Source: an uncultured bacterium
Lineage (GTDB): Bacteria > Macinerneyibacteriota > Macinerneyibacteria > Macinerneyibacteriales > CAYRFE01
DNA length: 64,000 bases
Reading direction: 5' to 3'
Assembly: GCA_964423645.1 (NCBI GenBank)
Contig: CAYRFE010000004.1
Span: 27,227 to 91,226, forward strand
The notes under the pieces: model-generated
Told to the model about the DNA's origin: nothing
What the model saw: only the letters and a program-made list of their open reading frames with translations
The model's database searches: none
Position numbers and translations under genes: made by a program
Shown here: in pieces, positions 1 to 64,000 of the stretch
Position numbering within the stretch: position 1 is the stretch's first letter
Layout of the letters: every line of letters starts with the position of its first letter

Positions 1-1285
1 ATATACGATCTTTTTCAAAAGTCAGTTTATGAAGTTTATTAATCGAGTAAAATACGTACGCATTATTCTGATAGATATAAAAAGAGTTACTTGAAAATTC
101 AGGAAGATCGTTATTTTCAAGACGAATGGTATCCCATTGAAAATTAGAGAATTGCAAAACATTGACAACCCTGTCAGTCGAGGTCGGATCGAAAAATATC
201 CATCTTTGAAATGTGGCATCCCAATAAACAAATGAATTTTTGGAAATTTGTGAAGGAGTACCCAATAATGACTGTTTTACCCATTTTTTCTTGTCAACCT
301 TATACAACTCATTAAGATCCGTAAAGATATAAAAAAATGTCCCGTTTGTAAATACATGTCTCCAGTCAACAGGCTGATCGAAAAGCTGATCAATAGATGT
401 TGAATACTGTACGGTTACCGCTTGATCTTCAGAAGAAGACTGCTGACCAAGTTGAAACCCTTTGAGCTTTAAAATACAATATTTCGCTACGGAAAAGCGT
501 TCTTCAATAATGCATGCATCTAAAACCTTTTCAATGACAGCCACTTTTCGATTCAGATCTATTTTCATACCAGAATTCAAAAAATCATCAATGTCTGCTA
601 TTGTTACTCCGCTTTTAAACACAATATCATAGGGCTTATATGATTCCGAATTTTTAAAATAAGTGTCCCAAATTGAGCGATCGAATGAATCGAAAAATAT
701 ATTTTCTGCGATGCTCATTCGCTGAAGAACATTCTCGATACGGGCCATTTGACTCAGCATTTCATTCGTTTGTCCGCTCAGGCGATAATAATATACCCAA
801 TATTCCATACCGGGCAATGTATCAGAAGCATATGTTGAAACAAATTCTTTAAGCTCTTTTTCATATCGAAGAGAAAACAATACTCGTACATACAAGTCGG
901 TGTTTTCTTGCGAGGGATCCGCCTCGACTTGCGCTTTCACATATTCATATGCTTTTGCAAACTGTTGTTGAATAAGATAAATTTCAATAATTTTTTTCCG
1001 GGCATCATGTCGAATACTGCTTTGGGGGAATTCGGTATGTAATCGCTCAAAATAATACAGCGCTTCGTTGAATTTGCTCTGTTCAAAACTTATTAACCCA
1101 TGGAGATATAATACATCATCATGGAGCCAGTTTTGTGATTTTTTGGAAAGAATGCTGTCACACTTTTTACGGGCTACCTCATATTGCTTCTTCTCATATG
1201 CGCGACGTGCATTATAGAACGTATTATAGTATCCGCATCCTGCAAAAAACAGTATACACCATGCGACAATCATCCAATTTTTCAT
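1..1285 (-). CDS. Hypothetical TPR-like lipoprotein, partial (3' end beyond window start)
   Basis: My translation of the minus strand from the ATG at 1285 gives about 428 codons with no stop to position 1. N-terminus is [20 protein letters not shown] (lipobox FAGC). This ORF is missing from the ORF track because it runs off the window edge. It lies 3 nt downstream of the metK stop, so it is probably co-transcribed. Confidence 0.5.
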
Positions 1286-2460
1286 AAATTTTTTATAATC
1301 TCCTGAATTAAATCCGTTTTTTCCCAACTAAAATCAGGTTCATTCCTACCGAAATGACCATATGCCGCGGTTTTTTTATAGATCGGTCGTTTGAGATCGA
1401 GACGCTCGATGATTGCTGCCGGTCGAAAATCAAAAGCTTTTTGTATTGCGGCAGTCACTTTTTCATCCGAATATTTACCGGTGCCGAATTGATCGACCAT
1501 GAGGGATACCGGATGTGCAACTCCGATGGCATATGCCACTTGAATCTCGACCATCTTTGCTAATCCTGCGGCTACAATATTCTTAGCCACATAGCGTGCG
1601 GCGTACGCTGCCGAACGGTCCACTTTTGAAGGATCTTTACCCGAAAAACACCCGCCGCCATGGGGAGCCATCCCGCCGTATGTATCGACGATAATTTTTC
1701 TTCCCGTAAGACCTGTATCAGCTTTGGGTCCCCCTTCAACAAACAACCCCGTCGGATTTACTAAAAATTTAACGTCATCATATGTAACATGGTGCGTGTC
1801 AAATTCTTCTTTCAAAACCGGCATGATGACATAATCGATAATACCTTTACGCAAATCATCATACGATATGTCGGGACAATGCTGTGATGAGACCACGACC
1901 GTGTCAATTCGTTCTGCTTTATAACCGTTATAATCTACCGTGACTTGTGTCTTTCCATCAGGACGAAGCCAAGGTAATGTTTTATTTTTTCGAACCTCGG
2001 CAAGTTTTTGTGCCAACTGGTGGGCAATATAGATCGGTATTGGCATCAATGCAGGGGTTTCATCATCGGCATACCCGAACATGAGCCCTTGATCGCCGGC
2101 ACCTTGCTCAAGTCGTGATTCACGGTTTACTCCCATAGCAATGTCCGGTGATTGCTCGTCGATTGATGTCAAAACAGCCGACGTATTATAATCAAACCCA
2201 TAGATTGCATCAGTATAACCAATTCGTTTGATCGTCTCACGTACGGTCTTAGGAATATCAACATAAGCTTCCGTGGTAATTTCACCTGACACCATGGTCA
2301 AACCGGTGGTGACTAACGTCTCACACGCAACATGTGCTTCCGCATCTTGCATTAAAATAGCATCCAAAATAGAATCAGATATCTGATCAGCTACTTTATC
2401 CGGATGCCCTTCAGTGACCGATTCAGACGTGAATAAATACGTACCTTGCGATTTTTTCAT
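1282..2460 (-). CDS. metK: S-adenosylmethionine synthetase
   Basis: [19 protein letters not shown] and further MetK signature blocks. I set the start at the ATG at 2460 ([10 protein letters not shown]), which has a GGAGGA RBS 6 nt upstream. The ORF-track N-terminal extension looks like an artifact. Confidence 0.95.
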
Positions 2461-2473
2461 ATATCCTCCGTTA

Positions 2474-3457
2474 TCAATGTGTATATTCGCTATGAGCCCC
2501 AATATTAATATTTTTTTTAACGCCACTCACAACTGCATATTCTCCAATGATGCAATCCTCAGCGACCGAATCACGTACCAGGGCATGTTCATAAATAATA
2601 CTGTTCGAAATGACCGTACCCGTTATCGTCACATTATCCGCTACACCCACATACGGGCCGACAACAGATCGCGACAAAGATATATTCTTGCCCATGACAA
2701 CCGGCTCAATAACAAGAGAATCACCGATTATATGCACACCCTTCTCGCCCTGAGTTGACAACAAAAATCGATTTGTCGCAAGCAAAGTTTCAAATGTGCC
2801 ACAATCAAACCAATTCTCAACCTTATGTACCGTCATTTTTTCACCGATTTCAACGCACCGATTGAGAGCGTCAGTTATTTGATACTCTCCTTTTGTAGTT
2901 ATATTATTGTCGATTATATAATGAATCGCTTCAAAAAGACGTGCGCAACTTTTAATATAATACACTCCTATTAACGCAAGATCGGTAGGTGGGTTTTGTG
3001 GTTTCTCAATTAAGCGAGTAATGAATTCCCCCTTCATTTCAACCACTCCGAATCTGCGCGGATCGTCAACGGATTTTACGCCGAGGGATGATGTCGGTTG
3101 TGACGTGAACGCACGGGCATCGATATCAACTAACGTATCACCTAAAAGGATGAAGAGTTCAGTATCGACTGAAATATACTTTTCTGCCATCAATACCGCA
3201 TGTCCCAGGCCAAGCATCTCTTTTTGTTCAATGAATGTAATGTGTACGCCGGGATATGATTTTTTGACCCACTCGATAAGAACTTCTTTTTTATATCCGA
3301 CTATGATGAATATTTCTTCGGGAGCACTGGTTAATACCGTATCGATTATATGCCCGATTATCGGTTTCCCCGCTACCTCCAGCATAGCTTTCGGGCGTGT
3401 GTGCGTGTGTGGACGAAGGCGTGTTCCGATGCCTGCTGCGGGAATTATAACTTTCAT
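2474..3457 (-). CDS. Sugar-phosphate nucleotidyltransferase with C-terminal left-handed beta-helix (RmlA/GlmU/GCD1-like)
   Basis: N-terminal [16 protein letters not shown]...KPIIGHIID is the NTP_transferase G-x-G-T-R motif. C-terminal hexapeptide repeats (IGxxxxIGxxAxV). Only 13 nt separate it from metK. Confidence 0.8.
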
Positions 3458-3480
3458 AAAAAAACCTCCCGTTGTGAACC

Positions 3481-4362
3481 CTACACAAGAATTTTAACCG
3501 ACTGGGGACAGATCTCAATATCCACACGACGTTTTTCCTTGACCGTTAAATCACCATCGACTTGCCCGCGTGATTCTTTCGTAATTAAACTTACGCGTGG
3601 TACTTGATAATATTCAACATCAGCAGTATTGATATGGTTCCCGCGAAGAACGTCAAGTGCATAAGAAATTGATTTTAAAACACCTTTTTCTTTAAAGATG
3701 CATACATCAAGCAACCCGTCATCCATTTTCGCAAGCGGGGTCATACTGTATTTGCCGCCATAAAATGCCGCATTTCCAACGACAACAAAATAGCCGACAC
3801 GATGAGGTGTGCCGTCACGAAAATCGATATAGATCGGTTCCGGTTTATAGGTAAATAAAGTGGAAAATCCTGCAAGTACATAGGCGTACCGCCCGATTAT
3901 TTTCTTTAATGCGGTATCAACTTTACTGATCGTATGTGCATCAAAGCCGTAACTGACCATCAGTCCGAAATAGACATCACCGAATTTTCCGACATCATAT
4001 GCCTTTGGACGAGCAAATGTAGTAAGATAATATGCCGCTTCAAACGGATTCATGGGAATATCAAGTTCAGCGGCGAGAACGTTTGAGGTTCCGACAGGTA
4101 TAATACCGATTGGAATATCAGTGTGAATTAATTCATTAATGGCAAGATTAACGGTACCGTCACCGCCGCACGTAAACACCATATCACAATGCTCTTTTGC
4201 CTCATGCAATGCTTTCAAGATTTCATCTTTTTTACGTACGAGACTGAGGTCGACCGCATACCCGTTACTGGCAATAATATACATCACTTTCGGGAGATAC
4301 TCCTCGAGAATTCGTTGCCCTGAGTCGGGATTTGCAATGAGCTTTATCAGCTTTTTTTTCAT
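3481..4362 (-). CDS. Diacylglycerol-kinase catalytic-domain lipid kinase (YegS/DgkB/sphingosine-ceramide kinase superfamily)
   Basis: CGGDGTVNLAINEL and GTSNVLA motifs match DAGK_cat. About 290 aa, typical for the family. Confidence 0.8.
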   Translation of the reverse strand: MKKKLIKLIANPDSGQRILEEYLPKVMYIIASNGYAVDLSLVRKKDEILKALHEAKEHCDMVFTCGGDGTVNLAINELIHTDIPIGIIPVGTSNVLAAELDIPMNPFEAAYYLTTFARPKAYDVGKFGDVYFGLMVSYGFDAHTISKVDTALKKIIGRYAYVLAGFSTLFTYKPEPIYIDFRDGTPHRVGYFVVVGNAAFYGGKYSMTPLAKMDDGLLDVCIFKEKGVLKSISYALDVLRGNHINTADVEYYQVPRVSLITKESRGQVDGDLTVKEKRRVDIEICPQSVKILV

Positions 4363-4365
4363 GGC

Positions 4366-5586
4366 TTAAATAAGCCCGATCGTTTTCCCCGCTTTGATTA
4401 TTTTTCCCAACGCAAGCTCAAGTTGAGGACGGGTGTGCGTTGCCATATAACTTGTGCGGATAAGTCCTTGACCCTTTGGCACTGCAGGAGAAACCGTCGG
4501 ATTGACAAATATATTATCATCTTGAAGAATTTTCCACATTTTAAACGTATCAATATCATCGCCGACAATTATCGGTATAATCGGAGTCTCCGCGTGTCCG
4601 ACATTGAATCCGGCCTTTTTCAAACCGTTCAGCATAAAATTGGTATTGTCCCATAATTTGGTAATCAATTCCGGTTCGCGTTCCATAACATCAAGCGCAC
4701 CCATTACAGAACCGGCAGAACCCGGAGGCAACGACGCGCTGAAGATCAACGAACGTGCTTTATGTTTCACAAAATCGATTATTCTCGCATCTCCCGCAAC
4801 AAAACCACCGACTGAAGCCAATGATTTTGAGAATGTGCCGATGACCAAATCGACCTCATTCGCCAGATTAAAATGCTTTGCGGTTCCTCCCCCGTCTTTG
4901 CCCAATACACCCAAAGAATGTGCATCATCGACGATCACACGTGCTCCGTATTTTTTTGCAAGACTTACTATTTCAGGAAGCTTGGCAATATCGCCGTCCA
5001 TCGAGAATATACCGTCGGTAATGATAACCTTCGGATCATCTTTATGTGTTTTTAATACTTTTTCCAGATGATTCATATCTGCATGATTGTAGCGAACCAT
5101 TTTCCCGTACGACATACGTATACCGTCTAAAATACTCGCATGATCAAGTTTGTCGGTGATAACAACGTCTTCTTTTTGACTGGCTATGGCAGAAATGCCC
5201 CCAAGATTCGCCTGATACCCTGTTGCGAACACAAGAGCAGCTTCTTTTCCCGCTAATTTTGCCAAACGTGCCTCAAGCTCTATATGGATATCAAGTGTAC
5301 CATTTAGAAAACGAGAACCGGCACATCCTGTACCGTACTTTTCGATCGCGTCCTGAGCAGCTTTTTTCACATACGGGTGATTGGTCAAACCCAAATAGCT
5401 GTTGGAACCCAACATCAGCACCCGTTTCCCGTTCATGGTGACCTCTGAATCCTGGTCGGACTCAATAATTCTAAAGTAAGGATAAAATCCCGATGCTCGC
5501 GCACGGTCTGCTTCGTTCTCAATATATGCTTTTTCAAAAATATCCATGTCTGTTTCCCCCTCTATCGTTTTATTGTGCTCATTCAT
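4366..5586 (-). CDS. Alpha-oxoamine synthase, serine palmitoyltransferase-like (class II aminotransferase; Kbl/BioF family)
   Basis: PLP-lysine block GTFSKSLASVGGFVAG, FSASLPP, FATGYQANLG and GTGCAGSRFLNGT. By recall these blocks are closer to bacterial SPT than to E. coli Kbl (GTLGKALGG) or BioF. Confidence 0.75.
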   Translation of the reverse strand: MNEHNKTIEGETDMDIFEKAYIENEADRARASGFYPYFRIIESDQDSEVTMNGKRVLMLGSNSYLGLTNHPYVKKAAQDAIEKYGTGCAGSRFLNGTLDIHIELEARLAKLAGKEAALVFATGYQANLGGISAIASQKEDVVITDKLDHASILDGIRMSYGKMVRYNHADMNHLEKVLKTHKDDPKVIITDGIFSMDGDIAKLPEIVSLAKKYGARVIVDDAHSLGVLGKDGGGTAKHFNLANEVDLVIGTFSKSLASVGGFVAGDARIIDFVKHKARSLIFSASLPPGSAGSVMGALDVMEREPELITKLWDNTNFMLNGLKKAGFNVGHAETPIIPIIVGDDIDTFKMWKILQDDNIFVNPTVSPAVPKGQGLIRTSYMATHTRPQLELALGKIIKAGKTIGLI

Positions 5587-5713
5587 TGTATAAGGTTTTT
5601 ATAAAAGTGCAAGTATTTTTATCATGCTTATATCGTTTGTTTTTAATCACATGGACTTTCATTTTTGCTTTTTCACCTACAAACCGATTATCCCCGCATC
5701 TCTTAGTTTTTAG

Positions 5714-5743
5714 GAATAAAAAATCCCCGAAATCTACTCGGGG
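5714..5743 (-). terminator. Rho-independent terminator after the TolC-like gene
   Basis: Hairpin ccccga-aatctac-tcgggg at 5725-5743 with an A-run at 5717-5723 (a T-run on the minus strand). Confidence 0.5.
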
Positions 5744-5778
5744 ATCGAAAGGCAAACACATTGCTCGTCAACCGCTCT

Positions 5779-7119
5779 TTATAACTCTACGTCCATTCCG
5801 ACCGTTTTCAACAAATTATACCAACTCAGATAATAGGCATATTTTGCATTAAGATAATCAACACGTGCTTGTGCATGCTCACGCAAAGCCTCGATTGATG
5901 CCGCATCATCGCTCATACCGAGATCATATTGTTTTAACAAGCGGTCTCGCTTGCTTTCTTTGAGATTCATATCGGTCGTTTTATATTCGAAATAATTCTT
6001 TGATTCGATAAATGAAAAATATTTATCTTTTACGATTCGCTCCAGTGCAAGTGATTTATTGGCAGTCTTGTCGATCTCATATAAATACGCGATCTTGCTT
6101 GATAACACTCCCGGAGTGGTAAGGTCCCCTGTCAACAAAGAACCCGTTACCGTATATCCTTTGCCGGCATCTTCATCACTCGGACGCTCCTGAATCCCGT
6201 AATATGATGCACTTGCCGATGAATAGAGCCATCCTGACAGACTCAGGGAAAAACCGTACTCAAAATCATCATCATTCATATCAGAAAAACTTTCACCTGC
6301 ATAATTATACTTCACATATACGCTTAATTTCGGCCATTTCGCCAATTTATCTGCCCAATAACCATATTTTGCCGCACGATATGTATTCACTTGATTTTTG
6401 TATTCATAACTATTGTCTTTTGCATAGGCCAGATACTCGTCGATACTTTTCGGGGTTGTCTCTGAAAAATTAAAATCCTCCAAGACATTAAAATCTTTCT
6501 TCAGGTAATTCCGGAATGATAATCGCTCGATCTCATAATCATTTTTTGCTTTTGCAGTATTATATTCGGCCAATTTGTAGTATGACTCGTTCTCTAACAA
6601 GCCCTCACGACTTATCCGCCCAAGTTCAAAAAGTTTTTGTGCTTTTTCCCATTGCTTCTGCGCACTTTGAAGCTCATACTCCCAAACATTAATCATTTCT
6701 TGTTTTTTCAATACCGCAAAATATCTACTGATGGTATCAATTACGACATTTTTTTCGGTTTCAGAGAATTTCTGTCGTGCGGCACGCCATGAATAATAAC
6801 CGGAAAGATAATCAAACACTTCACGCCCGTTATAGAAAACCGGCTGTGACAATGTCAATGAACGGGAATATGATTCACTCATAACACCGCTCATATCTTC
6901 AGCTTCAAGATATTTATAACTGAGCGTCGCATCGGGAAGCATTCCCAATAAACCGTTGTTATGTTGAATAAACGCGATCTTCTCCCGATATTTCTCGACC
7001 TTATATTCGGTATTTGTCTCCAAAGAGATATCGATCGCTTCTTTTAGTGTAAGTGCGTGCGAAGTTGTAAAAAGAATCATAGCGGTTATTACAAATAAAA
7101 AACCGGATCGTTTCATCAT
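5779..7119 (-). CDS. TolC-like outer membrane efflux protein (OEP family)
   Basis: Signal peptide followed by LTLKEAIDISLETN, a typical OEP start. About 445 aa with a duplicated coiled-coil/beta architecture. No adjacent pump genes. Confidence 0.65.
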   Translation of the reverse strand: MMKRSGFLFVITAMILFTTSHALTLKEAIDISLETNTEYKVEKYREKIAFIQHNNGLLGMLPDATLSYKYLEAEDMSGVMSESYSRSLTLSQPVFYNGREVFDYLSGYYSWRAARQKFSETEKNVVIDTISRYFAVLKKQEMINVWEYELQSAQKQWEKAQKLFELGRISREGLLENESYYKLAEYNTAKAKNDYEIERLSFRNYLKKDFNVLEDFNFSETTPKSIDEYLAYAKDNSYEYKNQVNTYRAAKYGYWADKLAKWPKLSVYVKYNYAGESFSDMNDDDFEYGFSLSLSGWLYSSASASYYGIQERPSDEDAGKGYTVTGSLLTGDLTTPGVLSSKIAYLYEIDKTANKSLALERIVKDKYFSFIESKNYFEYKTTDMNLKESKRDRLLKQYDLGMSDDAASIEALREHAQARVDYLNAKYAYYLSWYNLLKTVGMDVEL

Positions 7120-7272
7120 ATCACCTTCCGTTATAGTTAATCATACATACGCCCCATATCTCTTTTTGTTGCATATATGACACGAATCATACCGCATTTG
7201 TTTCAGTGAATATATACCTTTTACGCAAAAATAACAACGTACAAACGTACATTTACACTACAAAGCAAGAAT

Positions 7273-7653
7273 CTATTTCTTTCCGACACATGTTTCGCAA
7301 ATACCCGTGAAGTACAATACATGTCGTGTTATTTCAAAATGATAGTGTCGCTCGAGATCTTTTACCGTGTCATGAAGTGTACACGGCCCAAGAGGTATAA
7401 AGGTATGACAGTGACTGCAATGAAAAAAATGAGTGTGCTCGCCATTCAAGGGATAATAATATCGCAATGTGCCTTCTCGTTCACAGTGATAGGTAAATGC
7501 TTCAATAAGTCCGTTCTTTTCAAAATACGCGAGCGCACGATACACGGTGACGCGATCAGACCCGCTGCCGCCGTGTTCAAAAACATCATTCGCGGTCACA
7601 GGTTTATCTGCATCATTAATATAACGAAGTAATATCTTTCGAATACGCGTCAT
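7273..7653 (-). CDS. zur: Fur-family metalloregulator, probably Zur
   Basis: Fur-family size, with HCSHCH and C-x2-C metal site motifs. It is the last gene of the znuACB operon. Confidence 0.75.
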   Translation of the reverse strand: MTRIRKILLRYINDADKPVTANDVFEHGGSGSDRVTVYRALAYFEKNGLIEAFTYHCEREGTLRYYYPLNGEHTHFFHCSHCHTFIPLGPCTLHDTVKDLERHYHFEITRHVLYFTGICETCVGKK

Positions 7654-8450
7654 CGCAACACTCGCCCTGCAATAAAAGCGATCACAAATAAAATGAAATT
7701 GACTGCTACAATTGCCGCCCCGGTCGGGAGATTGAACAGTGCAGAAATTACAATGCCGGAAAACACCGCTACGACCGACACAAATACTGCCGTCATTGCC
7801 GCTTTTTTAAAACTATGTGCGATTTGAAGTGCCGTCACTGCAGGGAAAATAAGCAAACTGGAAATCAATAACGTCCCTACCACACGAATACCGACTACGA
7901 TTGTGCATGCAGCAAGTACTACCAACACTTTCTGCAACAAACCGACGCGTATTCCCGATACACGTGCGAAATCTTCATCGTAGGTAAGTGAAAACAGATC
8001 GTGATAATAATACCATAATACTGCCACTGTGAATATCGATATTCCCGCAGCCCATACCACTTCTGATGTTGTTACGGAGATAATACTCCCAAAAAGATAA
8101 CTGAAAAGATCAACGTTGAACCCGCCCGACAAACTCGCCGCCAGCACTCCGACCGCGATCGCAAGTGTCGACACCATCGCGATAGCCGTATCACCGTAGA
8201 CAACCTTTGCATCCGCCAAGCGATAGATCCACAATGATGCCGCTATCGTAAAAGGAATTGCAAAATATAACGGTGCAACACCCAAAACCATTGCGATACC
8301 GATTGACGCAAATGCCGAATGCGCGAGTCCGTCTCCAAGCATCGAAAAACGTCGCAAAACTAAAAATAGTCCGAGAATCGCGGTGCTTACACCGATAAAC
8401 ATTCCCGCGATCAATGCCCGTTGCATGAATCCATAGGTAAAAATATCCAT
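7650..8450 (-). CDS. znuB: Zinc/manganese ABC transporter permease
   Basis: Polytopic membrane protein of ABC-3 family type. Sits in operon with znuC and znuA. Confidence 0.85.
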   Translation of the reverse strand: MDIFTYGFMQRALIAGMFIGVSTAILGLFLVLRRFSMLGDGLAHSAFASIGIAMVLGVAPLYFAIPFTIAASLWIYRLADAKVVYGDTAIAMVSTLAIAVGVLAASLSGGFNVDLFSYLFGSIISVTTSEVVWAAGISIFTVAVLWYYYHDLFSLTYDEDFARVSGIRVGLLQKVLVVLAACTIVVGIRVVGTLLISSLLIFPAVTALQIAHSFKKAAMTAVFVSVVAVFSGIVISALFNLPTGAAIVAVNFILFVIAFIAGRVLR

Positions 8451-9172
8451 TACACACCTCTCTTACTATGATGCGAATGGTTAAAATAGTGTTCTTTTTG
8501 TTGTGAAAAATAATCCTCCATAGACCCGTAATAAAGTAACGTTCTGTCTAAATACAACACCGAGCGTGCATAATAACGAATAGCCGACACATCATGAGTG
8601 ACCATAATGACGGTAATATGGTGTTCACTGTTGAGAGCGGCTATTGTTTTATAAAAACACTCCCGTGTGTGCGGATCAAGTGCGGCTGTCGGTTCATCCA
8701 ACACCAAAAGAGACGGATTACTGACCAATGCTCGTGCAAGATGCACGCGCTGTTGCTGTCCACCCGACAACAATCCGACGCGTTTATGTGCAAGATCGTG
8801 AATCTCCAGAATATGCAGAATTTCTTCAACCTGCTCCTTATCCGAACTGTCGTAGACGCGACGTTTTTCAAGTCCTGACGCGACCACCTCCCGCACTGAT
8901 GCAGGAAATAACGGATCGACTGACGTTGATTTCTGCGGCAAATACCCGATACAATCAAAACATGTGCCATACTGCTCACTTTCGTTGAAAACGATCGTGC
9001 CTTCAAAAGGCATCAATAATCCGACGATAGTTTTGATAAGCGTGGTCTTTCCCGACCCGTTCGGGCCTGCAACCGCTAAAAAGTCGCCACGCGAAATGAC
9101 ACAATTAATATCATTCAATACCGCCTCAGCGCCGTAGCGGACAGATACATTTCGAACCGTAATATGCGACAT
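8450..9172 (-). CDS. znuC: Zinc ABC transporter ATP-binding protein
   Basis: Walker A GPNGSGKTT, ABC signature LSGGQQQRV, Walker B LLVLDEP. Confidence 0.9.
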   Translation of the reverse strand: MSHITVRNVSVRYGAEAVLNDINCVISRGDFLAVAGPNGSGKTTLIKTIVGLLMPFEGTIVFNESEQYGTCFDCIGYLPQKSTSVDPLFPASVREVVASGLEKRRVYDSSDKEQVEEILHILEIHDLAHKRVGLLSGGQQQRVHLARALVSNPSLLVLDEPTAALDPHTRECFYKTIAALNSEHHITVIMVTHDVSAIRYYARSVLYLDRTLLYYGSMEDYFSQQKEHYFNHSHHSKRGV

Positions 9173-9175
9173 ACA

Positions 9176-10120
9176 TCACCTGAGCGCTTTCAGAAGTTTG
9201 TCAAGATTGGCTTCCATTATCTCGGTGTAATGAACTCCTTTGAGAAATTCATCTTTACTCACATTGTGTACGCCGTGCAATAAAACAAGTGATGCGCCGG
9301 TCTCTTTTTTAATCACTTCAGCGATCCTCGGTTGTGTCAGTTCTTCATAGAAAACAGTTGTTTGTCCGGTTTTTTTCATTAAGGATATCATTTCTTTTAT
9401 AGCGGCCGGTGTCGGTTCTGCATTGGGAGAAAACCCTTTATACGGAGACACATGATCAAGTTTGTATCTCTGTGCAAAATAACCGAATGCAAAATGCCCC
9501 GCGTAAATAACTGTGCGATGACGAAGTGTTGCCAATTCCTTTTCGCACCGAGTATGTAGCTCCATAATATCTGCTTGCACTATCTCCGCATTACGAATAT
9601 ACGTCATCGCATTCTTCGGATCTTTTTGCACGTATGCATTGACAATAGTATCGACCATTTGTGCGGCAAATATCGGATCGAGCCATATATGAGGATCTTT
9701 CGTGTGACTTTTTTCTTCATCATGTTGATCATGCTCGTCAGCATCATCGTGGTGATGGTCGCCGTCACTATCCATCAGATCTATTCCCTTTGAAGTATCA
9801 ACGATGATCGCAGACGATTTCGGTAGAGAGGCACGCACTTTTTCAGCCCACGGTTCCATATATTTTCCGGTATAAATAAAAAGTGATGCATCGGCAATTG
9901 TCTTGATATCCATCGGTGTCGGCTCAAATGAATGTACCTCTACTCCGGGCGGGATTATCATCGTCACGTCTGCTACATCCCCGGCGATAGTCCGTGCAAA
10001 ATCATACAAGACATAGTTGGTAGTGACAATTTTCATGCGTCCTGTGTCTTCTTTTTTTCCTGCACACGCACTGAATAATACCAGAAGCACCGCAATAACA
10101 ATAACACGTATATAATTCAT
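9176..10120 (-). CDS. znuA: Zinc ABC transporter substrate-binding lipoprotein with His/Asp-rich loop
   Basis: Lipoprotein signal LLVLFSAC. His-rich loop DSDGDHHHDDADEHDQHDEEKSH, typical of ZnuA. TroA-like fold. Confidence 0.85.
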   Translation of the reverse strand: MNYIRVIVIAVLLVLFSACAGKKEDTGRMKIVTTNYVLYDFARTIAGDVADVTMIIPPGVEVHSFEPTPMDIKTIADASLFIYTGKYMEPWAEKVRASLPKSSAIIVDTSKGIDLMDSDGDHHHDDADEHDQHDEEKSHTKDPHIWLDPIFAAQMVDTIVNAYVQKDPKNAMTYIRNAEIVQADIMELHTRCEKELATLRHRTVIYAGHFAFGYFAQRYKLDHVSPYKGFSPNAEPTPAAIKEMISLMKKTGQTTVFYEELTQPRIAEVIKKETGASLVLLHGVHNVSKDEFLKGVHYTEIMEANLDKLLKALR

Positions 10121-10142
10121 ATTATTCCTCCTCGTTATAACT

Positions 10143-10171
10143 ATTGTATATGATACGCCTCATTTTTGCAA
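10143..10171 (-). promoter_or_regulatory. Putative sigma70 promoter of the znuACB-zur operon
   Basis: On the minus strand: TTGCAA (10166-10171), 17 nt, TACAAT (10143-10148). This is followed by a GTTATAAC palindrome and then a GGAGGA RBS before the znuA ATG. Confidence 0.35.
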
Positions 10172-10206
10172 GTCTTTTGCATTTTACAGTTCATGTCCTC
10201 ATAACA

Positions 10207-10235
10207 TTGACAACAAAACAACCGTTTGCTATACT
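10207..10235 (+). promoter_or_regulatory. Putative sigma70 promoter for the divergent phosphatase/radical SAM operon
   Basis: TTGACA (10207-10212), 17 nt spacer, TATACT (10230-10235). The ATG at 10278 follows. Confidence 0.35.
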
Positions 10236-10277
10236 CATTATTCAAATCACGGAAACAATAATCCGCAGAAAGGTATC

Positions 10278-10826
10278 ATGCATCAGAATCCTGAAAGACA
10301 ACACCGTATCATCCGACTCATTCGCCACTTTCCGGTGCGCTATTCGTTCCGCCCGTTGTTGCGAGGCACAGAGCTTGAACAGGCGATGAAAGACTACGAT
10401 ACACCTGAGCTTTTGGATGTTCCAACGGCAATTCCCACCTATTCGTGTATCGGAACATTATATTCGAGTGACCTCAACCGCGCACGTATCACCGCTGAAC
10501 TTCTTTTTAAACAAAAACCGATCACTGATCCGCGCCTTCGCGAATTTGTGTTTGAGCCGGTATTACCGCCATCATGGAAACTGCCGGGGTGGCTTTGGGG
10601 AGTACTCGGACGCTACTGTGCGTCAAAAAAGAAGAATGAATCGTTTCGTACACCGATCATAGAATTTCTTGAAGAACTGCTTGCGACAAACACTGACGCG
10701 ACGATCGTCTGCCACGGCTATGTGATGTATATACTGCAAAAAGAGCTGTTGCGCCGCGGATTTTCGGGGAAAAGATTCCTTACGCCGAAACATGCAAAGC
10801 CGTATATTTTTACCAGGAGAAATTAA
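10278..10826 (+). CDS. Histidine phosphatase family protein (phosphoglycerate mutase-like)
   Basis: LIRH near the N-terminus and IVCHGYVMY near the C-terminus fit the RHG...HG catalytic pattern of the histidine phosphatase superfamily. Its stop overlaps the ATG of the next gene. Confidence 0.45.
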   Translation: MHQNPERQHRIIRLIRHFPVRYSFRPLLRGTELEQAMKDYDTPELLDVPTAIPTYSCIGTLYSSDLNRARITAELLFKQKPITDPRLREFVFEPVLPPSWKLPGWLWGVLGRYCASKKKNESFRTPIIEFLEELLATNTDATIVCHGYVMYILQKELLRRGFSGKRFLTPKHAKPYIFTRRN

Positions 10827-11857
10827 TGAAATCACTTTTTTTCATGCTCAACACGACCGCGTGTAATAACAGCTGTGCTCATTGTTATGTACCGCAACAC
10901 CGAAACAAAAGGTTCAAAACAACACAAGAAATTATCGCTATCTTTGAGATACTATCACGCCTTCGTGAAAAACCGTTACATGCAGAAAATATCACATTGT
11001 ACTTCCATGATGAGCCGACGTTACATCCCGACATTTTACACATTCTCAACCTTGTACAACAGTATAATTTTTCCTATGTACGCGGACTCATGACCAACGG
11101 ATCGGGAATTGCGCTGCGCCCCAACGGGACAACTATTGCAAAAGAAATTTATACCCTTGGCACTACAATGGCATGTATGTCTTTTTTTGGCAATGAACAA
11201 GAACATGACATGTTCGCAGGCAGGAAGGGCGCATATAACAACCTAATAACAGCTATTCATATCTGCAAAAAAATCGGTTTCGCTATTCATATCAATCTTT
11301 TTATTACACCGCAAAACTTACTGTCATTATCAAAAACAGAGCACTTCTTACGAGGAATTAGTGATTCTTTCAATTTCTCCGTTTACGCGCACACTGATCG
11401 CACTGATAAAAACGCCTCAATTCTTCTACAATCACATCACAAAGAATATTTACATACACTTGATTACAATATTGAAAATCCAAGATTACAACTTAAAACA
11501 CAAAAAGAATGGTTTGATATGGTTGAATCAAATGAATGTATGATGCCCTATTTAGGCACTTCTGAAGAAGAACTCGCGTCCGAAGTCACCGATTTTATTG
11601 AGTTTGACAACAAATTATATGATAGTTCAAATATTTTCACATCAAGTTTTATTCATTCGAATCTTTATGAACCGGACTTAGCTCAAAAAATTACAAATAA
11701 TCATACATCCGAGGGAACTCGTACATATAATGAATTACTGAAAGAATTTCCCAAAAAAGGTGCTGATTTTATGAAGGCATATCTTGATATGCAAGACAAT
11801 TCGTTATGGACTTTTTGGAATTTGATTGATCGATACTTCTATTATAGAACTAAATAA
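10826..11857 (+). CDS. Radical SAM protein
   Basis: N-terminal C-x3-C-x2-C (CNNSCAHC), the radical SAM 4Fe-4S motif. Translationally coupled to the phosphatase upstream. Confidence 0.75.
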   Translation: MKSLFFMLNTTACNNSCAHCYVPQHRNKRFKTTQEIIAIFEILSRLREKPLHAENITLYFHDEPTLHPDILHILNLVQQYNFSYVRGLMTNGSGIALRPNGTTIAKEIYTLGTTMACMSFFGNEQEHDMFAGRKGAYNNLITAIHICKKIGFAIHINLFITPQNLLSLSKTEHFLRGISDSFNFSVYAHTDRTDKNASILLQSHHKEYLHTLDYNIENPRLQLKTQKEWFDMVESNECMMPYLGTSEEELASEVTDFIEFDNKLYDSSNIFTSSFIHSNLYEPDLAQKITNNHTSEGTRTYNELLKEFPKKGADFMKAYLDMQDNSLWTFWNLIDRYFYYRTK

Positions 11858-11864
11858 ATAGGCT

Positions 11865-12539
11865 TTAAGACAACTTGAATTTTGCTGCTATTTTATCAAA
11901 CAAATCCGGGTATAACACACGTATACAATCAGGGCAAATCCCGTGTGAGATATCCTCGCCGACTAATTGATACAATTCAGGTGATATATCAATCCACAGA
12001 TTTTTTTCATACTTTGCTTTTTTGCAATTTGAACACACTACAAGAAACGATCTTTTATCCGACGGATAATTTTTCACAGTTGCCTTTAAAAGTCCGATAA
12101 GACTATCAACACTGCCTGTAACTTCGCTTTCTCGTCCTAAATCAATCACAATTCCGCGAATTCGAGCAGGTTTATTGTTTGATAACTTTTCAATCACTGT
12201 TCCCCGATCCATATACCAGCGATACTCCCCCGTTTCCGTTTTGATCCGGTAATCCACCTGATACAGGTCCGTCTCACCTTTCAACACCACCATCATGGCA
12301 TTCATCGTGTAAGCGAAATCATCGGGATGAAGTAAGTCAGTGAATACTTCATATCCTTTATCCTTAAAATCAGCCGGATCATACCCAAGCATAGTAACTT
12401 TCAATTCATTAAAAACGACTTTATTTGTGACAACATCCCATTCCCACCATGCAAAAGGAGAGTTCTTTAGCAACGTAACGGAATCAAAATATGTGCTCAT
12501 AAAACCTCCTATAGTACTCTTTGAAACAACTCTCTGCAT
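11865..12539 (-). CDS. PAS domain protein with C-terminal 4-Cys (CxxC...HGICPDC) module
   Basis: PAS fold (FAWWEWDVVTNKVVF...HPDDF...YRIKTETGEYRWY). C-terminus is VCSNCKKAKYEKNLWIDISPELYQLVGEDISHGICPDCIRVLYPDL. This is homologous to the C-terminus of the hybrid kinase at 30471-33170. Confidence 0.7.
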   Translation of the reverse strand: MQRVVSKSTIGGFMSTYFDSVTLLKNSPFAWWEWDVVTNKVVFNELKVTMLGYDPADFKDKGYEVFTDLLHPDDFAYTMNAMMVVLKGETDLYQVDYRIKTETGEYRWYMDRGTVIEKLSNNKPARIRGIVIDLGRESEVTGSVDSLIGLLKATVKNYPSDKRSFLVVCSNCKKAKYEKNLWIDISPELYQLVGEDISHGICPDCIRVLYPDLFDKIAAKFKLS

Positions 12540-12580
12540 AGTAACATCTCCCGTTATCTATGTAAAGAAAATGTTATACC

Positions 12581-12682
12581 ATATTCGAGCTGATGGTAGT
12601 GATCCGATTCAAGACGATTCCATTCATAATTTGAATTCATACGATCCGTTTCATCCGCAGATTACGCTGATTTTCACAGATT
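12581..12682. repeat. 102-bp direct repeat, copy 1 (4 mismatches vs copy 2)
   Basis: Sequence atattcgagctgatggtagtgatccgattcaagacgattccattcataatttgaattcatacgatcc...cacagatt. It lies immediately 3' of the methyltransferase stop. Read on the minus strand it encodes a duplicated 28-codon N-terminal stub, MNSNYEWNRLESDHYHQLEYGITFSLHR. Confidence 0.85.
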
Positions 12683-13460
12683 ACTGTTTTTCACCGATAA
12701 AAATCATATGTTCAGAGATTTCAGCAATTGCTCGATCCGCAGATGTTTGAGTAATAATCTTTTCCCATGCATTTCGTTTTATCGGATCGTTTAAAGCATT
12801 TGTTGCTTCTTGTAATCCTGATGATAATCCTTCACAACCGGCAATGTCAATTGTTTTCAATCCGCACGATTCGACTTCGGCAATCAATCTTTCAACAGTA
12901 AAAAAATGCCACCGTTCGCCGCGCACAATATTCTCACCTTTTTGTATCAACGATATTCTTTCTTCATCGAGTAATTGGTCACTTGCCTGTTTCATAACTG
13001 TTCGTAACATTGCATAATACCCCATGACACCGAGAATAATTACTCCGTCTTTTTTGGTCACTCGGACTATTTCGGATAAGGCTTGCAACCTTTGTTGTTT
13101 GTCGGCAATGCATGATAGCGGTCCGCCAAGACACAATGTTGCGTCGAATTTATGAGATTCAAATCGCGACATATCACGGATATCACCCTGAACGGCATCA
13201 GTCAACTTATTGTGTACATCCGGTGATTCAAGCGCAAATTTTTGTTTTGCGAGAATAATGTTTTCTTTTGAAATATCCAAAAGTGTTACATCATAGCCTT
13301 TTCTGCACAAATCAAGCGAATATCTACCGGGACCTCCTCCTGCATCAAGTATCTTCCCTGTTTTCGGAAGATATTTATTCAGGTAATGCCACGTAACGAT
13401 ATATTCAAGCTGATGGTAGTAATCCGATTCAAGACGATTCCATTCATAATTTGAATTCAT
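12681..13460 (-). CDS. Class I SAM-dependent methyltransferase
   Basis: ILDAGGGPGRYSLDLCRKGYDVTLLDIS (motif I) and VIILGVMGY. Its first 60 nt and 5'UTR are duplicated just after its stop (see repeat features). Confidence 0.8.
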   Translation of the reverse strand: MNSNYEWNRLESDYYHQLEYIVTWHYLNKYLPKTGKILDAGGGPGRYSLDLCRKGYDVTLLDISKENIILAKQKFALESPDVHNKLTDAVQGDIRDMSRFESHKFDATLCLGGPLSCIADKQQRLQALSEIVRVTKKDGVIILGVMGYYAMLRTVMKQASDQLLDEERISLIQKGENIVRGERWHFFTVERLIAEVESCGLKTIDIAGCEGLSSGLQEATNALNDPIKRNAWEKIITQTSADRAIAEISEHMIFIGEKQ

Positions 13461-13502
13461 ACGATCCCTTTCATCCGCAGATTACGCTGATTTTCACAGA
13501 TT
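13401..13502. repeat. 102-bp direct repeat, copy 2
   Basis: Near-identical to 12581-12682. Covers the first 20 codons and 42 nt of 5'UTR of the methyltransferase. Confidence 0.85.
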
Positions 13503-13874
13503 TAAAACCAACCTTTTATATTCTAACGACACTCCCCCGAAATTAATAAGAAGCGCACGATTAAACCCGGACGCCTTTAGATAATTAATAACTTGCGCCT
13601 CTTCGTTACCGGAAAGCATTGCAATAGCTTTCAACTCGACTATTACAGAGGTAAAACAAATAAAATCCGCTTTATAATACGTTTTCATTGGTTTGCCACG
13701 GTAAGATAGTGATAGTTCTTTTTCTCGAACATAAGGAATACCTTGTATAATGAATTCTTCTTCCAATGCTTCCTGATACACAGCTTCAAGGAAACCATGT
13801 CCGAGTTCACGATGCACGCGCATCGCTGCACCTATAATAGCATACGTTTCTTTGTCGTTATAATCAGCGTTCAT
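13494..13874 (-). CDS. GxxExxY family protein (PD-(D/E)XK-like)
   Basis: YAIIGAAMRVHRELGHGFLEAVYQEALEEEF is the GxxExxY family signature. About 125 aa. Confidence 0.75.
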   Translation of the reverse strand: MNADYNDKETYAIIGAAMRVHRELGHGFLEAVYQEALEEEFIIQGIPYVREKELSLSYRGKPMKTYYKADFICFTSVIVELKAIAMLSGNEEAQVINYLKASGFNRALLINFGGVSLEYKRLVLNL

Positions 13875-13898
13875 CTGCGTTAATCTGCGGATAAAAAG

Positions 13899-14861
13899 TT
13901 ATTTCAAATGCTTCTTCGCCCATTCCGCTGTTTTCAATATGCCTTCGTCAAGGTCGATCTTCGGCTCAAACTGTAGTATTTCCCGCGCTTTTTCGATCGA
14001 CGGGATACGCAAGTCGATATCCGCTGAAAGGTCCGGTTTGAAATAGATCTTCGACTTTGAATCCAACACGCGACATATCGTCTGTGCAAGCCCGTAAATA
14101 GTGATGATCGCACGCGGATTACCGATATTGAAGGTCTCGCCTATAGCGTTCTTGTTCTCAAGACATGCCAAAAGCCCGTCTACGAAATCGTCGACAAAAC
14201 ACCATGCACGAATACGGCTTCCGTCTCCGTAAATATTGATATCTTTATTCTGTAATGCATTGTTAATAAATATCTGAATCGCGCCCTCACCTGTTTGCCC
14301 GGGGCCGTAGACATTGAACGGACGCACGCTCACGGTAGGAAGTTTGAACTCTTTGTTGTAGGCCATGGTGAGATGCTCACCCGCAAGTTTGCTCACCGCA
14401 TAGGTCCAACGTGCTTCACCGGCCGTACCGGCCACGGTGCTGTCGGTCTCGGCTGATTTATATGCCATACTTCCGAATACTTCTGATGTGGAAAAATCAA
14501 TGAATCTATCCTTAATACCATTTTCCTTAGCCGCCTCAAGCGCATGTGCAGTACCGATCATATTCACCCGCATCGTTTTGGTCGGATGCACGATAACAGT
14601 ATCAATACCCGCGATCGCCGCCGCATGGATCACGATATCGGCACCCTTCATCGCGTTTTTCAAAGACTCATACTCAAGCACATCACCTTTTACGGCAGTA
14701 AGATTTTTATGATGTGCATACTTGCTGTCACTCAACGTATCACGGTGAAAATTATCATATGCGACTATCTCATTGCCTTCGATCAACTTTTCTATCACTT
14801 TGTTTGCAATAAATCCTGCACCGCCCGTAATAAAAATGCGCTTGCCCTTTATCATATCCAA
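13899..14861 (-). CDS. NAD-dependent sugar epimerase/dehydratase (SDR)
   Basis: [10 protein letters not shown] Rossmann motif, YAVSK (YxxxK) and TSEVFG. The probable start is MIKGKRIF, 2 codons into the track ORF. Confidence 0.85.
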
Positions 14862-14866
14862 CCCCC

Positions 14867-16096
14867 TTATTTGCTTTCGCTGTCGTTATATTTATCAAAG
14901 ATCCGCACTTGTGTCTGTTCTCCGGTCGTATTATAAATAACTTTCAATTCATCGTAGGTATACGGACGTGTGAACTTAAGATAAAAACTTTTCGGCACAA
15001 GATTCATGTTCGAAAGGATCTTGAACAACCAGCGAAGTTTCTCAAACGTCTGCTTATACGTCTTGTAGTCAAGAAACGTTTTCTTCGGCGCGTTCATCGT
15101 TGCGTCAAATTCCTCGTCGATAAATCCGAGACGTTTTTTCACCTCGTCGAGAATGTCTTTATCAAACGGTTTCGGTTCTTTAATTTTCACAAGCGCTTCA
15201 TCACGCGTCATCTGACCGGAGCGAATAAGTGCAGAAAATTCGCAAAACCGCAGATCGATATTGAATTTCAACGGCAGATAATAATTGTTGGCAAAATATG
15301 CCGTGCGATTCTCCATGTGATGCCCGCCGTACCACTGCCAACCCAGCTCGGATGAAAGGAACTTCTTGACCTCTTCTTTGTTGTAATCAAGATAGTACAA
15401 CGGACGAATTTTTTTGATACCGTCGAATGTGATCCACTTCAGCCAACGCGTGATCCAGAGATTGGGAAGCGTTTTTATCGGCAGAGAGCCGAATTTTTTC
15501 TGAATACCTGCAATATACTTCGCATCCATATAAAACCAACCGACGGGAGAGATCCCTTCGGTGCGGAACGAATGCCCTTCGAAAATGTATTTGATACCGT
15601 ATTTTTTGGCGGCAAGATAATGTGTGGTGGCAAGCGCAATGTCGGCAGGCGTGTCTATTTCGGGTACGGACGCCTTCATGAAGGATTTAAAAATGTCGTT
15701 ATATTCTTTGTTGTCCACGACATGCGTGTAGAGGTCGATACCGAGTTTTTTGGTCACCGCGTAAATATTCTCCACAGCGATCTTTGAATCCCATGTATTG
15801 TCGAAATGCACGGCAAGCGGACGTAATCCCAACACTTCTTTTGCGTAATACATCAGATACGACGAATCACAGCCGCCGCTTACGCCGATCACGATATCGT
15901 ATTTTTTACGCTTGCTTTCTTTTTTGATCTTTTCGGCCAAGGCGACAAGATACTGTGTGCCTTCATCGCCGGTGGGATATTCTTTATCGAGCTGTTCGAT
16001 CTGCCGGCAGTAGTTGCAAACTCCTTCTTCGTCAAAACTGATGTTCGGGATCCGTTCGTCGTAAATACATCGGTTGCATACCTGCATGGCGGTCAT
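14867..16096 (-). CDS. N-acetyl sugar amidotransferase, WbuX-type (PP-loop ATPase)
   Basis: N-terminal Cys cluster CNRC...CNYCRQ. PP-loop SGGCDSSY. WbuX/LPS-AsnB-like family; it normally pairs with the HisH/HisF-like genes at 17272-18808. Confidence 0.75.
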
Positions 16097-16201
16097 TCCT
16101 TTCGCGGTGTGATTCTACCTTCATTATCGGTAAAACGAGTAATTCCTGAAGGTTCGTACAAGTATACAACATAAATTACGTCTCTTCACGCATTTTTTTT
16201 A

Positions 16202-16795
16202 TTAAGAAAATGGATTCTCCTCGTCGTCCTGCCACCGGGCAGGATTATTGATGATGTATTCACGAATGCGGTTGAGATCGGATTCATCGCGAATGATGTG
16301 TTCGTAATAATTGCGTTGCCATAATCGCGTATTAAATCGTTTCCATTGTAATTCATTTACACCGCGTACATATAATAACGTCGTCAACGATTTGTATTCA
16401 CCAACAATTTTGCCCAATGTTACCGTAGGGGCAATCCCTTGTGGTTGCCCATGTAATTGTGATAATTCATTTTCATTACCCTCGAGGGCGCCCACAAGAG
16501 GCGCCCCTACGGTGGATTCGATTTCATGAATATACAAAATTCCGTGGAAATGATTCGGCATGATCACGAATTCATCCAATTCAACCGATGGATAATGATC
16601 GGGGATCTCCAACCAACATCGTTCAACCATTTTCCCCGCGTCGTTCAATACCATCTCGCCGTCGATGATATCGCCGAATAGGCATTCCCGATTGTGCGCG
16701 CAAACGGTCACAAAATACACCCCTGCCGAGGAATAATCATACTCTTTCAGGCGGAGAGAATGACGGTGGAATTTATTTTTAAATAGCAAGATCAC
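16202..16795 (-). CDS. REP-associated tyrosine transposase / IS200-IS605 TnpA-like HUH (Y1) transposase
   Basis: HUH motif VIMPNHFHGILYI. Catalytic Tyr region WQRNYYEHIIRDESDLNRIREYIINNPARW. About 197 aa, as in RAYTs. Confidence 0.75.
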   Translation of the reverse strand: MILLFKNKFHRHSLRLKEYDYSSAGVYFVTVCAHNRECLFGDIIDGEMVLNDAGKMVERCWLEIPDHYPSVELDEFVIMPNHFHGILYIHEIESTVGAPLVGALEGNENELSQLHGQPQGIAPTVTLGKIVGEYKSLTTLLYVRGVNELQWKRFNTRLWQRNYYEHIIRDESDLNRIREYIINNPARWQDDEENPFS

Positions 16796-16864
16796 ATCTT
16801 TTCATCCAGAACCATAACAATTTCCCAAAATAAAAGCTTAGATTTATATTACTGAATGTTCTTG

Positions 16865-17176
16865 TTAACCTATCCAATCTTTGGAATAAACCTTTCCATT
16901 TACAAAAGTTATATAAATTATTTTTATCTTTAGACCCAATTTTGTTCCCGCACTTTTATATGTCCAATATTCAAACGTTCCAAAGCTTTTTGTCGTTGTC
17001 TCTCCAACTTCATCAGGTTTTCGACCGATTATTTCAATAACTTTTTCTTTAGTCATTCCTATATCAATCTTATCATAATTTTTTTTCGTGATTTTAAATA
17101 CTGCACCATAAATATTCAATGAATCAATTAACAATATTAATACAACCACGACTCTAATAATGTTTCTTTTTGTCAT
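16865..17176 (-). CDS. Small secreted protein (possibly BamE/SmpA-OmlA-like)
   Basis: Signal peptide, then GMTKEKVIEIIGRKPDE. Very AT-rich codon usage. Confidence 0.4.
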   Translation of the reverse strand: MTKRNIIRVVVVLILLIDSLNIYGAVFKITKKNYDKIDIGMTKEKVIEIIGRKPDEVGETTTKSFGTFEYWTYKSAGTKLGLKIKIIYITFVNGKVYSKDWIG

Positions 17177-17271
17177 AATGCTTCTCCTTGAATAATAAAA
17201 TCACAACCATTATCTGCCACCTATCCTCCCACCAATACAACATTGCCCGACCAACACAAAAAAAAACTTCC

Positions 17272-18033
17272 TCACGGCACCAATCTCTTCAATTCCTCCT
17301 GTAAGGGGAAATTGATAAGCACCGATCGGATCCGTCCCTGGTAGATGAACAAACTTCCCGCCGCCACGGCGGATGCTTTGCCTTCCTGCACGACCTTGGC
17401 GATATCAGCATATTCACCTGCGCCGCCCAGTGCGATCACGGGTATATTCACCGCATCGGTGACCATTCGCACAAGTTCGCAATCATACCCGTCCATCATG
17501 CCGTCGCGGTCGATGCTGTTGAGAAGGATCTCTCCTGCGCCGAGTTCTTCCATCTTTTTCGCATACGTAACAGGATCTTCCCCCGTATTCTTCGTGCCGT
17601 GCCGAGTGAATACTTTGTAACCGCCGAACATTGTTTTTTTCACGTCGATGGATGCGATGATGCTCTGATTACCAAAAATTCGCGCCGCTTCTGAGACAAA
17701 CGCGGGATTTTCGTATGCATAAGAATTCACCGCCACTTTCTCCACCCCCAGTTTGAATATCGTGCGTATATCGTCGATAGAACGGATCGCACCGCTGTAC
17801 GCCATCGGCATAAAACACTCGCTTGTGATCTCTTCGATAAGCGCGAAGGGCGGTTTACGCCCGTCAACAGTAGCAGTAATATCGGCGATTATGAGTTCAT
17901 CGACTTCTTTTTCGTTATAAATTTTGATGGCATTCACCGGATCACCGATATAATTGAGTTTCTTGAATTGTATGGATTTGACCAAACGACCATCCTGTAC
18001 AAGTAAACACGGCATCACACGAGTTTTCAGCAT
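17272..18033 (-). CDS. Imidazole glycerol phosphate synthase cyclase subunit-like, WbuZ-type (HisF family)
   Basis: HisF-like TIM barrel (RVMPCLLVQDGRLVK...DELIIADITAT...GGAGEYAD). Glycan-cluster context rather than a his operon. Confidence 0.85.
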   Translation of the reverse strand: MLKTRVMPCLLVQDGRLVKSIQFKKLNYIGDPVNAIKIYNEKEVDELIIADITATVDGRKPPFALIEEITSECFMPMAYSGAIRSIDDIRTIFKLGVEKVAVNSYAYENPAFVSEAARIFGNQSIIASIDVKKTMFGGYKVFTRHGTKNTGEDPVTYAKKMEELGAGEILLNSIDRDGMMDGYDCELVRMVTDAVNIPVIALGGAGEYADIAKVVQEGKASAVAAGSLFIYQGRIRSVLINFPLQEELKRLVP

Positions 18034-18060
18034 TGAGATCCCTTTAATTCATACGTATGA

Positions 18061-18150
18061 TGTGTGCCCACCCCGTACCCCTCCCGTAATGATCGGGATG
18101 GGTTTTTGTAATTATAGTGTGGGGACGTTGTCCCCACACCCCTGATAAAA
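18061..18150. repeat. REP/MITE-like element copy (partial, inverted orientation)
   Basis: tgtgcccaccccgtacccctcccgtaatgatcgggatggg ... tgtggggacgttgtccccacacccc. Palindromic G/C-run hairpins matching the 29957-30120 element. Confidence 0.6.
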
Positions 18151-18193
18151 TATTCATGACAATACATATTTTCACTATTCCATCTATTCACAA

Positions 18194-18808
18194 TTAAAGC
18201 TCCGCGAAGTTTTTAAGTAACTTCATGCCGAATTTGTGACTTTTTTCAGGATGAAACTGCGCTCCGTAGATATTACCGCGCTCTACTGCCGAAGTAAAGG
18301 CATAGCCGTATTCGGTCTTACATAATGAGTCGCTGTCATCGGTACATACCACATGAAACGAATGCACAAAATAATAACGCGGTTCATCATACATATCGGC
18401 AAACAACTTACTCTCTTTGCATATCTCCACCGTATTCCATCCCATATGCGGAATACGCAGTTTCGCATTTTCTCCGGTGAACGCAAACCGCTTTGTTTCA
18501 CCTTTGATCCACCCTAAGCCGGGAAGTGTACCTTCTTCGCTTCTTTCGGTAAGTAACTGCATCCCAAGGCAAATACCGAGTGTGGGTGTTTTTTCCGCAA
18601 GAACTTTTTCGCGTAATACGGGGATAAGCTTCATCTCATTAAGATTTTTCATGGCATTATCAAATGCTCCTACGCCGGGTAAAATCAACTTATCCGCCGT
18701 CATGATCTCGTCATGCGAAGAAGCAATTTTTACGGCAACTCCCACTTTTTTAAACATGTTTTGAATTGATTTCAAATTACCCATACCGTAATCGACAATC
18801 ACGATCAT
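18194..18808 (-). CDS. Glutamine amidotransferase subunit, WbuY-type (HisH family)
   Basis: Class I GATase: GICLGMQLL catalytic Cys, with HPE at the C-terminus. Confidence 0.85.
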   Translation of the reverse strand: MIVIVDYGMGNLKSIQNMFKKVGVAVKIASSHDEIMTADKLILPGVGAFDNAMKNLNEMKLIPVLREKVLAEKTPTLGICLGMQLLTERSEEGTLPGLGWIKGETKRFAFTGENAKLRIPHMGWNTVEICKESKLFADMYDEPRYYFVHSFHVVCTDDSDSLCKTEYGYAFTSAVERGNIYGAQFHPEKSHKFGMKLLKNFAEL

Positions 18809-19356
18809 TCTGTTTCACCGTGATCCCTATATCGTAATATTTTCGCCGGCACTCCTGCCGCTACTGCAAAAGGCGGAATATCATGCGTCACTACCGCACC
18901 TGCGCCTATAATTGCACCTTCACCGATGGTCACACCCGGCAAAATGATCGTCCCGACACCGATGTCGCTACCGTCGCCGATCACCACCGGTTTGAAGTCC
19001 AACGGATTATGCATGACGGGCTTGGTAATATCTCCCGCGTCTTCATGAACCGAAGTAAGAATTTTCACATGAGGACCGATGCCTACTCCCTTTCCGATAG
19101 TAATAGTTCCGGCGCTATGGAAAAAACATCCTTGCCCGATCCATGTATGATCACCAATATGCATTTCATTTTTGTAATATCCTTTCAGGACAGTACCATG
19201 ACCGATATAAATATTGTTCCCGAGCATAAGCGTCTCAGGGTGAAACACCAGCACTCCCGGCTCGATCACAACATTGTCACCGATTGTTTTAAACTGTTCC
19301 CGAGTAAATTCACCCGTTCCGTGAGATTGAAATTTCTTTATACTTGAAAAATCCAT
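18805..19356 (-). CDS. Sugar N/O-acetyltransferase, left-handed beta-helix (hexapeptide) family
   Basis: Repeated [LIV]G-x4 hexapeptides (IGDGSDIGVGTIILPGVTIGEGAIIGAGAVV). Confidence 0.8.
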   Translation of the reverse strand: MDFSSIKKFQSHGTGEFTREQFKTIGDNVVIEPGVLVFHPETLMLGNNIYIGHGTVLKGYYKNEMHIGDHTWIGQGCFFHSAGTITIGKGVGIGPHVKILTSVHEDAGDITKPVMHNPLDFKPVVIGDGSDIGVGTIILPGVTIGEGAIIGAGAVVTHDIPPFAVAAGVPAKILRYRDHGETE

Positions 19357-19360
19357 ACCA

Positions 19361-20461
19361 TCACCCTATCATTTTCAAAAGCGCCGCTGCAACAAAATGC
19401 GCATCGTCTTCACTGACGTGATTTCCCATCGGCAATGCAAGACCATGTTTATACGCACGGTATGCTCCGGGACAATCGCTCTCTTTATAACCGTATTTTT
19501 CTTTGTAATAGGTCAATGCATTCAGTGCATACGCACCGTAATTGGTCTCGATTCCGTTTTCTTTTAATCGTACAATCAGCGCATCGCGGTCAACCGTATC
19601 CGGCAAAACCACATGATATGTCTGATATACATGTACACGATCATTATATTCACGGGGAAGAACAATCTCTTCGTTTTGTGATAGATCTTGCGTATAGATC
19701 GATGCAATTCGCCGACGATATGCATTAAGCTCATTGGTTGCGTATAACTGCGCACAACCCAATGCCGCTTGAATATCAGTTAACCGATAATTCAATCCTG
19801 CATATACAAAATCAATTTTACCGTCATGAGCGACTATTCCATGATTACGAAGCGATCTCACTTTATCGGCACGATCATCGTCATCAGTGACCACAAACCC
19901 GCCTTCTCCGGTAGTGATCGCCTTACGCGGGTGAAGACTGTAACATCCCATATTCCCGGTCGTGCCGGTTTTTTTACCTCGATATACTGCGCCGAATGCA
20001 CATGCTGAATCATCAATGACAATAAGACCGTGACGTTTGGCGATTGCATGAATAGTATCATTATCTGCCGATTGACCGAATTCATGCACCGGTATAATAG
20101 CTTTGGTAAACGGAGTTATCTGTCCTTCGATGAGATCCTCATGCAGACAACAATCATCGACTCGAATATCAACAAGTCGCACGGTCGCACCGGTTATTTC
20201 AACCACATTTGCAGTCGCAGGAAACGTAAACGCCGGCACGATCACTTCATCGCCGGCACCGATTCCATATGTCATAAGGGCTAAATGTAATGCGGCAGTC
20301 GCAGAAGATACGGCGATCGCATGACGCGTTCCCAAATACGCGGCGGCTTCTTCTTCCAATCGTTTCGCAAACACACCCTGCACCAGATTGCCTGATTCAA
20401 GGACTGTTTTTACATCATCGAACGCTTGTTCCGGTATCCATGGTTTACTGAGTTTTATCAT
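19361..20461 (-). CDS. DegT/DnrJ/EryC1/StrS family PLP-dependent sugar aminotransferase
   Basis: MIKLSKPWIPEQAFDDVKTVLESGNLVQG; CYSLHPRKAITTGEGG region around the Lys. Confidence 0.9.
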   Translation of the reverse strand: MIKLSKPWIPEQAFDDVKTVLESGNLVQGVFAKRLEEEAAAYLGTRHAIAVSSATAALHLALMTYGIGAGDEVIVPAFTFPATANVVEITGATVRLVDIRVDDCCLHEDLIEGQITPFTKAIIPVHEFGQSADNDTIHAIAKRHGLIVIDDSACAFGAVYRGKKTGTTGNMGCYSLHPRKAITTGEGGFVVTDDDDRADKVRSLRNHGIVAHDGKIDFVYAGLNYRLTDIQAALGCAQLYATNELNAYRRRIASIYTQDLSQNEEIVLPREYNDRVHVYQTYHVVLPDTVDRDALIVRLKENGIETNYGAYALNALTYYKEKYGYKESDCPGAYRAYKHGLALPMGNHVSEDDAHFVAAALLKMIG

Positions 20462-20498
20462 ACTTTACGTTCCTTTTCATACCCCTCATTACACACCA

Positions 20499-20726
20499 TT
20501 ATTCATCATCGCCGTGGGTTTTAGAATCTTTATCCAAATATGCACACACTCCGAGAAACAGTGCGACCAATACAAGTTTTACAATCCAATGCGGATTATA
20601 ATTTTCTAAAGAAACATCTATTAGCCCAATAATAATAAATACTATTGCTAACCCAATTACTGCCGCAATGACAATCAATACTGTTCTGAGTGTCGGACTG
20701 ATTTTACGCATCGCCATCGCCACCAC
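20499..20726 (-). CDS. Small membrane protein, hypothetical
   Basis: 75 aa with two hydrophobic helices. Sits between the aminotransferase and the glycosyltransferase. Confidence 0.35.
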   Translation of the reverse strand: MVAMAMRKISPTLRTVLIVIAAVIGLAIVFIIIGLIDVSLENYNPHWIVKLVLVALFLGVCAYLDKDSKTHGDDE

Positions 20727-20746
20727 TCCCGTTTCGGTATTACAAA

Positions 20747-22129
20747 TTACAAATGCTGATACATATCCATTATTTTTTGTATAACAACGTGTATATCATG
20801 ATTTCTCGCAACATACTCCCGCCCGTTTTTCCCGATCTGCGGTAATGCATCTCGATTATCCAAGGCCCACTTGATTTTTTCTTTCACCGTATCGGGGTTG
20901 GCGGAAATGACCGGAAGTCCGTAGGGATATTTGCTTCGCATATAATCGGTCACCCACGTGATAACCGGCTTCCCCATTGACATGGATTCGATGGTCAGCA
21001 GACCATAGGTACCGCAATGTAATTCATCGACGATCAGGTCGGCCTTGGCATACCACTGCTTGGCCTCTTCATGCGCCATGCCCTGAATGAATTTAAAATC
21101 AATCGCATATGATTTGCTTAAAGATTGTATCGCATCAACGATATATTTCGTTCCTTTTATTTCCGGCGATGTGGGCGCGTGCACGATAAGAAACGGTTTG
21201 TTTTTCTTGACCGGGACCGGAGCCTCAGGATAGTTATCCATATTCACCGCAGCTTGTATGAAATAAATATTCGGATAATAATCCCGCACATATTCATACA
21301 ATTCCCAATCGGGTGAAATACAATGCGATACATATTTCGAACGAAATTCAAGCGCTCGTTTGATCGAATCTTCATTATCAACTTTTACCTTTGCATACGG
21401 ATTGTTCATTCGTTGCGCCTTCGATAATAAACGAATTTCACTGCCCCAATAATGATTCACCACTTTCTTGCCCAGATCTTTCAATAACACAAGATCGGAA
21501 TAATCCAATGTCAACGTTGTTCCGAAATGGAAATGAAACACATCGTAATTGGGGATCAATTTATCTGCCATCTGAGCGGCATGCAGTTGCTTTTCCTGAG
21601 GTGTAGAAAATTGGGCCAAATCAAGTACAAGATCAGAATGAAATTTGAGATAATTCGGATAATAACACACCGTCTCAGCGTGCCATCCGTTCTGTTTCAA
21701 TGCTTGGGTAATGGTATTCATCTGATTGGCAATTTCATACGTACCGCTTAACACGCGAAATTTCTCGTTTCGAAGAAAATATTCTTTCTCAGCATAAGCA
21801 ACAATTTCTTTTTGTTCAGGTGTTTTTGCGAATCTCATTAAGTTAAAAATGCAATCTAATTTTTTAAATTTATCAATTTTATCATAAACTATATATGCTA
21901 AGTTATACCACGAATCAAAATGATCTGGGGTAATAGATATAGCCTTTTCAAGTAATATTTTTGCATCGTAAAATTTTCCTTCGGAAATTAATAATACTGC
22001 CCGCATCGACAATATATCTGAATCATTCTCCATATCACCGTTATATGCATTTAATGCGGTATATGCATCAGCAACCTTGCCCTGTTCAAGTAATGATTCA
22101 ATTAATGCTTGTAATTCTTGTTTATTCAT
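20747..22129 (-). CDS. TPR-repeat plus GT-B-type glycosyltransferase-like protein
   Basis: N-terminal TPR repeats. The C-terminal half has a GT4-like EIKGTKY...GKPVI block. I set the start at the ATG MNKQELQ (22129) because the track start is TTG. Confidence 0.55.
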   Translation of the reverse strand: MNKQELQALIESLLEQGKVADAYTALNAYNGDMENDSDILSMRAVLLISEGKFYDAKILLEKAISITPDHFDSWYNLAYIVYDKIDKFKKLDCIFNLMRFAKTPEQKEIVAYAEKEYFLRNEKFRVLSGTYEIANQMNTITQALKQNGWHAETVCYYPNYLKFHSDLVLDLAQFSTPQEKQLHAAQMADKLIPNYDVFHFHFGTTLTLDYSDLVLLKDLGKKVVNHYWGSEIRLLSKAQRMNNPYAKVKVDNEDSIKRALEFRSKYVSHCISPDWELYEYVRDYYPNIYFIQAAVNMDNYPEAPVPVKKNKPFLIVHAPTSPEIKGTKYIVDAIQSLSKSYAIDFKFIQGMAHEEAKQWYAKADLIVDELHCGTYGLLTIESMSMGKPVITWVTDYMRSKYPYGLPVISANPDTVKEKIKWALDNRDALPQIGKNGREYVARNHDIHVVIQKIMDMYQHL

Positions 22130-22282
22130 AGATAAAATTATACCTGATATATACACGTACCGCAATATCAAATATATACCGAATCGAACCGATACTATTC
22201 AAATTTTTATGTTGTTTCAAAAATAAACCTGACCTATAATGATTCGCGACACATACGGCATCAACGAGAGGAAAAGTAGTGT

Positions 22283-22888
22283 ATGCACATTATGCAAATT
22301 TTATTCATATCATTTTTCATTCCGCTAAGCGGTAATTTTTTATCCCCGGTCATATTCGATGACCTCGGAGAAAACTATTATTTCTACAACGAAGCCTATG
22401 AAAAAGTGACGATCCGTTATGTGGCCGACAGCACTACCGCACATCCGCTCAACGCCAATGCCGATAAATTGATACGAAGTATTCTCGCCGAATCCGGCAT
22501 TTTTTCCGCCTATATCTCAAGCACCAAAAGAACCTTTCGTGAACAAGCGGAAATCATGAAAGAGGTCAGCGACGCCAATTTACGTGCTTGGTACGGCGAA
22601 GAAGCCGCCCTCGCAGTACGAAAGTACGATGTGCCGACACTTGAGCAGTGGCTGAAAGATAACAAACCGAAAATCAGCCGGCATATCCCGGGATATGCGC
22701 TCGATGTGATTATCGTCGGTGGTGACACACTCGATACGCCCCAAAACAACAAAAATCGCGATGCATATGACGCTGTGATCAGCAAATTGATACCGATCAA
22801 AAGCTTTGGCGTGCGATACTATTTGCGCGAAAATAACGGGGTTGAACATACAGAATTTATATTTCCCGTGACGAATATTGTTGAATGA
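22283..22888 (+). CDS. Hypothetical protein with LAS/M15-type metallopeptidase motif (D-Ala-D-Ala carboxypeptidase-like)
   Basis: ISRHIPGYALDV matches S-x-H-x2-G-x-A-x-D of the VanY/M15 family. There is a later EH. N-terminal hydrophobic segment. RBS GAGAGGAAAAG. Confidence 0.4.
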   Translation: MHIMQILFISFFIPLSGNFLSPVIFDDLGENYYFYNEAYEKVTIRYVADSTTAHPLNANADKLIRSILAESGIFSAYISSTKRTFREQAEIMKEVSDANLRAWYGEEAALAVRKYDVPTLEQWLKDNKPKISRHIPGYALDVIIVGGDTLDTPQNNKNRDAYDAVISKLIPIKSFGVRYYLRENNGVEHTEFIFPVTNIVE

Positions 22889-22925
22889 GCTACCCCGCAG
22901 CGAACTACGGAGTATCAGCATTGTG

Positions 22926-23008
22926 CGCCCACAACCCCTCCCGTGAAAATCGGGAGGGGTTTAATTGTTATATAATGGGGGAGTTCGTCCCCATACCCCT
23001 ATTTAGAA
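22926..23008. repeat. REP/MITE-like element copy (3' half, inverted)
   Basis: cccacaacccctcccgtgaaaatcgggaggggtt...gggggagttcgtccccatacccctatttag. This is the reverse complement of 30005-30090. Confidence 0.65.
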
Positions 23009-23031
23009 AAAAAGGAGGTCATTCGACCTCC
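23006..23031 (-). terminator. Rho-independent terminator after tdh
   Basis: Hairpin ggaggtc-attc-gacctcc (23014-23031) preceded by A8 on the plus strand, which is a T-run on the minus strand. Confidence 0.55.
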
Positions 23032-23055
23032 TTGGATAATGACCGAGGTCAATAC

Positions 23056-24012
23056 TTATTTGATCCCAAGCTTTTCTTTCAAACGCAGCAACATATCCGT
23101 CGTCATGGTCGCAAGCGAATATTTGGGACTAAATCCCCATTCTTCACGTGCTGCAGACGTATCAAGTGAATCTGGCCACGAATCAGCTATGCCCTGACGC
23201 ACCGGATCGACCGAATAGGACATGGCAAATTCAGGAATATGTTTTTTTAATTCGGCAGCGATCATCTCAGGATCAAAACTCATCGCGGTAACATTGAAGG
23301 CATTACGATGTTTAAGTTTTGCAGGAGCCGCTTCCATTAAATGAACTATCGCATTCAGAGCATCAGGCATATACATCATATCCATAAATGTACCTGCGCC
23401 TATATAACTTGTATATTTTTTCTGTTTGAGTGCTTCATAGTAGATCTCAACCGCATAATCCGTTGTACCTCCACCCGGGGGCGCGACATACGAAATTAGT
23501 CCGGGAAAACGTACTCCGCGCGTATCAACATTAAATCGTTTGAAGTAATAATCACACAACAATTCCCCGGCAGTTTTGGTCACACCGTACATCGTTGATG
23601 GGCGTTGGATCGTATCTTGCGGGGTATTTTCTTTCGGAGTGCCCGGTCCGAATGCTCCGATAGAACTTGGTGTGAAAAATGCACATCCGTATTCGCGAGC
23701 AACTTCGAGCGCATTGAAAAGTCCGTCCATATTGATGCGCCATGCTAACTGTGGTTTACGCTCTGCAACAGCGGAAAGAAGTGCCGCCATATGAATAACA
23801 GTATCAATCTCATTACGTTTGACGATATCGGCAAACATATCCATGTTCATGACATCAAGAAACTCAAATGGCCCCCCCTGCACAACCGGACTGTCTTTAT
23901 CAAAACGGACATCGGTGGCTACAACATTCGCTTCGCCGTATAATTGACGCAAAAAAGGAACCAATTCAGAACCAATTTGACCAAATGCACCGGTAACAAG
24001 AATTTTCTTCAT
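23056..24012 (-). CDS. tdh: L-threonine 3-dehydrogenase, SDR/UDP-galactose-4-epimerase-like type
   Basis: By recall this matches the Flavobacterium frigidimaris SDR-type TDH across its length: GAFGQIGSEL, TPKENTPQ, PPGGGTTDYAVEI, AMSFDP, KKHIPEF, IADSWPDSLDTSAAREEW. Confidence 0.75.
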   Translation of the reverse strand: MKKILVTGAFGQIGSELVPFLRQLYGEANVVATDVRFDKDSPVVQGGPFEFLDVMNMDMFADIVKRNEIDTVIHMAALLSAVAERKPQLAWRINMDGLFNALEVAREYGCAFFTPSSIGAFGPGTPKENTPQDTIQRPSTMYGVTKTAGELLCDYYFKRFNVDTRGVRFPGLISYVAPPGGGTTDYAVEIYYEALKQKKYTSYIGAGTFMDMMYMPDALNAIVHLMEAAPAKLKHRNAFNVTAMSFDPEMIAAELKKHIPEFAMSYSVDPVRQGIADSWPDSLDTSAAREEWGFSPKYSLATMTTDMLLRLKEKLGIK

Positions 24013-24036
24013 ACATCCTCCTCGTTATCTCAATAT

Positions 24037-24432
24037 CTATCCCAGAAAACTCACAGATATCCCATTGTTTCTCAAAATAACTGCGGTTATGCCTTCAGCA
24101 CCGCACGAAGGACTCCCCGCCTTTAATATTGCTTCGCGAATACCCAGCATACGACAAATTCGCAATGTCTCTTCTGCACCGTGATAAAATTCCCGTGAAA
24201 CGTCTTTTTTTGTACTCCTCGTCAGAACACACGCAGTCTGCGATAAGACAGCCGCTTCGGTAAAATTCTCAATATCTGCCGGTTCACGAGGCGTAGACAA
24301 ACCACCCAACTGTTCCGGGCACACAGGAACGTAGTCGCCGTGGCTTCTCAACTCATTGCAGGTATTTTTCTCACTACCATCATAGCGAGTGCGCAAGCCA
24401 AGAAGACATGCGCTGACAAGGATCAAACTCAT
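24037..24432 (-). CDS. DUF523 family protein
   Basis: ILVSACLLGLRTRYDGS...VPVCPE is the DUF523 signature. Confidence 0.65.
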   Translation of the reverse strand: MSLILVSACLLGLRTRYDGSEKNTCNELRSHGDYVPVCPEQLGGLSTPREPADIENFTEAAVLSQTACVLTRSTKKDVSREFYHGAEETLRICRMLGIREAILKAGSPSCGAEGITAVILRNNGISVSFLG

Positions 24433-25004
24433 GGTTCTTTTTTTACCAACTTTATTTTAATCTTTGGTTTCCCGTCATCACCTTTTCCGACACTGACCTT
24501 GACTTTCATATCTTTTCCGGCTTGTTCTTTTGCCTTATCAATTTGTTTTGAGATCATATCGAGATATTTTTCTTTTTTACTGTCGGTATCAACAAGCTTG
24601 TCCAGAACTTGACTAAGTTGATTTTTGAGTTTTACATCCATACCGCTTTTTTTGGTCTGCGTTGCATTCGTTTTTGATGTTGTATCTCCGGCTGACAGAA
24701 AGGTACCCGGCTTCAAAAAAAGGGCTTCACTGATCTGTCGCTCGTAAATCCCCTGCTTTGCGCGATATTTATAGACCGACGACTCATAATTAAATTTGAT
24801 TTGAACTGTAGCAAGTTCAATATTATCAGATATTTGTTTTATTTCACGCTCGATGACGTTTTGTAATTCACGAATCTCACGCACAGCCTGAGGCAGCCGC
24901 GGCGGGGGTAAAAAATACATGTCTCGAATAAGATCCTCTATTGTTTTGATATCACGTTCGAGTTTGACAAGATGCCCCATGGTAAGTTTATACGATTCAG
25001 CCAT
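24429..25004 (-). CDS. Hypothetical coiled-coil protein with Lys-rich tail
   Basis: Heptad-rich sequence. C-terminal KVKVSVGKGDDGKPKIKIKLVKKEP. Overlaps the DUF523 gene by 4 nt. Confidence 0.45.
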   Translation of the reverse strand: MAESYKLTMGHLVKLERDIKTIEDLIRDMYFLPPPRLPQAVREIRELQNVIEREIKQISDNIELATVQIKFNYESSVYKYRAKQGIYERQISEALFLKPGTFLSAGDTTSKTNATQTKKSGMDVKLKNQLSQVLDKLVDTDSKKEKYLDMISKQIDKAKEQAGKDMKVKVSVGKGDDGKPKIKIKLVKKEP

Positions 25005-25022
25005 AACCCTCTATCGCTTCTT

Positions 25023-26087
25023 CTAATTTTTTTTACCGCATTGCGGGCAAAACACATCACCGGCATCAATAGTAGCTCCACATGATGCACATGTTTTTTG
25101 TGCAAGATTAGCACCGCATTTCGGGCAAAAACGGGAATGAGCAGTGATCATCGCATGACACGAAGGACATGATTCCATTTCCTCGCGAATGATCATAGGC
25201 TTACCGCATTTCGGACAATATTTACTTCCGGCTGCTATCTTTTCATTACAATGAGAACATAATACGACCCCTTCAGAAACAACATATTCCGCTCCGTACA
25301 TCATGCCGGGAAGAAGCATGCCAAGTCCGGCACCGATTCCCAGGGGTAAAACAGTCTCTTCGTTGCTCTTTTTATGTGCGGACGGTGAAAATGATTGTTC
25401 TTCGGTATGTTCAGAAGTATCATCGAGCATTTGCTGGATTTCGTCGGGGATACTGATATTCGTCACCTGATATTCGCGCAATTCAACACCATGTTTTTTT
25501 AAAAATTCGGCTGCAAACGGTAACACCGTATCTGATATACGAACAAATGAGTCTGAGACGGTTGCAAGGTCTTTGACGGCCAACCCGATATTCTCAGCAC
25601 ATAATGAACCCAAGATATCGCGAATAAAATTTTCCGCCTCACGTGTTGTATATAATCGATGTGCCAATACCAATGTGTTGACAAAAACTAACGGTTGAAC
25701 TATGCGTAATCCGTAACTACCGAAAGCCCGAACCGGTATTGCTCCAAATCGGGTATCTCTGACCATGCCCGGGGTTTTCGTACCCCATTTCTTCTCTTTC
25801 AAAGGAGTCACGTTTATAAATATGACCTGTATCTTCATTTCACGTTCAGCAGGATTCACGTTGTGAATTTTGGAATAAACAGGCAGTGTTCCGGGAGAAA
25901 GTATATAATTTCCGGGACCGAACATATCATGCACTTTACCGTTTGCATATATCATAGCTCGTTGATGCGAGGCCACCGAAAGCGATGCACCACTTTGGAT
26001 ACGTGACGCTGTATCTTCAGGCACACAAGCAACTATTTCTTTTTCTTCCGGATCATTAAATCCAACAGCCCCCAGTATATCCGACAT
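25023..26087 (-). CDS. Protein with three C-terminal zinc ribbons and an N-terminal globular (possibly SPFH/YdjI-like) domain
   Basis: C-terminus has C-x2-C...CPKCG repeated three times (CSHCNEK..CPKCGKP; CPSCHAM..CPKCGAN; CASCGAT..CPQCGKK). The SPFH assignment of the N-terminal 230 aa is tentative. Confidence 0.5.
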   Translation of the reverse strand: MSDILGAVGFNDPEEKEIVACVPEDTASRIQSGASLSVASHQRAMIYANGKVHDMFGPGNYILSPGTLPVYSKIHNVNPAEREMKIQVIFINVTPLKEKKWGTKTPGMVRDTRFGAIPVRAFGSYGLRIVQPLVFVNTLVLAHRLYTTREAENFIRDILGSLCAENIGLAVKDLATVSDSFVRISDTVLPFAAEFLKKHGVELREYQVTNISIPDEIQQMLDDTSEHTEEQSFSPSAHKKSNEETVLPLGIGAGLGMLLPGMMYGAEYVVSEGVVLCSHCNEKIAAGSKYCPKCGKPMIIREEMESCPSCHAMITAHSRFCPKCGANLAQKTCASCGATIDAGDVFCPQCGKKN

Positions 26088-26598
26088 ATGACAAACTCCT
26101 TACTGCACTGCGGCATTGATACATGATGGTTCGTGAGCACCGTCCACCTATCGTAATCCCACAGGAAACCGTTTCTGCACTAAGTAAATACTACATCCGT
26201 TGTCGTCATTATAAAGCATTGCGTTTGTTTTCGCAAGAATTTTTAAGTTTCGAGCGAATATCGCCGGATGAGGTCATTGCAAAATTCGATCTTCATAATA
26301 ATGTTATATGTGTGTCAACAAAATCCCATTCGGAGTCCTTTGTAAAATTCAGTTTCCCCGATATTTTCGTGTCTCGTCAAAATGAATATACTGTCAAAGA
26401 ACCCCACTGCTTAACACGTGAATCTTCTCCCGATTTTTGTTTTCACAAGAATGAATCAACGTTTCAAGCCGCTGCAAGTCTGTAGGGAAAAAACATACTC
26501 CTTTTGCAACAATCCGCATTTATTAGCCGTGGCTATTAACGGTCACACGTATTCTGTTTTCATCGCGAGTATCGGCCTTTCGAAGTTGAAAAAGCGCA

Positions 26599-27552
26599 TC
26601 AATCACTTTTAATGTTTTTTTCGGAAAGACCGTATCGCTCATTCGGCTCAACATTACCCTTCGGTTCAATATGCACGATCACGTCGTACACATCTGGTAA
26701 ACAATTTTTGATCGCGTGTTCAACACTTTTTGCAATTTCGTGTGCATGGATAACCGTCATCATTCCATCAACTTCAATATCAATATCAACCACCAAAGAA
26801 TTAGCCATTTTACGAACACGAGCACGATGCGGGTTTGACGCTCCCGGAACATCCGAAACGGCATCAAAAATGGTATCATATACCGCTGTATCATCAAGTC
26901 CGTCCATAAGCTCGTTCTTTGTCTCAAGAAAAATTCCGACCGCACTTTTCATGATCCATAATCCCAAAACAATCGCAACAGTCAAATCAATATACGGTGT
27001 TCCTGTCACTCGGGTCATCACGACACCAACGAGAACGCTCGATGAGATAAGAATATCGTTTCGCATGTTTTTCGCATTTGCGTTTAACATAGAACTGCTG
27101 TGTCGTTTGCCGATTCGAAACTGGTACCATGCCAGTAATAATTTTCCTATTATAGATGCGAGAGTGACAAATAATGCCAGTGTCGTAGGAATTACAAGCG
27201 GTTCTTTCGAGGTAATTTTGTGTACGGCAGATAAAATTAATTGCACCCCGGCAAAAAAAATGATAAAGGACAATACTTTTGTAGCGATCGTCTCGGCCCT
27301 TCCGTGTCCGTAGGGATGATTTTTGTCAGGGGGTTGCGCAATGATTTTTGCTGCCACTAAAGTGACGACCGATACCAAAACATCCGTGGTCGAATCTATA
27401 CCGTCACCGATAACGGCAAAACTTCCCGAAATAAAACCGGCAACAATCTTTGTGCATGCAAGAAACGCATTGCCTACAATACTGACCCAAGATGCGGTAA
27501 TAATTGCATGTGTGCGCGTATCAACAGGTGTGGTATTCATTGATATCACCAA
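26599..27552 (-). CDS. Cation diffusion facilitator family transporter
   Basis: TM domain with IAGFISGSFAVIGDGIDSTTD, HGHGRAET, and a C-terminal cytoplasmic domain (HIEPKG). Confidence 0.85.
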   Translation of the reverse strand: MVISMNTTPVDTRTHAIITASWVSIVGNAFLACTKIVAGFISGSFAVIGDGIDSTTDVLVSVVTLVAAKIIAQPPDKNHPYGHGRAETIATKVLSFIIFFAGVQLILSAVHKITSKEPLVIPTTLALFVTLASIIGKLLLAWYQFRIGKRHSSSMLNANAKNMRNDILISSSVLVGVVMTRVTGTPYIDLTVAIVLGLWIMKSAVGIFLETKNELMDGLDDTAVYDTIFDAVSDVPGASNPHRARVRKMANSLVVDIDIEVDGMMTVIHAHEIAKSVEHAIKNCLPDVYDVIVHIEPKGNVEPNERYGLSEKNIKSD

Positions 27553-27998
27553 TTCACGGCGATCTTCAACACGACCTTATGAACCGTGTGATCCACTGCA
27601 AGCGGTGCATGTGCATCACCCGGGAAAAATACCGCTGCCATACCCGGCACAAGACCAAACCACGTTTCGGGAGCATCATTAAAAAGGATAAGATCTTTCT
27701 CTTCGTTGTAATTCATTTTCTCCACAAGACACCGTTCCATCGGCTTCCATCCGATATAATCTTCACCTTCAATCACAATCTGTACGTCAATAAAACGACG
27801 ATGCGCTTCAAGCACCGCATTATGCATACCTTTTCCCTGTTCTCTGCTCACTGATGCATACATCAACTCTTCAGCAATATTAAATTTCCCGTCCGCTAAT
27901 TCGTGCAGATCAGTGCGTTTAAGAAATTCATATGCATATTGGATCCCGGGATGCAACCGAGTATAGCGACGTAAATTCTCACAACTTTCCAGTATCAT
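27546..27998 (-). CDS. YhcH/YjgK/YiaL family protein (DUF386)
   Basis: 150 aa cupin-like protein with NIAEELMYASVSREQGKGMHNAVLEAHRRFIDVQIVIEGED. Confidence 0.7.
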   Translation of the reverse strand: MILESCENLRRYTRLHPGIQYAYEFLKRTDLHELADGKFNIAEELMYASVSREQGKGMHNAVLEAHRRFIDVQIVIEGEDYIGWKPMERCLVEKMNYNEEKDLILFNDAPETWFGLVPGMAAVFFPGDAHAPLAVDHTVHKVVLKIAVNW

Positions 27999-28777
27999 CG
28001 TAAACCTCCCAAAAAAGGCCCAATATTTTTCATAACGATTAAGGCCCCTGTTAAAAATAATATGATCGATGCGATTTTTTTAAACATGTGTTCGTTCAAA
28101 TGATGATGTAAAATCATTCCAAGCACCATACCGACAAGCGCAAACGGCATAAGTATCACTACGGTATTCAAGGTAGTCGTCGTATAGAATCCGAATGAAA
28201 TATAGGTAACAAGTCGCACAAAACTCATAATAAAAAAAATCCCGAGAAGCGACGCACGAAACTCCGCCTTGGTAAACCCGATGCTTTTGAAATAAAATAC
28301 AAGCGGCGGACCGCTCATATTGAACAAGCCGCCCATAAGCCCCGACACTATACCGAATAACGCGATATACCACTTGCTGTAGACCAAATGCACGTTCTGT
28401 TTTTCTTCAAAAAGAAAGTAATACACCGCGACGGTGATGATCACTGCCGCCAAAAGAAGCAACATCCACGGCTGCGATGAAAATCGCAAAAGCCACGTGC
28501 CAATCACTAATGCAGGTACGATAAAAAACAAAAATACAGCCGTTTTTGACATGTTGATCTTTTTAAAATCCTTCATGGAAATAATAATCTCTGTTGGCAA
28601 ACATAACAGTAAAAACACCGGTACGAACAATTGAATGTCGCCAAAAAGCAATGCCCATAACGATACTGAGATCAATCCCGAGCCGAATCCCAGAGCGGCA
28701 TACATCGCCTGCCCCAACAACACGATGAATCCGCCGATAATAATCATCATCAGACCATGTACCAATGCGTTTTCCAT
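27995..28777 (-). CDS. Sulfite exporter TauE/SafE family membrane protein
   Basis: Polytopic protein with two GxGGG-like half repeats (GFGSGLISV / GLMGGLFNMSGPPL). I set the start at MENALVHG (ATG 28777, RBS AGGAG), which avoids an overlap with birA. Confidence 0.7.
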   Translation of the reverse strand: MENALVHGLMMIIIGGFIVLLGQAMYAALGFGSGLISVSLWALLFGDIQLFVPVFLLLCLPTEIIISMKDFKKINMSKTAVFLFFIVPALVIGTWLLRFSSQPWMLLLLAAVIITVAVYYFLFEEKQNVHLVYSKWYIALFGIVSGLMGGLFNMSGPPLVFYFKSIGFTKAEFRASLLGIFFIMSFVRLVTYISFGFYTTTTLNTVVILMPFALVGMVLGMILHHHLNEHMFKKIASIILFLTGALIVMKNIGPFLGGLR

Positions 28778-28784
28778 ACCGCTC

Positions 28785-29480
28785 CTATTCCAATTCACCC
28801 AATGAATATCGGCATAGTTTTTTATCATCATCTCGTTCCAGTACCAATGAAAAATCATCCGCAACTTCTCGAATAATTCCTTTTATCTCTTCGCCGTGAA
28901 TGATCAATTTGCGGGTCTGATTTTTACCCCAAAGATATGAATTGATATATGTTCGAACCTGTTCGTGATCAAACGAATGTGTGTGTATCTCTTGCACAAT
29001 ATCGTGAAGAATAGTGTGAATATTAAATGTCTTTTCAGGAAAAAGTTGCCGAAGCGATACTGCGGTATCGGGAATATCATTTCGCACATTTATGCCTACT
29101 CCGGTAATAATGATTGACTCGCTACCGCACGTCTGCATTGTTGAAAGAATACCCGACAACTTACGCATATTGATATACATATCATTCGGCCACTTAATGA
29201 ACAGATCAGATATTCTCAAAGTCGTTTTTAGCCAATGATGAACGATTGAAGCAATATAAAGAGGATATGCCGCATTTTCTTTTGTATTACCTGAAATTTT
29301 TTGCGCAATACTAAAATATACTCCACCCGGGAGCGAACTCCATTCACGACTATATCGCCCTTTTCCTGCAGTTTGCTGCAAAGCGGCAACACACAAAGGG
29401 AGGTCATATCCGCCTTCTTGCAGTAATCTTTTTGCATACGTATTGGTAGAATCCACGGAGTGCAATACGATCGTATGCAT
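28785..29480 (-). CDS. birA: Biotin--[acetyl-CoA-carboxylase] ligase
   Basis: TAGKGRYSREWSSLPGGVYFS and KWPNDMYI blocks. I chose the start at MHTIVLHSVDSTNTYAK (29480), next to the thioesterase stop. Confidence 0.8.
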   Translation of the reverse strand: MHTIVLHSVDSTNTYAKRLLQEGGYDLPLCVAALQQTAGKGRYSREWSSLPGGVYFSIAQKISGNTKENAAYPLYIASIVHHWLKTTLRISDLFIKWPNDMYINMRKLSGILSTMQTCGSESIIITGVGINVRNDIPDTAVSLRQLFPEKTFNIHTILHDIVQEIHTHSFDHEQVRTYINSYLWGKNQTRKLIIHGEEIKGIIREVADDFSLVLERDDDKKLCRYSLGELE

Positions 29481-29481
29481 T

Positions 29482-29892
29482 TTAATCGGTTTCCACGGTG
29501 CAAGAATGAGACAGTTTTTCAAAATACTCATCAGGAATTCTGCAGATCTTATTCGAGTGATTCATGAAGGCATGTAACGTATAACCCTTTGCGATCAGCA
29601 CCGCCTCGCGTGTGACAGTATAATCAAATCGCATACGCACTTTTGTCAGTTGTGTTACTTCGGTGGAAATTGTAAGAAGATCATCATATACGGCATGATT
29701 TTTGTATTCGCAATGAGCTTCGAGCACCGGAAGAAAGATCCCGTGCTCTTCAAGTTTGCGATAGGTGAATGCGGTATGACGAAAATATTCGTTTCGCCCG
29801 ATCTCGAATAACCGCAGGTAATTCCCGTTGTAGAGAAATCCCATCGTATCGGTATCACCGTATATTACTCTATAATTCGTTGAACGTATCAT
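29482..29892 (-). CDS. Acyl-CoA thioesterase, YbgC/4HBT family
   Basis: YRVIYGDTDTMGFLYNGNYLRLFE hotdog-fold signature. Confidence 0.75.
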   Translation of the reverse strand: MIRSTNYRVIYGDTDTMGFLYNGNYLRLFEIGRNEYFRHTAFTYRKLEEHGIFLPVLEAHCEYKNHAVYDDLLTISTEVTQLTKVRMRFDYTVTREAVLIAKGYTLHAFMNHSNKICRIPDEYFEKLSHSCTVETD

Positions 29893-29956
29893 ACGCGCGG
29901 ATTATACGCCGATTTGCACTGACGGTCAAATGTAATCGGAAAAATAAGTAAAAATC

Positions 29957-30120
29957 GAGACCTTTGCGAAATTCGAAATTTTTTTATTTTTCTGTTTTTC
30001 CTAAATAGGGGTGTGGGGACGAAGTCACCACCATATAACAAGTTAAGCCCCTCACGATTTTTCACGGGAGGGGTTTGGGGTGGGCACAACTTGTAAAAAT
30101 TGTACTTTCGCAAAGCTCTC
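29957..30120. mobile_element. Full-length MITE/REP-like element with terminal inverted repeats
   Basis: Left TIR gagacctttgcgaaattcgaaa, right TIR tgtactttcgcaaagctctc. Internal palindromes ggggtgtggggacgaagtcaccacc and cccctcacgatttttcacgggagggg, followed by G4-like gggaggggtttggggtggg. Homologous copies at 18061, 22926, 33892, 39294, 53501 and 57958. Confidence 0.65.
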
Positions 30121-30470
30121 TGATCGGGGATGGGCATCGTCGATTGGATTCCCGTTTTCACGAAAACGACACACAATTTAAATAACAGAACATCAAAAAA
30201 TCATCTGCTGAAACAACAGAAGGTGTCATTATAGGGCTTGACCCGATGATCCGGTGGTTATTATGAAATGCACCCGGATTCCCGTTAGAATGTATCCTCG
30301 TGAAAACGGAGACGGGAATGACACATCATATGGTTTTTTTATCAAGACAAAAGTTCGACACGGTTTTTAAAAATTCCTCTCAATCGTGAAGTGATCCACA
30401 TCTCCATACACAGCGAGAAATTGAACCTGTTGAGTTTTAATACTCTCCTTTCAAATTCCGTCTTTATATC

Positions 30471-33170
30471 TCATCCGTTATTCAGCAGATCATCATACAT
30501 CTTTTTACGGCAATCCGGACATATACTATGACTGAATTGTGCATCAGTATGTGTCTCTATATACCCCTCAACGCTTTTCCAGCCGTCTTTATCATGCACT
30601 TTTTTACAACCTGCACAAATATGTATGAACCCGCTAAGCGCTTTTGTGAGTGACGTGGTCAATTGTTCACTCATTGCGGCTCGTTCACGCTCAGCATCTT
30701 CCCGCAATGCAATCTCGTGCTGAATTTGACAATTGAGCGCGTGTAAAACGGCAAGCGTGCGCACACGTGCCAACAATTCATCCTTATCGAACGGTTTTAC
30801 CAGATAATCGTTTGCACCCGCTTTTAAACCGTTCACAATATCCTGCGGTTGATTTTTTGCAGTCAACATCAGAATGGGCATATCCATAAGAGAAAATTTT
30901 TCACGGATCTTGATCGCTACCTCATACCCCGACATTTTGGGCATCATTACGTCTAATAGGACAATATCAGGCACTGTCTCTTCTATTATTTTAAGGGCAT
31001 CAGGCCCATTCTCGGCTTTCAACACCGTATACCGAGCAAATACAAGATGATTGAGCAATACTTGCAAATTTACCGGATCATCATCAACAATGAGAACCGT
31101 TGATTGGGTCAGATCGCCTTGCGAATACTCAATGACACTATTTGTTGTGACGACATGAGGTTTGATCGCATGCTTCACGATCGGAATAGCATCTCCTGTA
31201 ATTTGCACAATGGACTTTTCATTGTATAACGGTAATGAGAACGAAAATGTTGAACCTTTCCCAACCTCAGACTCGACACGAATCGTACCGCGATGAAGCT
31301 CAATCAGTTTTTTAGTGATTGCCAACCCGATACCGGAACCGCCTGATCCCAATGTCTGAGCATTGGAAGCTTGCTCAAACGGCATGAATATACGCTCAAA
31401 TTGTTCGTGCGGGATACCAATCCCGGTATCGGTAATATGCACAACGCACATCCCCTCTTCAACTTCTGCGGTAACAACGACTCGCCCCTCTTCAGTATAT
31501 TTGATCGCATTTCCTATCAAATTGAGTAATATTTGTTGCAATCTGTCTTCATCCGCATAAACAAGGGGAAGGGCGCGTGAAATATCATTTACTAATGTAA
31601 TATTTTTCCCGGATTTCAAATGACCCGATATCTGAATAACCATGTCAACGATATCGTATACGATCAACGGTTTCTGATTGAGACTGATGTTTCTGTTCTT
31701 TAAATGCGAAAAATCTAAAATATCATTGATGAGATTCGTGAGTCTTTTTCCGCTGCCGATGATCATCATGAGATTATGTTTGGCTTGTTCCGTTAATACG
31801 CCTGCAACACCGTCATAAAGTGATTGTGCGATACCGATGATCCCGTTGAGCGGTGTACGCAACTCATGAGACGTATTTGCCATAAATTCATCTTTTAAAT
31901 GATCGAGAGCAACCAATTTTTCCGAGAACAATTCTACTTGGACAAATGCATTTGAGATACGTAACGACATTACATATGACTGGAACATAATGAATAAGAA
32001 AAACCCTACGGGAATAAGATATGCGGTCATAATGACCTGATGTGAATACAGGATATCATTTACTATCGTTGCTGCTAAAAATAAAAAACCCAAGAGCATG
32101 ACCTTTGCACTTTCCTGGCGATGTATGCTGGCTCGTATTAGAATGATAATTATATATATTGCAACGAGTACATCAAGCACTTCATACAACGGTAAAGTAT
32201 AAATATAAACTTTCGCGGGGAAAAACATTACAACTGAGACAAACAGAACTCCCATGATGACAAAGCCTTTGGTGATCGCAGGAAAATCTTCTTTAGGGAA
32301 CAATGAACATAAAAACAATAAAAACACCGGCAATACCATGTAATGGGGAATATAATCAAGTTTGACTAAAAATTCCCATCCGGCGTTGGGATAAATTATA
32401 TTAAGGAATCGCTCTCCATTTACTAATGAAAATAACGCAAATAAGAAACAGGTCAAACTAAAATACAATGTTGAAATATCTTTTTTTCGAAAAATATACA
32501 AACTGAAGTGATAAAAACCCATGAGAAGAAGTCCGCCGATTATGAACAGGTCAAACGCCAATCGTTTTGCAGTCGCCGTAAGCATCATCTGTTCGTTTCC
32601 TATTTCCATGATTCCTTCAATACCGCCGCGTACATGGGAAAAATTTGAAATTTGTAAGATAATATCAAATTCTTGTGCATTGGAAGGAAGAGCGGACATT
32701 TTATTCAACAAAAGGGGTTTCGCGGTACGGGGTGAGGCGGATACCACACCGTTCGTAATTATTGCTTCGCCATTGACCCATAAACGATACGAGGTTAAAG
32801 CGAACGGCATAAATACCATCAACCGTTCGGACGGCTTTTTTAAACGTACCCGCAAACGCATTGTCGCATATCCGTCGCCGGGTAATCGTTTATCACCAAT
32901 TTTTACGGCATTCCATGTCCCCGGCAACGTGATATATCCTGTTTGATTGTGCGTCGAGTTTGAAAAATCCTTCGGCTCCAACAGTTGATTCCAGTAGAAT
33001 TCCCATTCCCCGTTCAACGGAGCAATACCGTCGGTTATAAAATCCCATTGTGAAAGGTCTAACTCACCGGATTTCGATTGTATATAATTTTCTTTCACGG
33101 AACCGATTCTACATGACGTCATCAATACAATAACAATTCCGACGATTCCAATGAAAAATAACCGACGCAT
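30471..33170 (-). CDS. Hybrid sensor histidine kinase/response regulator with 7TMR-DISM sensor and C-terminal 4-Cys module
   Basis: Signal plus extracellular domain, then a 7-TM block (7TMR-DISM type). H-box HELRTPLNGIIG, HATPase G-boxes (GIGIP..GGSGIGL), REC domain (IVDDDPVN...DVMMPKMSG...KPF). C-terminus ICAGCKKVHDKDGWKSVEGYIETHTDAQFSHSICPDCRKKMYDDL. Confidence 0.85.
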   Translation of the reverse strand: MRRLFFIGIVGIVIVLMTSCRIGSVKENYIQSKSGELDLSQWDFITDGIAPLNGEWEFYWNQLLEPKDFSNSTHNQTGYITLPGTWNAVKIGDKRLPGDGYATMRLRVRLKKPSERLMVFMPFALTSYRLWVNGEAIITNGVVSASPRTAKPLLLNKMSALPSNAQEFDIILQISNFSHVRGGIEGIMEIGNEQMMLTATAKRLAFDLFIIGGLLLMGFYHFSLYIFRKKDISTLYFSLTCFLFALFSLVNGERFLNIIYPNAGWEFLVKLDYIPHYMVLPVFLLFLCSLFPKEDFPAITKGFVIMGVLFVSVVMFFPAKVYIYTLPLYEVLDVLVAIYIIIILIRASIHRQESAKVMLLGFLFLAATIVNDILYSHQVIMTAYLIPVGFFLFIMFQSYVMSLRISNAFVQVELFSEKLVALDHLKDEFMANTSHELRTPLNGIIGIAQSLYDGVAGVLTEQAKHNLMMIIGSGKRLTNLINDILDFSHLKNRNISLNQKPLIVYDIVDMVIQISGHLKSGKNITLVNDISRALPLVYADEDRLQQILLNLIGNAIKYTEEGRVVVTAEVEEGMCVVHITDTGIGIPHEQFERIFMPFEQASNAQTLGSGGSGIGLAITKKLIELHRGTIRVESEVGKGSTFSFSLPLYNEKSIVQITGDAIPIVKHAIKPHVVTTNSVIEYSQGDLTQSTVLIVDDDPVNLQVLLNHLVFARYTVLKAENGPDALKIIEETVPDIVLLDVMMPKMSGYEVAIKIREKFSLMDMPILMLTAKNQPQDIVNGLKAGANDYLVKPFDKDELLARVRTLAVLHALNCQIQHEIALREDAERERAAMSEQLTTSLTKALSGFIHICAGCKKVHDKDGWKSVEGYIETHTDAQFSHSICPDCRKKMYDDLLNNG

Positions 33171-33187
33171 GCGAATGCTCCTTTGTG

Positions 33188-33421
33188 TTATATACCTGGA
33201 AATGAATCAACATACTGAATTGTAAAATCAGGGAATGAATCGACGATTTGTATTTTATAATCCGGAAAAGAGGTCACTTCTTCCCACTTTCCTATCGAAT
33301 CCGGGAATGAACTCACCATCTGAACGCGTAGGTCGGGAAAAGAGGTCACGACCTGAACTTTGAAATCGGGAAAAGAATCAACAAACTGAATTTTCCCGTA
33401 GATACGTGATACATCTGCCAT
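33188..33421 (-). CDS. Mini-protein of six or seven tandem 11-residue repeats (x-[IV]-Q-x-V-[DST]-SFPD-x)
   Basis: MADVSRIYGKIQFVDSFPDFKVQVVTSFPDLRVQMVSSFPDSIGKWEEVTSFPDYKIQIVDSFPDFTIQYVDSFPGI. Its stop is 18 nt upstream of the kinase ATG. Confidence 0.5.
   Translation of the reverse strand: MADVSRIYGKIQFVDSFPDFKVQVVTSFPDLRVQMVSSFPDSIGKWEEVTSFPDYKIQIVDSFPDFTIQYVDSFPGI
33190..33400. repeat. In-frame 33-nt tandem repeat array (coding)
   Basis: Units such as cgggaaaagaggtcacgacctgaactttgaaat recur six or seven times and underlie the 11-aa protein repeats. Confidence 0.7.
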
Positions 33422-33436
33422 AGTTTTCCCCCCTTT

Positions 33437-33790
33437 CTATTCAATCGTTACTGTTACGGTACAATCGCTGAACGGGTCGCCTCGAAAATATTGCAGTATT
33501 TTTATTGTTGTGCTCCCCGCTGCACATGCTTCGAAACGAAATAAGCCTTGCTCTTCATCGGCACCGCACATCCCCGCCTCGATCGCTTCGGGATGCATAT
33601 AATGAGAGTCATTATCTTTTAAACACATTATTGCGGGATCCGCTATTTCATATCCAATGGTAAACCCAACGGATGCATGGGTTGAATAACTGCAGATAAG
33701 AAGATCGGAAATGTGCAACAAAACACTTCGATCGGTGTGCCCTGGGGCGCTGATACACCCTGAAATATCCACAAAAGAAACCTTTTTCAC
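33437..33790 (-). CDS. Chagasin-like (I42 family) putative cysteine-peptidase inhibitor
   Basis: GMCGADEEQGLFRFEACAAGSTTIKILQYFRGDP aligns to the chagasin core GAGGTEHFHVTVKAAGTHAVNLTYMRPW. About 117 aa. Recall-based. Confidence 0.4.
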   Translation of the reverse strand: MKKVSFVDISGCISAPGHTDRSVLLHISDLLICSYSTHASVGFTIGYEIADPAIMCLKDNDSHYMHPEAIEAGMCGADEEQGLFRFEACAAGSTTIKILQYFRGDPFSDCTVTVTIE

Positions 33791-33891
33791 ACAAATCCTC
33801 CTATAGAATCATGATTTTTGAATCCCCCACATCGTAGTATAAACACTTTGATTTTTTTTTCAAGAATAATTTTCGAAACGCAAACATTATA

Positions 33892-34105
33892 GAAACCTTT
33901 GCGAAAATCAAAATATCTTAATGACGATCATTTCCCAAATACGGACGTGAGGATACAGTCATCATTTAGACCTTTGCAAAATTCAAAATTTCCTAAGTAT
34001 CTTTACTTTCTATAAAGGGGGTACACAAATTCAAAATTTGGTAGTTTTGCAAAGGTCTTCAACAGGCGATCAAAATATGCGAGAACTTTGTCCCCGCACC
34101 CCTTT
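33892..34105. repeat. Compound REP/MITE-like element (two left ends, one right end, G-rich tail)
   Basis: aaacctttgcgaaaatcaaaat; tagacctttgcaaaattcaaaattt; inverted aaattcaaaatttggtagttttgcaaaggtc; ctttgtccccgcacccc. Confidence 0.6.
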
Positions 34106-34183
34106 TGTTTCAAATCCCTCGCAATGTAAATGAACAAACCCCATAGCATGTGCTATGGGGCTGTTTTAAAAAAACGTCCTTAA

Positions 34184-35323
34184 TCACTGCATCTCATTAC
34201 AAATATATACGGTATTCGACCCCTCGATCAGTGTTTCATCCTCACCGAATGCAGCACTTGCAATTACATAAAAAGTGGTATTTCTTGTAAATAACTGCAC
34301 TTGAATACGTGTATCGAGAAACGGCATCTCAATTCTTTTTACATACTGCCCGCTTGTTTTATCAAAAACATCAATGTACGGATGCTCAACACCAGGAACC
34401 TTTCCCCATGTTCTTTTTTTGTAACTTTGTGTATAAGAAATATACCCGCCAGAAGCTCTAACTACGTATATATACTTTTCTGTTACGCAAAAATCAGACA
34501 CGGTTAATGCCCCGACAGGTTGCACCGATCCGTCAGCGATCTTTATCTGTTTTGCACACAACACAGAATTAAGCGGGTCATTATTTTTAATTTCCATGAG
34601 CGGGACAAGCGAAAAGTCGTACACACGAAGTTCATACCTGTCTTCACCTTCTTGAAACGCCAGGTACAGACGTGTTGTATCCTGTCGCATGACATTGGCA
34701 TTGTACCCATAGAGCTTTACTCGCTCTTCCTGTGTTTCAGTTTTCAGATCAGTCGGAATTCCATTTATGATCTTCCCTTCTTTATCAGTACGAACCGCAT
34801 AATATGGTACGGTCGGAGCAAACACATACCCGTCAGGAGCGTAGGCGACATGCGACGGTCCCCGATAAAGCTGAAACTCCCCTTGGAGCAAAACACTATC
34901 CTGATGTTTGAGCTGTGTATCAAAAACTTCCAATGTTCGCTTCATGCCATCCAATACTACCACAGAATTATCGACAAATCCAAAATAAGGGATCCAACTA
35001 CTGAACTCACCTGGACCCTTACCTTCTTTTTTGATCATTACAACTTGCTCATTTAAGCCTGCGTCATACATTCGCAATGATTCTTTTCTTGTTTTTGCAT
35101 GAGCAGTACCCAGAAGCACATCTCCTGTGAGCGCGTTCACTGCCCCCATATACAAATACTCGGAATCGGCAAGTGTCCTTGATGTAACGACTGAAAGCTT
35201 AGTCACATTTTTTGCATTAATGGTATTCTGAACATAAATTACGCCGTTTCTCTCATTCGATGTATAATTCTTTGAACATCCAAATAGCATAAGCACACAT
35301 GTAACCATGAGTGATACTCTCAT
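34184..35323 (-). CDS. Lipoprotein, GKGPGEF-motif beta-propeller-like family (paralog 1)
   Basis: Lipobox LMLFGCS. EGKGPGEFSSW motif (NHL/6-bladed propeller-like). Paralogous to 35392-36519 and 39516-40538. Confidence 0.55.
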   Translation of the reverse strand: MRVSLMVTCVLMLFGCSKNYTSNERNGVIYVQNTINAKNVTKLSVVTSRTLADSEYLYMGAVNALTGDVLLGTAHAKTRKESLRMYDAGLNEQVVMIKKEGKGPGEFSSWIPYFGFVDNSVVVLDGMKRTLEVFDTQLKHQDSVLLQGEFQLYRGPSHVAYAPDGYVFAPTVPYYAVRTDKEGKIINGIPTDLKTETQEERVKLYGYNANVMRQDTTRLYLAFQEGEDRYELRVYDFSLVPLMEIKNNDPLNSVLCAKQIKIADGSVQPVGALTVSDFCVTEKYIYVVRASGGYISYTQSYKKRTWGKVPGVEHPYIDVFDKTSGQYVKRIEMPFLDTRIQVQLFTRNTTFYVIASAAFGEDETLIEGSNTVYICNEMQ

Positions 35324-35391
35324 ACGCCACTCCTACAATTTAAACACACATCATCCTCGCTATACACAGACGCTGAGCTCCCTTCATTTAT

Positions 35392-36519
35392 TTACAAACG
35401 AACCCCTTTTTCATACAAAGGATTCTTCAATACCGCGATGGCAAAATTTCTTGTTTGATTCTCGGCACGTTTCTTATTCATGAGTAAGTAGGTAGTTGGG
35501 CTCATATCCGCGATCTGAATTATGATATTGTCATGTGTCACACCAAGGATCTTCACAAAACCTCGTATACCGTTCAATTGCGTACAGATGATCTGTGCGG
35601 TCTGTCGCTTTGTCTTTCTATCAAAAGCTCGGATATCCACATCCACCACTCTGTATTCGAATGGTTTTCCATCCGTCGGCGTCGATGCTTTCTCATATCC
35701 TCCGCCAAAAGATGTATAGATATAGTTCTCATCAAAAGCGATACCTCCGATCACCCGATCTCCGACTTGAGTGATCGCACCGTTATAATTATACCATGAA
35801 CATTCCTTGTAGTCACTCGTGGATTTTAACGAATACGTTTGAATCACGTTGAGATCAATATCATATTGCTCAAGGGTAAACGGTCTGTTGTAATACCCCA
35901 AGAATAAACTTTTTTCAAACGGATCGTAAGATAATACACCGCCTTGGAAGGGATCACCGTCTTGGGGTACTTCTTTCTGAAGTACTTCATATGCCTGACT
36001 TTCGCTAACAGATAACCGAGTAAGATCGTATTTGAGCAATTTCACGCCAAACTTACCGTTGATATACATAAACGCATCATTGATCGTCACCGACATAGGG
36101 ACACCGATTTCATCATTTAATGCGATATCGTCAATGTGCTTCCCTTCAATTGAATAGAGAACAAGTTTATTTTGTGCATTGTCATAAATAACAATACGGT
36201 CATTCGCGATCGTAATGGCCATATGTGACTGAATTTCACCCGGCCCCTTTCCGTTTGCAATAGAGATTTGTCGAATTGTCTTTCCGCTAAGATCGGCAAA
36301 ACAAAATCCGCCGCTGTTCGTCAGTATTTGAGGATATATGACTGTTCCGTTGTAATAATTTACTGCAGACATCGCATAGCTGGTGGAAAATGATTCCGGC
36401 TCCCATACTGTAACGATTGGTGCATCAAGACTTGTGTGTGTTTTTGAACAACTCCACGTCAGGGCAACTATCATGATCAGAACAACAAGACCGAATCTCA
36501 CACTCCCTACATGTTTCAT
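35392..36519 (-). CDS. Lipoprotein, GKGPGE-motif beta-propeller-like family (paralog 2)
   Basis: Lipobox ALTWSCS. ANGKGPGEIQSH motif. Similar length to paralog 1. Confidence 0.55.
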   Translation of the reverse strand: MKHVGSVRFGLVVLIMIVALTWSCSKTHTSLDAPIVTVWEPESFSTSYAMSAVNYYNGTVIYPQILTNSGGFCFADLSGKTIRQISIANGKGPGEIQSHMAITIANDRIVIYDNAQNKLVLYSIEGKHIDDIALNDEIGVPMSVTINDAFMYINGKFGVKLLKYDLTRLSVSESQAYEVLQKEVPQDGDPFQGGVLSYDPFEKSLFLGYYNRPFTLEQYDIDLNVIQTYSLKSTSDYKECSWYNYNGAITQVGDRVIGGIAFDENYIYTSFGGGYEKASTPTDGKPFEYRVVDVDIRAFDRKTKRQTAQIICTQLNGIRGFVKILGVTHDNIIIQIADMSPTTYLLMNKKRAENQTRNFAIAVLKNPLYEKGVRL

Positions 36520-36776
36520 GCGTCCTCCTCATTCATCTATTTGACTCTCATTTCACCATTTTTGTTTCAATTTTTATTTGAACCCTTTGCGACACTACCG
36601 TTCTGGATATCATTTCCCGACCCGCGGCCCTTTTCTCACGACAAAGAAACAGTGGATAAGGTGTATTTTTCAAAGTTCTCCGTGTGAAATCCTAAAGGAA
36701 CGTCCCCTTCCTGTGTATCGCCCACTATTGTTACAGGTTAAGGGGACGTCGAGACCGCGATATTCACCGAATGAGA

Positions 36777-36920
36777 CTATCGTTCAGGCGATGGCAACAC
36801 TGATACAATGGTCTGCTCCGATTGGCTGGCCTGCGGTTTGTTCTTCGATGCAGACTCACCTTTTCCCGCACATCCTACGATCATGACAGAGATCATCAAA
36901 ACGAATACTAGTTTTTTCAT
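36777..36920 (-). CDS. Small lipoprotein (47 aa), not in the ORF track
   Basis: RBS AAAGGAGAAAATAT then ATG. MKKLVFVLMISVMIVGCAGKGESASKNKPQASQSEQTIVSVLPSPER. Lipobox IVGCAG. I translated it by hand from the minus strand. Confidence 0.4.
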   Translation of the reverse strand: MKKLVFVLMISVMIVGCAGKGESASKNKPQASQSEQTIVSVLPSPER

Positions 36921-36974
36921 ATATTTTCTCCTTTTTATGAAGATAATCCGCAGGCTCTATCTGCGGATCGACCT

Positions 36975-37400
36975 TCATCGACGGTCAATGTATATACGAA
37001 CGTGAGTTCCGTCACTTGATGTAACATTGACCAAATCCTCATCAATCTCATCAATACTTTCAGAAAGCCCTGCCAACAGCGTTGAAATATCGATTCCCTC
37101 TCTCTCGATCTGAATTGCTGCATCTTTCGGCATCATCGAGAGTGCAAGATGTGCAAGTTTTAAAGGGACCGCTACGCGTACTTTATCACCGTCATCAGCA
37201 TCGACTTCTATTCGAAGTTTTCCCTTCATATTCTTTTGCACAACAGGATCAATTTTCTTTACGCGCGCAGCCCCGTTTGAATAATCTCCGTTACCGGACT
37301 GTCTCGAGGATGCCCCCACTGCTTGCAGTAAACGTTCCGCTTGCTCGGGAGTGATTTTACCGTTTTCCAACATTTCAAGTATTTTTGCTTTTTCATCCAT
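36975..37400 (-). CDS. SHOCT-like domain protein
   Basis: N-terminal KILEMLENGKITPEQAERLLQAV amphipathic SHOCT-like motif. 141 aa. Confidence 0.5.
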   Translation of the reverse strand: MDEKAKILEMLENGKITPEQAERLLQAVGASSRQSGNGDYSNGAARVKKIDPVVQKNMKGKLRIEVDADDGDKVRVAVPLKLAHLALSMMPKDAAIQIEREGIDISTLLAGLSESIDEIDEDLVNVTSSDGTHVRIYIDRR

Positions 37401-37411
37401 GATGAACCTCC

Positions 37412-37846
37412 TTATAAACGTACGCTGACCGTTACATTGTCGCGACTCATGACATCAACTTCCACCGTTTCACATAATCCGATCAACGGATATTTTTTGA
37501 CGCATAAATAAACATTGGCACAAAGCCATGTGATCGGTTTGAACCAAAAATATTTCACGTACACATCTTTTGATTTTACGTATACACCGGAAAACACCTT
37601 TTTTTCATAGGGATGCACGCCTAAAACAAATAGAATATAGAAAAGCAAACTGATACCGAGATATGCAATGAACACCCAATGGAATACTCCGTCAATTCGA
37701 GTATTGATAAGATACAAAAGATACCATAACAACCCGGTTGCAATGAACAAAATAATCGTCGGTATAGCTTTTTTCACTACAATTCCTTTTATCGCCCAAT
37801 ACACGAAACTTACTGCAAAAAAGAGAATTATCATCCACATAATCAT
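37412..37846 (-). CDS. Membrane protein, hypothetical (4 TM)
   Basis: Hydrophobic helices MIILFFAVSFVYWAI, IILFIATGLLWYLLYLI, FIAYLGISLLFYILFVLG. Overlaps the upstream gene by 4 nt. Confidence 0.45.
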   Translation of the reverse strand: MIMWMIILFFAVSFVYWAIKGIVVKKAIPTIILFIATGLLWYLLYLINTRIDGVFHWVFIAYLGISLLFYILFVLGVHPYEKKVFSGVYVKSKDVYVKYFWFKPITWLCANVYLCVKKYPLIGLCETVEVDVMSRDNVTVSVRL

Positions 37847-38727
37847 GCCTTCACCGCTTTAATAAGTTTTTCGCCCTCTTCGGGTGTGATTTTACCACTG
37901 TCGATCATGTCAACTATGCGTTGTACATGCTTTTTGGTACTATCAACTTCAACTTCAATATCACTATTATTTTCGTGAGAGAACATTTTAACAGGATTAA
38001 ATTTCATAGACTTCAGCAAACTTTTAATCACGATTTTATCATCGGGATATTCACCCGATACATTGGTATCACCGCTGAGTGATTGGATAAACAATTGTGA
38101 ATCACCGGTATACGCAAGTATTTTTAAAGTGACATCACCTGACATGCTCTTGATCACGCCGTCTGTTGACAAATGAAGCGCTCCATTAATATTGCAATCC
38201 CCCGAATAACTGTTAAGTTCTAAGCCGGTCATTGTACCGCCGTTAATGATTATGTCTCCGCTGTATGAATTTAATCTCAATGCACCGTCCAATGTACCGA
38301 TCGTGACATCACCGCTGTATGCCTCCAACTTGAATCCTTCTGTAGTCATTCTGTCGACGATCATATCACCACTGTATGTTTTGCAATTACCGCTGAATTT
38401 AAGGTCATTGGCCGCTAAATCTCCTGCATAGGTCACTACCGAGCCGTCAAAGATAAGCGCTTCAGGGTAACGAATGACTACATCAGCGTTATCACCTGAT
38501 TTCCCCGGAGAGAGAATTATTATTCCAAACTTTTTTTCACGTTTATTTTCACGGATCTTCAATACGGTATTTTCCAATGACACATCAAAAATGTCATCCG
38601 CCGCATTTTTACGAAGTCCGGGAAATTCAATTTCAATATCTTTCCTGTCTTCAGCTTTAAATGTCAGATCACCGCTTTTTAATGAAATATCTAACGTGAG
38701 TCTTTCACCTGAATATTCAAAAATCAT
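37843..38727 (-). CDS. DUF4097 (toastrack/LiaG-YvlB-like) protein with C-terminal SHOCT-like motif
   Basis: Repetitive SGD beta-strand units (YSGDVTIGT, YSGDIIINGG, YSGDCNING, MSGDVTLK, LSGDTNVSG). C-terminal MIDSGKITPEEGEKLIKAV. Confidence 0.7.
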   Translation of the reverse strand: MIFEYSGERLTLDISLKSGDLTFKAEDRKDIEIEFPGLRKNAADDIFDVSLENTVLKIRENKREKKFGIIILSPGKSGDNADVVIRYPEALIFDGSVVTYAGDLAANDLKFSGNCKTYSGDMIVDRMTTEGFKLEAYSGDVTIGTLDGALRLNSYSGDIIINGGTMTGLELNSYSGDCNINGALHLSTDGVIKSMSGDVTLKILAYTGDSQLFIQSLSGDTNVSGEYPDDKIVIKSLLKSMKFNPVKMFSHENNSDIEVEVDSTKKHVQRIVDMIDSGKITPEEGEKLIKAVKA

Positions 38728-39119
38728 ACAGAACCTCCTTTTTTATTGATTCGGTCCATTGCATCCTCAAATGTGATTTTCCCTTCATTAAGCATATCAA
38801 GCACCTCATTAGCATCTTCAATCTCAATCGTATCTTCATCATTGACCCCCAATGATACTTTCGCTTTTTTCAAAAGATTTTTCACTTTCGGGTATGAACA
38901 ATTTAAAAGTTTTTCAACTTGCTTGATGCTACCCTCCGCATATAAAAACACTTTTATAAAACGAAGCGTTTCTTCGTCAAGATGAGCAGGACTACAATTG
39001 TGAAAATGCCCCGAAACACTGGAATCACATTGAAGACAATGAAATTGTGTGATTTCGACTTCTCCTCCGCACAACGGACACTTTGTTGCCATATCCATAT
39101 CATCAACTCCCTTCTTCAT
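38724..39119 (-). CDS. DUF2089-type zinc-ribbon/HTH protein with C-terminal SHOCT-like motif
   Basis: CPLCGGEVEITQFHCLQCDSSVSGHF zinc ribbon. HTH-like middle region. C-terminal EVLDMLNEGKITFEDAMDRI. Confidence 0.65.
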   Translation of the reverse strand: MKKGVDDMDMATKCPLCGGEVEITQFHCLQCDSSVSGHFHNCSPAHLDEETLRFIKVFLYAEGSIKQVEKLLNCSYPKVKNLLKKAKVSLGVNDEDTIEIEDANEVLDMLNEGKITFEDAMDRINKKGGSV

Positions 39120-39293
39120 AAGTATAGTTACATAATTTATAATGTCAAGCCTATGATATTAATTTTTTTAATATTTTTATTTATTTTATTACTTTTATTA
39201 ATACCTGCGGTCTCGTGCGTAATAACTGCCCCGCGGCTCGTCGCGTGTATACCAAAAATTATAACTAGCCTCACTTTTTATAGAGCGTGGTCT

Positions 39294-39356
39294 TCATCAC
39301 CACACCCCCTTTTAGAAAATAAAGATATTTTGGAAATTTTGAATTTTCAAAGGTCT
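39294..39356. repeat. REP/MITE-like element, left-end fragment (inverted)
   Basis: caccacaccccctttagaaaataaagatattttggaaattttgaattttcaaaggtctc is the reverse complement of the left end of the 29957 element. Confidence 0.55.
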
Positions 39357-39439
39357 CCTATACTGCCTTTGAACTTACTTAATCAATTAATCATGCATAT
39401 GGGGAACCATACAAACTTTTTTCCCCAACACCATGTATG

Positions 39440-39500
39440 ATCTCAAAATAAGAAAACAGGACGTGAAAAGGTTTGATAACTATTGATTTTTTCACGCCTT
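39440..39500 (-). terminator. Putative terminator after lipoprotein paralog 3
   Basis: Inverted repeat gacgtgaaaa...ttttcacgcc followed, on the minus strand, by the T-rich run tgttttcttatttt. Confidence 0.35.
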
Positions 39501-39515
39501 TCGCCATACCTTACT

Positions 39516-40538
39516 TTACAATCCGAAATCCACATCATACATATCTATCATGACTTTTTTGTTTTCATCTATAAATAGATGTACAATTTTACCGGGAAAA
39601 AATATAATATTTTTTGTTGTCCGCTTCACTTCAAACGGAAATTTTAACCGAGTTATTTCTTTTTTTGTATCGATATTTATACACTGCACGATAGAGCTTT
39701 CCATATCAAGTATATTCAATACTTTACCGGACCTATCAGGAAATACTTTTATTTCATTCTTGGAGAATGTTTTGATTTTTTTGATTAATTTTCCTGAAAA
39801 GTCATAAAGGTAGACCACCGAATTATCGCGATAATAATACAGCAGTTTTTTATTGGCGTCATTTTTTCTTTTCCACAGATCGGTCATATATATATACTTA
39901 TCATTAACCCCAAAACTATCAAACACCATACCATAATCATGAGTATCGTCTTTTAATTTCCACCCCGTAACTATTGGTTTAAAATTATTATCCATGATAT
40001 AGAATCGATACTTATTTTTCAAAAATGCGCCCTCGAGACCCACAAATCCGTCTTTATACTTCGATATTACCATTGGCGGAAACTGCTCTATGTTCAATGC
40101 GGAAAACAAATCGATATCGTTGTCATATACAAAAGTACCGCTGTTCTTTTTAAATACAGATAAGATCCCGCGAAAAGCATCATGAACAGCAATCTTGTCT
40201 ACTCCAATAAAAATTACATCACCCGCTACTTTAAACTCACCGGGTCCTTTCCCGGATTTACCAATTTTTCCAATCAACGTCCCGCGATAATCCCATACAT
40301 AAACATTAACCATTTGAGATGTAGCAACAATATATTCATCAGAAATTTTTAAGCGGGAAAAATGATTAAAAAAATTATCGTCGACACCTTCCAAAACAAT
40401 GCTTGTTTTATTTGTCATAATATCTTGAAATTCTTTAATATTTTTAATACGCTTTAAATTATCGTGAGTGATTTTATCTATTGAATATCCGTCAAATATT
40501 ACAAAAACCAATACTAATAGAAACAAAAAAACTTTCAT
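39516..40538 (-). CDS. Lipoprotein/secreted protein, GKGPGEF-motif family (paralog 3)
   Basis: GKSGKGPGEFKVAGDV motif. Start at ATG 40538 (MKVFLFLLVLVF) with RBS AAAGGAG. Confidence 0.55.
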   Translation of the reverse strand: MKVFLFLLVLVFVIFDGYSIDKITHDNLKRIKNIKEFQDIMTNKTSIVLEGVDDNFFNHFSRLKISDEYIVATSQMVNVYVWDYRGTLIGKIGKSGKGPGEFKVAGDVIFIGVDKIAVHDAFRGILSVFKKNSGTFVYDNDIDLFSALNIEQFPPMVISKYKDGFVGLEGAFLKNKYRFYIMDNNFKPIVTGWKLKDDTHDYGMVFDSFGVNDKYIYMTDLWKRKNDANKKLLYYYRDNSVVYLYDFSGKLIKKIKTFSKNEIKVFPDRSGKVLNILDMESSIVQCINIDTKKEITRLKFPFEVKRTTKNIIFFPGKIVHLFIDENKKVMIDMYDVDFGL

Positions 40539-41007
40539 ATTCAAACTCCTTTTAAGAAGGTGATACGCACGCGTGCCTCTCCACAATCATTTCGGAATAC
40601 CACAACCATGCAGCTCTGACCAATCACAATGCTCATTCTTATATACCTACATATCGCCTGTATCTTGCGGTCTGGTGACCATATCATCAAAAGAATTTTA
40701 TTGTGATAATCCTATATGAGCACATAATGTAGAATTATTTTTCATATCGTGCTACTTCTCCTATCAGTTTTTTAACATCCTCCTCATTGTGCAACAGACT
40801 GTTCATAGTATATATTTCTATCTGTCTGTCAACAGTAAAATGAGATATGTCTTGTTCTATATGCTTTCATAATGACAGCAATCAGCAATACTATACCACC
40901 TGACGTTACTATCTTTTTCAGCGACAATATTAGTACGCAAATTTCAATGTATGCAATCCTTCCGTATTGCACGAAAATAGATGTGGGCAAATATCAAAAA
41001 ATATTGG

Positions 41008-42465
41008 CTACGATTGTAATCTGAAAAATTCTTCAACAACCTCGCGGTCATTAAACGGTATTTCAAACCCGTCAAATATCTGTACCGTTTCGTGTCCTTT
41101 ACCGGCGATCAATACGATGTCGCCTTCTTGCGCATAGTTCAACGCTAGTGCAATCGCTTTTTTTCTATCCGGCTCAACGACATACTGTGTGCCGGACATT
41201 CCGCTTTCAACCTCACAACATATTGTTTCGGGATCTTCCGAATGCGGATCATCTGAGGTGATAACGACATAGTCGCTATAATGCTCAGCAATCTGTGCCA
41301 TGACAGGACGCTTGGTGCGGTCACGATCACCGGTGCACCCGAACACGGTTATGAGTCGTGCGGTTTTTCGCTGTTGCAACAATTCGAGCACTTTCTCAAG
41401 ACTATCCGGCGAGTGTGCATAATCAACATACACCGTGATCCCGCGAGCAGTCACTTTTTCAAGTCTTCCCGGAATACCAAGTAGCCCGAACTGGTACCGA
41501 GTTTCCGAATACCCCATCGCACGAAGCATATACCCTGCAAGCACAGCGTTTTCGGCATTATATGTCCCGGGCATTCCGGTAATTACGGTAAAATCACCGC
41601 AATCGATACATGAGTGATCGATACGTTCGTGTAGGGTATACTCATGCACGCTTTTCTCGCCGAATCCTATTTTTTTCTCACTCATTAACTCGGAAAAGAG
41701 TCTTTTTCCGTATGTATCATGACAATTGATCACTGCATATCCGTTCAGATGATCGGTAAACAACGTCTTTTTAACCGAATAATACTCTTCCATCGTATGG
41801 TGATAATCCAAATGATCGTGACTGAGATTGGTAAATCCCGCGACCGTATACCGTATTCCGTTAATTCGATGCTGCGCAAGCGCATGTGAAGACACTTCCA
41901 TAATACATATTGTGTGACCTTCACGATATTTTTCATCAAGTATCGCATAAAGCGAATAGACATCGGGAGTAGTATACATATTTCGAACCGATCGTCTGTT
42001 CTTATCATATATACCGATCGTACCAATATAACATACAGGCTCGCCACGTCGTTGCAAATATTCATATATCAAAAAAGCAGATGTAGTTTTGCCCTTTGTA
42101 CCGGTAATACCTGCAAAATACATTTTCGTTTCAACTCCGTCATAGTGTAATGAAAGAAATTGTTTTTCAAATTCATGAACCGAAGTAACATGAATCAAAG
42201 GAACGTGTTCTATCGGTTGATTCGCAACAATTGCAATGGCTCCTTTTGCACGCGCATCGGTCACAAATCTCATGCCATCATCGTGAAAACCCTGTTTTAC
42301 GACAAATAGAGAGCCGGGTTGTACCTTTCTCGAATCATCGGTTATCCCTCTGACAGTTTGCTCAGGACGTATATCGGGTGATACGGACAAAACGCTTGCA
42401 AAGGAAGCAATGTTAGTTATTTGCATAGGATTGTAATTCTTTCCGTAAAACGAATTTTGCATCAT
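41008..42465 (-). CDS. murE: UDP-N-acetylmuramoyl-L-alanyl-D-glutamate--2,6-diaminopimelate ligase
   Basis: DDSRKVQPGSLFVVKQG; GITGTKGKTT P-loop; Mur ligase middle and C-terminal domains (DYAHSPDS). The true start is probably MQITNIASF, internal to the track ORF. Confidence 0.85.
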   Translation of the reverse strand: MMQNSFYGKNYNPMQITNIASFASVLSVSPDIRPEQTVRGITDDSRKVQPGSLFVVKQGFHDDGMRFVTDARAKGAIAIVANQPIEHVPLIHVTSVHEFEKQFLSLHYDGVETKMYFAGITGTKGKTTSAFLIYEYLQRRGEPVCYIGTIGIYDKNRRSVRNMYTTPDVYSLYAILDEKYREGHTICIMEVSSHALAQHRINGIRYTVAGFTNLSHDHLDYHHTMEEYYSVKKTLFTDHLNGYAVINCHDTYGKRLFSELMSEKKIGFGEKSVHEYTLHERIDHSCIDCGDFTVITGMPGTYNAENAVLAGYMLRAMGYSETRYQFGLLGIPGRLEKVTARGITVYVDYAHSPDSLEKVLELLQQRKTARLITVFGCTGDRDRTKRPVMAQIAEHYSDYVVITSDDPHSEDPETICCEVESGMSGTQYVVEPDRKKAIALALNYAQEGDIVLIAGKGHETVQIFDGFEIPFNDREVVEEFFRLQS

Positions 42466-43792
42466 ATTTTTCGGGAATAAAGGTAATAAGACCTTTTAAT
42501 AAATCGATATATTCATTTTGCGGAAGATTATTTTTCAATAATGCAGCGGTTTTTATGGTCATATAATCGCCGTTACTGGATACTAAATACGGATATCGCT
42601 GAAAAATCTGTACCGAATATTTCACGGCAAGATCTTTTTTGGTCTGTTCAAAATATAATGTCGATAAATATAAAAGCGTTTCGGCCGCCAACAGATCCGA
42701 TACAATCGAATCGGTGCTTTCTGCGGTCATATCTTTACCGTGAAGAATTGATTTACATAGATACTCTGTCAGGTTTTCACTCTCTGCGACGACCTCTTTC
42801 ACTTTCAATCGTTCAATATATTTCACTTTATCCAACGTTGCTAAAATAAGATCAACTTCTTTAAAACTTGATGAACGAACCGAGTTGATAATATCCCGAA
42901 AATTTTTAATTGCTTCAGAATATTTTTTTTGCTCCAATGCAATACTGCCGAGGTAAAAGCGAATCTTTGGGAAATAATCCGAGAATATCAATTGATTGAG
43001 CATCTCACGAAGATAGATATTGGCCTGATCAGGTTGCTTTGCGTCACCCGTCGCAACGATATAAATACGCTCGAGTGCCATTTCCGCATAATCATGCCGT
43101 TCCCCCTCGTGCTTCGCCAAAAAATATCCCGAGTAGCGCAATACCGTACGCATATATTCCTGAACGGCTATCATATAATTTTTCAATCGCTCATGTGCAT
43201 ACCCCGAATTGAACTGAGCTTCTGCGGCAACGTTACCGGAAATATCATCCAGCATATAGCGTTCCTCCGCAAATTTTGCATACTTCTGCAAGATCTGGGT
43301 ATATTCACCTGCCGCCTGTGAGATTTTTTCCTGATGAAAATCGATGGTCATCGCATAATATAAATGTGCCAAAGGCGCGATATGAAACGTGTACCCGTAA
43401 CGATTGCTTTCTGTCGACATCATCCCATCCGCATACTGTGTATAGACACGACGGAATAACTCTGCCGCTTCATCGTTCTTTCCGGTCTCATAATATATTT
43501 TTGCCGCAAAAAAAAGAGCATCATCGGCATATCGCGAATCAGGATGTTTTTCTGCCAAGAGCATTAATTTTTGTGCTACATGCTCACCGTACACCACTTC
43601 AATTGTCCCTGATTGCATCATGGTGTTGTATTCGGTCAGATAATACCTCATGAAAACAACAATGTCTGAGCTGTCTATAAGCACGGGCTCATCCTTCGCT
43701 TTTTGAGGAACTGAAGTACTGTGAAATATTTTTCCGCACCCGCTCAACAGCAATACCGCGCCCAAGCACAATATGACAAAGCGTTTCATCAA
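42413..43792 (-). CDS. TPR-like repeat lipoprotein, hypothetical
   Basis: Lipobox LLLSGCG. Helical repeat-rich (AKIYYETGKNDEAAELFRRV). Confidence 0.5.
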   Translation of the reverse strand: MMKRFVILCLGAVLLLSGCGKIFHSTSVPQKAKDEPVLIDSSDIVVFMRYYLTEYNTMMQSGTIEVVYGEHVAQKLMLLAEKHPDSRYADDALFFAAKIYYETGKNDEAAELFRRVYTQYADGMMSTESNRYGYTFHIAPLAHLYYAMTIDFHQEKISQAAGEYTQILQKYAKFAEERYMLDDISGNVAAEAQFNSGYAHERLKNYMIAVQEYMRTVLRYSGYFLAKHEGERHDYAEMALERIYIVATGDAKQPDQANIYLREMLNQLIFSDYFPKIRFYLGSIALEQKKYSEAIKNFRDIINSVRSSSFKEVDLILATLDKVKYIERLKVKEVVAESENLTEYLCKSILHGKDMTAESTDSIVSDLLAAETLLYLSTLYFEQTKKDLAVKYSVQIFQRYPYLVSSNGDYMTIKTAALLKNNLPQNEYIDLLKGLITFIPEKYDAKFVLRKELQSYANN

Positions 43793-45477
43793 TATTCTTC
43801 TCCGATCAATATTTTACGTTTTATTTTTACTCTGCCCTCAAGCTTTTCGTAATTATCATTCACGCCATTGACCATAATTATGATATTTTTCATGGCAGGA
43901 TTTTTCCGATAGATATCAAAATATTTGCGCACAGGCAATTGAAGTTCTGTCCCCTTATAAATCTCAATGAGCTCACCTCGGCGAGGTTCGACATACACGG
44001 TGATAAACTTAAGATTTCCCGATACTTTTTCAAGCAACAGGGCGTCACCGTCTTTAATGCTTGAAAGAGGTATTTGGAAGTGCACACCGCCTTTTTTACC
44101 GGATTGATTGCCGAGCCCGGTACTGAATGCATAACCAAGATCTATCGTCTTATAATTTGTATAAACCTCTGTAGACAAATACAATTTTACAATCTCTTCA
44201 AATGAACTTTTGAACAGCGTTGCTATGGCATCCGATGAAAGAGCCTCCGAAAACACAAAAACATCATCAACGATACCATTGTATGCTTCACTCGGAAACT
44301 TGCGATCAGTAAAAAAAGTACAGAATTTCGGTTCTTTTGAAAATCCTATCTGACTGATTTTCTCCACCTCTGAATTTTTATACACAAAAACGCCCTCACC
44401 GGGTTTAAACACCACAGCAATAAACTGCCAAACACCGTCATCTGCGGTAAGTTTGGTGTTTATCTGCTTTTCACCGTTAAAAACAGCCCATACTGTTCCG
44501 TTGCGAAACACACTCCACTCAAGATTTCCGGTATTTGTACTGCATAAAAATTGTCTCTTTTTGCTGTCACGTTCGGGCTTGACCCACGCCGCGAAAGAAA
44601 ATCCTCGTGAATTTTTATGCTGATTGATCGAAGAATGCAATGTTACCGACTGCGACATCCCATTAAGATACAATCCGCTCATAGTATTTTTTCTGCCGGC
44701 AAAGTATGTCGGTTGCTCGTCCATGAATAAATCTTTCCCTGACGATGAATAGTTTTTCAAAGATTGCTCAAAAGTAAATGCTCCGATCAAAGAAGAAGGA
44801 CGCGGAGGATGATTATACTGATATGTTTCACGAATAAATTCCTCTTTCAGAGGCGTGGCATATATCCGAACTTCATCAATTATCCCGGCAAATCGCTCAC
44901 TTGTTTTACGGTGTCCGCTACCGATCAAAATATGTGTATCTGCAACAGAAAATCCTACAGAGTTTATTGTTTTTTTCTCGGTGTTTTTATATACATCAAC
45001 GGCTGTTGGCGAAAAAGCAACTGCCATAAATTGCCATTCATTCACATCAACAGAAAAACCGGTCTCATACACACCGGTACCCGTCGCAACCATCCATTTG
45101 TCACCGTCGCGAAGCAAGGACCATTCGTTTTTTCCTGTATCGGTCGAAAGAAGGTATTTTTTCCCGTCGGTAATACTCGTCGGATATACCCAAATCATGA
45201 ATGTTACTCCGGATGTATTCACATTTTGATTAATACGAACAGGAGTTGTGATAAATGATCGTGATCCGTCAAGCAGATATGCACGGCCACTCACCCCGTT
45301 TCTGTCGATCGAAGGAGTAAGCTCTGTTCCCACGGAATGATTGTTTAAACCGCCGCTGTCATCGGTATTTCCTGAAAACATATATTTCGCTAAAATCGGG
45401 TACTCAATATCCGTCACCTGTGCATAAAGCGAAACAGCAGTAAAAATTATAACCAGCACTATTCCGAATATTTTCAT
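43789..45477 (-). CDS. Secreted protein with two concanavalin A-like/LamG domains
   Basis: Signal peptide. Two repeats of the LamG_3-like pattern (LDGSRSFITTP...FMIWVYP...EWQFMAVAF / LNGMSQSVTL...FAAWVKP...VWQFIAVVF). Confidence 0.6.
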   Translation of the reverse strand: MKIFGIVLVIIFTAVSLYAQVTDIEYPILAKYMFSGNTDDSGGLNNHSVGTELTPSIDRNGVSGRAYLLDGSRSFITTPVRINQNVNTSGVTFMIWVYPTSITDGKKYLLSTDTGKNEWSLLRDGDKWMVATGTGVYETGFSVDVNEWQFMAVAFSPTAVDVYKNTEKKTINSVGFSVADTHILIGSGHRKTSERFAGIIDEVRIYATPLKEEFIRETYQYNHPPRPSSLIGAFTFEQSLKNYSSSGKDLFMDEQPTYFAGRKNTMSGLYLNGMSQSVTLHSSINQHKNSRGFSFAAWVKPERDSKKRQFLCSTNTGNLEWSVFRNGTVWAVFNGEKQINTKLTADDGVWQFIAVVFKPGEGVFVYKNSEVEKISQIGFSKEPKFCTFFTDRKFPSEAYNGIVDDVFVFSEALSSDAIATLFKSSFEEIVKLYLSTEVYTNYKTIDLGYAFSTGLGNQSGKKGGVHFQIPLSSIKDGDALLLEKVSGNLKFITVYVEPRRGELIEIYKGTELQLPVRKYFDIYRKNPAMKNIIIMVNGVNDNYEKLEGRVKIKRKILIGEEY

Positions 45478-45491
45478 ACAAAACCTCCTTA

Positions 45492-46784
45492 TTACAAACC
45501 CAATCGTGCGTAAATGGCATCTATATTGCGCACATGATATCGATAATCAAACGCATCGTTGATCTCTTTTTCGTTGAAATATTTTCTCACTTCTTCATCA
45601 TCCATCAGAATATCCTTGAATGCTCTTCCCGTCTCCCAAACTTTCATAGCATTACGTTGAACCAGTGCATATGCGTCTTCGCGGGAAACATTTTTCTGTG
45701 TCAGACATAAAAGGAAATATTGAGAAAAAACCAGACCTTGCATTTTTTCAAGATTTTTCATCATATTATCGGGATAAACAACCATGTTACCGATAACATA
45801 CGTCATACGATCGAGAATATAATCCAGCGCAATCGTTGAATCCGGCAAAATGATACGTTCAACGGACGAGTGGGAGATATCGCGTTCATGCCACAGTGCG
45901 ACATTTTCCATTGCGGCGATCGCATTTGAACGAATAAGGCGAGCAAGTCCGCAAATACGTTCACCAAGAATCGGATTACGTTTATGCGGCATCGCCGATG
46001 AACCCTTTTGTCCTTTTTTAAACGGTTCTTCAACTTCAAGAACTTCAGTCTTTTGCAATGCACGAAGTTCTGTCGCCATTTTTTCAAGTGTACACGCAGT
46101 TACCGCACATGTGTTCATGAACACCGCATAGCGATCACGTTGCACTATCTGATTGGAAACGCGCGCGTAGTCAAGTCCGAGACGACCGCATACATCCTCT
46201 TCAATATCGGGATCGATATTTGCAAATGATCCGACTGCACCGGAGATCTTCCCGACAGCAATGTCCTTACGTGCGGCTTTCATTCGTTCAAGATTACGCT
46301 TCATTTCTTCATACCATACGGCAAGTTTGAGTCCGAAGGTAATCGGTTCTGCATGAATTCCGTGGGAGCGACCTATCATAAGCGTATATTTATGTTCAAT
46401 CATGCGTTTTTTTAATGCATCAATGAGAAGCGATATATCGTCAATCAGTATATCTGATGCATCACGAAGAAGCAACGCATTGGCGGTGTCAAGCATATCA
46501 GAGGATGTCATCCCCCAATGGATAAAACGACTGTCCGGGCCTACATATTCGGCAACATTGGTTAAGAATGCAATAACGTCGTGATTCGTGGTATTCTCGA
46601 TCTCTTGTACGCGTTTTGGATCAAATGCGGCTTTTTCTCGTATAACACGAAGACTTTCATCGGGTATAACCCCTTTTTTATTCCAAGCCTCACACACGGC
46701 TATTTCTACCGCCAGCCACATTGAAAGTTTATGTTCTTCTGTCCACACTTGCCCCATTTTCTTCCGTGTATAGCGTTCTATCAT
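45492..46784 (-). CDS. purB: Adenylosuccinate lyase
   Basis: Fumarase/ASL signature GSSAMPHKRNP. N-terminal MIERYTRKKMGQVWTEEHK. Confidence 0.9.
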   Translation of the reverse strand: MIERYTRKKMGQVWTEEHKLSMWLAVEIAVCEAWNKKGVIPDESLRVIREKAAFDPKRVQEIENTTNHDVIAFLTNVAEYVGPDSRFIHWGMTSSDMLDTANALLLRDASDILIDDISLLIDALKKRMIEHKYTLMIGRSHGIHAEPITFGLKLAVWYEEMKRNLERMKAARKDIAVGKISGAVGSFANIDPDIEEDVCGRLGLDYARVSNQIVQRDRYAVFMNTCAVTACTLEKMATELRALQKTEVLEVEEPFKKGQKGSSAMPHKRNPILGERICGLARLIRSNAIAAMENVALWHERDISHSSVERIILPDSTIALDYILDRMTYVIGNMVVYPDNMMKNLEKMQGLVFSQYFLLCLTQKNVSREDAYALVQRNAMKVWETGRAFKDILMDDEEVRKYFNEKEINDAFDYRYHVRNIDAIYARLGL

Positions 46785-46910
46785 GATTTTTTCCTCCTGT
46801 GTTGTTCCTTACCGCAAGATTATAGAATACTCACAAAAAATAACAAGTAAAAACCATATATAATTATAAAATTGAAAGAACATGTCTGCAAGTTTACCGC
46901 CAGAAAACCG

Positions 46911-47771
46911 TTACGTATTCGTTTCCTGACATCGCTGATGAATTATAGTAATATCTTCAGGAAGCTTTCTGATACGAACAACATTTCCTGTTCTCGGGTG
47001 TGTGAATTTATACTCAAAACAGATCAGCCCCATCTCATCATGCGATGTGCCGTGTCCGTATTTTTTGTCTCCGAACAGAGGTGCGATACGTTTCAAAAAA
47101 TGTTGCCGTATCTGATGCGTCCTTCCGGTTTGCGGAAAGACCAGATAATAAAACAATCGGTTATACTCTCCGATAAAACGAACATACGTGAGGGCTGTTT
47201 TCGTTTTATCATTCCATTCCACGGCATCACGGATACAATATGACGATTGAAGCGCATCAACGGGATGTGTCGTTGCGATATAGCGTTTTTTCATCGCGTG
47301 TTCACGGAACATCGCATGCAGTCGTCGTTCGGTCTCTTTATCTTTTGCAAAAAACACAAGCCCCTGTGTAGGTTTATCAAGCCTGTTGATCGCGGAAGGA
47401 ACATATCCCCCCAATGAATCCGCACAGTATTCACCAACGGCCCATGATAACGAGTCGATATCCGAATATGGGGTAGGATGTACCGGCACATTCGCTTTTT
47501 TATACACCACAAAAAGCCATTTGTCATCATACGCGACATCATCTGCGGTGATATGGCATTCTACTACCTGATAAAAAGGAAGATTGACCCGTAAAAGTTC
47601 ATTCGTCACCACGCGTGTGCCATCTTTTATTCGTTTTTCCGGTTTTACTTGCCATACACTGCCTTGGTGTATCAGTTTTTGTGCCTGTAAGCATGTAAGT
47701 GATAAATTCTGTATAAGTGCATCAAGTACGGTGACGGAGTTATCCTTAATTTGAATATAATATCGTTTCAT
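46911..47771 (-). CDS. RluA-family pseudouridine synthase
   Basis: HRLDKPTQGLVFFAKDKE catalytic Asp motif. N-terminal S4-like region. Confidence 0.85.
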   Translation of the reverse strand: MKRYYIQIKDNSVTVLDALIQNLSLTCLQAQKLIHQGSVWQVKPEKRIKDGTRVVTNELLRVNLPFYQVVECHITADDVAYDDKWLFVVYKKANVPVHPTPYSDIDSLSWAVGEYCADSLGGYVPSAINRLDKPTQGLVFFAKDKETERRLHAMFREHAMKKRYIATTHPVDALQSSYCIRDAVEWNDKTKTALTYVRFIGEYNRLFYYLVFPQTGRTHQIRQHFLKRIAPLFGDKKYGHGTSHDEMGLICFEYKFTHPRTGNVVRIRKLPEDITIIHQRCQETNT

Positions 47772-48424
47772 GATTTGATAAAAACAAACCCTGCTACACC
47801 GTCACATGTGTCTATATAATCAAGTCGAAGACGCGCGGTTGTAGCGGCATCCTCTATATCATGACGGGACGCGATAAACCATGAGAACGCTTCGGTCATG
47901 CTTTTATACCGAAGAGTTCCCTCAATATGCGTTGAAGCTGATAACTTATACGCATGTGGGTCGGTGGCGGTCAGAAGAATTCGTCCGTTTGGTGACAACA
48001 CCTTTGCGCACGAGCGAAACAGCCGAACGATATCATCGGTTGAATGACAAATACCAACCGTATTTCCCATAAGCACTACTGTATCTGCACGGAGTGTGTG
48101 GGGCAAGTCGAATGCGTCAGCAAGAATATACGAATGCACTCCTCGCTCCGTTGCGATTTGCCGCATCACATTGCTTGAATCAACAGGAATGACCGTATAC
48201 TTCTTTTTCTGCAAATATCCGCTGATACGCCCCGGCCCAGCACCACAGTCTAGGATCGTGCCCCGAACATATCGAAGTAACCTTTTTTCAATTGTAAAAA
48301 ATTGGCGATACCCCGTAAAATAATATGATAAATCTTCATCAAAGGTTCCCACCGTTGATGCAATAACAAGCGGTGATCGCTCACCGTGTGCATAATCACT
48401 ATACGCGGTTTCTAGAAGAGTCAT
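47768..48424 (-). CDS. Class I SAM-dependent methyltransferase
   Basis: ILDCGAGPGRISGYL motif I, then VLLTATDP. Confidence 0.7.
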   Translation of the reverse strand: MTLLETAYSDYAHGERSPLVIASTVGTFDEDLSYYFTGYRQFFTIEKRLLRYVRGTILDCGAGPGRISGYLQKKKYTVIPVDSSNVMRQIATERGVHSYILADAFDLPHTLRADTVVLMGNTVGICHSTDDIVRLFRSCAKVLSPNGRILLTATDPHAYKLSASTHIEGTLRYKSMTEAFSWFIASRHDIEDAATTARLRLDYIDTCDGVAGFVFIKS

Positions 48425-49514
48425 ACCATTGGTCGTATTGACGAAGAAGTGCTATTTTTAAATCGGTTATATTCTGTGCGCCTTTCACTGAAACGAAGAC
48501 CGCATTCAAATCACGAAACGCAATACGCATTGAGGTCAGGTCTTCTTCGCTCAACAGATCAATCTTATTGAACACAAAAATTCGCGGTTTTTCATCAACT
48601 TTTAATTCTTTGAGCACGTCATCGACAACACCCATTTTATGAGCCAGTCCCTTACTTCCGACATCAATGACTTCAACGATCAGATCAGCATACCGAAGCT
48701 CGTCAAGCGTCGATTTAAAGGACGCCACCAATTGATGCGGAAGATTGCTAATAAATCCGACCGTATCGGAAATAAGCAGATTGCGCCCATTCGTACCGTC
48801 ATCAATGAATACGGTTCGAGTCGTTGTGTCAAGTGTAGCAAATAACTTATCTTCAATATAAAGATCTTTTTTCGAGAGTAATTTCAAAAGTGACGATTTC
48901 CCCGCATTGGTATACCCGACTATCGATACCGAATAATCGTCGTGACGATTTTTTCGTTGTGTCGTACGTACCGTTTCCAGTTTTTTTAACTTATCTTTTA
49001 AAAATGATATTTTCTTTCGTATTGCCTGACGGTCCATTTCGATCTGTTTTTCTCCGGGGCCACGGAAACCCGATCCGCCTTGTTGTTTGAAAATATGCGT
49101 CCATTGATGACGTAAGCGGGAACGCATGAATTCAAGCTCGGCAAGCTGTACTTGAAGTTTAGCCTCATTGGTGCGAGCATGGCGATCAAATATTTCAAGA
49201 ATGACTTGCTGACGGTCGATAACACTTCGACCAAACAGCTTTTCTAAATTACGTTGCTGAATCGGTGATAAACTCACATTAACGATCACCATTTTAATCT
49301 CTTTGTGTTCTTCAAGATATGCTGCGATCTCATCGCATTTACCTTTACCGAAATAGTGTGCGGCTTCTATTCGATCAGTACGCTGTGAGAACGTTTCGAT
49401 AACGTCCCCACCCCACGTATCGACAAGAGATTCTATTTCGTCTGCAAGCTCGATAGGATCATCTTGTTGTGCAATATGATTGACAATACAACACATTATT
49501 TTTTCTAATGCCAT
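48399..49514 (-). CDS. hflX: GTPase HflX
   Basis: HflX N-terminal domain, then G-domain GYTNAGKSSLL, DTVGF, NKID. Confidence 0.85.
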   Translation of the reverse strand: MALEKIMCCIVNHIAQQDDPIELADEIESLVDTWGGDVIETFSQRTDRIEAAHYFGKGKCDEIAAYLEEHKEIKMVIVNVSLSPIQQRNLEKLFGRSVIDRQQVILEIFDRHARTNEAKLQVQLAELEFMRSRLRHQWTHIFKQQGGSGFRGPGEKQIEMDRQAIRKKISFLKDKLKKLETVRTTQRKNRHDDYSVSIVGYTNAGKSSLLKLLSKKDLYIEDKLFATLDTTTRTVFIDDGTNGRNLLISDTVGFISNLPHQLVASFKSTLDELRYADLIVEVIDVGSKGLAHKMGVVDDVLKELKVDEKPRIFVFNKIDLLSEEDLTSMRIAFRDLNAVFVSVKGAQNITDLKIALLRQYDQWYDSSRNRV

Positions 49515-49530
49515 AGATATTCTCCTGACG

Positions 49531-51915
49531 TTACGTGGTCGATGCAGGCAAGCGGCGGATCATTGCGACAAACATTGAACGATACACAAACTCAAGAGAA
49601 GAAAACACAAACATTCCAAGGATAAAAAACCACATTGATGTCATCATCGCTTGCGTACTGACGACAAGTAGTAATAATACAGCGCATAGGGTGAAAAAAT
49701 TGACTAAAAGACTCTGCATAACCAACGATTTAAAATTCATCGCAATAATCGCCTTTTTAGAAGGCATCAATAAAAGGATCTTCAACGGCTCTGCCATTGC
49801 AAGCAATAATACAAACATTGAGAATAAAAATATATTGAAATGCCCGATGGCGACAACAACAGCCGTATAAAGAGGAATGATCAAATAAAAGGCACAATCT
49901 AAAAAGAATATTTGCACTATTGAATACGTCGCGTCCGGCTCAGCATAAATGCGTATCGAATACACGGTGGAACGAATTATTGATGCAATGATTGAAATCG
50001 CAATACCCGCAAACACAGGCACGATCCATGTCTTGATATTCGTCAGTGGCATGACAAATCCATTGAACGGAAGCGTGATCGCTTGCACAGAGGTGACAAG
50101 TCCCATCATCGACGAATAGATCGTCACGACCGGGATCATAAAAAAACAAGTCCACGACAAAAAAACTGTATAGTCTCTGCGTATATCCGATTTGATCTTT
50201 CGAGAAAGCAACCGTAACAACACTGCACATACCGCAAGCATGCCTATCGAAGCAAATACAGGTACAACGGAAGGCGAATAATAATACGAATCCGACGGGT
50301 TTCCGTCGACCACATGAACAGCCGCAATGCGTGTTGTATGAACCGGTACGCTAAAAAGACGTTGCGGCACACCCTCATCCTGGTCGTTGCCCTTGCCTTT
50401 CTCTTGAACTCGTAATGACATTTCAGGCAATTGAAAATTATTTTTATGAACTCTTAACGACTCATTTTCTTTCACAATGCTATAGTTGAATGCCTCACCG
50501 GTAAGAGCGCGCTCAAATGCATCATACACCGGCGTATCCAATTTTGAAGATAAAAATTGCAATATCGTCGTTGTATCGGGATGTGAATACGAATACAAAC
50601 GCACCATTTCACGAACAATTTCGTCCATCGAATTCTCTGAGATGAGTGACGCAAGCATTGAAATGACAACAGGTGCTTTCACGTATCCGTGAAAACGAGA
50701 TGCTTCATCATAGCGAGTTTGAATAGATGAGTCATTTTTCATTTTAGATTTGCTGTACGCAATATATGCGAGGTCAAAATTTGAATACTTGATAGGACCG
50801 ATCACACGACTTCCGCGAAGCCTGTCAAGACGAAATTCATAATACGATGTCCATCCTTCATCAAGCCACGGTTCATCGGTTTCATTAAATCCGATCACAC
50901 CATAAAACCATTGATGCGCAATCTCATGATCGATCGCACGCCCCATGAGTGACATACGTGACGTAACTTGAATAAGTGAGGGATATTCCATACCGCCGGC
51001 ATCAATACCGAACGAATCAAGCTCAACGATCGTCAATTCATCATATGGATAGTGACCTATCCATGAACTCAAATGCTCAAGTGCAAACCGTGCCCTTGTC
51101 ATAACAAATTCGGTTTGAGCGGCTGAAGGTGCCCGTGAACGTACATAACGGATCGGAACAGAGTTCCACGAGTTTTTCGAGATATAAAAAGACGAAGAAA
51201 AACCAAATGTACAATCATGAATACGGGTCCCTGCAAAGGCATAAAGGATTCGTTCGTTTTCGGCGAGCGTACTGATCGTTTTTAAATTCGCGACAACCGA
51301 CAATTGAGACGGTATGGATACGCGAAGTGTATAATCGCTGTAATCAGAAAAAAACTCCGTATAATATCGCGCGGGCTCGCACAACCAGGTATTTTCGGCT
51401 CGTAACACGCCAATCTTGGGGAACCATTGCGAAAACCATGTTATACCGTCAGATTCATGATATCCGTAGCGTAACACACGCTGCGGAACCCTTGCTGAAT
51501 ACTTCATGGTAATTATGTATTTTTTTTTTGCCGAAAACCCACCGGGAGCAATTATACGATAGACACTCGGATCGGTATGCTGCTCTGCTGATACAGAATC
51601 ACCGTTTACAGCAAGCGAATCCAACATAACCCCGGGATAATTAAGTGCACGGACCGTGTCTTGGAATTGGCGGGGAGCTCCCTTGATAAGCTCTGATTCT
51701 TTTTTCAATCCATTCCAATAGACATGAAATAAAATGTGGTCCGTATTAAATTCCGGCACAAAAACGACAGTTTGTAAGGCAGAGAACGACTTCCCGTCAT
51801 CTGCTATCGTTACATCTATTTCATACGACACCGTACTTTCCGCAAAGAGCGAAAAGACACAAAGCAAACTACTCGATACGGTAATTAGGAGCTTCTTTAG
51901 TAATCTGCACATCAT
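49531..51915 (-). CDS. M1-family zinc metallopeptidase fused to a C-terminal polytopic membrane domain
   Basis: Signal peptide. HEIAHQWFYG...WLDEGWTSY matches HEXXH-x18-E of gluzincins/M1. The last roughly 280 aa contain about 8 hydrophobic helices (ABC-2 permease-like). Confidence 0.65.
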   Translation of the reverse strand: MMCRLLKKLLITVSSSLLCVFSLFAESTVSYEIDVTIADDGKSFSALQTVVFVPEFNTDHILFHVYWNGLKKESELIKGAPRQFQDTVRALNYPGVMLDSLAVNGDSVSAEQHTDPSVYRIIAPGGFSAKKKYIITMKYSARVPQRVLRYGYHESDGITWFSQWFPKIGVLRAENTWLCEPARYYTEFFSDYSDYTLRVSIPSQLSVVANLKTISTLAENERILYAFAGTRIHDCTFGFSSSFYISKNSWNSVPIRYVRSRAPSAAQTEFVMTRARFALEHLSSWIGHYPYDELTIVELDSFGIDAGGMEYPSLIQVTSRMSLMGRAIDHEIAHQWFYGVIGFNETDEPWLDEGWTSYYEFRLDRLRGSRVIGPIKYSNFDLAYIAYSKSKMKNDSSIQTRYDEASRFHGYVKAPVVISMLASLISENSMDEIVREMVRLYSYSHPDTTTILQFLSSKLDTPVYDAFERALTGEAFNYSIVKENESLRVHKNNFQLPEMSLRVQEKGKGNDQDEGVPQRLFSVPVHTTRIAAVHVVDGNPSDSYYYSPSVVPVFASIGMLAVCAVLLRLLSRKIKSDIRRDYTVFLSWTCFFMIPVVTIYSSMMGLVTSVQAITLPFNGFVMPLTNIKTWIVPVFAGIAISIIASIIRSTVYSIRIYAEPDATYSIVQIFFLDCAFYLIIPLYTAVVVAIGHFNIFLFSMFVLLLAMAEPLKILLLMPSKKAIIAMNFKSLVMQSLLVNFFTLCAVLLLLVVSTQAMMTSMWFFILGMFVFSSLEFVYRSMFVAMIRRLPASTT

Positions 51916-53332
51916 GCGGATGCCCTTCTTTCAGGCTTGCAAACGTTATTTTTACAAACCGCGCTTTTTCATGAAGCTCAGCTATGGTTTTTGCCCCGCA
52001 ATAACCCATACCGGAACGAAGTCCTCCGACAAGCTGATATAATATTTCACAAACTTTTCCTTTATATGCGACACGTCCTTCAATACCTTCCGGTACGAAT
52101 TTTGATTCTTCTTGAACATCTCCCTGAAAATAACGATCCTTACTGCCCTTTTTCATCGCGCTCAATGAACCCATTCCGCGATATGTTTTATAGCTTCTCC
52201 CCTGGAAAATGATGAGTTCACCGGGGGCTTCTTCGGTCCCGGCAAGTAAATTACCTAACATGACCGTATGTGCTCCCGCGGCAAGGGCTTTTACGATATC
52301 ACCGGAAAAGCGAACACCTCCGTCGCCTATGACCGGTATACCCGCGTCAGCGGCATAGGAAACTACCTCCATGATCGCCGAAAGCTGTGGCATTCCGACT
52401 CCCGCAACAACGCGGGTCGTGCATATTGATCCCGGTCCGATACCTACTTTGAGCCCGTCTGCGCCAGCATCAATAAGTGCTTTTGCCGCTTCCTTTGTAG
52501 CAATATTTCCTGCAATAATGTCGATAGAAACGTTTTTTTTCAGATTACGAACGGTTTCAATGACATTTTTACTATGCCCGTGTGCAGTATCAACGATTAC
52601 GGTATCAACACCGGCATCGATCAGATATTGCACGCGTTTAAATGCATCATCCAATATTCCGACCGCAGCACCTGCGCGAAGTCTGCCGTGTGCATCTTTA
52701 CACGCTTGCGGAAAATCAATGTTTTTTTGAATGTCCTTTACGGTGATTAACCCCTTAAGATTGAAATCTTTGTCAACAACAAGAATTTTCTCTATGCGAT
52801 GTTCATGCAATTTTCTTTTTGCTTCTTCGATCGTAGCCCCTTCCAGAAGCGTCACAAGACGCGGAGCCGGGGTCATGATTGTCTCGATTGTTTTGGTCGG
52901 ATCTGCCGCAAAACGAAGATCACGGCTTGTGACAATACCTTTTAACTCGTTACCCACGGTTATGGGAAATCCCGAGATACCGTATCGTTTCATATTTTCA
53001 TGAGCGGTACCGATGGTATCGGTTGGTTTTAATGTGATAGGATTCGTGATCATTCCACTTTCAAAACGCTTGACTTTATCGACCTCAAGCGCTTGCTGTT
53101 CCGGCGGCATATTCTTATGTACAATGCCGATACCGCCTTCAGCCGCGACTGCTATCGCAAGCTCAGACTCGGTAACGGTATCCATCGCCGCACTGATAAT
53201 GGGAATATTAAGCGTAATGTTCCGTGTAAGTTTAGTCCGAATGTCAGCCTCGTGAGGCATCACATCGGAAGCTTGCGGTACTAATAATACGTCATCAAAA
53301 GTCAGTGCCTCGCGCTCTATTTTATTCGACAT
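51869..53332 (-). CDS. guaB: IMP dehydrogenase
   Basis: CBS pair, catalytic loop GIGPGSICTTR, GGVRFSGDIVKA. Start at MSNKIEREALTFDDVLLVP (ATG 53332, RBS GGGAGG). Confidence 0.9.
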   Translation of the reverse strand: MSNKIEREALTFDDVLLVPQASDVMPHEADIRTKLTRNITLNIPIISAAMDTVTESELAIAVAAEGGIGIVHKNMPPEQQALEVDKVKRFESGMITNPITLKPTDTIGTAHENMKRYGISGFPITVGNELKGIVTSRDLRFAADPTKTIETIMTPAPRLVTLLEGATIEEAKRKLHEHRIEKILVVDKDFNLKGLITVKDIQKNIDFPQACKDAHGRLRAGAAVGILDDAFKRVQYLIDAGVDTVIVDTAHGHSKNVIETVRNLKKNVSIDIIAGNIATKEAAKALIDAGADGLKVGIGPGSICTTRVVAGVGMPQLSAIMEVVSYAADAGIPVIGDGGVRFSGDIVKALAAGAHTVMLGNLLAGTEEAPGELIIFQGRSYKTYRGMGSLSAMKKGSKDRYFQGDVQEESKFVPEGIEGRVAYKGKVCEILYQLVGGLRSGMGYCGAKTIAELHEKARFVKITFASLKEGHPHDVQITKEAPNYRIE

Positions 53333-53356
53333 GGAAACCTCCCGGTTATAAAGAAA

Positions 53357-53429
<73 letters not shown>

Positions 53430-53500
53430 TTTGAGGTGTACTATACGAAAAAATCGCAAATTGTCAAGTAAAATGTCGAATATGCGCGAATTTATTTATC

Positions 53501-53590
53501 GAGATCTTTGCGAAATTCAAAATTACTAAATATTCTTTATTCTCTAAAAAAGAGGAGTCGGGACACAAATATTGTAGTATTTTTTTGAGA
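53501..53590. repeat. REP/MITE-like element copy (left portion)
   Basis: gagatctttgcgaaattcaaaatt...taaaaaagaggagtcgggacacaaatattgtag, homologous to 29957-30045. Confidence 0.6.
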
Positions 53591-53694
53591 TACTCCGTAG
53601 CTTGCTGTGGGTCAGTCCTTTAACCATAAAATAAAAAATTCCTCTTCTTCATTTTTTTTCTTGACATATAAGAATATGCTTATATACTTAACAC

Positions 53695-53979
53695 ATGAAG
53701 ACGAATACCGATTACATACTCTGGGCTGAAAAGCTGAAGGCGATCGCGCATCCGGTTCGTTTGGTGATCCTACATCGCCTTATGAGAGGATCTTTTACCC
53801 CGCAGGATATTATGGATGAGTTTGAAATAAGTCAGCCTGCCGTTTCACAACACATTGCGGTTATGCGTCGTTTGGGCATAATCCGTTGTAAAAAGAAAGG
53901 CATCATGATGTGTTACGGTATCGTTGACCCGGCAATAACAGAAGTATTACAAGTGGTTTTAACAGAAAAAGGAGGATAA
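53695..53979 (+). CDS. ArsR/SmtB family transcriptional regulator
   Basis: HPVRLVILHRL...ISQPAVSQHIAVMRRLGII winged HTH. Confidence 0.8.
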   Translation: MKTNTDYILWAEKLKAIAHPVRLVILHRLMRGSFTPQDIMDEFEISQPAVSQHIAVMRRLGIIRCKKKGIMMCYGIVDPAITEVLQVVLTEKGG

Positions 53980-53981
53980 CT

Positions 53982-54215
53982 ATGGCAACTATTACTATCT
54001 ATTCGACCCCGACCTGTACTTACTGCAAAATGGCGAAAAGCTATCTTTCGCAAAAGAATGTTTCTTACTCTGATTTCGACGTATCAAAAGATCAGGCAAA
54101 AGCTGAAGAAATGGTACGTAAATCCGGTCAAATGGGCGTGCCCGTCATTGACATCGACGGCAAGATCATCGTCGGCTTCAACAAACCTGAAATCGACAAA
54201 CTTCTCGGGTTGTAA
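53982..54215 (+). CDS. Glutaredoxin-like protein (NrdH/YruB type)
   Basis: ITIYSTPTCTYCKMAK CxxC active site. 77 aa thioredoxin fold. Starts 3 nt after the arsR stop. Confidence 0.75.
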   Translation: MATITIYSTPTCTYCKMAKSYLSQKNVSYSDFDVSKDQAKAEEMVRKSGQMGVPVIDIDGKIIVGFNKPEIDKLLGL

Positions 54216-54224
54216 TCATTGATA

Positions 54225-54259
54225 AGTCAGAAGTATTGTATGCTTCTGACTTTTTTTTA
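54225..54259 (+). terminator. Rho-independent terminator after the grx-like gene
   Basis: agtcagaag-tattgtatg-cttctgact followed by T8. Confidence 0.6.
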
Positions 54260-54290
54260 TCATTTTAAAGCGTATCATGCTAAAATAAAT

Positions 54291-54827
54291 TCAGATCGTA
54301 AAAGGCCATTCGCCCCAGTAAGTGATAGGATAGAATTCGGCGATCGACATCCCGACGACACGCACAGAAAAAGGTTCAAACCCATCGACCAATAATTGAA
54401 CCGCCCGAGAGGCTTGGGATATTTCCTCAAGAATTGCCAGCGTGCAGTGAGGAATCCATTGTCCGAGCTGATAATACGGCCATTTGCTCAAACTCAATTC
54501 ATCACAGCATGCGTGCACCTTTTGATTGAGCATGATCAGCGTTTCAGACATCGGCGCAGCACAAAAAACAGGGATATCAGTGACGGAAAAAACTCCGATA
54601 TGGCTGAATTTTAACTCAAACGGTTTCATTCCATTGCTTAAATCGGCAATATGGGCTTCAATTCGTTGTCGATCGGAAATTGAATTATACACCGCGAGAG
54701 TAATATGCGGAATTGCATTTTCTACAGTGTTGAGCGAGGGAATCCCCGCATCCGTAAGCCTATCCCAATAACGTTTTATGGCGTGATTGCCGTCATCGTC
54801 AAAAATAAGTTCAACCGCTATCGGCAT
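54291..54827 (-). CDS. 2H phosphoesterase superfamily protein (LigT/2'-5' RNA ligase-like)
   Basis: Two H-x-T-x motifs, IPHITLAVY and IPHCTLAIL, at the expected spacing. Confidence 0.7.
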   Translation of the reverse strand: MPIAVELIFDDDGNHAIKRYWDRLTDAGIPSLNTVENAIPHITLAVYNSISDRQRIEAHIADLSNGMKPFELKFSHIGVFSVTDIPVFCAAPMSETLIMLNQKVHACCDELSLSKWPYYQLGQWIPHCTLAILEEISQASRAVQLLVDGFEPFSVRVVGMSIAEFYPITYWGEWPFTI

Positions 54828-54830
54828 GGC

Positions 54831-55703
54831 TCATTCTTCTTCACTATAATCATCGTCGTCACTTGGTGCATCATCCGGTGTGAACCAACCGGGTGAATAA
54901 TTATACTTACCCGTTGAAAAGCTTATGCTCAGCGTATTGTCATCATACCCTTTTCGCGCAAATTCATACGAAAGACTCAGCATGTATCCTTTTATCGATA
55001 CGCTTTTACCGACAACCCACCGAGAGTCCGCGGTATACCCCACTCGCAAGGAAAGAAAATCTTTCAAATTGTATTCTACGCCACCGCTTACCTGTGAATC
55101 ATCGTCATCATATAAGTGTGCATTCACGGTCAAACCTATTTTTTCCATCGGCTTATATCCTGCGCCGATTATCATGCTCCATGGTTCAGGCGCTCCATTA
55201 ATTTCGGGTGCCATGACATTTTTCCATGTATAACCGATTGCAAGATTATCACGCGCCATCATGAGAAAACCGACATCGATACCTTCATCAACGTCACCGG
55301 CGCTCTCCTGCCAACGAAAACTAGTTCCTATGCTCAGCATTTCTCCGAAAGGTAATTGATCGAATGAACGTGAGAACGTGATAGTTTTATTATTTATATC
55401 CAGATATCTGTTTTGAATATGTGAATATGATACTCCGGCGAATGTAACATTCCACGAATAACTATGCAAATCTTTTCGATCCTGAGAAACAAAATAATTA
55501 AAATTAAAAAAACTGTTTCCCGCATAACACTTGACGATACCGGGGTATGCAGGATTGATCATGACGCTTTGATTGACCGACCACGGGTAGGCGACCGACG
55601 AACCGCCCAAGGATTCGTTGAACGCTGACCCTGATAGTGAAAGTGCGTGAATAGAAAAAGAAAAAAAGACCACAAGCACCGCGCCGACAACGTTACATTT
55701 CAT
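54831..55703 (-). CDS. Outer-membrane beta-barrel-like protein with acidic C-terminal tail, hypothetical
   Basis: Signal peptide. Alternating beta-strand pattern rich in Y/F/W. C-terminal DDAPSDDDDYSEEE. Stop is 4 nt from the LigT-like start. Confidence 0.4.
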   Translation of the reverse strand: MKCNVVGAVLVVFFSFSIHALSLSGSAFNESLGGSSVAYPWSVNQSVMINPAYPGIVKCYAGNSFFNFNYFVSQDRKDLHSYSWNVTFAGVSYSHIQNRYLDINNKTITFSRSFDQLPFGEMLSIGTSFRWQESAGDVDEGIDVGFLMMARDNLAIGYTWKNVMAPEINGAPEPWSMIIGAGYKPMEKIGLTVNAHLYDDDDSQVSGGVEYNLKDFLSLRVGYTADSRWVVGKSVSIKGYMLSLSYEFARKGYDDNTLSISFSTGKYNYSPGWFTPDDAPSDDDDYSEEE

Positions 55704-55942
55704 AATTCAACCTCCGAAAAAAACATACAACTCATTTATTACGCAAAATCCTTCATAAGTATAGCATACGTGAAGGTTTTATCAAGACAAGGTTTTTTCA
55801 AAAACGCCCTCCCGTATCTTTACCGTCTGATACTCCTTCTATCGTAACAAAGTACAGAACCTTTTGTATCTTCTACATTATCGTTTTTCACTCGTTGGTT
55901 CGCACTCGAATCACACGTAATCACAAATGTTTCGTTGTGCAA

Positions 55943-56680
55943 TTACTCATACGAGACAGAATCTAAAAATAAACCGTGAGCCGGAGCGGTCTGACCGGCA
56001 AATTGACGGCTTTTTGCCTCAAACATTGCATCGATACAGTCGGCATATCGCTCACCCCAACCGATCTCGATAAGGGTCCCCGCCATAATTCGAACCATGT
56101 TGTATAAAAACCCGTCGCCTTCAAAAATAATTTCCACACAATGTTCATTTTCGACAATTTCTGCAGTATAAATAGTGCGCATTGCTTTGTTTTTTGCCTT
56201 ATCAGACGTAAATGATGTAAAATCATGCTTCCCTAAAAATGAAAGGGCTGCGGTGCGCATATCTTCAATATTCAGTTTTTCTGCCACATGCCATGCATAA
56301 TGTCGTTCAAATACATTCGGATACTGCCCGTTATCAATGCGGTAGATATATCGTTTCCGTTTCGCATGAAGACGAGCGTGAAAATTATCCGCCATTTCTT
56401 CGGCATTAAATATCACAATATCATTGGGCAGATACGTATATGCAAACTCAAGTATCGCCTGGCATGTCACCTCGGATCTTGTCTTAAAATGTGCAACTTG
56501 CGCATATGCGTGAGCACCGGCATCAGTTCTTCCCGAACCGTGGATCTCGATCTTTTCACCCGTGCATCGCGTCAGCACCGCTTCGATTTTACCTTGTATC
56601 GTCTTATCACTGTCGCCTAAACGTTGCCACCCGCGATATTTCGTACCATCATATGAAACAGTGATCTTGATGGTTCTCAT
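55943..56680 (-). CDS. truA: tRNA pseudouridine(38-40) synthase
   Basis: MRTIKITVSYDGTKYRGWQRL and GSGRTDAGAHAYAQV catalytic Asp motif. Start at ATG 56680. Confidence 0.85.
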   Translation of the reverse strand: MRTIKITVSYDGTKYRGWQRLGDSDKTIQGKIEAVLTRCTGEKIEIHGSGRTDAGAHAYAQVAHFKTRSEVTCQAILEFAYTYLPNDIVIFNAEEMADNFHARLHAKRKRYIYRIDNGQYPNVFERHYAWHVAEKLNIEDMRTAALSFLGKHDFTSFTSDKAKNKAMRTIYTAEIVENEHCVEIIFEGDGFLYNMVRIMAGTLIEIGWGERYADCIDAMFEAKSRQFAGQTAPAHGLFLDSVSYE

Positions 56681-56681
56681 A

Positions 56682-57674
56682 TTATTTGGTCCACCGGTGT
56701 GCTTCGATTTGATATTCGTAGTAATATTTTCGCTCCTGTTCTCCGGGGCGTTTTGAACCGCCACCGATTTTGATCATTTTCCCATATATCGTCACTTTCG
56801 TCTTTTCGGGTATCTCCTCTTTGCTGTACACCACAAATTGTCCAATGTCTGTATCAACATACTGACTGAACGGATATGCCTCATTCATGGCGATCATATG
56901 TTGATTGATAAGCCCGGTGATCTCTCCCTGAAACATAACATATCGATTTTCAAGCGATGAAAATGATCCCGTGATCAATCGATATCGACGCAATATGCTG
57001 TGTGAGGGGATATAATGCATCACTTTCGGTGCCTCGTCAAGATGCCATTCAATTTCATCCTCATGCTTCTTGACTCCACGCACACGACCTCTCATTTCAT
57101 CTTTCTTTTCAGAATAACCATACATGGTCTGTATGGTCAAAAGCAAATCACCGTTCTTTTGTACGGTTCCGATTATAGAATAATCGCCGCCTTTCATATC
57201 TGAAGCATCTATTCTCGACGCATCATCGTTCACGAAAGAATGATGCCCTTCTATACGCGTACCTGTCTGATAGAGAGTAATATCAAAAGAGCCCTGCGCC
57301 GGTTCGACGCTCCATTGCCCGGTGTAATCGGGAAGAAATATCCCTTTGCATGCAACAGAACGTTTCCCGCGAAGCATTTTTCCATTGAACATCTGCTTGT
57401 TTTTCACTCCCTCGACCTGCCCCCATACGGAATCAGTTTCATCGGTAATCGTAAAAGAAAAAAAATCCTCTTTGATAATTCCTGAAAGTGACAGATCGGT
57501 GCGCCAAGAGTCATCAGACACCACGCCGTATAACTTGCCGTCAGTTTCGGTAATTTTAGCAGAAACAACCTCATCCCCGGTATCAAGTTCCAATTGATAC
57601 ACCGTCATAGCATAACCTCCCGATGTCAAAAACAAAACACACCATATGCATATCACTACGATTCGATGTTTCAT
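56682..57674 (-). CDS. Secreted/lipoprotein, hypothetical
   Basis: Start at ATG 57674 (MKHRIVVICIWCVLFLTSGGYAM). No recognisable domain. Confidence 0.45.
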   Translation of the reverse strand: MKHRIVVICIWCVLFLTSGGYAMTVYQLELDTGDEVVSAKITETDGKLYGVVSDDSWRTDLSLSGIIKEDFFSFTITDETDSVWGQVEGVKNKQMFNGKMLRGKRSVACKGIFLPDYTGQWSVEPAQGSFDITLYQTGTRIEGHHSFVNDDASRIDASDMKGGDYSIIGTVQKNGDLLLTIQTMYGYSEKKDEMRGRVRGVKKHEDEIEWHLDEAPKVMHYIPSHSILRRYRLITGSFSSLENRYVMFQGEITGLINQHMIAMNEAYPFSQYVDTDIGQFVVYSKEEIPEKTKVTIYGKMIKIGGGSKRPGEQERKYYYEYQIEAHRWTK

Positions 57675-57957
57675 ATTTACCCCCAAATTCTTATCTACGT
57701 CATTCTTCATGAAGTATACGTGTATTTGCATGCTTTTGCAAGTGTGCCTTTGTTGTATTGAACAATTTATCCGCAATGTTGTGTAAAAGAATCATTTTGC
57801 CACCCCATCATCACGGACCAAACCGACAACGAATATGTGATGACTTCCGTTTTTTTATGAAAACAGATTTTTTATCAATCCCGCAACGTTTTTCGCATCG
57901 CACAACTGCTGCATACGTCGAGTGTGAATTATATATCGCATTGTTTTATGACGTATC

Positions 57958-58065
57958 GAGCCCTTTGCGAAATTCGAATTTTTTCATTTTCTATTTTTCA
58001 TAAAGAGGAGTGTGGGGATGAAATCCACACTATATAACAATTGTTTGCTATCCCCTCTCCCCGCA
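57958..58065. repeat. REP/MITE-like element copy
   Basis: gagccctttgcgaaattcgaattttttcattttctatttttcataaagaggagtgtggggatgaaatccacactatataacaattg...cccctctccccgcac. Confidence 0.6.
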
Positions 58066-58274
58066 CTTATTTTCATGGGAGAAAGAAAATGCGGAAAAAT
58101 CAAACTTTATAAAGACCTGAAAGTTGTGAAACAATTCGTGCACCTTTTTATCATGATTCACCCAATTGCATCTTCAAGATTTTATTCACACACATTTCAT
58201 CGCGTCATATACATATTTCACATCAATTGCATTGACAACCACACTTAAAATCAGTAAACTGACCATACAAAATC

Positions 58275-59390
58275 ATGAAAAAAAACACGCCGACACCCTA
58301 CTTGAACGATTTGAATCGTTTCACATCCTTCTTCATACGCGCATGGCATGATGCCAATGCTCATGAGAATAAGAAAGACTCGTTGTCGACAAAAGATATT
58401 CGAGAGATTGCCCTTCGCGTCGAAGAACTTTCAAAAGGATTAACACGAGAACGGAATTTGATAGGAAGCCGATATATGAATGATACACAAAATCGCACGG
58501 CGTACCTTATCTATTTTTGGCAAATTTCATATATTCAAGCGCGTATCGCGCTGGAACAGCTGTCATTTAAACCTCAACATGCACTTGATCTGGGTTGTGG
58601 CCCCGGACCGGTTTCAATGGCATTGGCTGATTGTGGCGCGGATGTTGTTGCTGCAGATTACAGCAAAGATGCACTTACGATGGCGCGCGACATTGCTCAA
58701 TTTGCACATAAAAACATACGTTTTATCTCGTGGGATGCTATCAAGAATCCATTGCCTGAGGGACGTTACGATTGTATCACGATAAGTCATCTTCTTAATG
58801 AACTATGGGAAACCTCTGCACGGGTAGAGTTACGAGCTGATCTCATCGATACCGCAGGTGAATTACTGACTCCGAACGGAAGACTGATAATAATCGAACC
58901 GGCTCTTCTTGCGACTTCGCGCGAGACTCTTCAAATGCGAGATGAATTGACAAAACGCGGTTGGTTTATACAATATCCGTGTCCGGGAGAATATCCCTGC
59001 CCGGCATTGAATGCTGAAACCGGCATGTGTCATACCGCATTTTCTTATGAAAAAACGCCCTTATTAGAATCAATTATACGCAATACGAGTTTTAAAAAAG
59101 AATTTATCACAATGACATTACTTATCATAGGGCGTCATCCGATACCCCATACTCCCGCTCACGTACGCGTAGTCTCGGAAATCATGACCACGAAAAACGG
59201 TCGTTACAGGATCATTTTATGCGGGAACGGAAAACGGATATCATTATCGGTCGCTCACACTGCCACACCCTCGCTACTCGAGCAGTTTCGCTCACTTTCT
59301 CGCGGAGATCTCATCGCTATTCATAACGCTGAAATGAGGGAAAACGGCATGGGACTTATCGAAAACTCTCTAATAGAAAAAATCCAATAA
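58275..59390 (+). CDS. Class I SAM-dependent methyltransferase with Cys-rich C-terminal region (Rsm22-like?)
   Basis: ALDLGCGPGPVSMALADCGADVVAADYS motif I. Later QYPCPGEYPCPALNAETGMCH cysteine cluster. Confidence 0.55.
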   Translation: MKKNTPTPYLNDLNRFTSFFIRAWHDANAHENKKDSLSTKDIREIALRVEELSKGLTRERNLIGSRYMNDTQNRTAYLIYFWQISYIQARIALEQLSFKPQHALDLGCGPGPVSMALADCGADVVAADYSKDALTMARDIAQFAHKNIRFISWDAIKNPLPEGRYDCITISHLLNELWETSARVELRADLIDTAGELLTPNGRLIIIEPALLATSRETLQMRDELTKRGWFIQYPCPGEYPCPALNAETGMCHTAFSYEKTPLLESIIRNTSFKKEFITMTLLIIGRHPIPHTPAHVRVVSEIMTTKNGRYRIILCGNGKRISLSVAHTATPSLLEQFRSLSRGDLIAIHNAEMRENGMGLIENSLIEKIQ

Positions 59391-59441
59391 TCACGACGGC
59401 AGCACAGCATAATCATTTTATTGTATAACTACTCAAGGCTT

Positions 59442-59912
59442 TTACACGAAAGAAACGATTTTCATATCCGTCGAGTCGAATGCGGCATCACAAACTTCAG
59501 CTCTCGCCGTTACATAATAGTCGCAATGCTCTTTTTGAACAAACGAACCTATTTTCCCCAAGATATGAAACACCCCGCCTTGTGCAATGAGTGCTTCATT
59601 TTTTGTTTTCATTATGGCAAAATCTAAACGTATCGGAAATGTTCTCACGATTCCGGCCTGGAGATTGATCGGCCCGGCAATGACGCATGTACCCAATTCA
59701 AACTTTCGGGTCTTTTTTTCTTTCCCTTTTCCGGTTGTATGTTTTTCTATAAAACTGACAGTTATTGAAATTATCTGCTGGTCGCTTTTCGAATGCACGG
59801 CGACATTACCTTCAAGCCGTTTACTGTCTTTGGGTATCTCAAGCGGAATTTCAAGCTCAATCGTAACTCCGTGTATACCTAAAAATGTTTTGACCTTTTT
59901 TAAAATCGACAT
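59442..59912 (-). CDS. SpoOM-like family protein (tentative)
   Basis: N-terminal MSILKKVKTFLGIHGVTIELEIPLEIPKDSKRLEGNVAVHSKSDQQI resembles the Spo0M N-terminal pattern. Confidence 0.35.
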   Translation of the reverse strand: MSILKKVKTFLGIHGVTIELEIPLEIPKDSKRLEGNVAVHSKSDQQIISITVSFIEKHTTGKGKEKKTRKFELGTCVIAGPINLQAGIVRTFPIRLDFAIMKTKNEALIAQGGVFHILGKIGSFVQKEHCDYYVTARAEVCDAAFDSTDMKIVSFV

Positions 59913-60021
59913 TGATATTCCTCCTTGCAGAACGGCATATACAATACCAGATTACCGCAAAAAATCAAGTCGTCGACCTGAGAAAATGCCGTGCATACGA
60001 ATACAAATATTTGCAATACAA

Positions 60022-60210
60022 TTATAATAAAAAACCCGAAGCTTCGTAAGGAACTTTTTTACGCAACAACAAAACAGACCCGTTATCATCAGCAACGGAA
60101 CCGTTATCAGCATCCCGTATATGCGTATAGACGAACAACGCGACAAATAATACCGCACATACCGTAAGAACAACTCCTGCAAAAATTATAAACTTTTTCA
60201 TGATATCCAC
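60022..60210 (-). CDS. Small membrane protein, hypothetical
   Basis: 62 aa with one TM helix (FIIFAGVVLTVCAVLFVALFVY). Confidence 0.3.
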   Translation of the reverse strand: MDIMKKFIIFAGVVLTVCAVLFVALFVYTHIRDADNGSVADDNGSVLLLRKKVPYEASGFLL

Positions 60211-60269
60211 CTCTTATTAAGAATAAGACATCACATACGGTTAAAAAGTTTCAATTCACATTCATTCGC

Positions 60270-60977
60270 TTAATCGACGTTTCGCAAAATGTGCACAAGT
60301 AATCCCTGCATATTGAACATGGCATGGATAAGTATCGCGATGATCATGGAATTATATTTTTCTCGAAAATATCCCGCACACCATCCGAGGACCGTCGTCA
60401 CTACGATAATCTGTACCACAAAAAGCATACTTGCACCGGTTTTTATCAATCCGACATGCATCAATCCGAACACGATACCGCTTAAGATAACAGGCCATGT
60501 TATACGCGTACCGAAAAATGGCACCGAATACTTTTTAAGCGGAGCTAACATTGTTTGCAACAAACCACGCACAAGAAATTCTTCTGCGATACTCGCCCAG
60601 ATCACCACAAACAGCAGTATCTGCCATGATTGCATGGTTTGAAACACAAAATGCTCCGATTTACCGTTGTGTTCATAGCCCAGAGCGGTAGTTATCGCCA
60701 TAAAAAGCATCACTGAGATCGTGACCATGAGAAAAGACCACAAAAATGCTTTCACGGCGGACAAAAATGATATTGAAACATTACGTAATGGCCAAATATC
60801 TTTACGACGTAATACCCATGCACAGAAAACTGTCAATACAAGCATTGATGTGTGTAACCAAAAAGTAGAAGGAATATACGGAACATGTATACCGGAAACC
60901 ATTGTGATTATCATCGATGCCGCAAATATTCCTAAGGTTAACACGAATGCCGAAACAATTCTCATAAGAGTTGACAT
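60270..60977 (-). CDS. CPBP family intramembrane glutamic endopeptidase (CAAX protease/Abi)
   Basis: Motifs EEFLVRG, FGLMH, HAMFN in the expected order within a polytopic membrane protein. Confidence 0.75.
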   Translation of the reverse strand: MSTLMRIVSAFVLTLGIFAASMIITMVSGIHVPYIPSTFWLHTSMLVLTVFCAWVLRRKDIWPLRNVSISFLSAVKAFLWSFLMVTISVMLFMAITTALGYEHNGKSEHFVFQTMQSWQILLFVVIWASIAEEFLVRGLLQTMLAPLKKYSVPFFGTRITWPVILSGIVFGLMHVGLIKTGASMLFVVQIIVVTTVLGWCAGYFREKYNSMIIAILIHAMFNMQGLLVHILRNVD

Positions 60978-61079
60978 GATTACCTCCTAAAACAGTAGTA
61001 TAGTTCACGACTCTTGTTTGTCAACATGATGTTTGTTTTTTTCTATTGAAATTTCTTATTCTGCCGATACAATACATAT

Positions 61080-62048
61080 ATGAGGAATACTTTTATACAT
61101 TCTTTCACACTCATAGCGTTTTTCATGCTCATGAGTTGTGCCAAAGCAAATGACGACATCACGAATCCCGATGTATTGACAACGTTTCGCCCTGTCACTC
61201 AATGGGCAGTGGTGGTCGGCTCCCAAAGCACGCATATTCAAAACCCGCAATCACTTCACATCACTGCGCAGAACGAGGTGTACATTGCCGATTTCGCCAA
61301 TGACCGCATACAGGTTTTCGGTGTAACCGGAGCATATGTGCGAACGATCGGAAGCAGAGGAAGTGATATCGGTCAGATGATCGGGCCTCGCGGAGTTGCC
61401 GTTGACTCGTTAGGCAATATTCTTGTGTCCGATTACGGTAATGGTCGTGTGTTATTTTTTGCTAAAACATCTTCAGGTTTTGAGAATACGCTCACTTTTA
61501 CTGCTTTTAACGGCACAACCCTAAATCAACCTTACGGGGTAGCCACGTATGAAGAATTTGTACCCCAAATATCGGGTGATTTTTATATTGTCGATACCGG
61601 TAACTCCCGTTTGGTACGCTGTGATCGAGCCGGAACATTTATATGGACCTACGGAACCGACGGGGCGGGAACAACACAGTTACATCTTCCAACCGATGTA
61701 GGTGTAACGGCAAACGGACAATATATCTATGTATCCGATACCGGTAATAATCGTATCGTCCAAATTGACAGAAACGGCACACGTATAACTTCTTGGGCAG
61801 ACGGTGGCGAATCACATGTCGATCTTAACGGCAATGTCGGGATACATGTAGATTATGCAGGGAATATTTATGTGGCAGATCAGTATAACCATCGAATCAT
61901 TAAGTATACGTCCACCGGCACTGTTTTGGGTTATTATGTGTTCGCATCGACGGTCTATCCTGTTGATATCGTATCTGATCATCGCGGAAATGTGTATGTG
62001 GCAGATTTTGTCAATTCAACAGTTCATATTCTTGCTGAATATCATTGA
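61080..62048 (+). CDS. NHL-repeat lipoprotein
   Basis: Lipobox LMSCAK. Six NHL repeats (YIADFANDRIQVF, LVSDYGNGRVLFF, YIVDTGNSRLVRC, YVSDTGNNRIVQI, YVADQYNHRIIKY, YVADFVNSTVHIL). Confidence 0.8.
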   Translation: MRNTFIHSFTLIAFFMLMSCAKANDDITNPDVLTTFRPVTQWAVVVGSQSTHIQNPQSLHITAQNEVYIADFANDRIQVFGVTGAYVRTIGSRGSDIGQMIGPRGVAVDSLGNILVSDYGNGRVLFFAKTSSGFENTLTFTAFNGTTLNQPYGVATYEEFVPQISGDFYIVDTGNSRLVRCDRAGTFIWTYGTDGAGTTQLHLPTDVGVTANGQYIYVSDTGNNRIVQIDRNGTRITSWADGGESHVDLNGNVGIHVDYAGNIYVADQYNHRIIKYTSTGTVLGYYVFASTVYPVDIVSDHRGNVYVADFVNSTVHILAEYH

Positions 62049-62058
62049 AAGGACTGCT

Positions 62059-62517
62059 ATGAAAACCATACAAGAACTCAAACGCGAACTCGAAACTCAT
62101 CCTCAGGAATATGCTTTTTACAGGGCTCTCGCCGATGCATATGTTGATAACAATGAGATCACTGAAGCGATTGATGTTTTTGAACGATATTTGACGATGA
62201 ATTCCGACCATTCAGAAGTATACAACAACCTCGGTTCGTTGTATTTTGTGATCAAGGATATCGTGAAAGCAGAGCAATATTTCATAGACGGTTTGCAAAA
62301 AGATCCTTCCAATCTTGATATTATCTGCAACTTACGAGATATTTACGCACAGGTCGGCAGATTGGATGCGTCATTGGGCATGATCGAACGATATGCTGAA
62401 CTCACCAAAGACCCGTTGGTCTTCAAAGAACTTGCCGAAACCTATAAAAAATTCGGCAACTATCCCAAAATGCTTGAAATGGAGCAAAAATACTACCTGT
62501 TCGCCGAGAAGGCATAG
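62059..62517 (+). CDS. TPR-repeat protein
   Basis: Start at ATG 62059 with RBS GAAAGGA. TPR-like helices (AFYRALADAYVDNNEITEAIDVFERYL). Confidence 0.6.
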   Translation: MKTIQELKRELETHPQEYAFYRALADAYVDNNEITEAIDVFERYLTMNSDHSEVYNNLGSLYFVIKDIVKAEQYFIDGLQKDPSNLDIICNLRDIYAQVGRLDASLGMIERYAELTKDPLVFKELAETYKKFGNYPKMLEMEQKYYLFAEKA

Positions 62518-62520
62518 ATA

Positions 62521-63945
62521 ATGGATCCGCTCATATCAGCATGTCTTATAGTTAAAAACGAAGAAAAAAACCTATCCCGATGCCTTCATTCGATTGTTGA
62601 TAAAGTCGATGAAATAATTGTGGTTGATACCGGCTCATCCGACAGTACAGTAGCATGTGCTAAAATATTTACCGATAAAGTCTACTATTTCCCGTGGATC
62701 AACGACTTCAGTGCAGCTCGCAATGAAAGCCTTGCATATGCACAATACGATTGGGTATTTGTCATTGACGCAGATGAAGTGCTCGATTCAACGTGTAATT
62801 TACAACAACTGATACGTGACAATCCTCATGCAACCGCCTTTACATTAAAAGAAATTGATGTCACCCCCGATAGTGAACCGGTAAGCATAAGCGTGAGCAG
62901 TGAGAGATTGTTTTTACGAAAAAACGCTCGGTATGATGCGTTAGTGCACAACGCTCTCACGCTTCAAAAACCGCTTGTCGTCCATCACGACTCTGTGTTG
63001 TACCATTACGGTTATAATATGAGTGATGCGGAACTTATAACCAAATACGAGCCGCGATTGCCCTTACTGGAAGAACGATGCAGATGTTACCCGTCTTTTG
63101 AGTCGGACTATTACCTTGCAAGTACCTATTTGATACTCAAGCGGTATAATGATGCATACGCTGTGTTTGAAAAAATAACGAAAAAGTATCCTCGCTTCGA
63201 ACGTCAAGAAAATATCAGAACAGGAATAAACATATGTTTTTTGGATTTTGTTTTGAATAATCCCGATAAAGGTTATTCCCGCGCAAGTCACTTTTTCGAA
63301 GCGACCAATCGACCGATTTTTTTATTTTTCAAAGGGATATTCGCTTCCAAAATCGGAAAATATACCGAATCAGAATCAGACCTGTCATTGGTCACTCCCG
63401 ATGATGATTTCCTTTCAATACCTGACCATCGACGATTGATCGCCTATGCACGAGGGATTAATGCGTTCTTCTGTAATAATATTGAGAGAGCACAACACTA
63501 TTTCAACGAATACATCGCGTCACATTCACCGGGAGAAGGACAATTGCTCGCAACAGCCGACACGTATGTCGCTATCAATCGGACTGATCTGCTCGAGTCC
63601 CTTGCGTCTGATCTTGAAAAATGTGAGCAGCCGCATGCTTGGGCGTTACGTGCCTTATATGCGGAAAAATCCGGAGATCTGCCCGGCGCGGTTCAATGGT
63701 ATAATCGTGCACTTGCGCACACCCCGAAGAGTGCGCTCTATAACGCATTGGGTGTGGTTCTTTTTCGTCTTAAGGATACTGAAAGAGCCGTTGAAATAAT
63801 AAAAAAGGCAGTTACGTGTTCACCTGTTGATATGCGTGCATTTGACAATCTCATGCTTATTTACAAAGATGTGCTCCACGATGAAACAAATTACGTCTAC
63901 TGGGAAGCGCAACGAAACACAATGAAAGGCACACATACCGTATGA
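62521..63945 (+). CDS. Family 2 glycosyltransferase with C-terminal TPR repeats
   Basis: ISACLIVKNEEKNLSRCLHS...VVDTGSSDST...DADEV is a GT2 (SpsA-like) N-terminus. TPR-like C-terminus. Confidence 0.8.
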   Translation: MDPLISACLIVKNEEKNLSRCLHSIVDKVDEIIVVDTGSSDSTVACAKIFTDKVYYFPWINDFSAARNESLAYAQYDWVFVIDADEVLDSTCNLQQLIRDNPHATAFTLKEIDVTPDSEPVSISVSSERLFLRKNARYDALVHNALTLQKPLVVHHDSVLYHYGYNMSDAELITKYEPRLPLLEERCRCYPSFESDYYLASTYLILKRYNDAYAVFEKITKKYPRFERQENIRTGINICFLDFVLNNPDKGYSRASHFFEATNRPIFLFFKGIFASKIGKYTESESDLSLVTPDDDFLSIPDHRRLIAYARGINAFFCNNIERAQHYFNEYIASHSPGEGQLLATADTYVAINRTDLLESLASDLEKCEQPHAWALRALYAEKSGDLPGAVQWYNRALAHTPKSALYNALGVVLFRLKDTERAVEIIKKAVTCSPVDMRAFDNLMLIYKDVLHDETNYVYWEAQRNTMKGTHTV

Positions 63946-64000
63946 AACATGAAGAAAAATTGCGAAACTTGACCGATGCTTTAAAAAACAAAGATTTCGA
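63942..64000 (+). CDS. Start of next gene, partial (hypothetical)
   Basis: ATGA overlap with the GT2 stop. MKHEEKLRNLTDALKNKDF runs off the window. Confidence 0.3.
   Translation, partial: MKHEEKLRNLTDALKNKDF

What the first reader, a model, noticed from the sequence alone, without database searches (positions are those of the whole stretch)
16202..58065. Dispersed REP/MITE-like palindromic repeat family (at least 7 copies) together with a RAYT-type HUH transposase gene
There is one full element with 20-nt terminal inverted repeats (GAGACCTTTGCGAAATTCGAAA ... TTTCGCAAAGCTCTC) at 29957-30120. Partial or compound copies sit at 18061, 22926, 33892, 39294, 53501 and 57958, all intergenic. Each carries G-run palindromes (GGGGTGTGGGGAC..., CCCCTCCCG..CGGGAGGGG) and a G4-like run GGGAGGGGTTTGGGGTGGG. 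The window also encodes an IS200-like/REP-associated tyrosine transposase (16202-16795: HUH motif PNHFHGIL, NYYEH Tyr). That enzyme class is established to mobilise REP/REPIN elements. Seven copies in 64 kb is a high density. The elements sit at operon boundaries, at terminator positions (23006) and in promoter regions (53501 before arsR).
Basis: partly seen in the sequence, partly recalled or inferred. Interest (0 to 1): 0.7.

Follow-up and report, generated by a model that had tools for sequence, protein, structure and literature searches.

The report
Decayed MITE-like repeats plus RAYT gene
An uncultured bacterium carries a real family of small hairpin-rich mobile repeats between its genes, and separately a REP-type tyrosine transposase gene whose own GTAG-tagged palindromes sit inside its reading frame; both are known kinds of element, and a link between them is not shown.

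Summary
Eight clear copies, plus one remnant, of a modular repeat lie in seven intergenic gaps between 18 and 58 kb. ORF 16202-16795(-) is a Y1 HUH protein.

(1) The repeat is an old, decayed non-coding element of about 100-210 bp. It has 14-15 bp terminal inverted repeats (GAGACCTTTGCRAAA) and two internal G-rich hairpins. It is mobile DNA. The hisH-hisF junction carries a copy here and in one sister strain, but is empty in two relatives. Four short-read contigs end inside copies.

(2) The ORF is a TnpA_REP/RAYT of subclass 2.4 (motifs NHFH, WQ, YIINNP). As published for that subclass, its cognate REPs (GTAG + GGGC…GCCC hairpin) sit in frame inside the gene, at 16425-16450 and 16486-16510. 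They encode a loop predicted to be disordered. Three sister strains carry different in-gene REPs.

No canonical REP lies outside the gene in the 64 kb, and the gene's flanks are unique sequence. The only links are a REP pair nested in one repeat copy just outside the window, and a REP replacing hairpin B in a sister strain. What moves the dispersed family is unknown. I favour a DDE transposase encoded elsewhere. Genome-wide copy number could not be measured.

The parts
16202..16795 (-). RAYT / TnpA_REP gene, 197 aa, TnpAY1 subclass 2.4 (Bertels group 4). HUH = N81-H82-F83-H84, W159-Q160, Y motif Y180-IINNP.
   Evidence: Pfam and NCBIfam; about 8000 homologues, many named RayT by JGI; motif table of PMC6006769; alignment A5 invariants; AlphaFold model and PDB fold search.
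16425..16450 (+). In-gene canonical REP: GTAG + GGGCAATCCCTTGTGGTTGCCC. On the coding strand it reads …GCCCCTAC and encodes GQPQGIAPT.
   Evidence: Inverted repeats I9/I10; GTAG-hairpin scan; DNA alignment of three orthologues.
16486..16510 (-). In-gene canonical REP in the opposite orientation: GTAG + GGGCGCCTCTTGTGGGCGCCC, encoding VGAPLVGA. With the previous part it forms an inverted REP pair (REPIN-like) between the HUH and Tyr motifs.
   Evidence: The segment (residues 95-119) has pLDDT below 50 and is a loop in the model.
18034..18193 (-). Copy c18: a 160-nt insertion between hisH-like and hisF-like genes. Core hairpins B and C lie at 18056-18151, with degenerate end modules and one G4 motif at 18067-18085.
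   Evidence: The site is filled here and in L111, and empty in L112 and L113.
22894..23012 (-). Copy c22: hairpins B and C (22914-23008) plus the variant right-end module E (22894-22916). Hairpin C read on the + strand is terminator-like, 45 nt after the stop of gene 22283..22888.
29953..30125 (+). Copy c29: the best-preserved full-length element, in the order end A, AT-rich tract, hairpin B, hairpin C, GGGGTGGGCACA, end A'. TIRs at 29957-29971 and 30106-30120; G4 motif at 30066-30084.
   Evidence: (DNA fold -29.7 kcal/mol, z -4.5).
33887..33944 (+). Copy c33a: end A plus a degenerate hairpin B.
33963..34058 (+). Copy c33b: a short form (97 nt) with perfect 14-nt TIRs (AGACCTTTGCAAAA at 33968-33981 and 34045-34058). 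Hairpins B and C are deleted.
   Evidence: (z -5.5).
34077..34125 (-). Possible third, inverted remnant (c33c): an A-like stretch plus a hairpin B remnant (AGGGGTGCGGGGAC).
   Evidence: E 0.03. This part is weak.
39273..39362 (-). Copy c39: end A plus hairpin B with a compensated stem (GTGTGGT…ACCACGC). No hairpin C or end A'.
53497..53611 (+). Copy c53: a short form, with end A, a fused B/C remnant, a degenerate end A' and module E (53589-53611). It lies between the divergent tRNA-Gly and arsR promoters.
57953..58125 (+). Copy c57: full length, with end A, hairpin B (bulged), a decayed hairpin C and a degenerate end A' (CTTTATAAAGACCTG).

Best explanation

(1) The dispersed family is an old, decaying MITE-like element. 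The full form is about 170 bp: a 15-20 bp end (TATCGAGACCTTTGCGAAATTC), an AT-rich tract, hairpin B (GTGTGGGGAC-N4-GTCCCCACAC), hairpin C (CCCCTCCCG-N7-CGGGAGGGG), GGGGTGGGCACA, and then the inverted end. Short forms arise by deletion between the two G-rich direct repeats. It inserted as DNA into intergenic sites. This is shown by the filled and empty hisH-hisF junction. I infer that it was moved in trans by a transposase that recognises the inverted ends, most likely a DDE enzyme encoded outside the sequence available. It is no longer spreading fast, because copies differ by 8-16%.

(2) ORF 16202-16795 is a subclass-2.4 TnpA_REP/RAYT. By analogy with the studied members, it binds and cuts GTAG-footed hairpins in single-stranded DNA. 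Its cognate REPs (GTAG + GGGC…GCCC) are rare here. They lie in frame inside its own gene, where they encode a disordered loop, and they turn over between sister strains. REPs occasionally land in the hairpin part of the MITE-like copies. That nesting is the only observed connection between the two systems.

Side effects on the host are inferred. Hairpin C can serve as a terminator (c22). The c18 insertion separated two translationally coupled genes and supplies a ribosome-binding site. Three element ends sit just upstream of strong promoters.
For: Family and architecture:
- establish the family and its modules.
- Another full-length copy lies 1.3 kb left of the window. It has the same right end and a nested inverted REP pair (L109:15650-15858).
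- The hairpins fold well as DNA, with z from -3.3 to -5.8.

Mobility:
- hisH-hisF carries a 160-nt copy here and a 132-nt variant in L111 (HisF 98% identical). In L112 (96%) and L113 (90%) the two genes abut or overlap.
- A copy with a compensated change in hairpin C is present in a GuaB-86% relative (L099).
- No copy was found in 21 kb of a GuaB-75% relative.
- Contigs L002, L108, L110 and L116 end inside copies.

RAYT class:
- The motifs NHFH/WQ/YIINNP and the 197-aa length match only subclass 2.4 in Table 1 of PMC6006769.
- Both hallmarks are seen here.
- The REP-encoded residues 95-119 have pLDDT below 50, while the core is confident.
- The fold search returns only Y1 transposases, with 4ER8 at the lowest rmsd, 4.3 Å.

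Separation of the two systems:
- The RAYT flanks hold no repeated 14- or 16-mer.
- No GC-rich GTAG hairpin lies outside the gene in the window.
- No transposase domain was found among the window proteins whose Pfam hits were seen. That covers most but not all of the window: ORFs 43789-45477 and 45492-46784 and several unassigned ORFs were not scanned, because one search failed.
Against: - No autonomous element or DDE transposase carrying these ends was found, so the favoured mobiliser is inferred by exclusion and by analogy with TIR-type MITEs.
- A target-site duplication is not established. There is one possible 4-bp AATG duplication in L111 and TA next to 5 of 9 ends, which may simply be part of the element.
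- Only about 80 kb of this genome and about 70 kb from relatives could be inspected. The metagenome scan returned only chance matches.
- Hairpin B starts with (A/T)NAG-GGG and often ends with CTAT, which resembles a 'double-foot' REP. A GTAG-REP occupies the position of hairpin B in L111. A functional link to the RAYT therefore cannot be excluded.
Confidence: 0.55

Rival explanations
1. The whole dispersed family is a REP/REPIN population of this RAYT. The inverted ends and hairpins B and C are its substrates in single-stranded DNA, and the RAYT copies them around the genome.
For: The RAYT belongs to a subclass that is associated with REPs. Hairpin B begins ATAG/TAAG/TCAG + GGG, and the last two foot bases, AG, are the critical ones in some systems (PMC8266576). 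A GTAG-REP replaces hairpin B at the same site in L111, and a REP pair sits between hairpins B and C in the copy left of the window. No other transposase was seen in the proteins examined.
Against: The ends are plain inverted repeats, not palindromes with a GT[AG]G foot, and hairpin C has no foot. No copy flanks the gene, and the flanking 16-mers are unique. L112 has the RAYT with three in-gene REPs but an empty hisH-hisF site and no family copy in 9.4 kb. A generic 'foot + hairpin' scan does not exceed shuffled expectation.
Confidence: 0.2
2. Hairpins B and C are an independent REP-like doublet, served by this RAYT or another one. The A…A' inverted repeat is a separate MITE that often captured the doublet or landed around it.
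For: Copies c18, c22 and L099 keep hairpins B and C well while their ends are barely recognisable. The hairpin stems show compensated differences between copies (c39, c57, L099). REP-type palindromes stack in tandem in the copy left of the window.
Against: Global alignment shows degenerate end modules at the expected distance in c18, c57 and L099. The order and total length (160-172 nt) are also conserved, which fits one ancestral element. Only one fully compensatory pair was counted among four sequences.
Confidence: 0.15
3. The repeats are not mobile. They are conserved regulatory or structural motifs (promoter-upstream elements, terminators) kept by selection.
For: The A end lies 22-30 nt upstream of the -35 box of strong sigma-70-like promoters in c29, c33a and c53. 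In L111 it supplies a -35 box 17 nt from TATAAT. Hairpin C of c22 is terminator-like.
Against: There is presence/absence polymorphism inside an operon between close relatives. Orientation relative to transcription is inconsistent. The tRNA-Gly promoter is intact without the element in L099/L101. No Rfam family matches even at E<=1.
Confidence: 0.07

Closest known systems
TnpA_REP / RAYT of TnpAY1 subclass 2.4 (Bertels group 4), as classified by Quentin et al. 2018 (PMC6006769)
   Same: [quoted passage not shown]
   Different: No REPs were found in the flanking intergenic DNA or within ±1 kb outside the ORF. Cognate REPs are very sparse: none is extragenic in 64 kb. The host is an uncultured relative of Candidatus Mcinerneyibacteriales, a lineage not mentioned in the parts of that paper read here.
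E. coli REP/BIME with TnpA_REP (REPtron; PDB 4ER8)
   Same: The Y1 HUH fold, a catalytic Tyr aligned to Y115, and GTAG-footed palindromes as the presumed substrate.
   Different: Only about 18% identity and a different subclass (2.2). E. coli has hundreds of extragenic REPs and REPs that flank the gene. Here the REPs are inside the gene and are rare.
TIR-type bacterial MITEs such as Neisseria Correia elements (comparison from my own knowledge, not tested here)
   Same: A size of about 100-200 bp, no coding capacity, terminal inverted repeats, a whole element that folds into a long hairpin, intergenic location, possible outward promoter or terminator effects, and full-length and internally deleted forms.
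   Different: No sequence similarity was found (plasmid blastn returned only two marginal hits at E 0.5; Rfam returned nothing). A target duplication is not established, and no parent IS is known.
Modular repeats such as pneumococcal BOX elements or E. coli BIMEs (comparison from my own knowledge)
   Same: A mosaic of short modules in variable combinations, with stable hairpins, at operon boundaries.
   Different: Here the combinations are best explained by decay and deletion of one TIR-bounded ancestor, plus nested REPs.
IS200/IS605 insertion sequences
   Same: The same protein fold, and the best Foldseek hits.
   Different: The Y motif is Y---NP, not Y---Q. There is no tnpB, no subterminal hairpins flank the gene, and the NCBIfam IS200 model scores 21.5 against a cut-off of 55.

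Membership tests
TnpA_REP / RAYT (TnpAY1 class 2, subclass 2.4) | HUH motif NH[IFV]H | tested here: met
   PNHFHGI. H82 and H84 are invariant in 34 homologues.
TnpA_REP / RAYT (TnpAY1 class 2, subclass 2.4) | Y motif Y---NP, specifically YIxNNP, plus the WQ motif | tested here: met
   Y180-IINNP and W159-Q160. Y180 aligns to Y115 of 4ER8.
TnpA_REP / RAYT (TnpAY1 class 2, subclass 2.4) | Y1 HUH transposase fold and profile match | tested here: met
   Pfam PF01797 scores 29.8 against 23. Foldseek returns only Y1 transposases, with 4ER8 at rmsd 4.3 Å. NCBIfam REP_Tyr_transpos has E 2e-18, but its 66 bits fall below the cut-off of 80.
TnpA_REP / RAYT (TnpAY1 class 2, subclass 2.4) | [quoted passage not shown] | tested here: met
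   Two inverted GTAG-REPs lie at 16425-16450 and 16486-16510. The orthologues in L111 and L112 carry different REPs at the same place, while the gene ends stay near-identical.
TnpA_REP / RAYT (TnpAY1 class 2, subclass 2.4) | Gene flanked by its REPs (REPtron; canonical REPs within ±1000 nt) | tested here: not met
   The flanks 16097-16201 and 16796-16864 hold no hairpin repeats, and all their 16-mers are unique in the window. The nearest dispersed copy is 1.27 kb away.
TnpA_REP / RAYT (TnpAY1 class 2, subclass 2.4) | Nuclease or strand-transfer activity on the cognate REP | not testable with these tools
   Needs biochemistry.
REP / REPIN population | A 20-50 nt palindrome preceded by a conserved GT[AG]G tetranucleotide | tested here: not met
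   This is met only by the in-gene REPs and by the nested pair in L109. The dispersed hairpins do not meet it. Hairpin B has ATAG/TCAG/TAAG/AGAG, hairpin C has no foot, and the A ends are not palindromes.
REP / REPIN population | High copy number in extragenic space genome-wide | tested here: inconclusive
   Canonical REPs: none extragenic in 64 kb and two in the next 6.5 kb. The whole genome could not be scanned.
MITE (TIR-type non-autonomous element) | Terminal inverted repeats, small size, no ORF | tested here: met
   c29 is 14/15 and c33b 14/14, and the L109 copy has the same right end.
MITE (TIR-type non-autonomous element) | Multiple dispersed copies and insertion polymorphism | tested here: met
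   Eight or nine copies in 64 kb, with others in L109, L111 and L099. The hisH-hisF site is filled in some genomes and empty in others.
MITE (TIR-type non-autonomous element) | Target-site duplication | tested here: inconclusive
   One possible AATG duplication in L111. The window copy has diverged at that point. c29 and c33b show none.
MITE (TIR-type non-autonomous element) | A parent insertion sequence with the same ends | not testable with these tools
   None was found among the proteins examined in the sequence held.
IS200/IS605 | TnpA with a Y---Q motif, subterminal hairpins at both ends, multiple near-identical copies | tested here: not met
   The Y motif is Y---NP. The NCBIfam IS200 model scores 21.5 against 55. 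No flanking hairpins were found.

The most novel reading that the evidence does not exclude
The subclass-2.4 RAYT may be what seeds and remodels the hairpin part of the dispersed elements. GTAG-REPs swap in for hairpin B, and hairpin B itself may be a degenerate ATAG-footed REP. If so, this lineage shows a Y1 transposase building composite TIR-plus-REP elements. Separately, the strain-to-strain turnover of REPs inside the RAYT's own ORF (three sister strains, three different sets, with gene ends about 90% identical) would give a natural time series of REP insertion by a group-4 RAYT, an enzyme class whose activity has not been shown.
Probability: 0.15. Interest if true: 0.6.

Novelty: new member of a known kind. 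Interest (0 to 1): 0.3.

Why it matters
This is a clean example, in a barely studied candidate lineage (Mcinerneyibacteriales-like), of two well-known classes of small bacterial repeats living together.

It also warns against assuming that any hairpin repeat found near a RAYT gene is that enzyme's substrate. The enzyme's recognisable REPs here are hidden inside its own reading frame.

The sister-strain comparisons may be useful for studying how group-4 RAYTs and their REPs turn over. They include the filled and empty hisH-hisF site, and the different in-gene REP sets within otherwise near-identical genes.

For annotation, the repeats explain assembly breaks, and they account for a spurious 76-aa gene call over copy c57.

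Tried and rejected
- The metagenome-contig scan with GAGNYCTTTGCGAAATTCRAA gave 9 hits. None shares anything beyond the pattern.
- Because of these two results, genome-wide copy number and a search for a parent IS were not possible.
- Rfam returned only the tRNA, both at gathering thresholds and at E<=1.
- Blastn of the full copy against plasmids gave only two marginal hits at E 0.5.
- A generic scan for GT[AG]G or ATAG followed by a hairpin was no better than shuffled sequence: 14 against 16, and 11 against 13. Only the GC-rich GTAG-GGGC hairpins are meaningful.
- Covariation in hairpins B and C showed only one compensatory pair among four sequences, which is too little to argue for an RNA structure.
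- An outward promoter from the element end is convincing only in L111. In c29, c33a and c53 the promoter lies in the flank.
- Look-ups with the thioesterase and ArsR proteins, meant to find further filled or empty sites, returned only the same strain.
- One Pfam batch failed on a bad coordinate and was not repeated.

Full report
**What is there**

A repeat search of the whole window, a blastn of the seven intergenic gaps against the window and pattern searches with shuffled controls all show one dispersed family. The end-module pattern has 6 matches against 0.21 expected; five are repeat copies and the sixth, at 9237, is a 3-mismatch hit outside the family. The hairpin-B pattern has 5 against 0.09, and the hairpin-C pattern 2 against 0.00.

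Reading each site and aligning the copies gives a common order:
- end A: TATCGAGACCTTTGCGAAATTCRAAAT
- an AT-rich tract of about 25 nt
- hairpin B: AGGGG-TGTGGGGAC-N4-GTCCCCACA
- TATATAACAA
- hairpin C: CCCCTCCCG-N7-CGGGAGGGG
- TTTGGGGTGGGCACA
- a short spacer
- the inverted end A'

Copy c29 (29953-30125) is the best-preserved full copy, with 14/15 complementary 15-nt ends. Copy c33b (33963-34058) is a 97-nt short form with perfect 14-nt ends. Copy c53 is a similar short form. In both short forms, B and C appear to have been lost by deletion between the two G-rich direct repeats. Copy c57 is full length with a decayed right half. Copies c18 and c22 keep B and C well but have degenerate ends. 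Copies c39 and c33a keep A and B only. Copies c22 and c53 share a variant right end (module E).

Profile searches give eight clear copies and one weak remnant at seven sites. None lies in a credible gene. The hairpins and the whole elements fold far better than shuffled sequence as single-stranded DNA. Only two canonical G4 motifs exist in the 64 kb, both in copies, so the G4 run is not a general feature of the family.

**Where the window comes from**

Exact-protein look-ups place the window at about 93.7-157.7 kb of a 160-kb metagenomic contig. GuaB is 74% identical to a MAG named Candidatus Mcinerneyibacteriales and 66% identical to Ca. Mcinerneyibacterium aminivorans.

The 6.5 kb to the left of the window holds one more full-length copy (L109:15650-15858). 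The 10 kb to the right holds none.

A relative with 86% GuaB identity has a B-C copy with a compensated change in hairpin C (L099). Twenty-one kb from a 75% relative has none. Four short-read contigs end inside copies, as expected for a multi-copy repeat.

**Mobility**

The hisH-like and hisF-like genes are separated by 160 nt here, and that gap contains c18. In a strain with 98% identical HisF (L111) the same site holds a 132-nt variant. In strains with 96% and 90% identical HisF (L112, L113) the stop codon of hisH abuts or overlaps the ATG of hisF.

Alignment shows that the insert is a whole element with decayed ends. Its right end supplies AAAGGGA upstream of the hisF ATG.

This is direct evidence of insertion, or of precise loss. 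A 4-bp AATG duplication is visible in L111 only, so the target duplication remains open.

**The gene**

ORF 16202-16795(-) matches Pfam Y1_Tnp above threshold. It matches the NCBIfam REP-associated tyrosine transposase model with E 2e-18, although below that model's curated cut-off. It has about 8000 homologues in many phyla, and JGI names many of them RayT.

Its motifs are NHFH, WQ and YIINNP, and it is 197 aa long. These match one row only of the classification of Quentin et al. 2018, subclass 2.4, which equals Bertels group 4. H82, H84 and Y180 are invariant in an alignment of 34 homologues. Y180 aligns to the catalytic Y115 of E. coli TnpA_REP.

An AlphaFold model has a confident core, and a PDB fold search returns only Y1 transposases. 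TnpA_REP 4ER8 has the lowest rmsd.

**REPs inside the gene**

[quoted passage not shown] They also report that its REPs have a GT[AG]G foot and three G-C pairs at the stem base.

Exactly this is present here. GTAG-GGGCAATCCCTTGTGGTTGCCC lies at 16425-16450(+), and GTAG-GGGCGCCTCTTGTGGGCGCCC at 16510-16486(-). Together they encode VGAPLVGA…GQPQGIAPT, which is the only low-confidence loop of the model (residues 95-119).

The orthologues at the same locus in L111 and L112 are near-identical to the window gene in the first ~260 nt and the last ~110 nt. In the middle they carry different REPs: GTAGGGGTTCAAGATTTTGAACCCCTAC in L111, and three REPs in L112. In L111 the in-gene REP type also occurs 19 nt after a neighbouring gene.

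**Are the two systems linked?**

Evidence against a link:
- The RAYT's flanking intergenic DNA contains no repeat copy and no repeated 14- or 16-mer.
- No GC-rich GTAG hairpin occurs outside the gene in the window.
- The ends of the dispersed element are ordinary inverted repeats rather than footed palindromes.
- L112 has the RAYT but no family copy in 9.4 kb and an empty hisH-hisF site.
- Bertels et al. 2017 found that only group 2 and group 3 RAYTs are flanked by highly abundant 16-mers.

Evidence for a link:
- The copy left of the window has an inverted pair of GTAG-REPs nested between hairpins B and C.
- In L111 a GTAG-REP occupies the place of hairpin B.
- Hairpin B starts with NNAG-GGG and often ends with CTAT.

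I read this as REPs landing in hairpin-rich DNA, not as proof that the RAYT moves the whole family.

No transposase domain was found among the window proteins whose Pfam hits I saw. That covers most but not all of the window, because one batch failed. The mobiliser of the TIR-bounded family was therefore not identified in what I examined. A DDE enzyme encoded elsewhere is the most economical guess.

**Host effects (inferred)**

Hairpin C of c22 scores as a terminator-like site 45 nt after a gene end. It lies next to a separate canonical bidirectional terminator.

The A end lies 22-30 nt upstream of the -35 box of strong sigma-70-like promoters in three cases. It supplies a -35 box in L111. However, the tRNA-Gly promoter is intact without the element in a relative.

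**Limits**

Both large collection scans failed to reach the source genome. Copy number, the existence of a parent IS, and the total number of RAYT paralogues are therefore unknown.

**Verdict**

The family is a new member of known kinds: a TIR-type MITE, plus a subclass-2.4 REP/RAYT pair whose in-gene REPs are already described in the literature. The proposed enzyme-substrate link for the dispersed family is unproven and, on present evidence, unlikely.

Noticed in passing
window 12581-12682 and 13401-13502: A 102-nt direct repeat, 97% identical, brackets the methyltransferase gene 12681..13460(-). One copy contains the gene's first ~20 codons and its upstream region, and the other is a truncated duplicate. 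This looks like a cassette insertion or a local duplication.
   Followed up: partly
window 16796-17271; L111:7882-8402; L112:4865-6025: The gene between hisF and the RAYT differs in three sister strains: a 103-aa DUF3862 protein, a 162-aa protein and a 376-aa protein. The flanking genes are 96-98% identical, so this is a replacement hot spot directly upstream of the RAYT.
   Followed up: partly
window about 22.9-41.0 kb compared with L113:3600-4950: In the HisF-90% relative, the Mur ligase gene lies next to the 193-aa and glycosyltransferase genes. The window has about 18 kb between them, bounded on one side by copy c22 and containing c29, c33 and c39.
   Followed up: no
window 22894-22916(-) and 53589-53611(+): A shared 23-nt module, GATACTCCGTAGYTYGCTGYGGG, forms a CCGTAG/CTGYGG stem with UUCG- or CUUG-like loops and G-T pairs. 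This would be more RNA-like than DNA-like.
   Followed up: no
window 29901-29929, 33836-33863, 53440-53467; L111:2955-2985: Strong sigma-70-like promoters sit 22-30 nt beyond the A end of three copies. In L111 the A-like copy itself supplies the -35 box TTGCAA, 17 nt from TATAAT. This could reflect a target preference or selection.
   Followed up: partly
window 29890-29906: The -10 box of the thioesterase promoter ends only about 9 nt before the annotated ATG. The mRNA may be leaderless, or the start codon may be mis-called.
   Followed up: no
window 58018-58248: Public gene calls place a 76-aa ORF over copy c57 (L106 5498..5728). It is probably spurious, because it starts inside hairpin B.
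   Followed up: no
window 18040-18060 compared with L111:7095-7110: At the right end of the hisH-hisF insert, the hexamer ATGAAT in the window is ATTCAT in L111. This is a 6-nt inversion within otherwise aligned sequence.
   Followed up: no
alignment A5 (RAYT homologues from many phyla): V96-G97 and GQPQG(I/V)APT are nearly invariant across phyla. In the window these residues are the translated GTAGGGGC and GCCCCTAC feet. The palindrome feet inside the ORF therefore seem conserved family-wide, while the stems between them vary.
   Followed up: partly

Follow-up and report, generated by a model that had tools for sequence, protein, structure and literature searches.

We find that the minus strand at 36777-39148 of the window, the whole 64,000-nucleotide stretch of DNA analyzed here, is a self-contained operon with its own promoter, in which four genes are co-encoded, and that it probably has its own terminator hairpin. 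The model that best fits the data, to which we assign a probability of about one half, is that the operon encodes a membrane-proximal assembly of a regulator and its partners, mediated by SHOCT-like domains, and that the neighboring propeller genes are unrelated to it. The gene parts and domains of this module are genuine, and its conserved core is a pair of genes encoding a DUF2089 regulator and a protein, SHOCT-X, that joins a SHOCT-like hairpin to an "X" domain. The features discussed below are as follows.

34184-35323, minus strand: propeller-like lipoprotein A, with GKGPGEF and lipobox LFGC (PF17170, 18.7 bits, below the cutoff of 22.9)
35392-36519, minus strand: lipoprotein B, a DUF5128 six-bladed propeller with GKGPGEI (PF17170, 30.1 bits, cutoff 22.9)
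36700-36750, minus strand: candidate operon transcript end, a long hairpin whose 16-bp stem precedes a U-rich stretch
36777-36920, minus strand: 47-aa lipoprotein with lipobox IVGC and ribosome-binding site GGAG
36975-37400, minus strand: SHOCT-X, 141 aa, with an N-terminal SHOCT-like hairpin, a disordered linker and the X domain
37412-37846, minus strand: membrane protein, 144 aa, with three TM helices at its N-terminus and a cytoplasmic tail of ~65 aa that is rich in Lys
37843-38727, minus strand: 294-aa Toastrack (DUF4097) protein of the cytoplasm, carrying a SHOCT-like hairpin at its C-terminus in addition to a basic linker
38724-39098, minus strand: DUF2089 regulator, 124 aa, with a CxxC...CxxC zinc ribbon, an HTH and a C-terminal SHOCT-like hairpin
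39121-39148, minus strand: sigma-70-type operon promoter, TTGACA-16-TATACT, the top promoter-like site in 33900-40900 (11 of 12 positions match)
39156-39174, no strand assigned: perfect palindrome ATATTAA-N5-TTAATAT, a candidate operator directly upstream of the -35 box
39516-40538, minus strand: DUF5128 propeller protein C, with GKGPGEF (PF17170, 39 bits)

All eight minus-strand ORFs reported in an initial annotation of this DNA are present where it placed them, and its observations stand in part: the domains, ORFs and motifs are confirmed, whereas its account of gene junctions, paralogy and lipoprotein status needs correction. Four genes had been described as having overlapping stops and starts, which is the case at two of the three junctions (ATGA at 38724-38727, where the Toastrack start overlaps the DUF2089 stop, and at 37843-37846), but the third is an 11-nt spacer containing GGAGG. 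Translational coupling and ribosome-binding sites are seen in the operon genes. Pfam searches gave all three of the proposed domains, DUF2089, DUF4097 and SHOCT. A 131-aa form of the regulator scores 57.9 bits against PF09862 (DUF2089-HTH, cutoff 33.4), 35.4 against PF22747 (zinc ribbon, cutoff 27.6) and, slightly below the cutoff of 27, 25.8 against PF22746 (SHOCT-like). Its gene most likely starts at the ATG at 39098, giving 124 aa; the -10 box at 39121-39126 adjoins the first ATG, and public gene calls also use the 124-aa form. The DUF2089 HTH is sigma-region-4/GerE-like. The 294-aa protein matches PF13349 (Toastrack DUF4097, E=1.2e-21) and, over residues 268-293, PF22746 (31.2 bits), which also matches residues 2-29 of the 141-aa protein (38.7 bits, E=6.7e-10). 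The hairpins are encoded at 38739-38807 (DUF2089 protein), 37849-37926 (Toastrack protein) and 37314-37397 (SHOCT-X). The motif said to be shared by three of these genes, GK[IV]Tx[ED][EDQ], occurs exactly three times in the six frames of the window, in the named genes only, and the proposal that the four genes form one unit joined by SHOCT-like domains is upheld.

These hairpin tags come in two flavors. Identity between the Toastrack and SHOCT-X tags is 0.48-0.53, as opposed to 0.28-0.35 between the DUF2089 tag and either of them, and loci from Delongbacteria carry one or two extra stand-alone SHOCT-like mini-ORFs. The Toastrack, SHOCT-X and DUF2089 proteins are cytoplasmic, with no signal peptide or TM segment, and an adhesin-like function finds no support; among the operon products, contact with the envelope is limited to the 3-TM protein and the 47-aa lipoprotein. 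The former has no match in Pfam or NCBIfam. Single-sequence AlphaFold2 places its helices at residues 2-24, 27-47 and 53-84 and gives no confident model of the tail (pLDDT about 40). Since the tail, which is basic in most orthologs, obeys the positive-inside rule, it is assigned to the cytoplasm. It closes with the hairpin motif VEVDVMSRDNVTVSVRL, which aligns with the last hairpin of the X domain (hhalign P=6.5e-6, probability 85%, 22 columns), although this similarity spans only about 20 residues. The X domain itself (36978-37238) is predicted, in a moderately confident model (pLDDT 69), to consist of a hairpin, three helices and a second hairpin.

Downstream of the -35 box in the window lies TTATAAAT, with one mismatch to the family-wide pattern TTGACA-wTnTTAAw; the string TTGACAWTNTWAAW occurs once in the window. 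This extended -35 motif is kept across 50 aligned DUF2089 promoters, 33 of which have TTAA no more than 10 nt past the -35 box, compared with 31 of 631 other TTGACA sites. The palindrome ATATTAA-N5-TTAATAT is the sole match in the 64-kb window (0.09 expected by chance) and is unchanged in L004, the closest relative, with 66% identity. Inverted repeats of the TTAA type flank the operon promoter and recur at DUF2089 promoters across phyla. They are enriched there (23/73, versus 17/306 control upstream regions), although not in the 60-70% AT bin (4/31 versus 11/98), and as operator evidence these counts are weakened by AT-rich sequence and by the relatedness of the loci. At the other end of the operon, the terminator scan called no canonical terminator past the 47-aa gene. 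The hairpin at 36700-36750 was missed by this simple scan because its loop exceeds 8 nt, and the 101-nt region around it folds at -31.9 kcal/mol (z=-2.5 versus shuffles). Transcripts may read through from the operon into lipoproteins B and A.

The core pair was delineated in a survey of 80 species-level genomes, each with a gene for a protein related to the 141-aa one, and the window's own locus accounts for three of the 83 loci counted. In 78/83 loci, from more than 10 phylum-level groups, the DUF2089 gene lies directly upstream of SHOCT-X or of genes inserted between the two. Three layouts are seen: some loci have only the pair, others add a small TM protein to it, and others add both Toastrack-SHOCT and the 3-TM protein. 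A TM partner is missing from the two-gene layout, so linkage to the membrane does not hold for every locus. The third layout is that of the window; its gene order recurs in 14 other complete species loci and is consistent with three more on truncated contigs. Toastrack has positionally equivalent orthologs in L004-L009, L011-L013, L015-L016 and L018-L021. A basic amphipathic stretch is seen between Toastrack and tag in orthologs, and Toastrack-SHOCT joins the pair in other arrangements in L053, L055, L064 and L079. The 3-TM protein keeps its position across complete four-gene loci. In three-gene loci the TM protein is shorter (82-92 aa), and proteins of both sizes share the C-terminal hairpin motif. 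YvlB-like and YvlD-like genes adjoin the pair in some Firmicutes, and a YvlD-family TM gene lies downstream of it in Desulfosporosinus. No flanking gene family is conserved past single clades. The operon occurs in many uncultured bacteria.

In the model that we favor, the DUF2089 transcription factor and SHOCT-X genes would form the ancestral core, into which two accessory genes, for a Toastrack beta-helix scaffold and the 3-TM protein, would have been inserted in the window's lineage. The SHOCT-like hairpins would act as docking tags that gather the operon products at the membrane's inner face, the factor carrying one flavor and the Toastrack and SHOCT-X proteins the other. Because the tags of the latter two are of nearly identical flavor, these proteins would bind, or compete for, the same site on the factor. 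The X domain may dock onto the TM protein's tail by way of similar beta-hairpins. A membrane change sensed by the TM protein could then shift the assembly so that the DUF2089 factor is held or freed, and the factor would act on the TTAA-type inverted repeats at its own promoter, in autoregulation, and possibly at further sites. The single SHOCT domain tested so far showed no self-association (PMC3581485), and our literature search found no experiment on any DUF2089, SHOCT-like or X-domain protein.

The initial annotation combined the propellers, the 47-aa lipoprotein and the four SHOCT/Toastrack genes into one stress-sensing or adhesin-like envelope module, a view that the neighborhood survey has already largely refuted and that we consider very improbable. 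All of these genes do share a strand, L004 likewise has lipoprotein B next to the small lipoprotein, and the scan called no canonical terminator in the interval from the 47-aa gene to B. Nevertheless, a strong hairpin lies 3' of the 47-aa gene, protein C is set apart upstream by a gap of about 370 nt and by a promoter of the operon's own, the Toastrack protein is cytoplasmic, and the propeller proteins barely resemble each other. The GKGPGE motif is real (GxGPGE occurs exactly three times in six frames of the window, in the named genes only), but the supposed close paralogy comes down to 26-31% identity over just 49-91 residues around it. Similarly, A and B are lipoproteins as claimed, whereas protein C, whose signal/anchor sequence has no cysteine, is not. 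Proteins B and C pass the cutoff for the DUF5128/TolB-like six-bladed propellers (PF17170) and carry the GxGPGE blade motif, whereas A scores below that cutoff and C has no lipobox; none is tied to the module outside the window's lineage. Among 80 other species-level loci, a homolog of B is found only in L004, and none of A or C stands beside the module. As these proteins accompany the module only in the closest relative, the strongly diverged DUF5128 propellers on both sides are unrelated neighbors, and a strong terminator follows lipoprotein A at 34137-34162. The 47-aa gene probably belongs to the operon as a fifth member specific to this lineage: it is called in L001-L003, a lipoprotein ORF of 49 aa takes its place in L004, and other loci have no counterpart. 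It had been presented as unannotated; the ORF, ribosome-binding site and lipobox are there, but metagenome gene callers already call it.

A doubtful though possible account is that the hairpins anchor their proteins to the membrane, as predicted by Ravi et al. 2024 (PMC11237479), each protein being recruited independently to the inner leaflet and DUF2089 being controlled by reversible membrane sequestration, not tag-tag contacts. Amphipathic hairpins (helix 2 hydrophobic moment 0.5-0.66), the lack of TM segments in all three tagged proteins and the basic amphipathic stretch in Toastrack orthologs agree with this. The tags range, however, from neutral to acidic, with mean net charges of -2.2, -0.3 and -0.9, which is unusual for helices on anionic bacterial membranes and a poor fit to anionic-lipid binding; moreover, the two conserved flavors and the stand-alone mini-ORFs suit a protein-docking code better, and lipid-binding tags would make the dedicated TM protein redundant. 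It seems unlikely that the Toastrack, TM and SHOCT-X proteins are effectors that protect or repair the membrane like PspA/LiaH partners, with DUF2089 a local repressor answering an unrelated cue, even though YvlB-type Toastracks bind PspA and LiaH and have been proposed to support envelope integrity (PMC9239133), the promoter architecture is compatible with simple autorepression, and Desulfosporosinus has its YvlD-family gene after the pair. Neither PspA nor PspC is encoded within 10 kb, the regulator's tag belongs to the family found on the supposed effectors, and DUF2089 stays paired with SHOCT-X even without Toastrack or TM genes; the shared tags and this pairing therefore indicate a regulator-partner relationship. 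We give hardly any credence to an HTH-regulated cassette for toxin-antitoxin activity, anti-phage defense or bacteriocin immunity. In favor of one, the operon is compact and self-contained with variable flanks, and leaderless-bacteriocin loci too have DUF2089 with a small TM gene after it (PMC7332713), but 0/5 proteins match PADLOC, SHOCT-X has no match in plasmid or phage collections, and the operon encodes neither a toxin-like or enzymatic domain nor a bacteriocin-like peptide.

Both the parts and a DUF2089->SHOCT-like+X pair have already been described computationally (Ravi et al. 2024); the four-gene layout is a variation on that theme, and the window's exact gene order is not found in the tables of PMC11237479. 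In that pair, from B. megaterium, the regulator has the same three-domain architecture and its partner likewise joins an N-terminal SHOCT-like domain to an unassigned C-terminal one, a likeness by architecture; here, Toastrack-SHOCT and 3-TM genes are inserted and a small lipoprotein follows. A four-gene context in the same study, with a sigma factor, a zf-HC2/HEAT anti-sigma factor, a membrane-anchored Toastrack and DUF2089, also co-encodes DUF2089 with Toastrack and is predicted to pass a membrane signal to transcription. In contrast, the window has no sigma or anti-sigma gene at the locus but does have SHOCT-X and the 3-TM protein, and its Toastrack is soluble with a C-terminal tag. B. subtilis yvlABCD (YvlB, SHOCT-like x2 plus Toastrack; YvlC, PspC; YvlD, DUF360/Phage_holin_4_2) similarly encodes a cytoplasmic SHOCT-like-bearing Toastrack beside small membrane proteins, and YvlB is an interaction hub by two-hybrid assay (PMC9239133). 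The window differs in its single C-terminal tag, its lack of PspC, its dedicated DUF2089 regulator and a 3-TM protein that belongs to no Pfam family. By analogy, the module probably works like LiaFSR-LiaG/LiaIH and PspF-PspA-PspBC, in which membrane proteins govern a transcription regulator by protein-protein contacts at the membrane's inner face and the operon of that regulator is autoregulated. The Toastrack fold is the only component in common with these systems, as the operon and the 10 kb around it contain no two-component system and no PspA, PspC, LiaF or LiaRS genes, and a LiaG identity of the Toastrack protein is not borne out (36.6 bits against a model cutoff of 285).

Toastrack proteins have been predicted to be sub-membrane assembly platforms to which DUF2089 is linked, the two forming a membrane-associated stress-signaling assembly (PMC11237479). 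Of the earlier interpretation, the SHOCT-linked unit and its predicted part in membrane stress signaling are retained, whereas propeller membership, the adhesin and LiaG are not. The predicted role of the operon is, most likely, to tie the state of the membrane to transcription.

The region from 34184 to 40586 is filled by eight ORFs, all on the minus strand, and contains a conserved regulatory operon of a kind that has already been outlined computationally and whose function is predicted. The features discussed here are as follows.

39148-39121, minus: TTGACA-16-TATACT, the best promoter-like site of the region
39098, minus: ATG, probable start of the DUF2089 regulator
37843-38727, minus: Toastrack-SHOCT protein (294 aa)
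36975-37400, minus: SHOCT-X (141 aa; an N-terminal SHOCT-like domain followed by an "X" domain)
39516-40538, minus: GKGPGE protein C, upstream of the operon
35392-36519, minus: GKGPGE protein B
34184-35323, minus: GKGPGE protein A
33188-33421, minus: 77-aa ORF of six or seven tandem repeats of about 11 residues, each with SFPD (e.g. VDSFPDFKVQ); matched by neither Pfam nor NCBIfam; public contigs have it as a called gene
30471-33170, minus: 899-aa hybrid histidine kinase (7TMR-DISM, HisKA/HATPase, receiver) with a Cys-rich CxxC...CxxC tail
4366-5586 and 5779-7119, minus: CFB-type serine palmitoyltransferase (575 bits, cutoff 640) adjoining a TolC-family outer-membrane protein
62521-63945, plus: 474-aa ORF partially matching the SunS-family peptide S-glycosyltransferase (71 bits, cutoff 350)

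Pfam searches confirm the domain calls of the initial annotation (DUF2089, DUF4097, and SHOCT). In the regulator, the DUF2089 HTH (PF09862) covers residues 47-92 of the 131-aa ORF at 57.9 bits (cutoff 33.4), and an N-terminal zinc ribbon (PF22747) scores 35.4 bits (cutoff 27.6), with four cysteines, CPLC...CLQC, present in the sequence. The C-terminal SHOCT-like match (PF22746) falls slightly below its cutoff of 27 (25.8 bits; E=7.8e-6), and this region carries a GKITFED motif that is conserved across orthologs. Each of the three parts of DUF2089 is represented by a model in Pfam. Because the promoter-like site crowds the first ATG, the true start is probably the ATG at 39098, which gives the 124-aa form that also appears in public gene calls. 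Searches of PDB sequences with the DUF2089 and Toastrack proteins returned nothing significant, and a literature search found no experimental function for DUF2089.

Over residues 12-225 the Toastrack protein scores 77.6 bits with the DUF4097 beta-helix model PF13349 (cutoff 22.9; E=1.2e-21), and it ends in a SHOCT-like domain (PF22746; 31.2 bits, cutoff 27). We considered and rejected its identification as LiaG, since it reaches only 36.6 of the 285 bits that the NCBIfam equivalog NF049997 demands, and given the lack of an N-terminal TM segment. Assignment to the YvlB type was likewise rejected: YvlB has its SHOCT-like domain N-terminal to the Toastrack and is accompanied by the PspC protein of yvlC, whereas here there is one tag, at the C-terminus, and PspC is absent within 10 kb. 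Between Toastrack and tag, at residues ~228-245, lies a basic amphipathic stretch, which is the most amphipathic 14-mer in most Toastrack orthologs (hydrophobic moment 0.5-0.7, charge +1 to +3). This stretch could be a membrane-binding helix, although we give the idea little weight because the protein of the window itself shows the feature only weakly, its hydrophobic moment of 0.39 ranking 25th of 281.

The N-terminal domain of SHOCT-X scores 38.7 bits with PF22746 (cutoff 27), and the remaining ~87 residues, X, have no family match in Pfam or NCBIfam. An AlphaFold2 model from 26 sequences (mean pLDDT = 69) places two N-terminal helices, forming a SHOCT-like hairpin, before a disordered linker (residues 32-54), a hairpin, three helices, and a final hairpin. 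In a full HMMER scan of 1.84 billion cluster representatives, the X domain by itself gave 125 matches at E<=1e-3, and X is found essentially only in the SHOCT-X architecture because nearly all of these matches are 110-200 aa long with X at the C-terminus. A "Toastrack" match of X obtained with jackhmmer was discarded as profile contamination after iteration. The 144-aa ORF encoding the 3-TM protein has no Pfam or NCBIfam match, a word-index homolog search recovered only the protein itself, and single-sequence AlphaFold2 resolved only the three N-terminal TM helices; the positive-inside rule predicts that its Lys-rich tail is cytoplasmic. No signal or TM segment is present in the Toastrack, SHOCT-X, or DUF2089 proteins.

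The initial annotation had described four genes with overlapping stops and starts. Two of the junctions are indeed ATGA overlaps, but at the third the genes are separated by 11 nt that include GGAGG. The amphipathic motif said to be shared by three of the proteins withstands a six-frame search of the whole window, in which GK[IV]Tx[ED][EDQ] occurs three times, never outside these proteins. Downstream of the SHOCT-X gene, a 47-aa ORF has both a lipobox, IVGC, and a ribosome-binding site; after it comes a hairpin of 16 bp that ends in a U-rich stretch (-31.9 kcal/mol, z=-2.5). We read the operon as five genes extending from 39148 to about 36700, predicted to be co-transcribed and translationally coupled.

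To place this arrangement in context, SHOCT-X was used as the hallmark of a neighbourhood survey, in which a 13-sequence alignment retrieved 80 loci from a collection with one genome per species; together with the locus of the window itself, present three times (L001-L003), they made up 83 loci, which were annotated by iterative HMM searches seeded with the window's proteins. DUF2089 and SHOCT-X occur together in 78 of the 83, adjacent or near-adjacent, with DUF2089 upstream and up to two genes between them, and the other five loci end at contig boundaries. DUF2089 and SHOCT-X form a near-obligate pair, to which the TM protein and the Toastrack scaffold have been added modularly, each arriving with tag or hairpin motifs of the same kind.

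Gene layouts in the survey (L numbers are surveyed loci; L004 is the closest relative of the window's locus)
Four genes, the window's layout: DUF2089, Toastrack with C-terminal SHOCT-like domain (about 295-317 aa), TM protein of ~140 aa, SHOCT-X. Loci L004-L009, L011-L013, L015-L016, and L018-L021, with three contig-end-cut loci consistent; genomes labelled Delongbacteria, WOR-3, Bacillota or Desulfuromonadaceae MAGs, or unclassified
Three genes: DUF2089, TM protein of 82-92 aa, SHOCT-X. Fermentibacteria, Sabulitectum, and Aegiribacteria, and single delta-proteobacterial, Spirochaetaceae, and Actinomycetota MAGs
Two genes, the pair alone: Clostridia, Halanaerobiales, Desulfosporosinus, Acidobacteriota, Planctomycetota, Izimaplasma, and Zixibacteria
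Genes after the pair in Firmicutes: L068 8741-9097; L055 8709-9839; L064 8713-10844

One Cloacimonadota locus has the Toastrack-SHOCT gene and lacks the TM gene. The two-gene Firmicute loci L054, L056, L063, L068, and L077 have an X of the window's type. Some two-gene pairs are followed by YvlB-like genes (N-terminal SHOCT-like domain plus Toastrack) and others by YvlD-family genes (Phage_holin_4_2); among the Firmicutes, the former are seen in Halanaerobiales, and the latter, as a membrane gene, in Desulfosporosinus. Since such genes directly follow the pair in Firmicutes, gene order indicates that it is tied to yvl-type components.

The 82-92-aa TM family found between DUF2089 and SHOCT-X (L022-L045 and similar; e.g. 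L029 7731-7982) has no Pfam model; its members begin MPAFFLL..., carry a PLPWF motif and a C-terminal LHGLxVDVxS...F hairpin, and have start codons that overlap the DUF2089 stop. A C-terminal hairpin motif, GLxVDVxSxDxxxVxhxh, is common to the long and short TM families, which hhalign does not match significantly over their whole length (probability 16%); only this hairpin aligns. Profile-profile comparison of the TM motif with the last hairpin of X gives P=6.5e-6 over 22 columns, a match that is no more than suggestive. In Delongbacteria loci, one or two stand-alone SHOCT-like mini-ORFs (45-66 aa, with little beyond the hairpin) lie directly upstream of DUF2089 (L012 4860-5060; L013 6082-6234; L015 5940-6260; L016 6062-6226; L018 114-434), and the operon promoter appears to be further upstream in these cases.

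Clustering of flanking genes revealed no family conserved outside single clades. The histidine kinase has an ortholog in L004 (10623-13316), a few kb downstream of the module, and a large ORF clustering with it lies ~100 nt upstream in L008 and L009; we rejected it as a module partner given this sporadic occurrence (L001/L004, L008/L009). The GKGPGE proteins were described initially as three paralogous lipoproteins in which the module is embedded; the initial observation holds for the most part, but this reading of it is not supported. By profile match the three are members of DUF5128, a family of six-bladed propellers (PF17170, cutoff 22.9), with B (30.1 bits) and C (39.0 bits) above the family cutoff and A (18.7 bits) below it. 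Pairwise identity is 26-31% over only 49-91 residues around the motif, and phmmer links none of them. When lipoboxes are read by eye, A (LFGC) and the 47-aa ORF retain their lipoprotein assignment and B is atypical (TWSC; FTGC in its L004 ortholog), but C is predicted not to be a lipoprotein because its signal region has no cysteine. In the 80-locus survey, homologs lie beside the module only in L004, and there only for B, so the propellers are neighbours and not components. L004, which shares 66% identity in SHOCT-X, does have a small lipoprotein ORF at the position matching the 47-aa ORF.

When 50 DUF2089 promoters are aligned on the -35 box, they give the pattern cTTGACA-wT-n-TTAA-w, with (first T of TTGACA = 0) T at position 7 in 44/50, T at position 10 in 43/50, and A at position 12 in 45/50; the window's own spacer element after the -35 box is TTATAAAT. 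TTAA within 10 nt past the -35 box is seen in 33 of these 50 promoters. Among all remaining TTGACA sites of these loci the figure is 31 of 631, and among the AT-rich ones 25 of 80. In addition, TTAA-containing inverted repeats occur near the promoter in 23/73 loci compared with 17/306 control upstream regions, an enrichment that is clear at 70-80% AT (10/18 vs 4/37) and absent at 60-70% AT. Examples are CTTAAAG-N16-CTTTAAG around the -10 box of L050 and CCTTAAT-N3-ATTAAGG in Halanaerobiales. Directly upstream of the window's -35 box, ATATTAA-N5-TTAATAT is unique in 64 kb (0.09 expected) and identical in L004. These repeats are candidate DUF2089 operators by phylogenetic footprinting, an argument weakened by the relatedness of the loci and by AT richness, and the conserved promoter-proximal motifs lead us to predict that DUF2089 binds DNA and controls transcription.

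The locus is also carried by a metagenome contig of 160 kb. Elsewhere in the window lie genes for a CFB-type serine palmitoyltransferase and for an outer-membrane protein of the TolC family, and the named sequences closest to its IMP dehydrogenase, at 74%, come from Candidatus Mcinerneyibacteriales; this gene content indicates that the host is an uncultured diderm and not a Firmicute. That the palmitoyltransferase gene adjoins the TolC-family gene suggests possible sphingolipid synthesis in this Mcinerneyibacteriales-like host. Rfam reported one distant tRNA only, the long intergenic regions being empty, and tblastn with SHOCT-X gave no match in plasmid and phage collections. None of the five operon proteins was matched at E<=0.01 by the PADLOC models of known anti-phage defence, so the module is not a defence system.

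The division of DUF2089 into a ZnR, an HTH, and a SHOCT-like part was made by Ravi et al. in 2024, who also described a DUF2089-SHOCT-like+X pair, exemplified by the neighbour of BMQ_3692 of Priestia megaterium (PMC11237479). By architecture, both genes of that pair are present in the window's operon, but with two genes inserted between them. The same authors report another four-gene context, of sigma factor, anti-sigma, TM-anchored Toastrack, and DUF2089 (PMC11237479); the window's module differs in that neither a sigma factor nor a zf-HC2 anti-sigma is encoded within 10 kb or matched by the operon proteins. Unlike Psp and Lia operons, it also has no PspA, PspC, LiaF, LiaH, or LiaRS gene within 10 kb (Pfam annotation of all genes there), and no dedicated two-component pair over the same distance. 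Any likeness to Lia or Psp signalling, or to anti-sigma sequestration, would be one of logic only. The pairing of regulator and small TM protein in the three-gene layout resembles the leaderless-bacteriocin locus of enterocin DD14, where an 89-aa DUF2089 protein precedes a 90-aa protein with 2-3 TM segments (PMC7332713). The window's layout is absent from the tables of PMC11237479, and what is new here is the soluble Toastrack with a C-terminal tag, the family-less 3-TM protein inside the pair, and the small lipoprotein; the parts themselves are known.

How might these parts work together? We infer that the SHOCT-like hairpins are docking tags by which the operon products would be assembled at the inner face of the membrane, with the TM tail holding the X domain and the partners holding or releasing DUF2089, which would act on its own promoter. 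Toastrack proteins have been predicted to serve as platforms for assembly beneath the membrane (PMC11237479), and YvlB behaves as a hub in two-hybrid assays (PMC9239133); the inferred arrangement agrees with both. The main rival explanation, that the tags bind lipid directly, has itself been suggested (PMC11237479), but is mildly disfavoured by the neutral to acidic net charge of the hairpins and by their two conserved flavours: the Toastrack and SHOCT-X tags share the form ILxMLxxGKITxEEAEKLLxAL (48-53% identity), and the DUF2089 tag is only 28-35% identical to either. In the sole experiment with a SHOCT domain, the domain did not self-associate (PMC3581485), a result with which heterotypic binding would be compatible. 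Extending the docking idea, we would give roughly one chance in five to a fuller proposal in which the pair is the core of a Psp/Lia-independent pathway spanning more than 10 phyla. Here, a two-flavour docking code (factor and partner type) would let Toastrack-SHOCT and SHOCT-X compete for the factor hairpin in a partner switch, and X, which has no detectable fold relative, would be latched to the tail of the small membrane protein by beta-hairpin pairing. If true, this would be the first defined molecular role for SHOCT-like domains.

SHOCT, SHOCT-like, Toastrack, and DUF2089 domains are widespread and have no established molecular function. The practical value of the module lies in annotation and hypothesis building, and current views are not overturned. 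Within 2.2 kb, in translationally coupled form, the operon brings together a regulator, a membrane protein, a Toastrack, and three tags of the SHOCT-like type, and it belongs to a modular series of two, three, and four genes with a conserved promoter element. Because of this compactness, the series, and the promoter element, it offers a test bed for the binding partner of SHOCT-like domains, the scaffold role of Toastrack, and DUF2089 autoregulation, and the two-gene form has cultured hosts such as Desulfosporosinus hippei DSM 8344.
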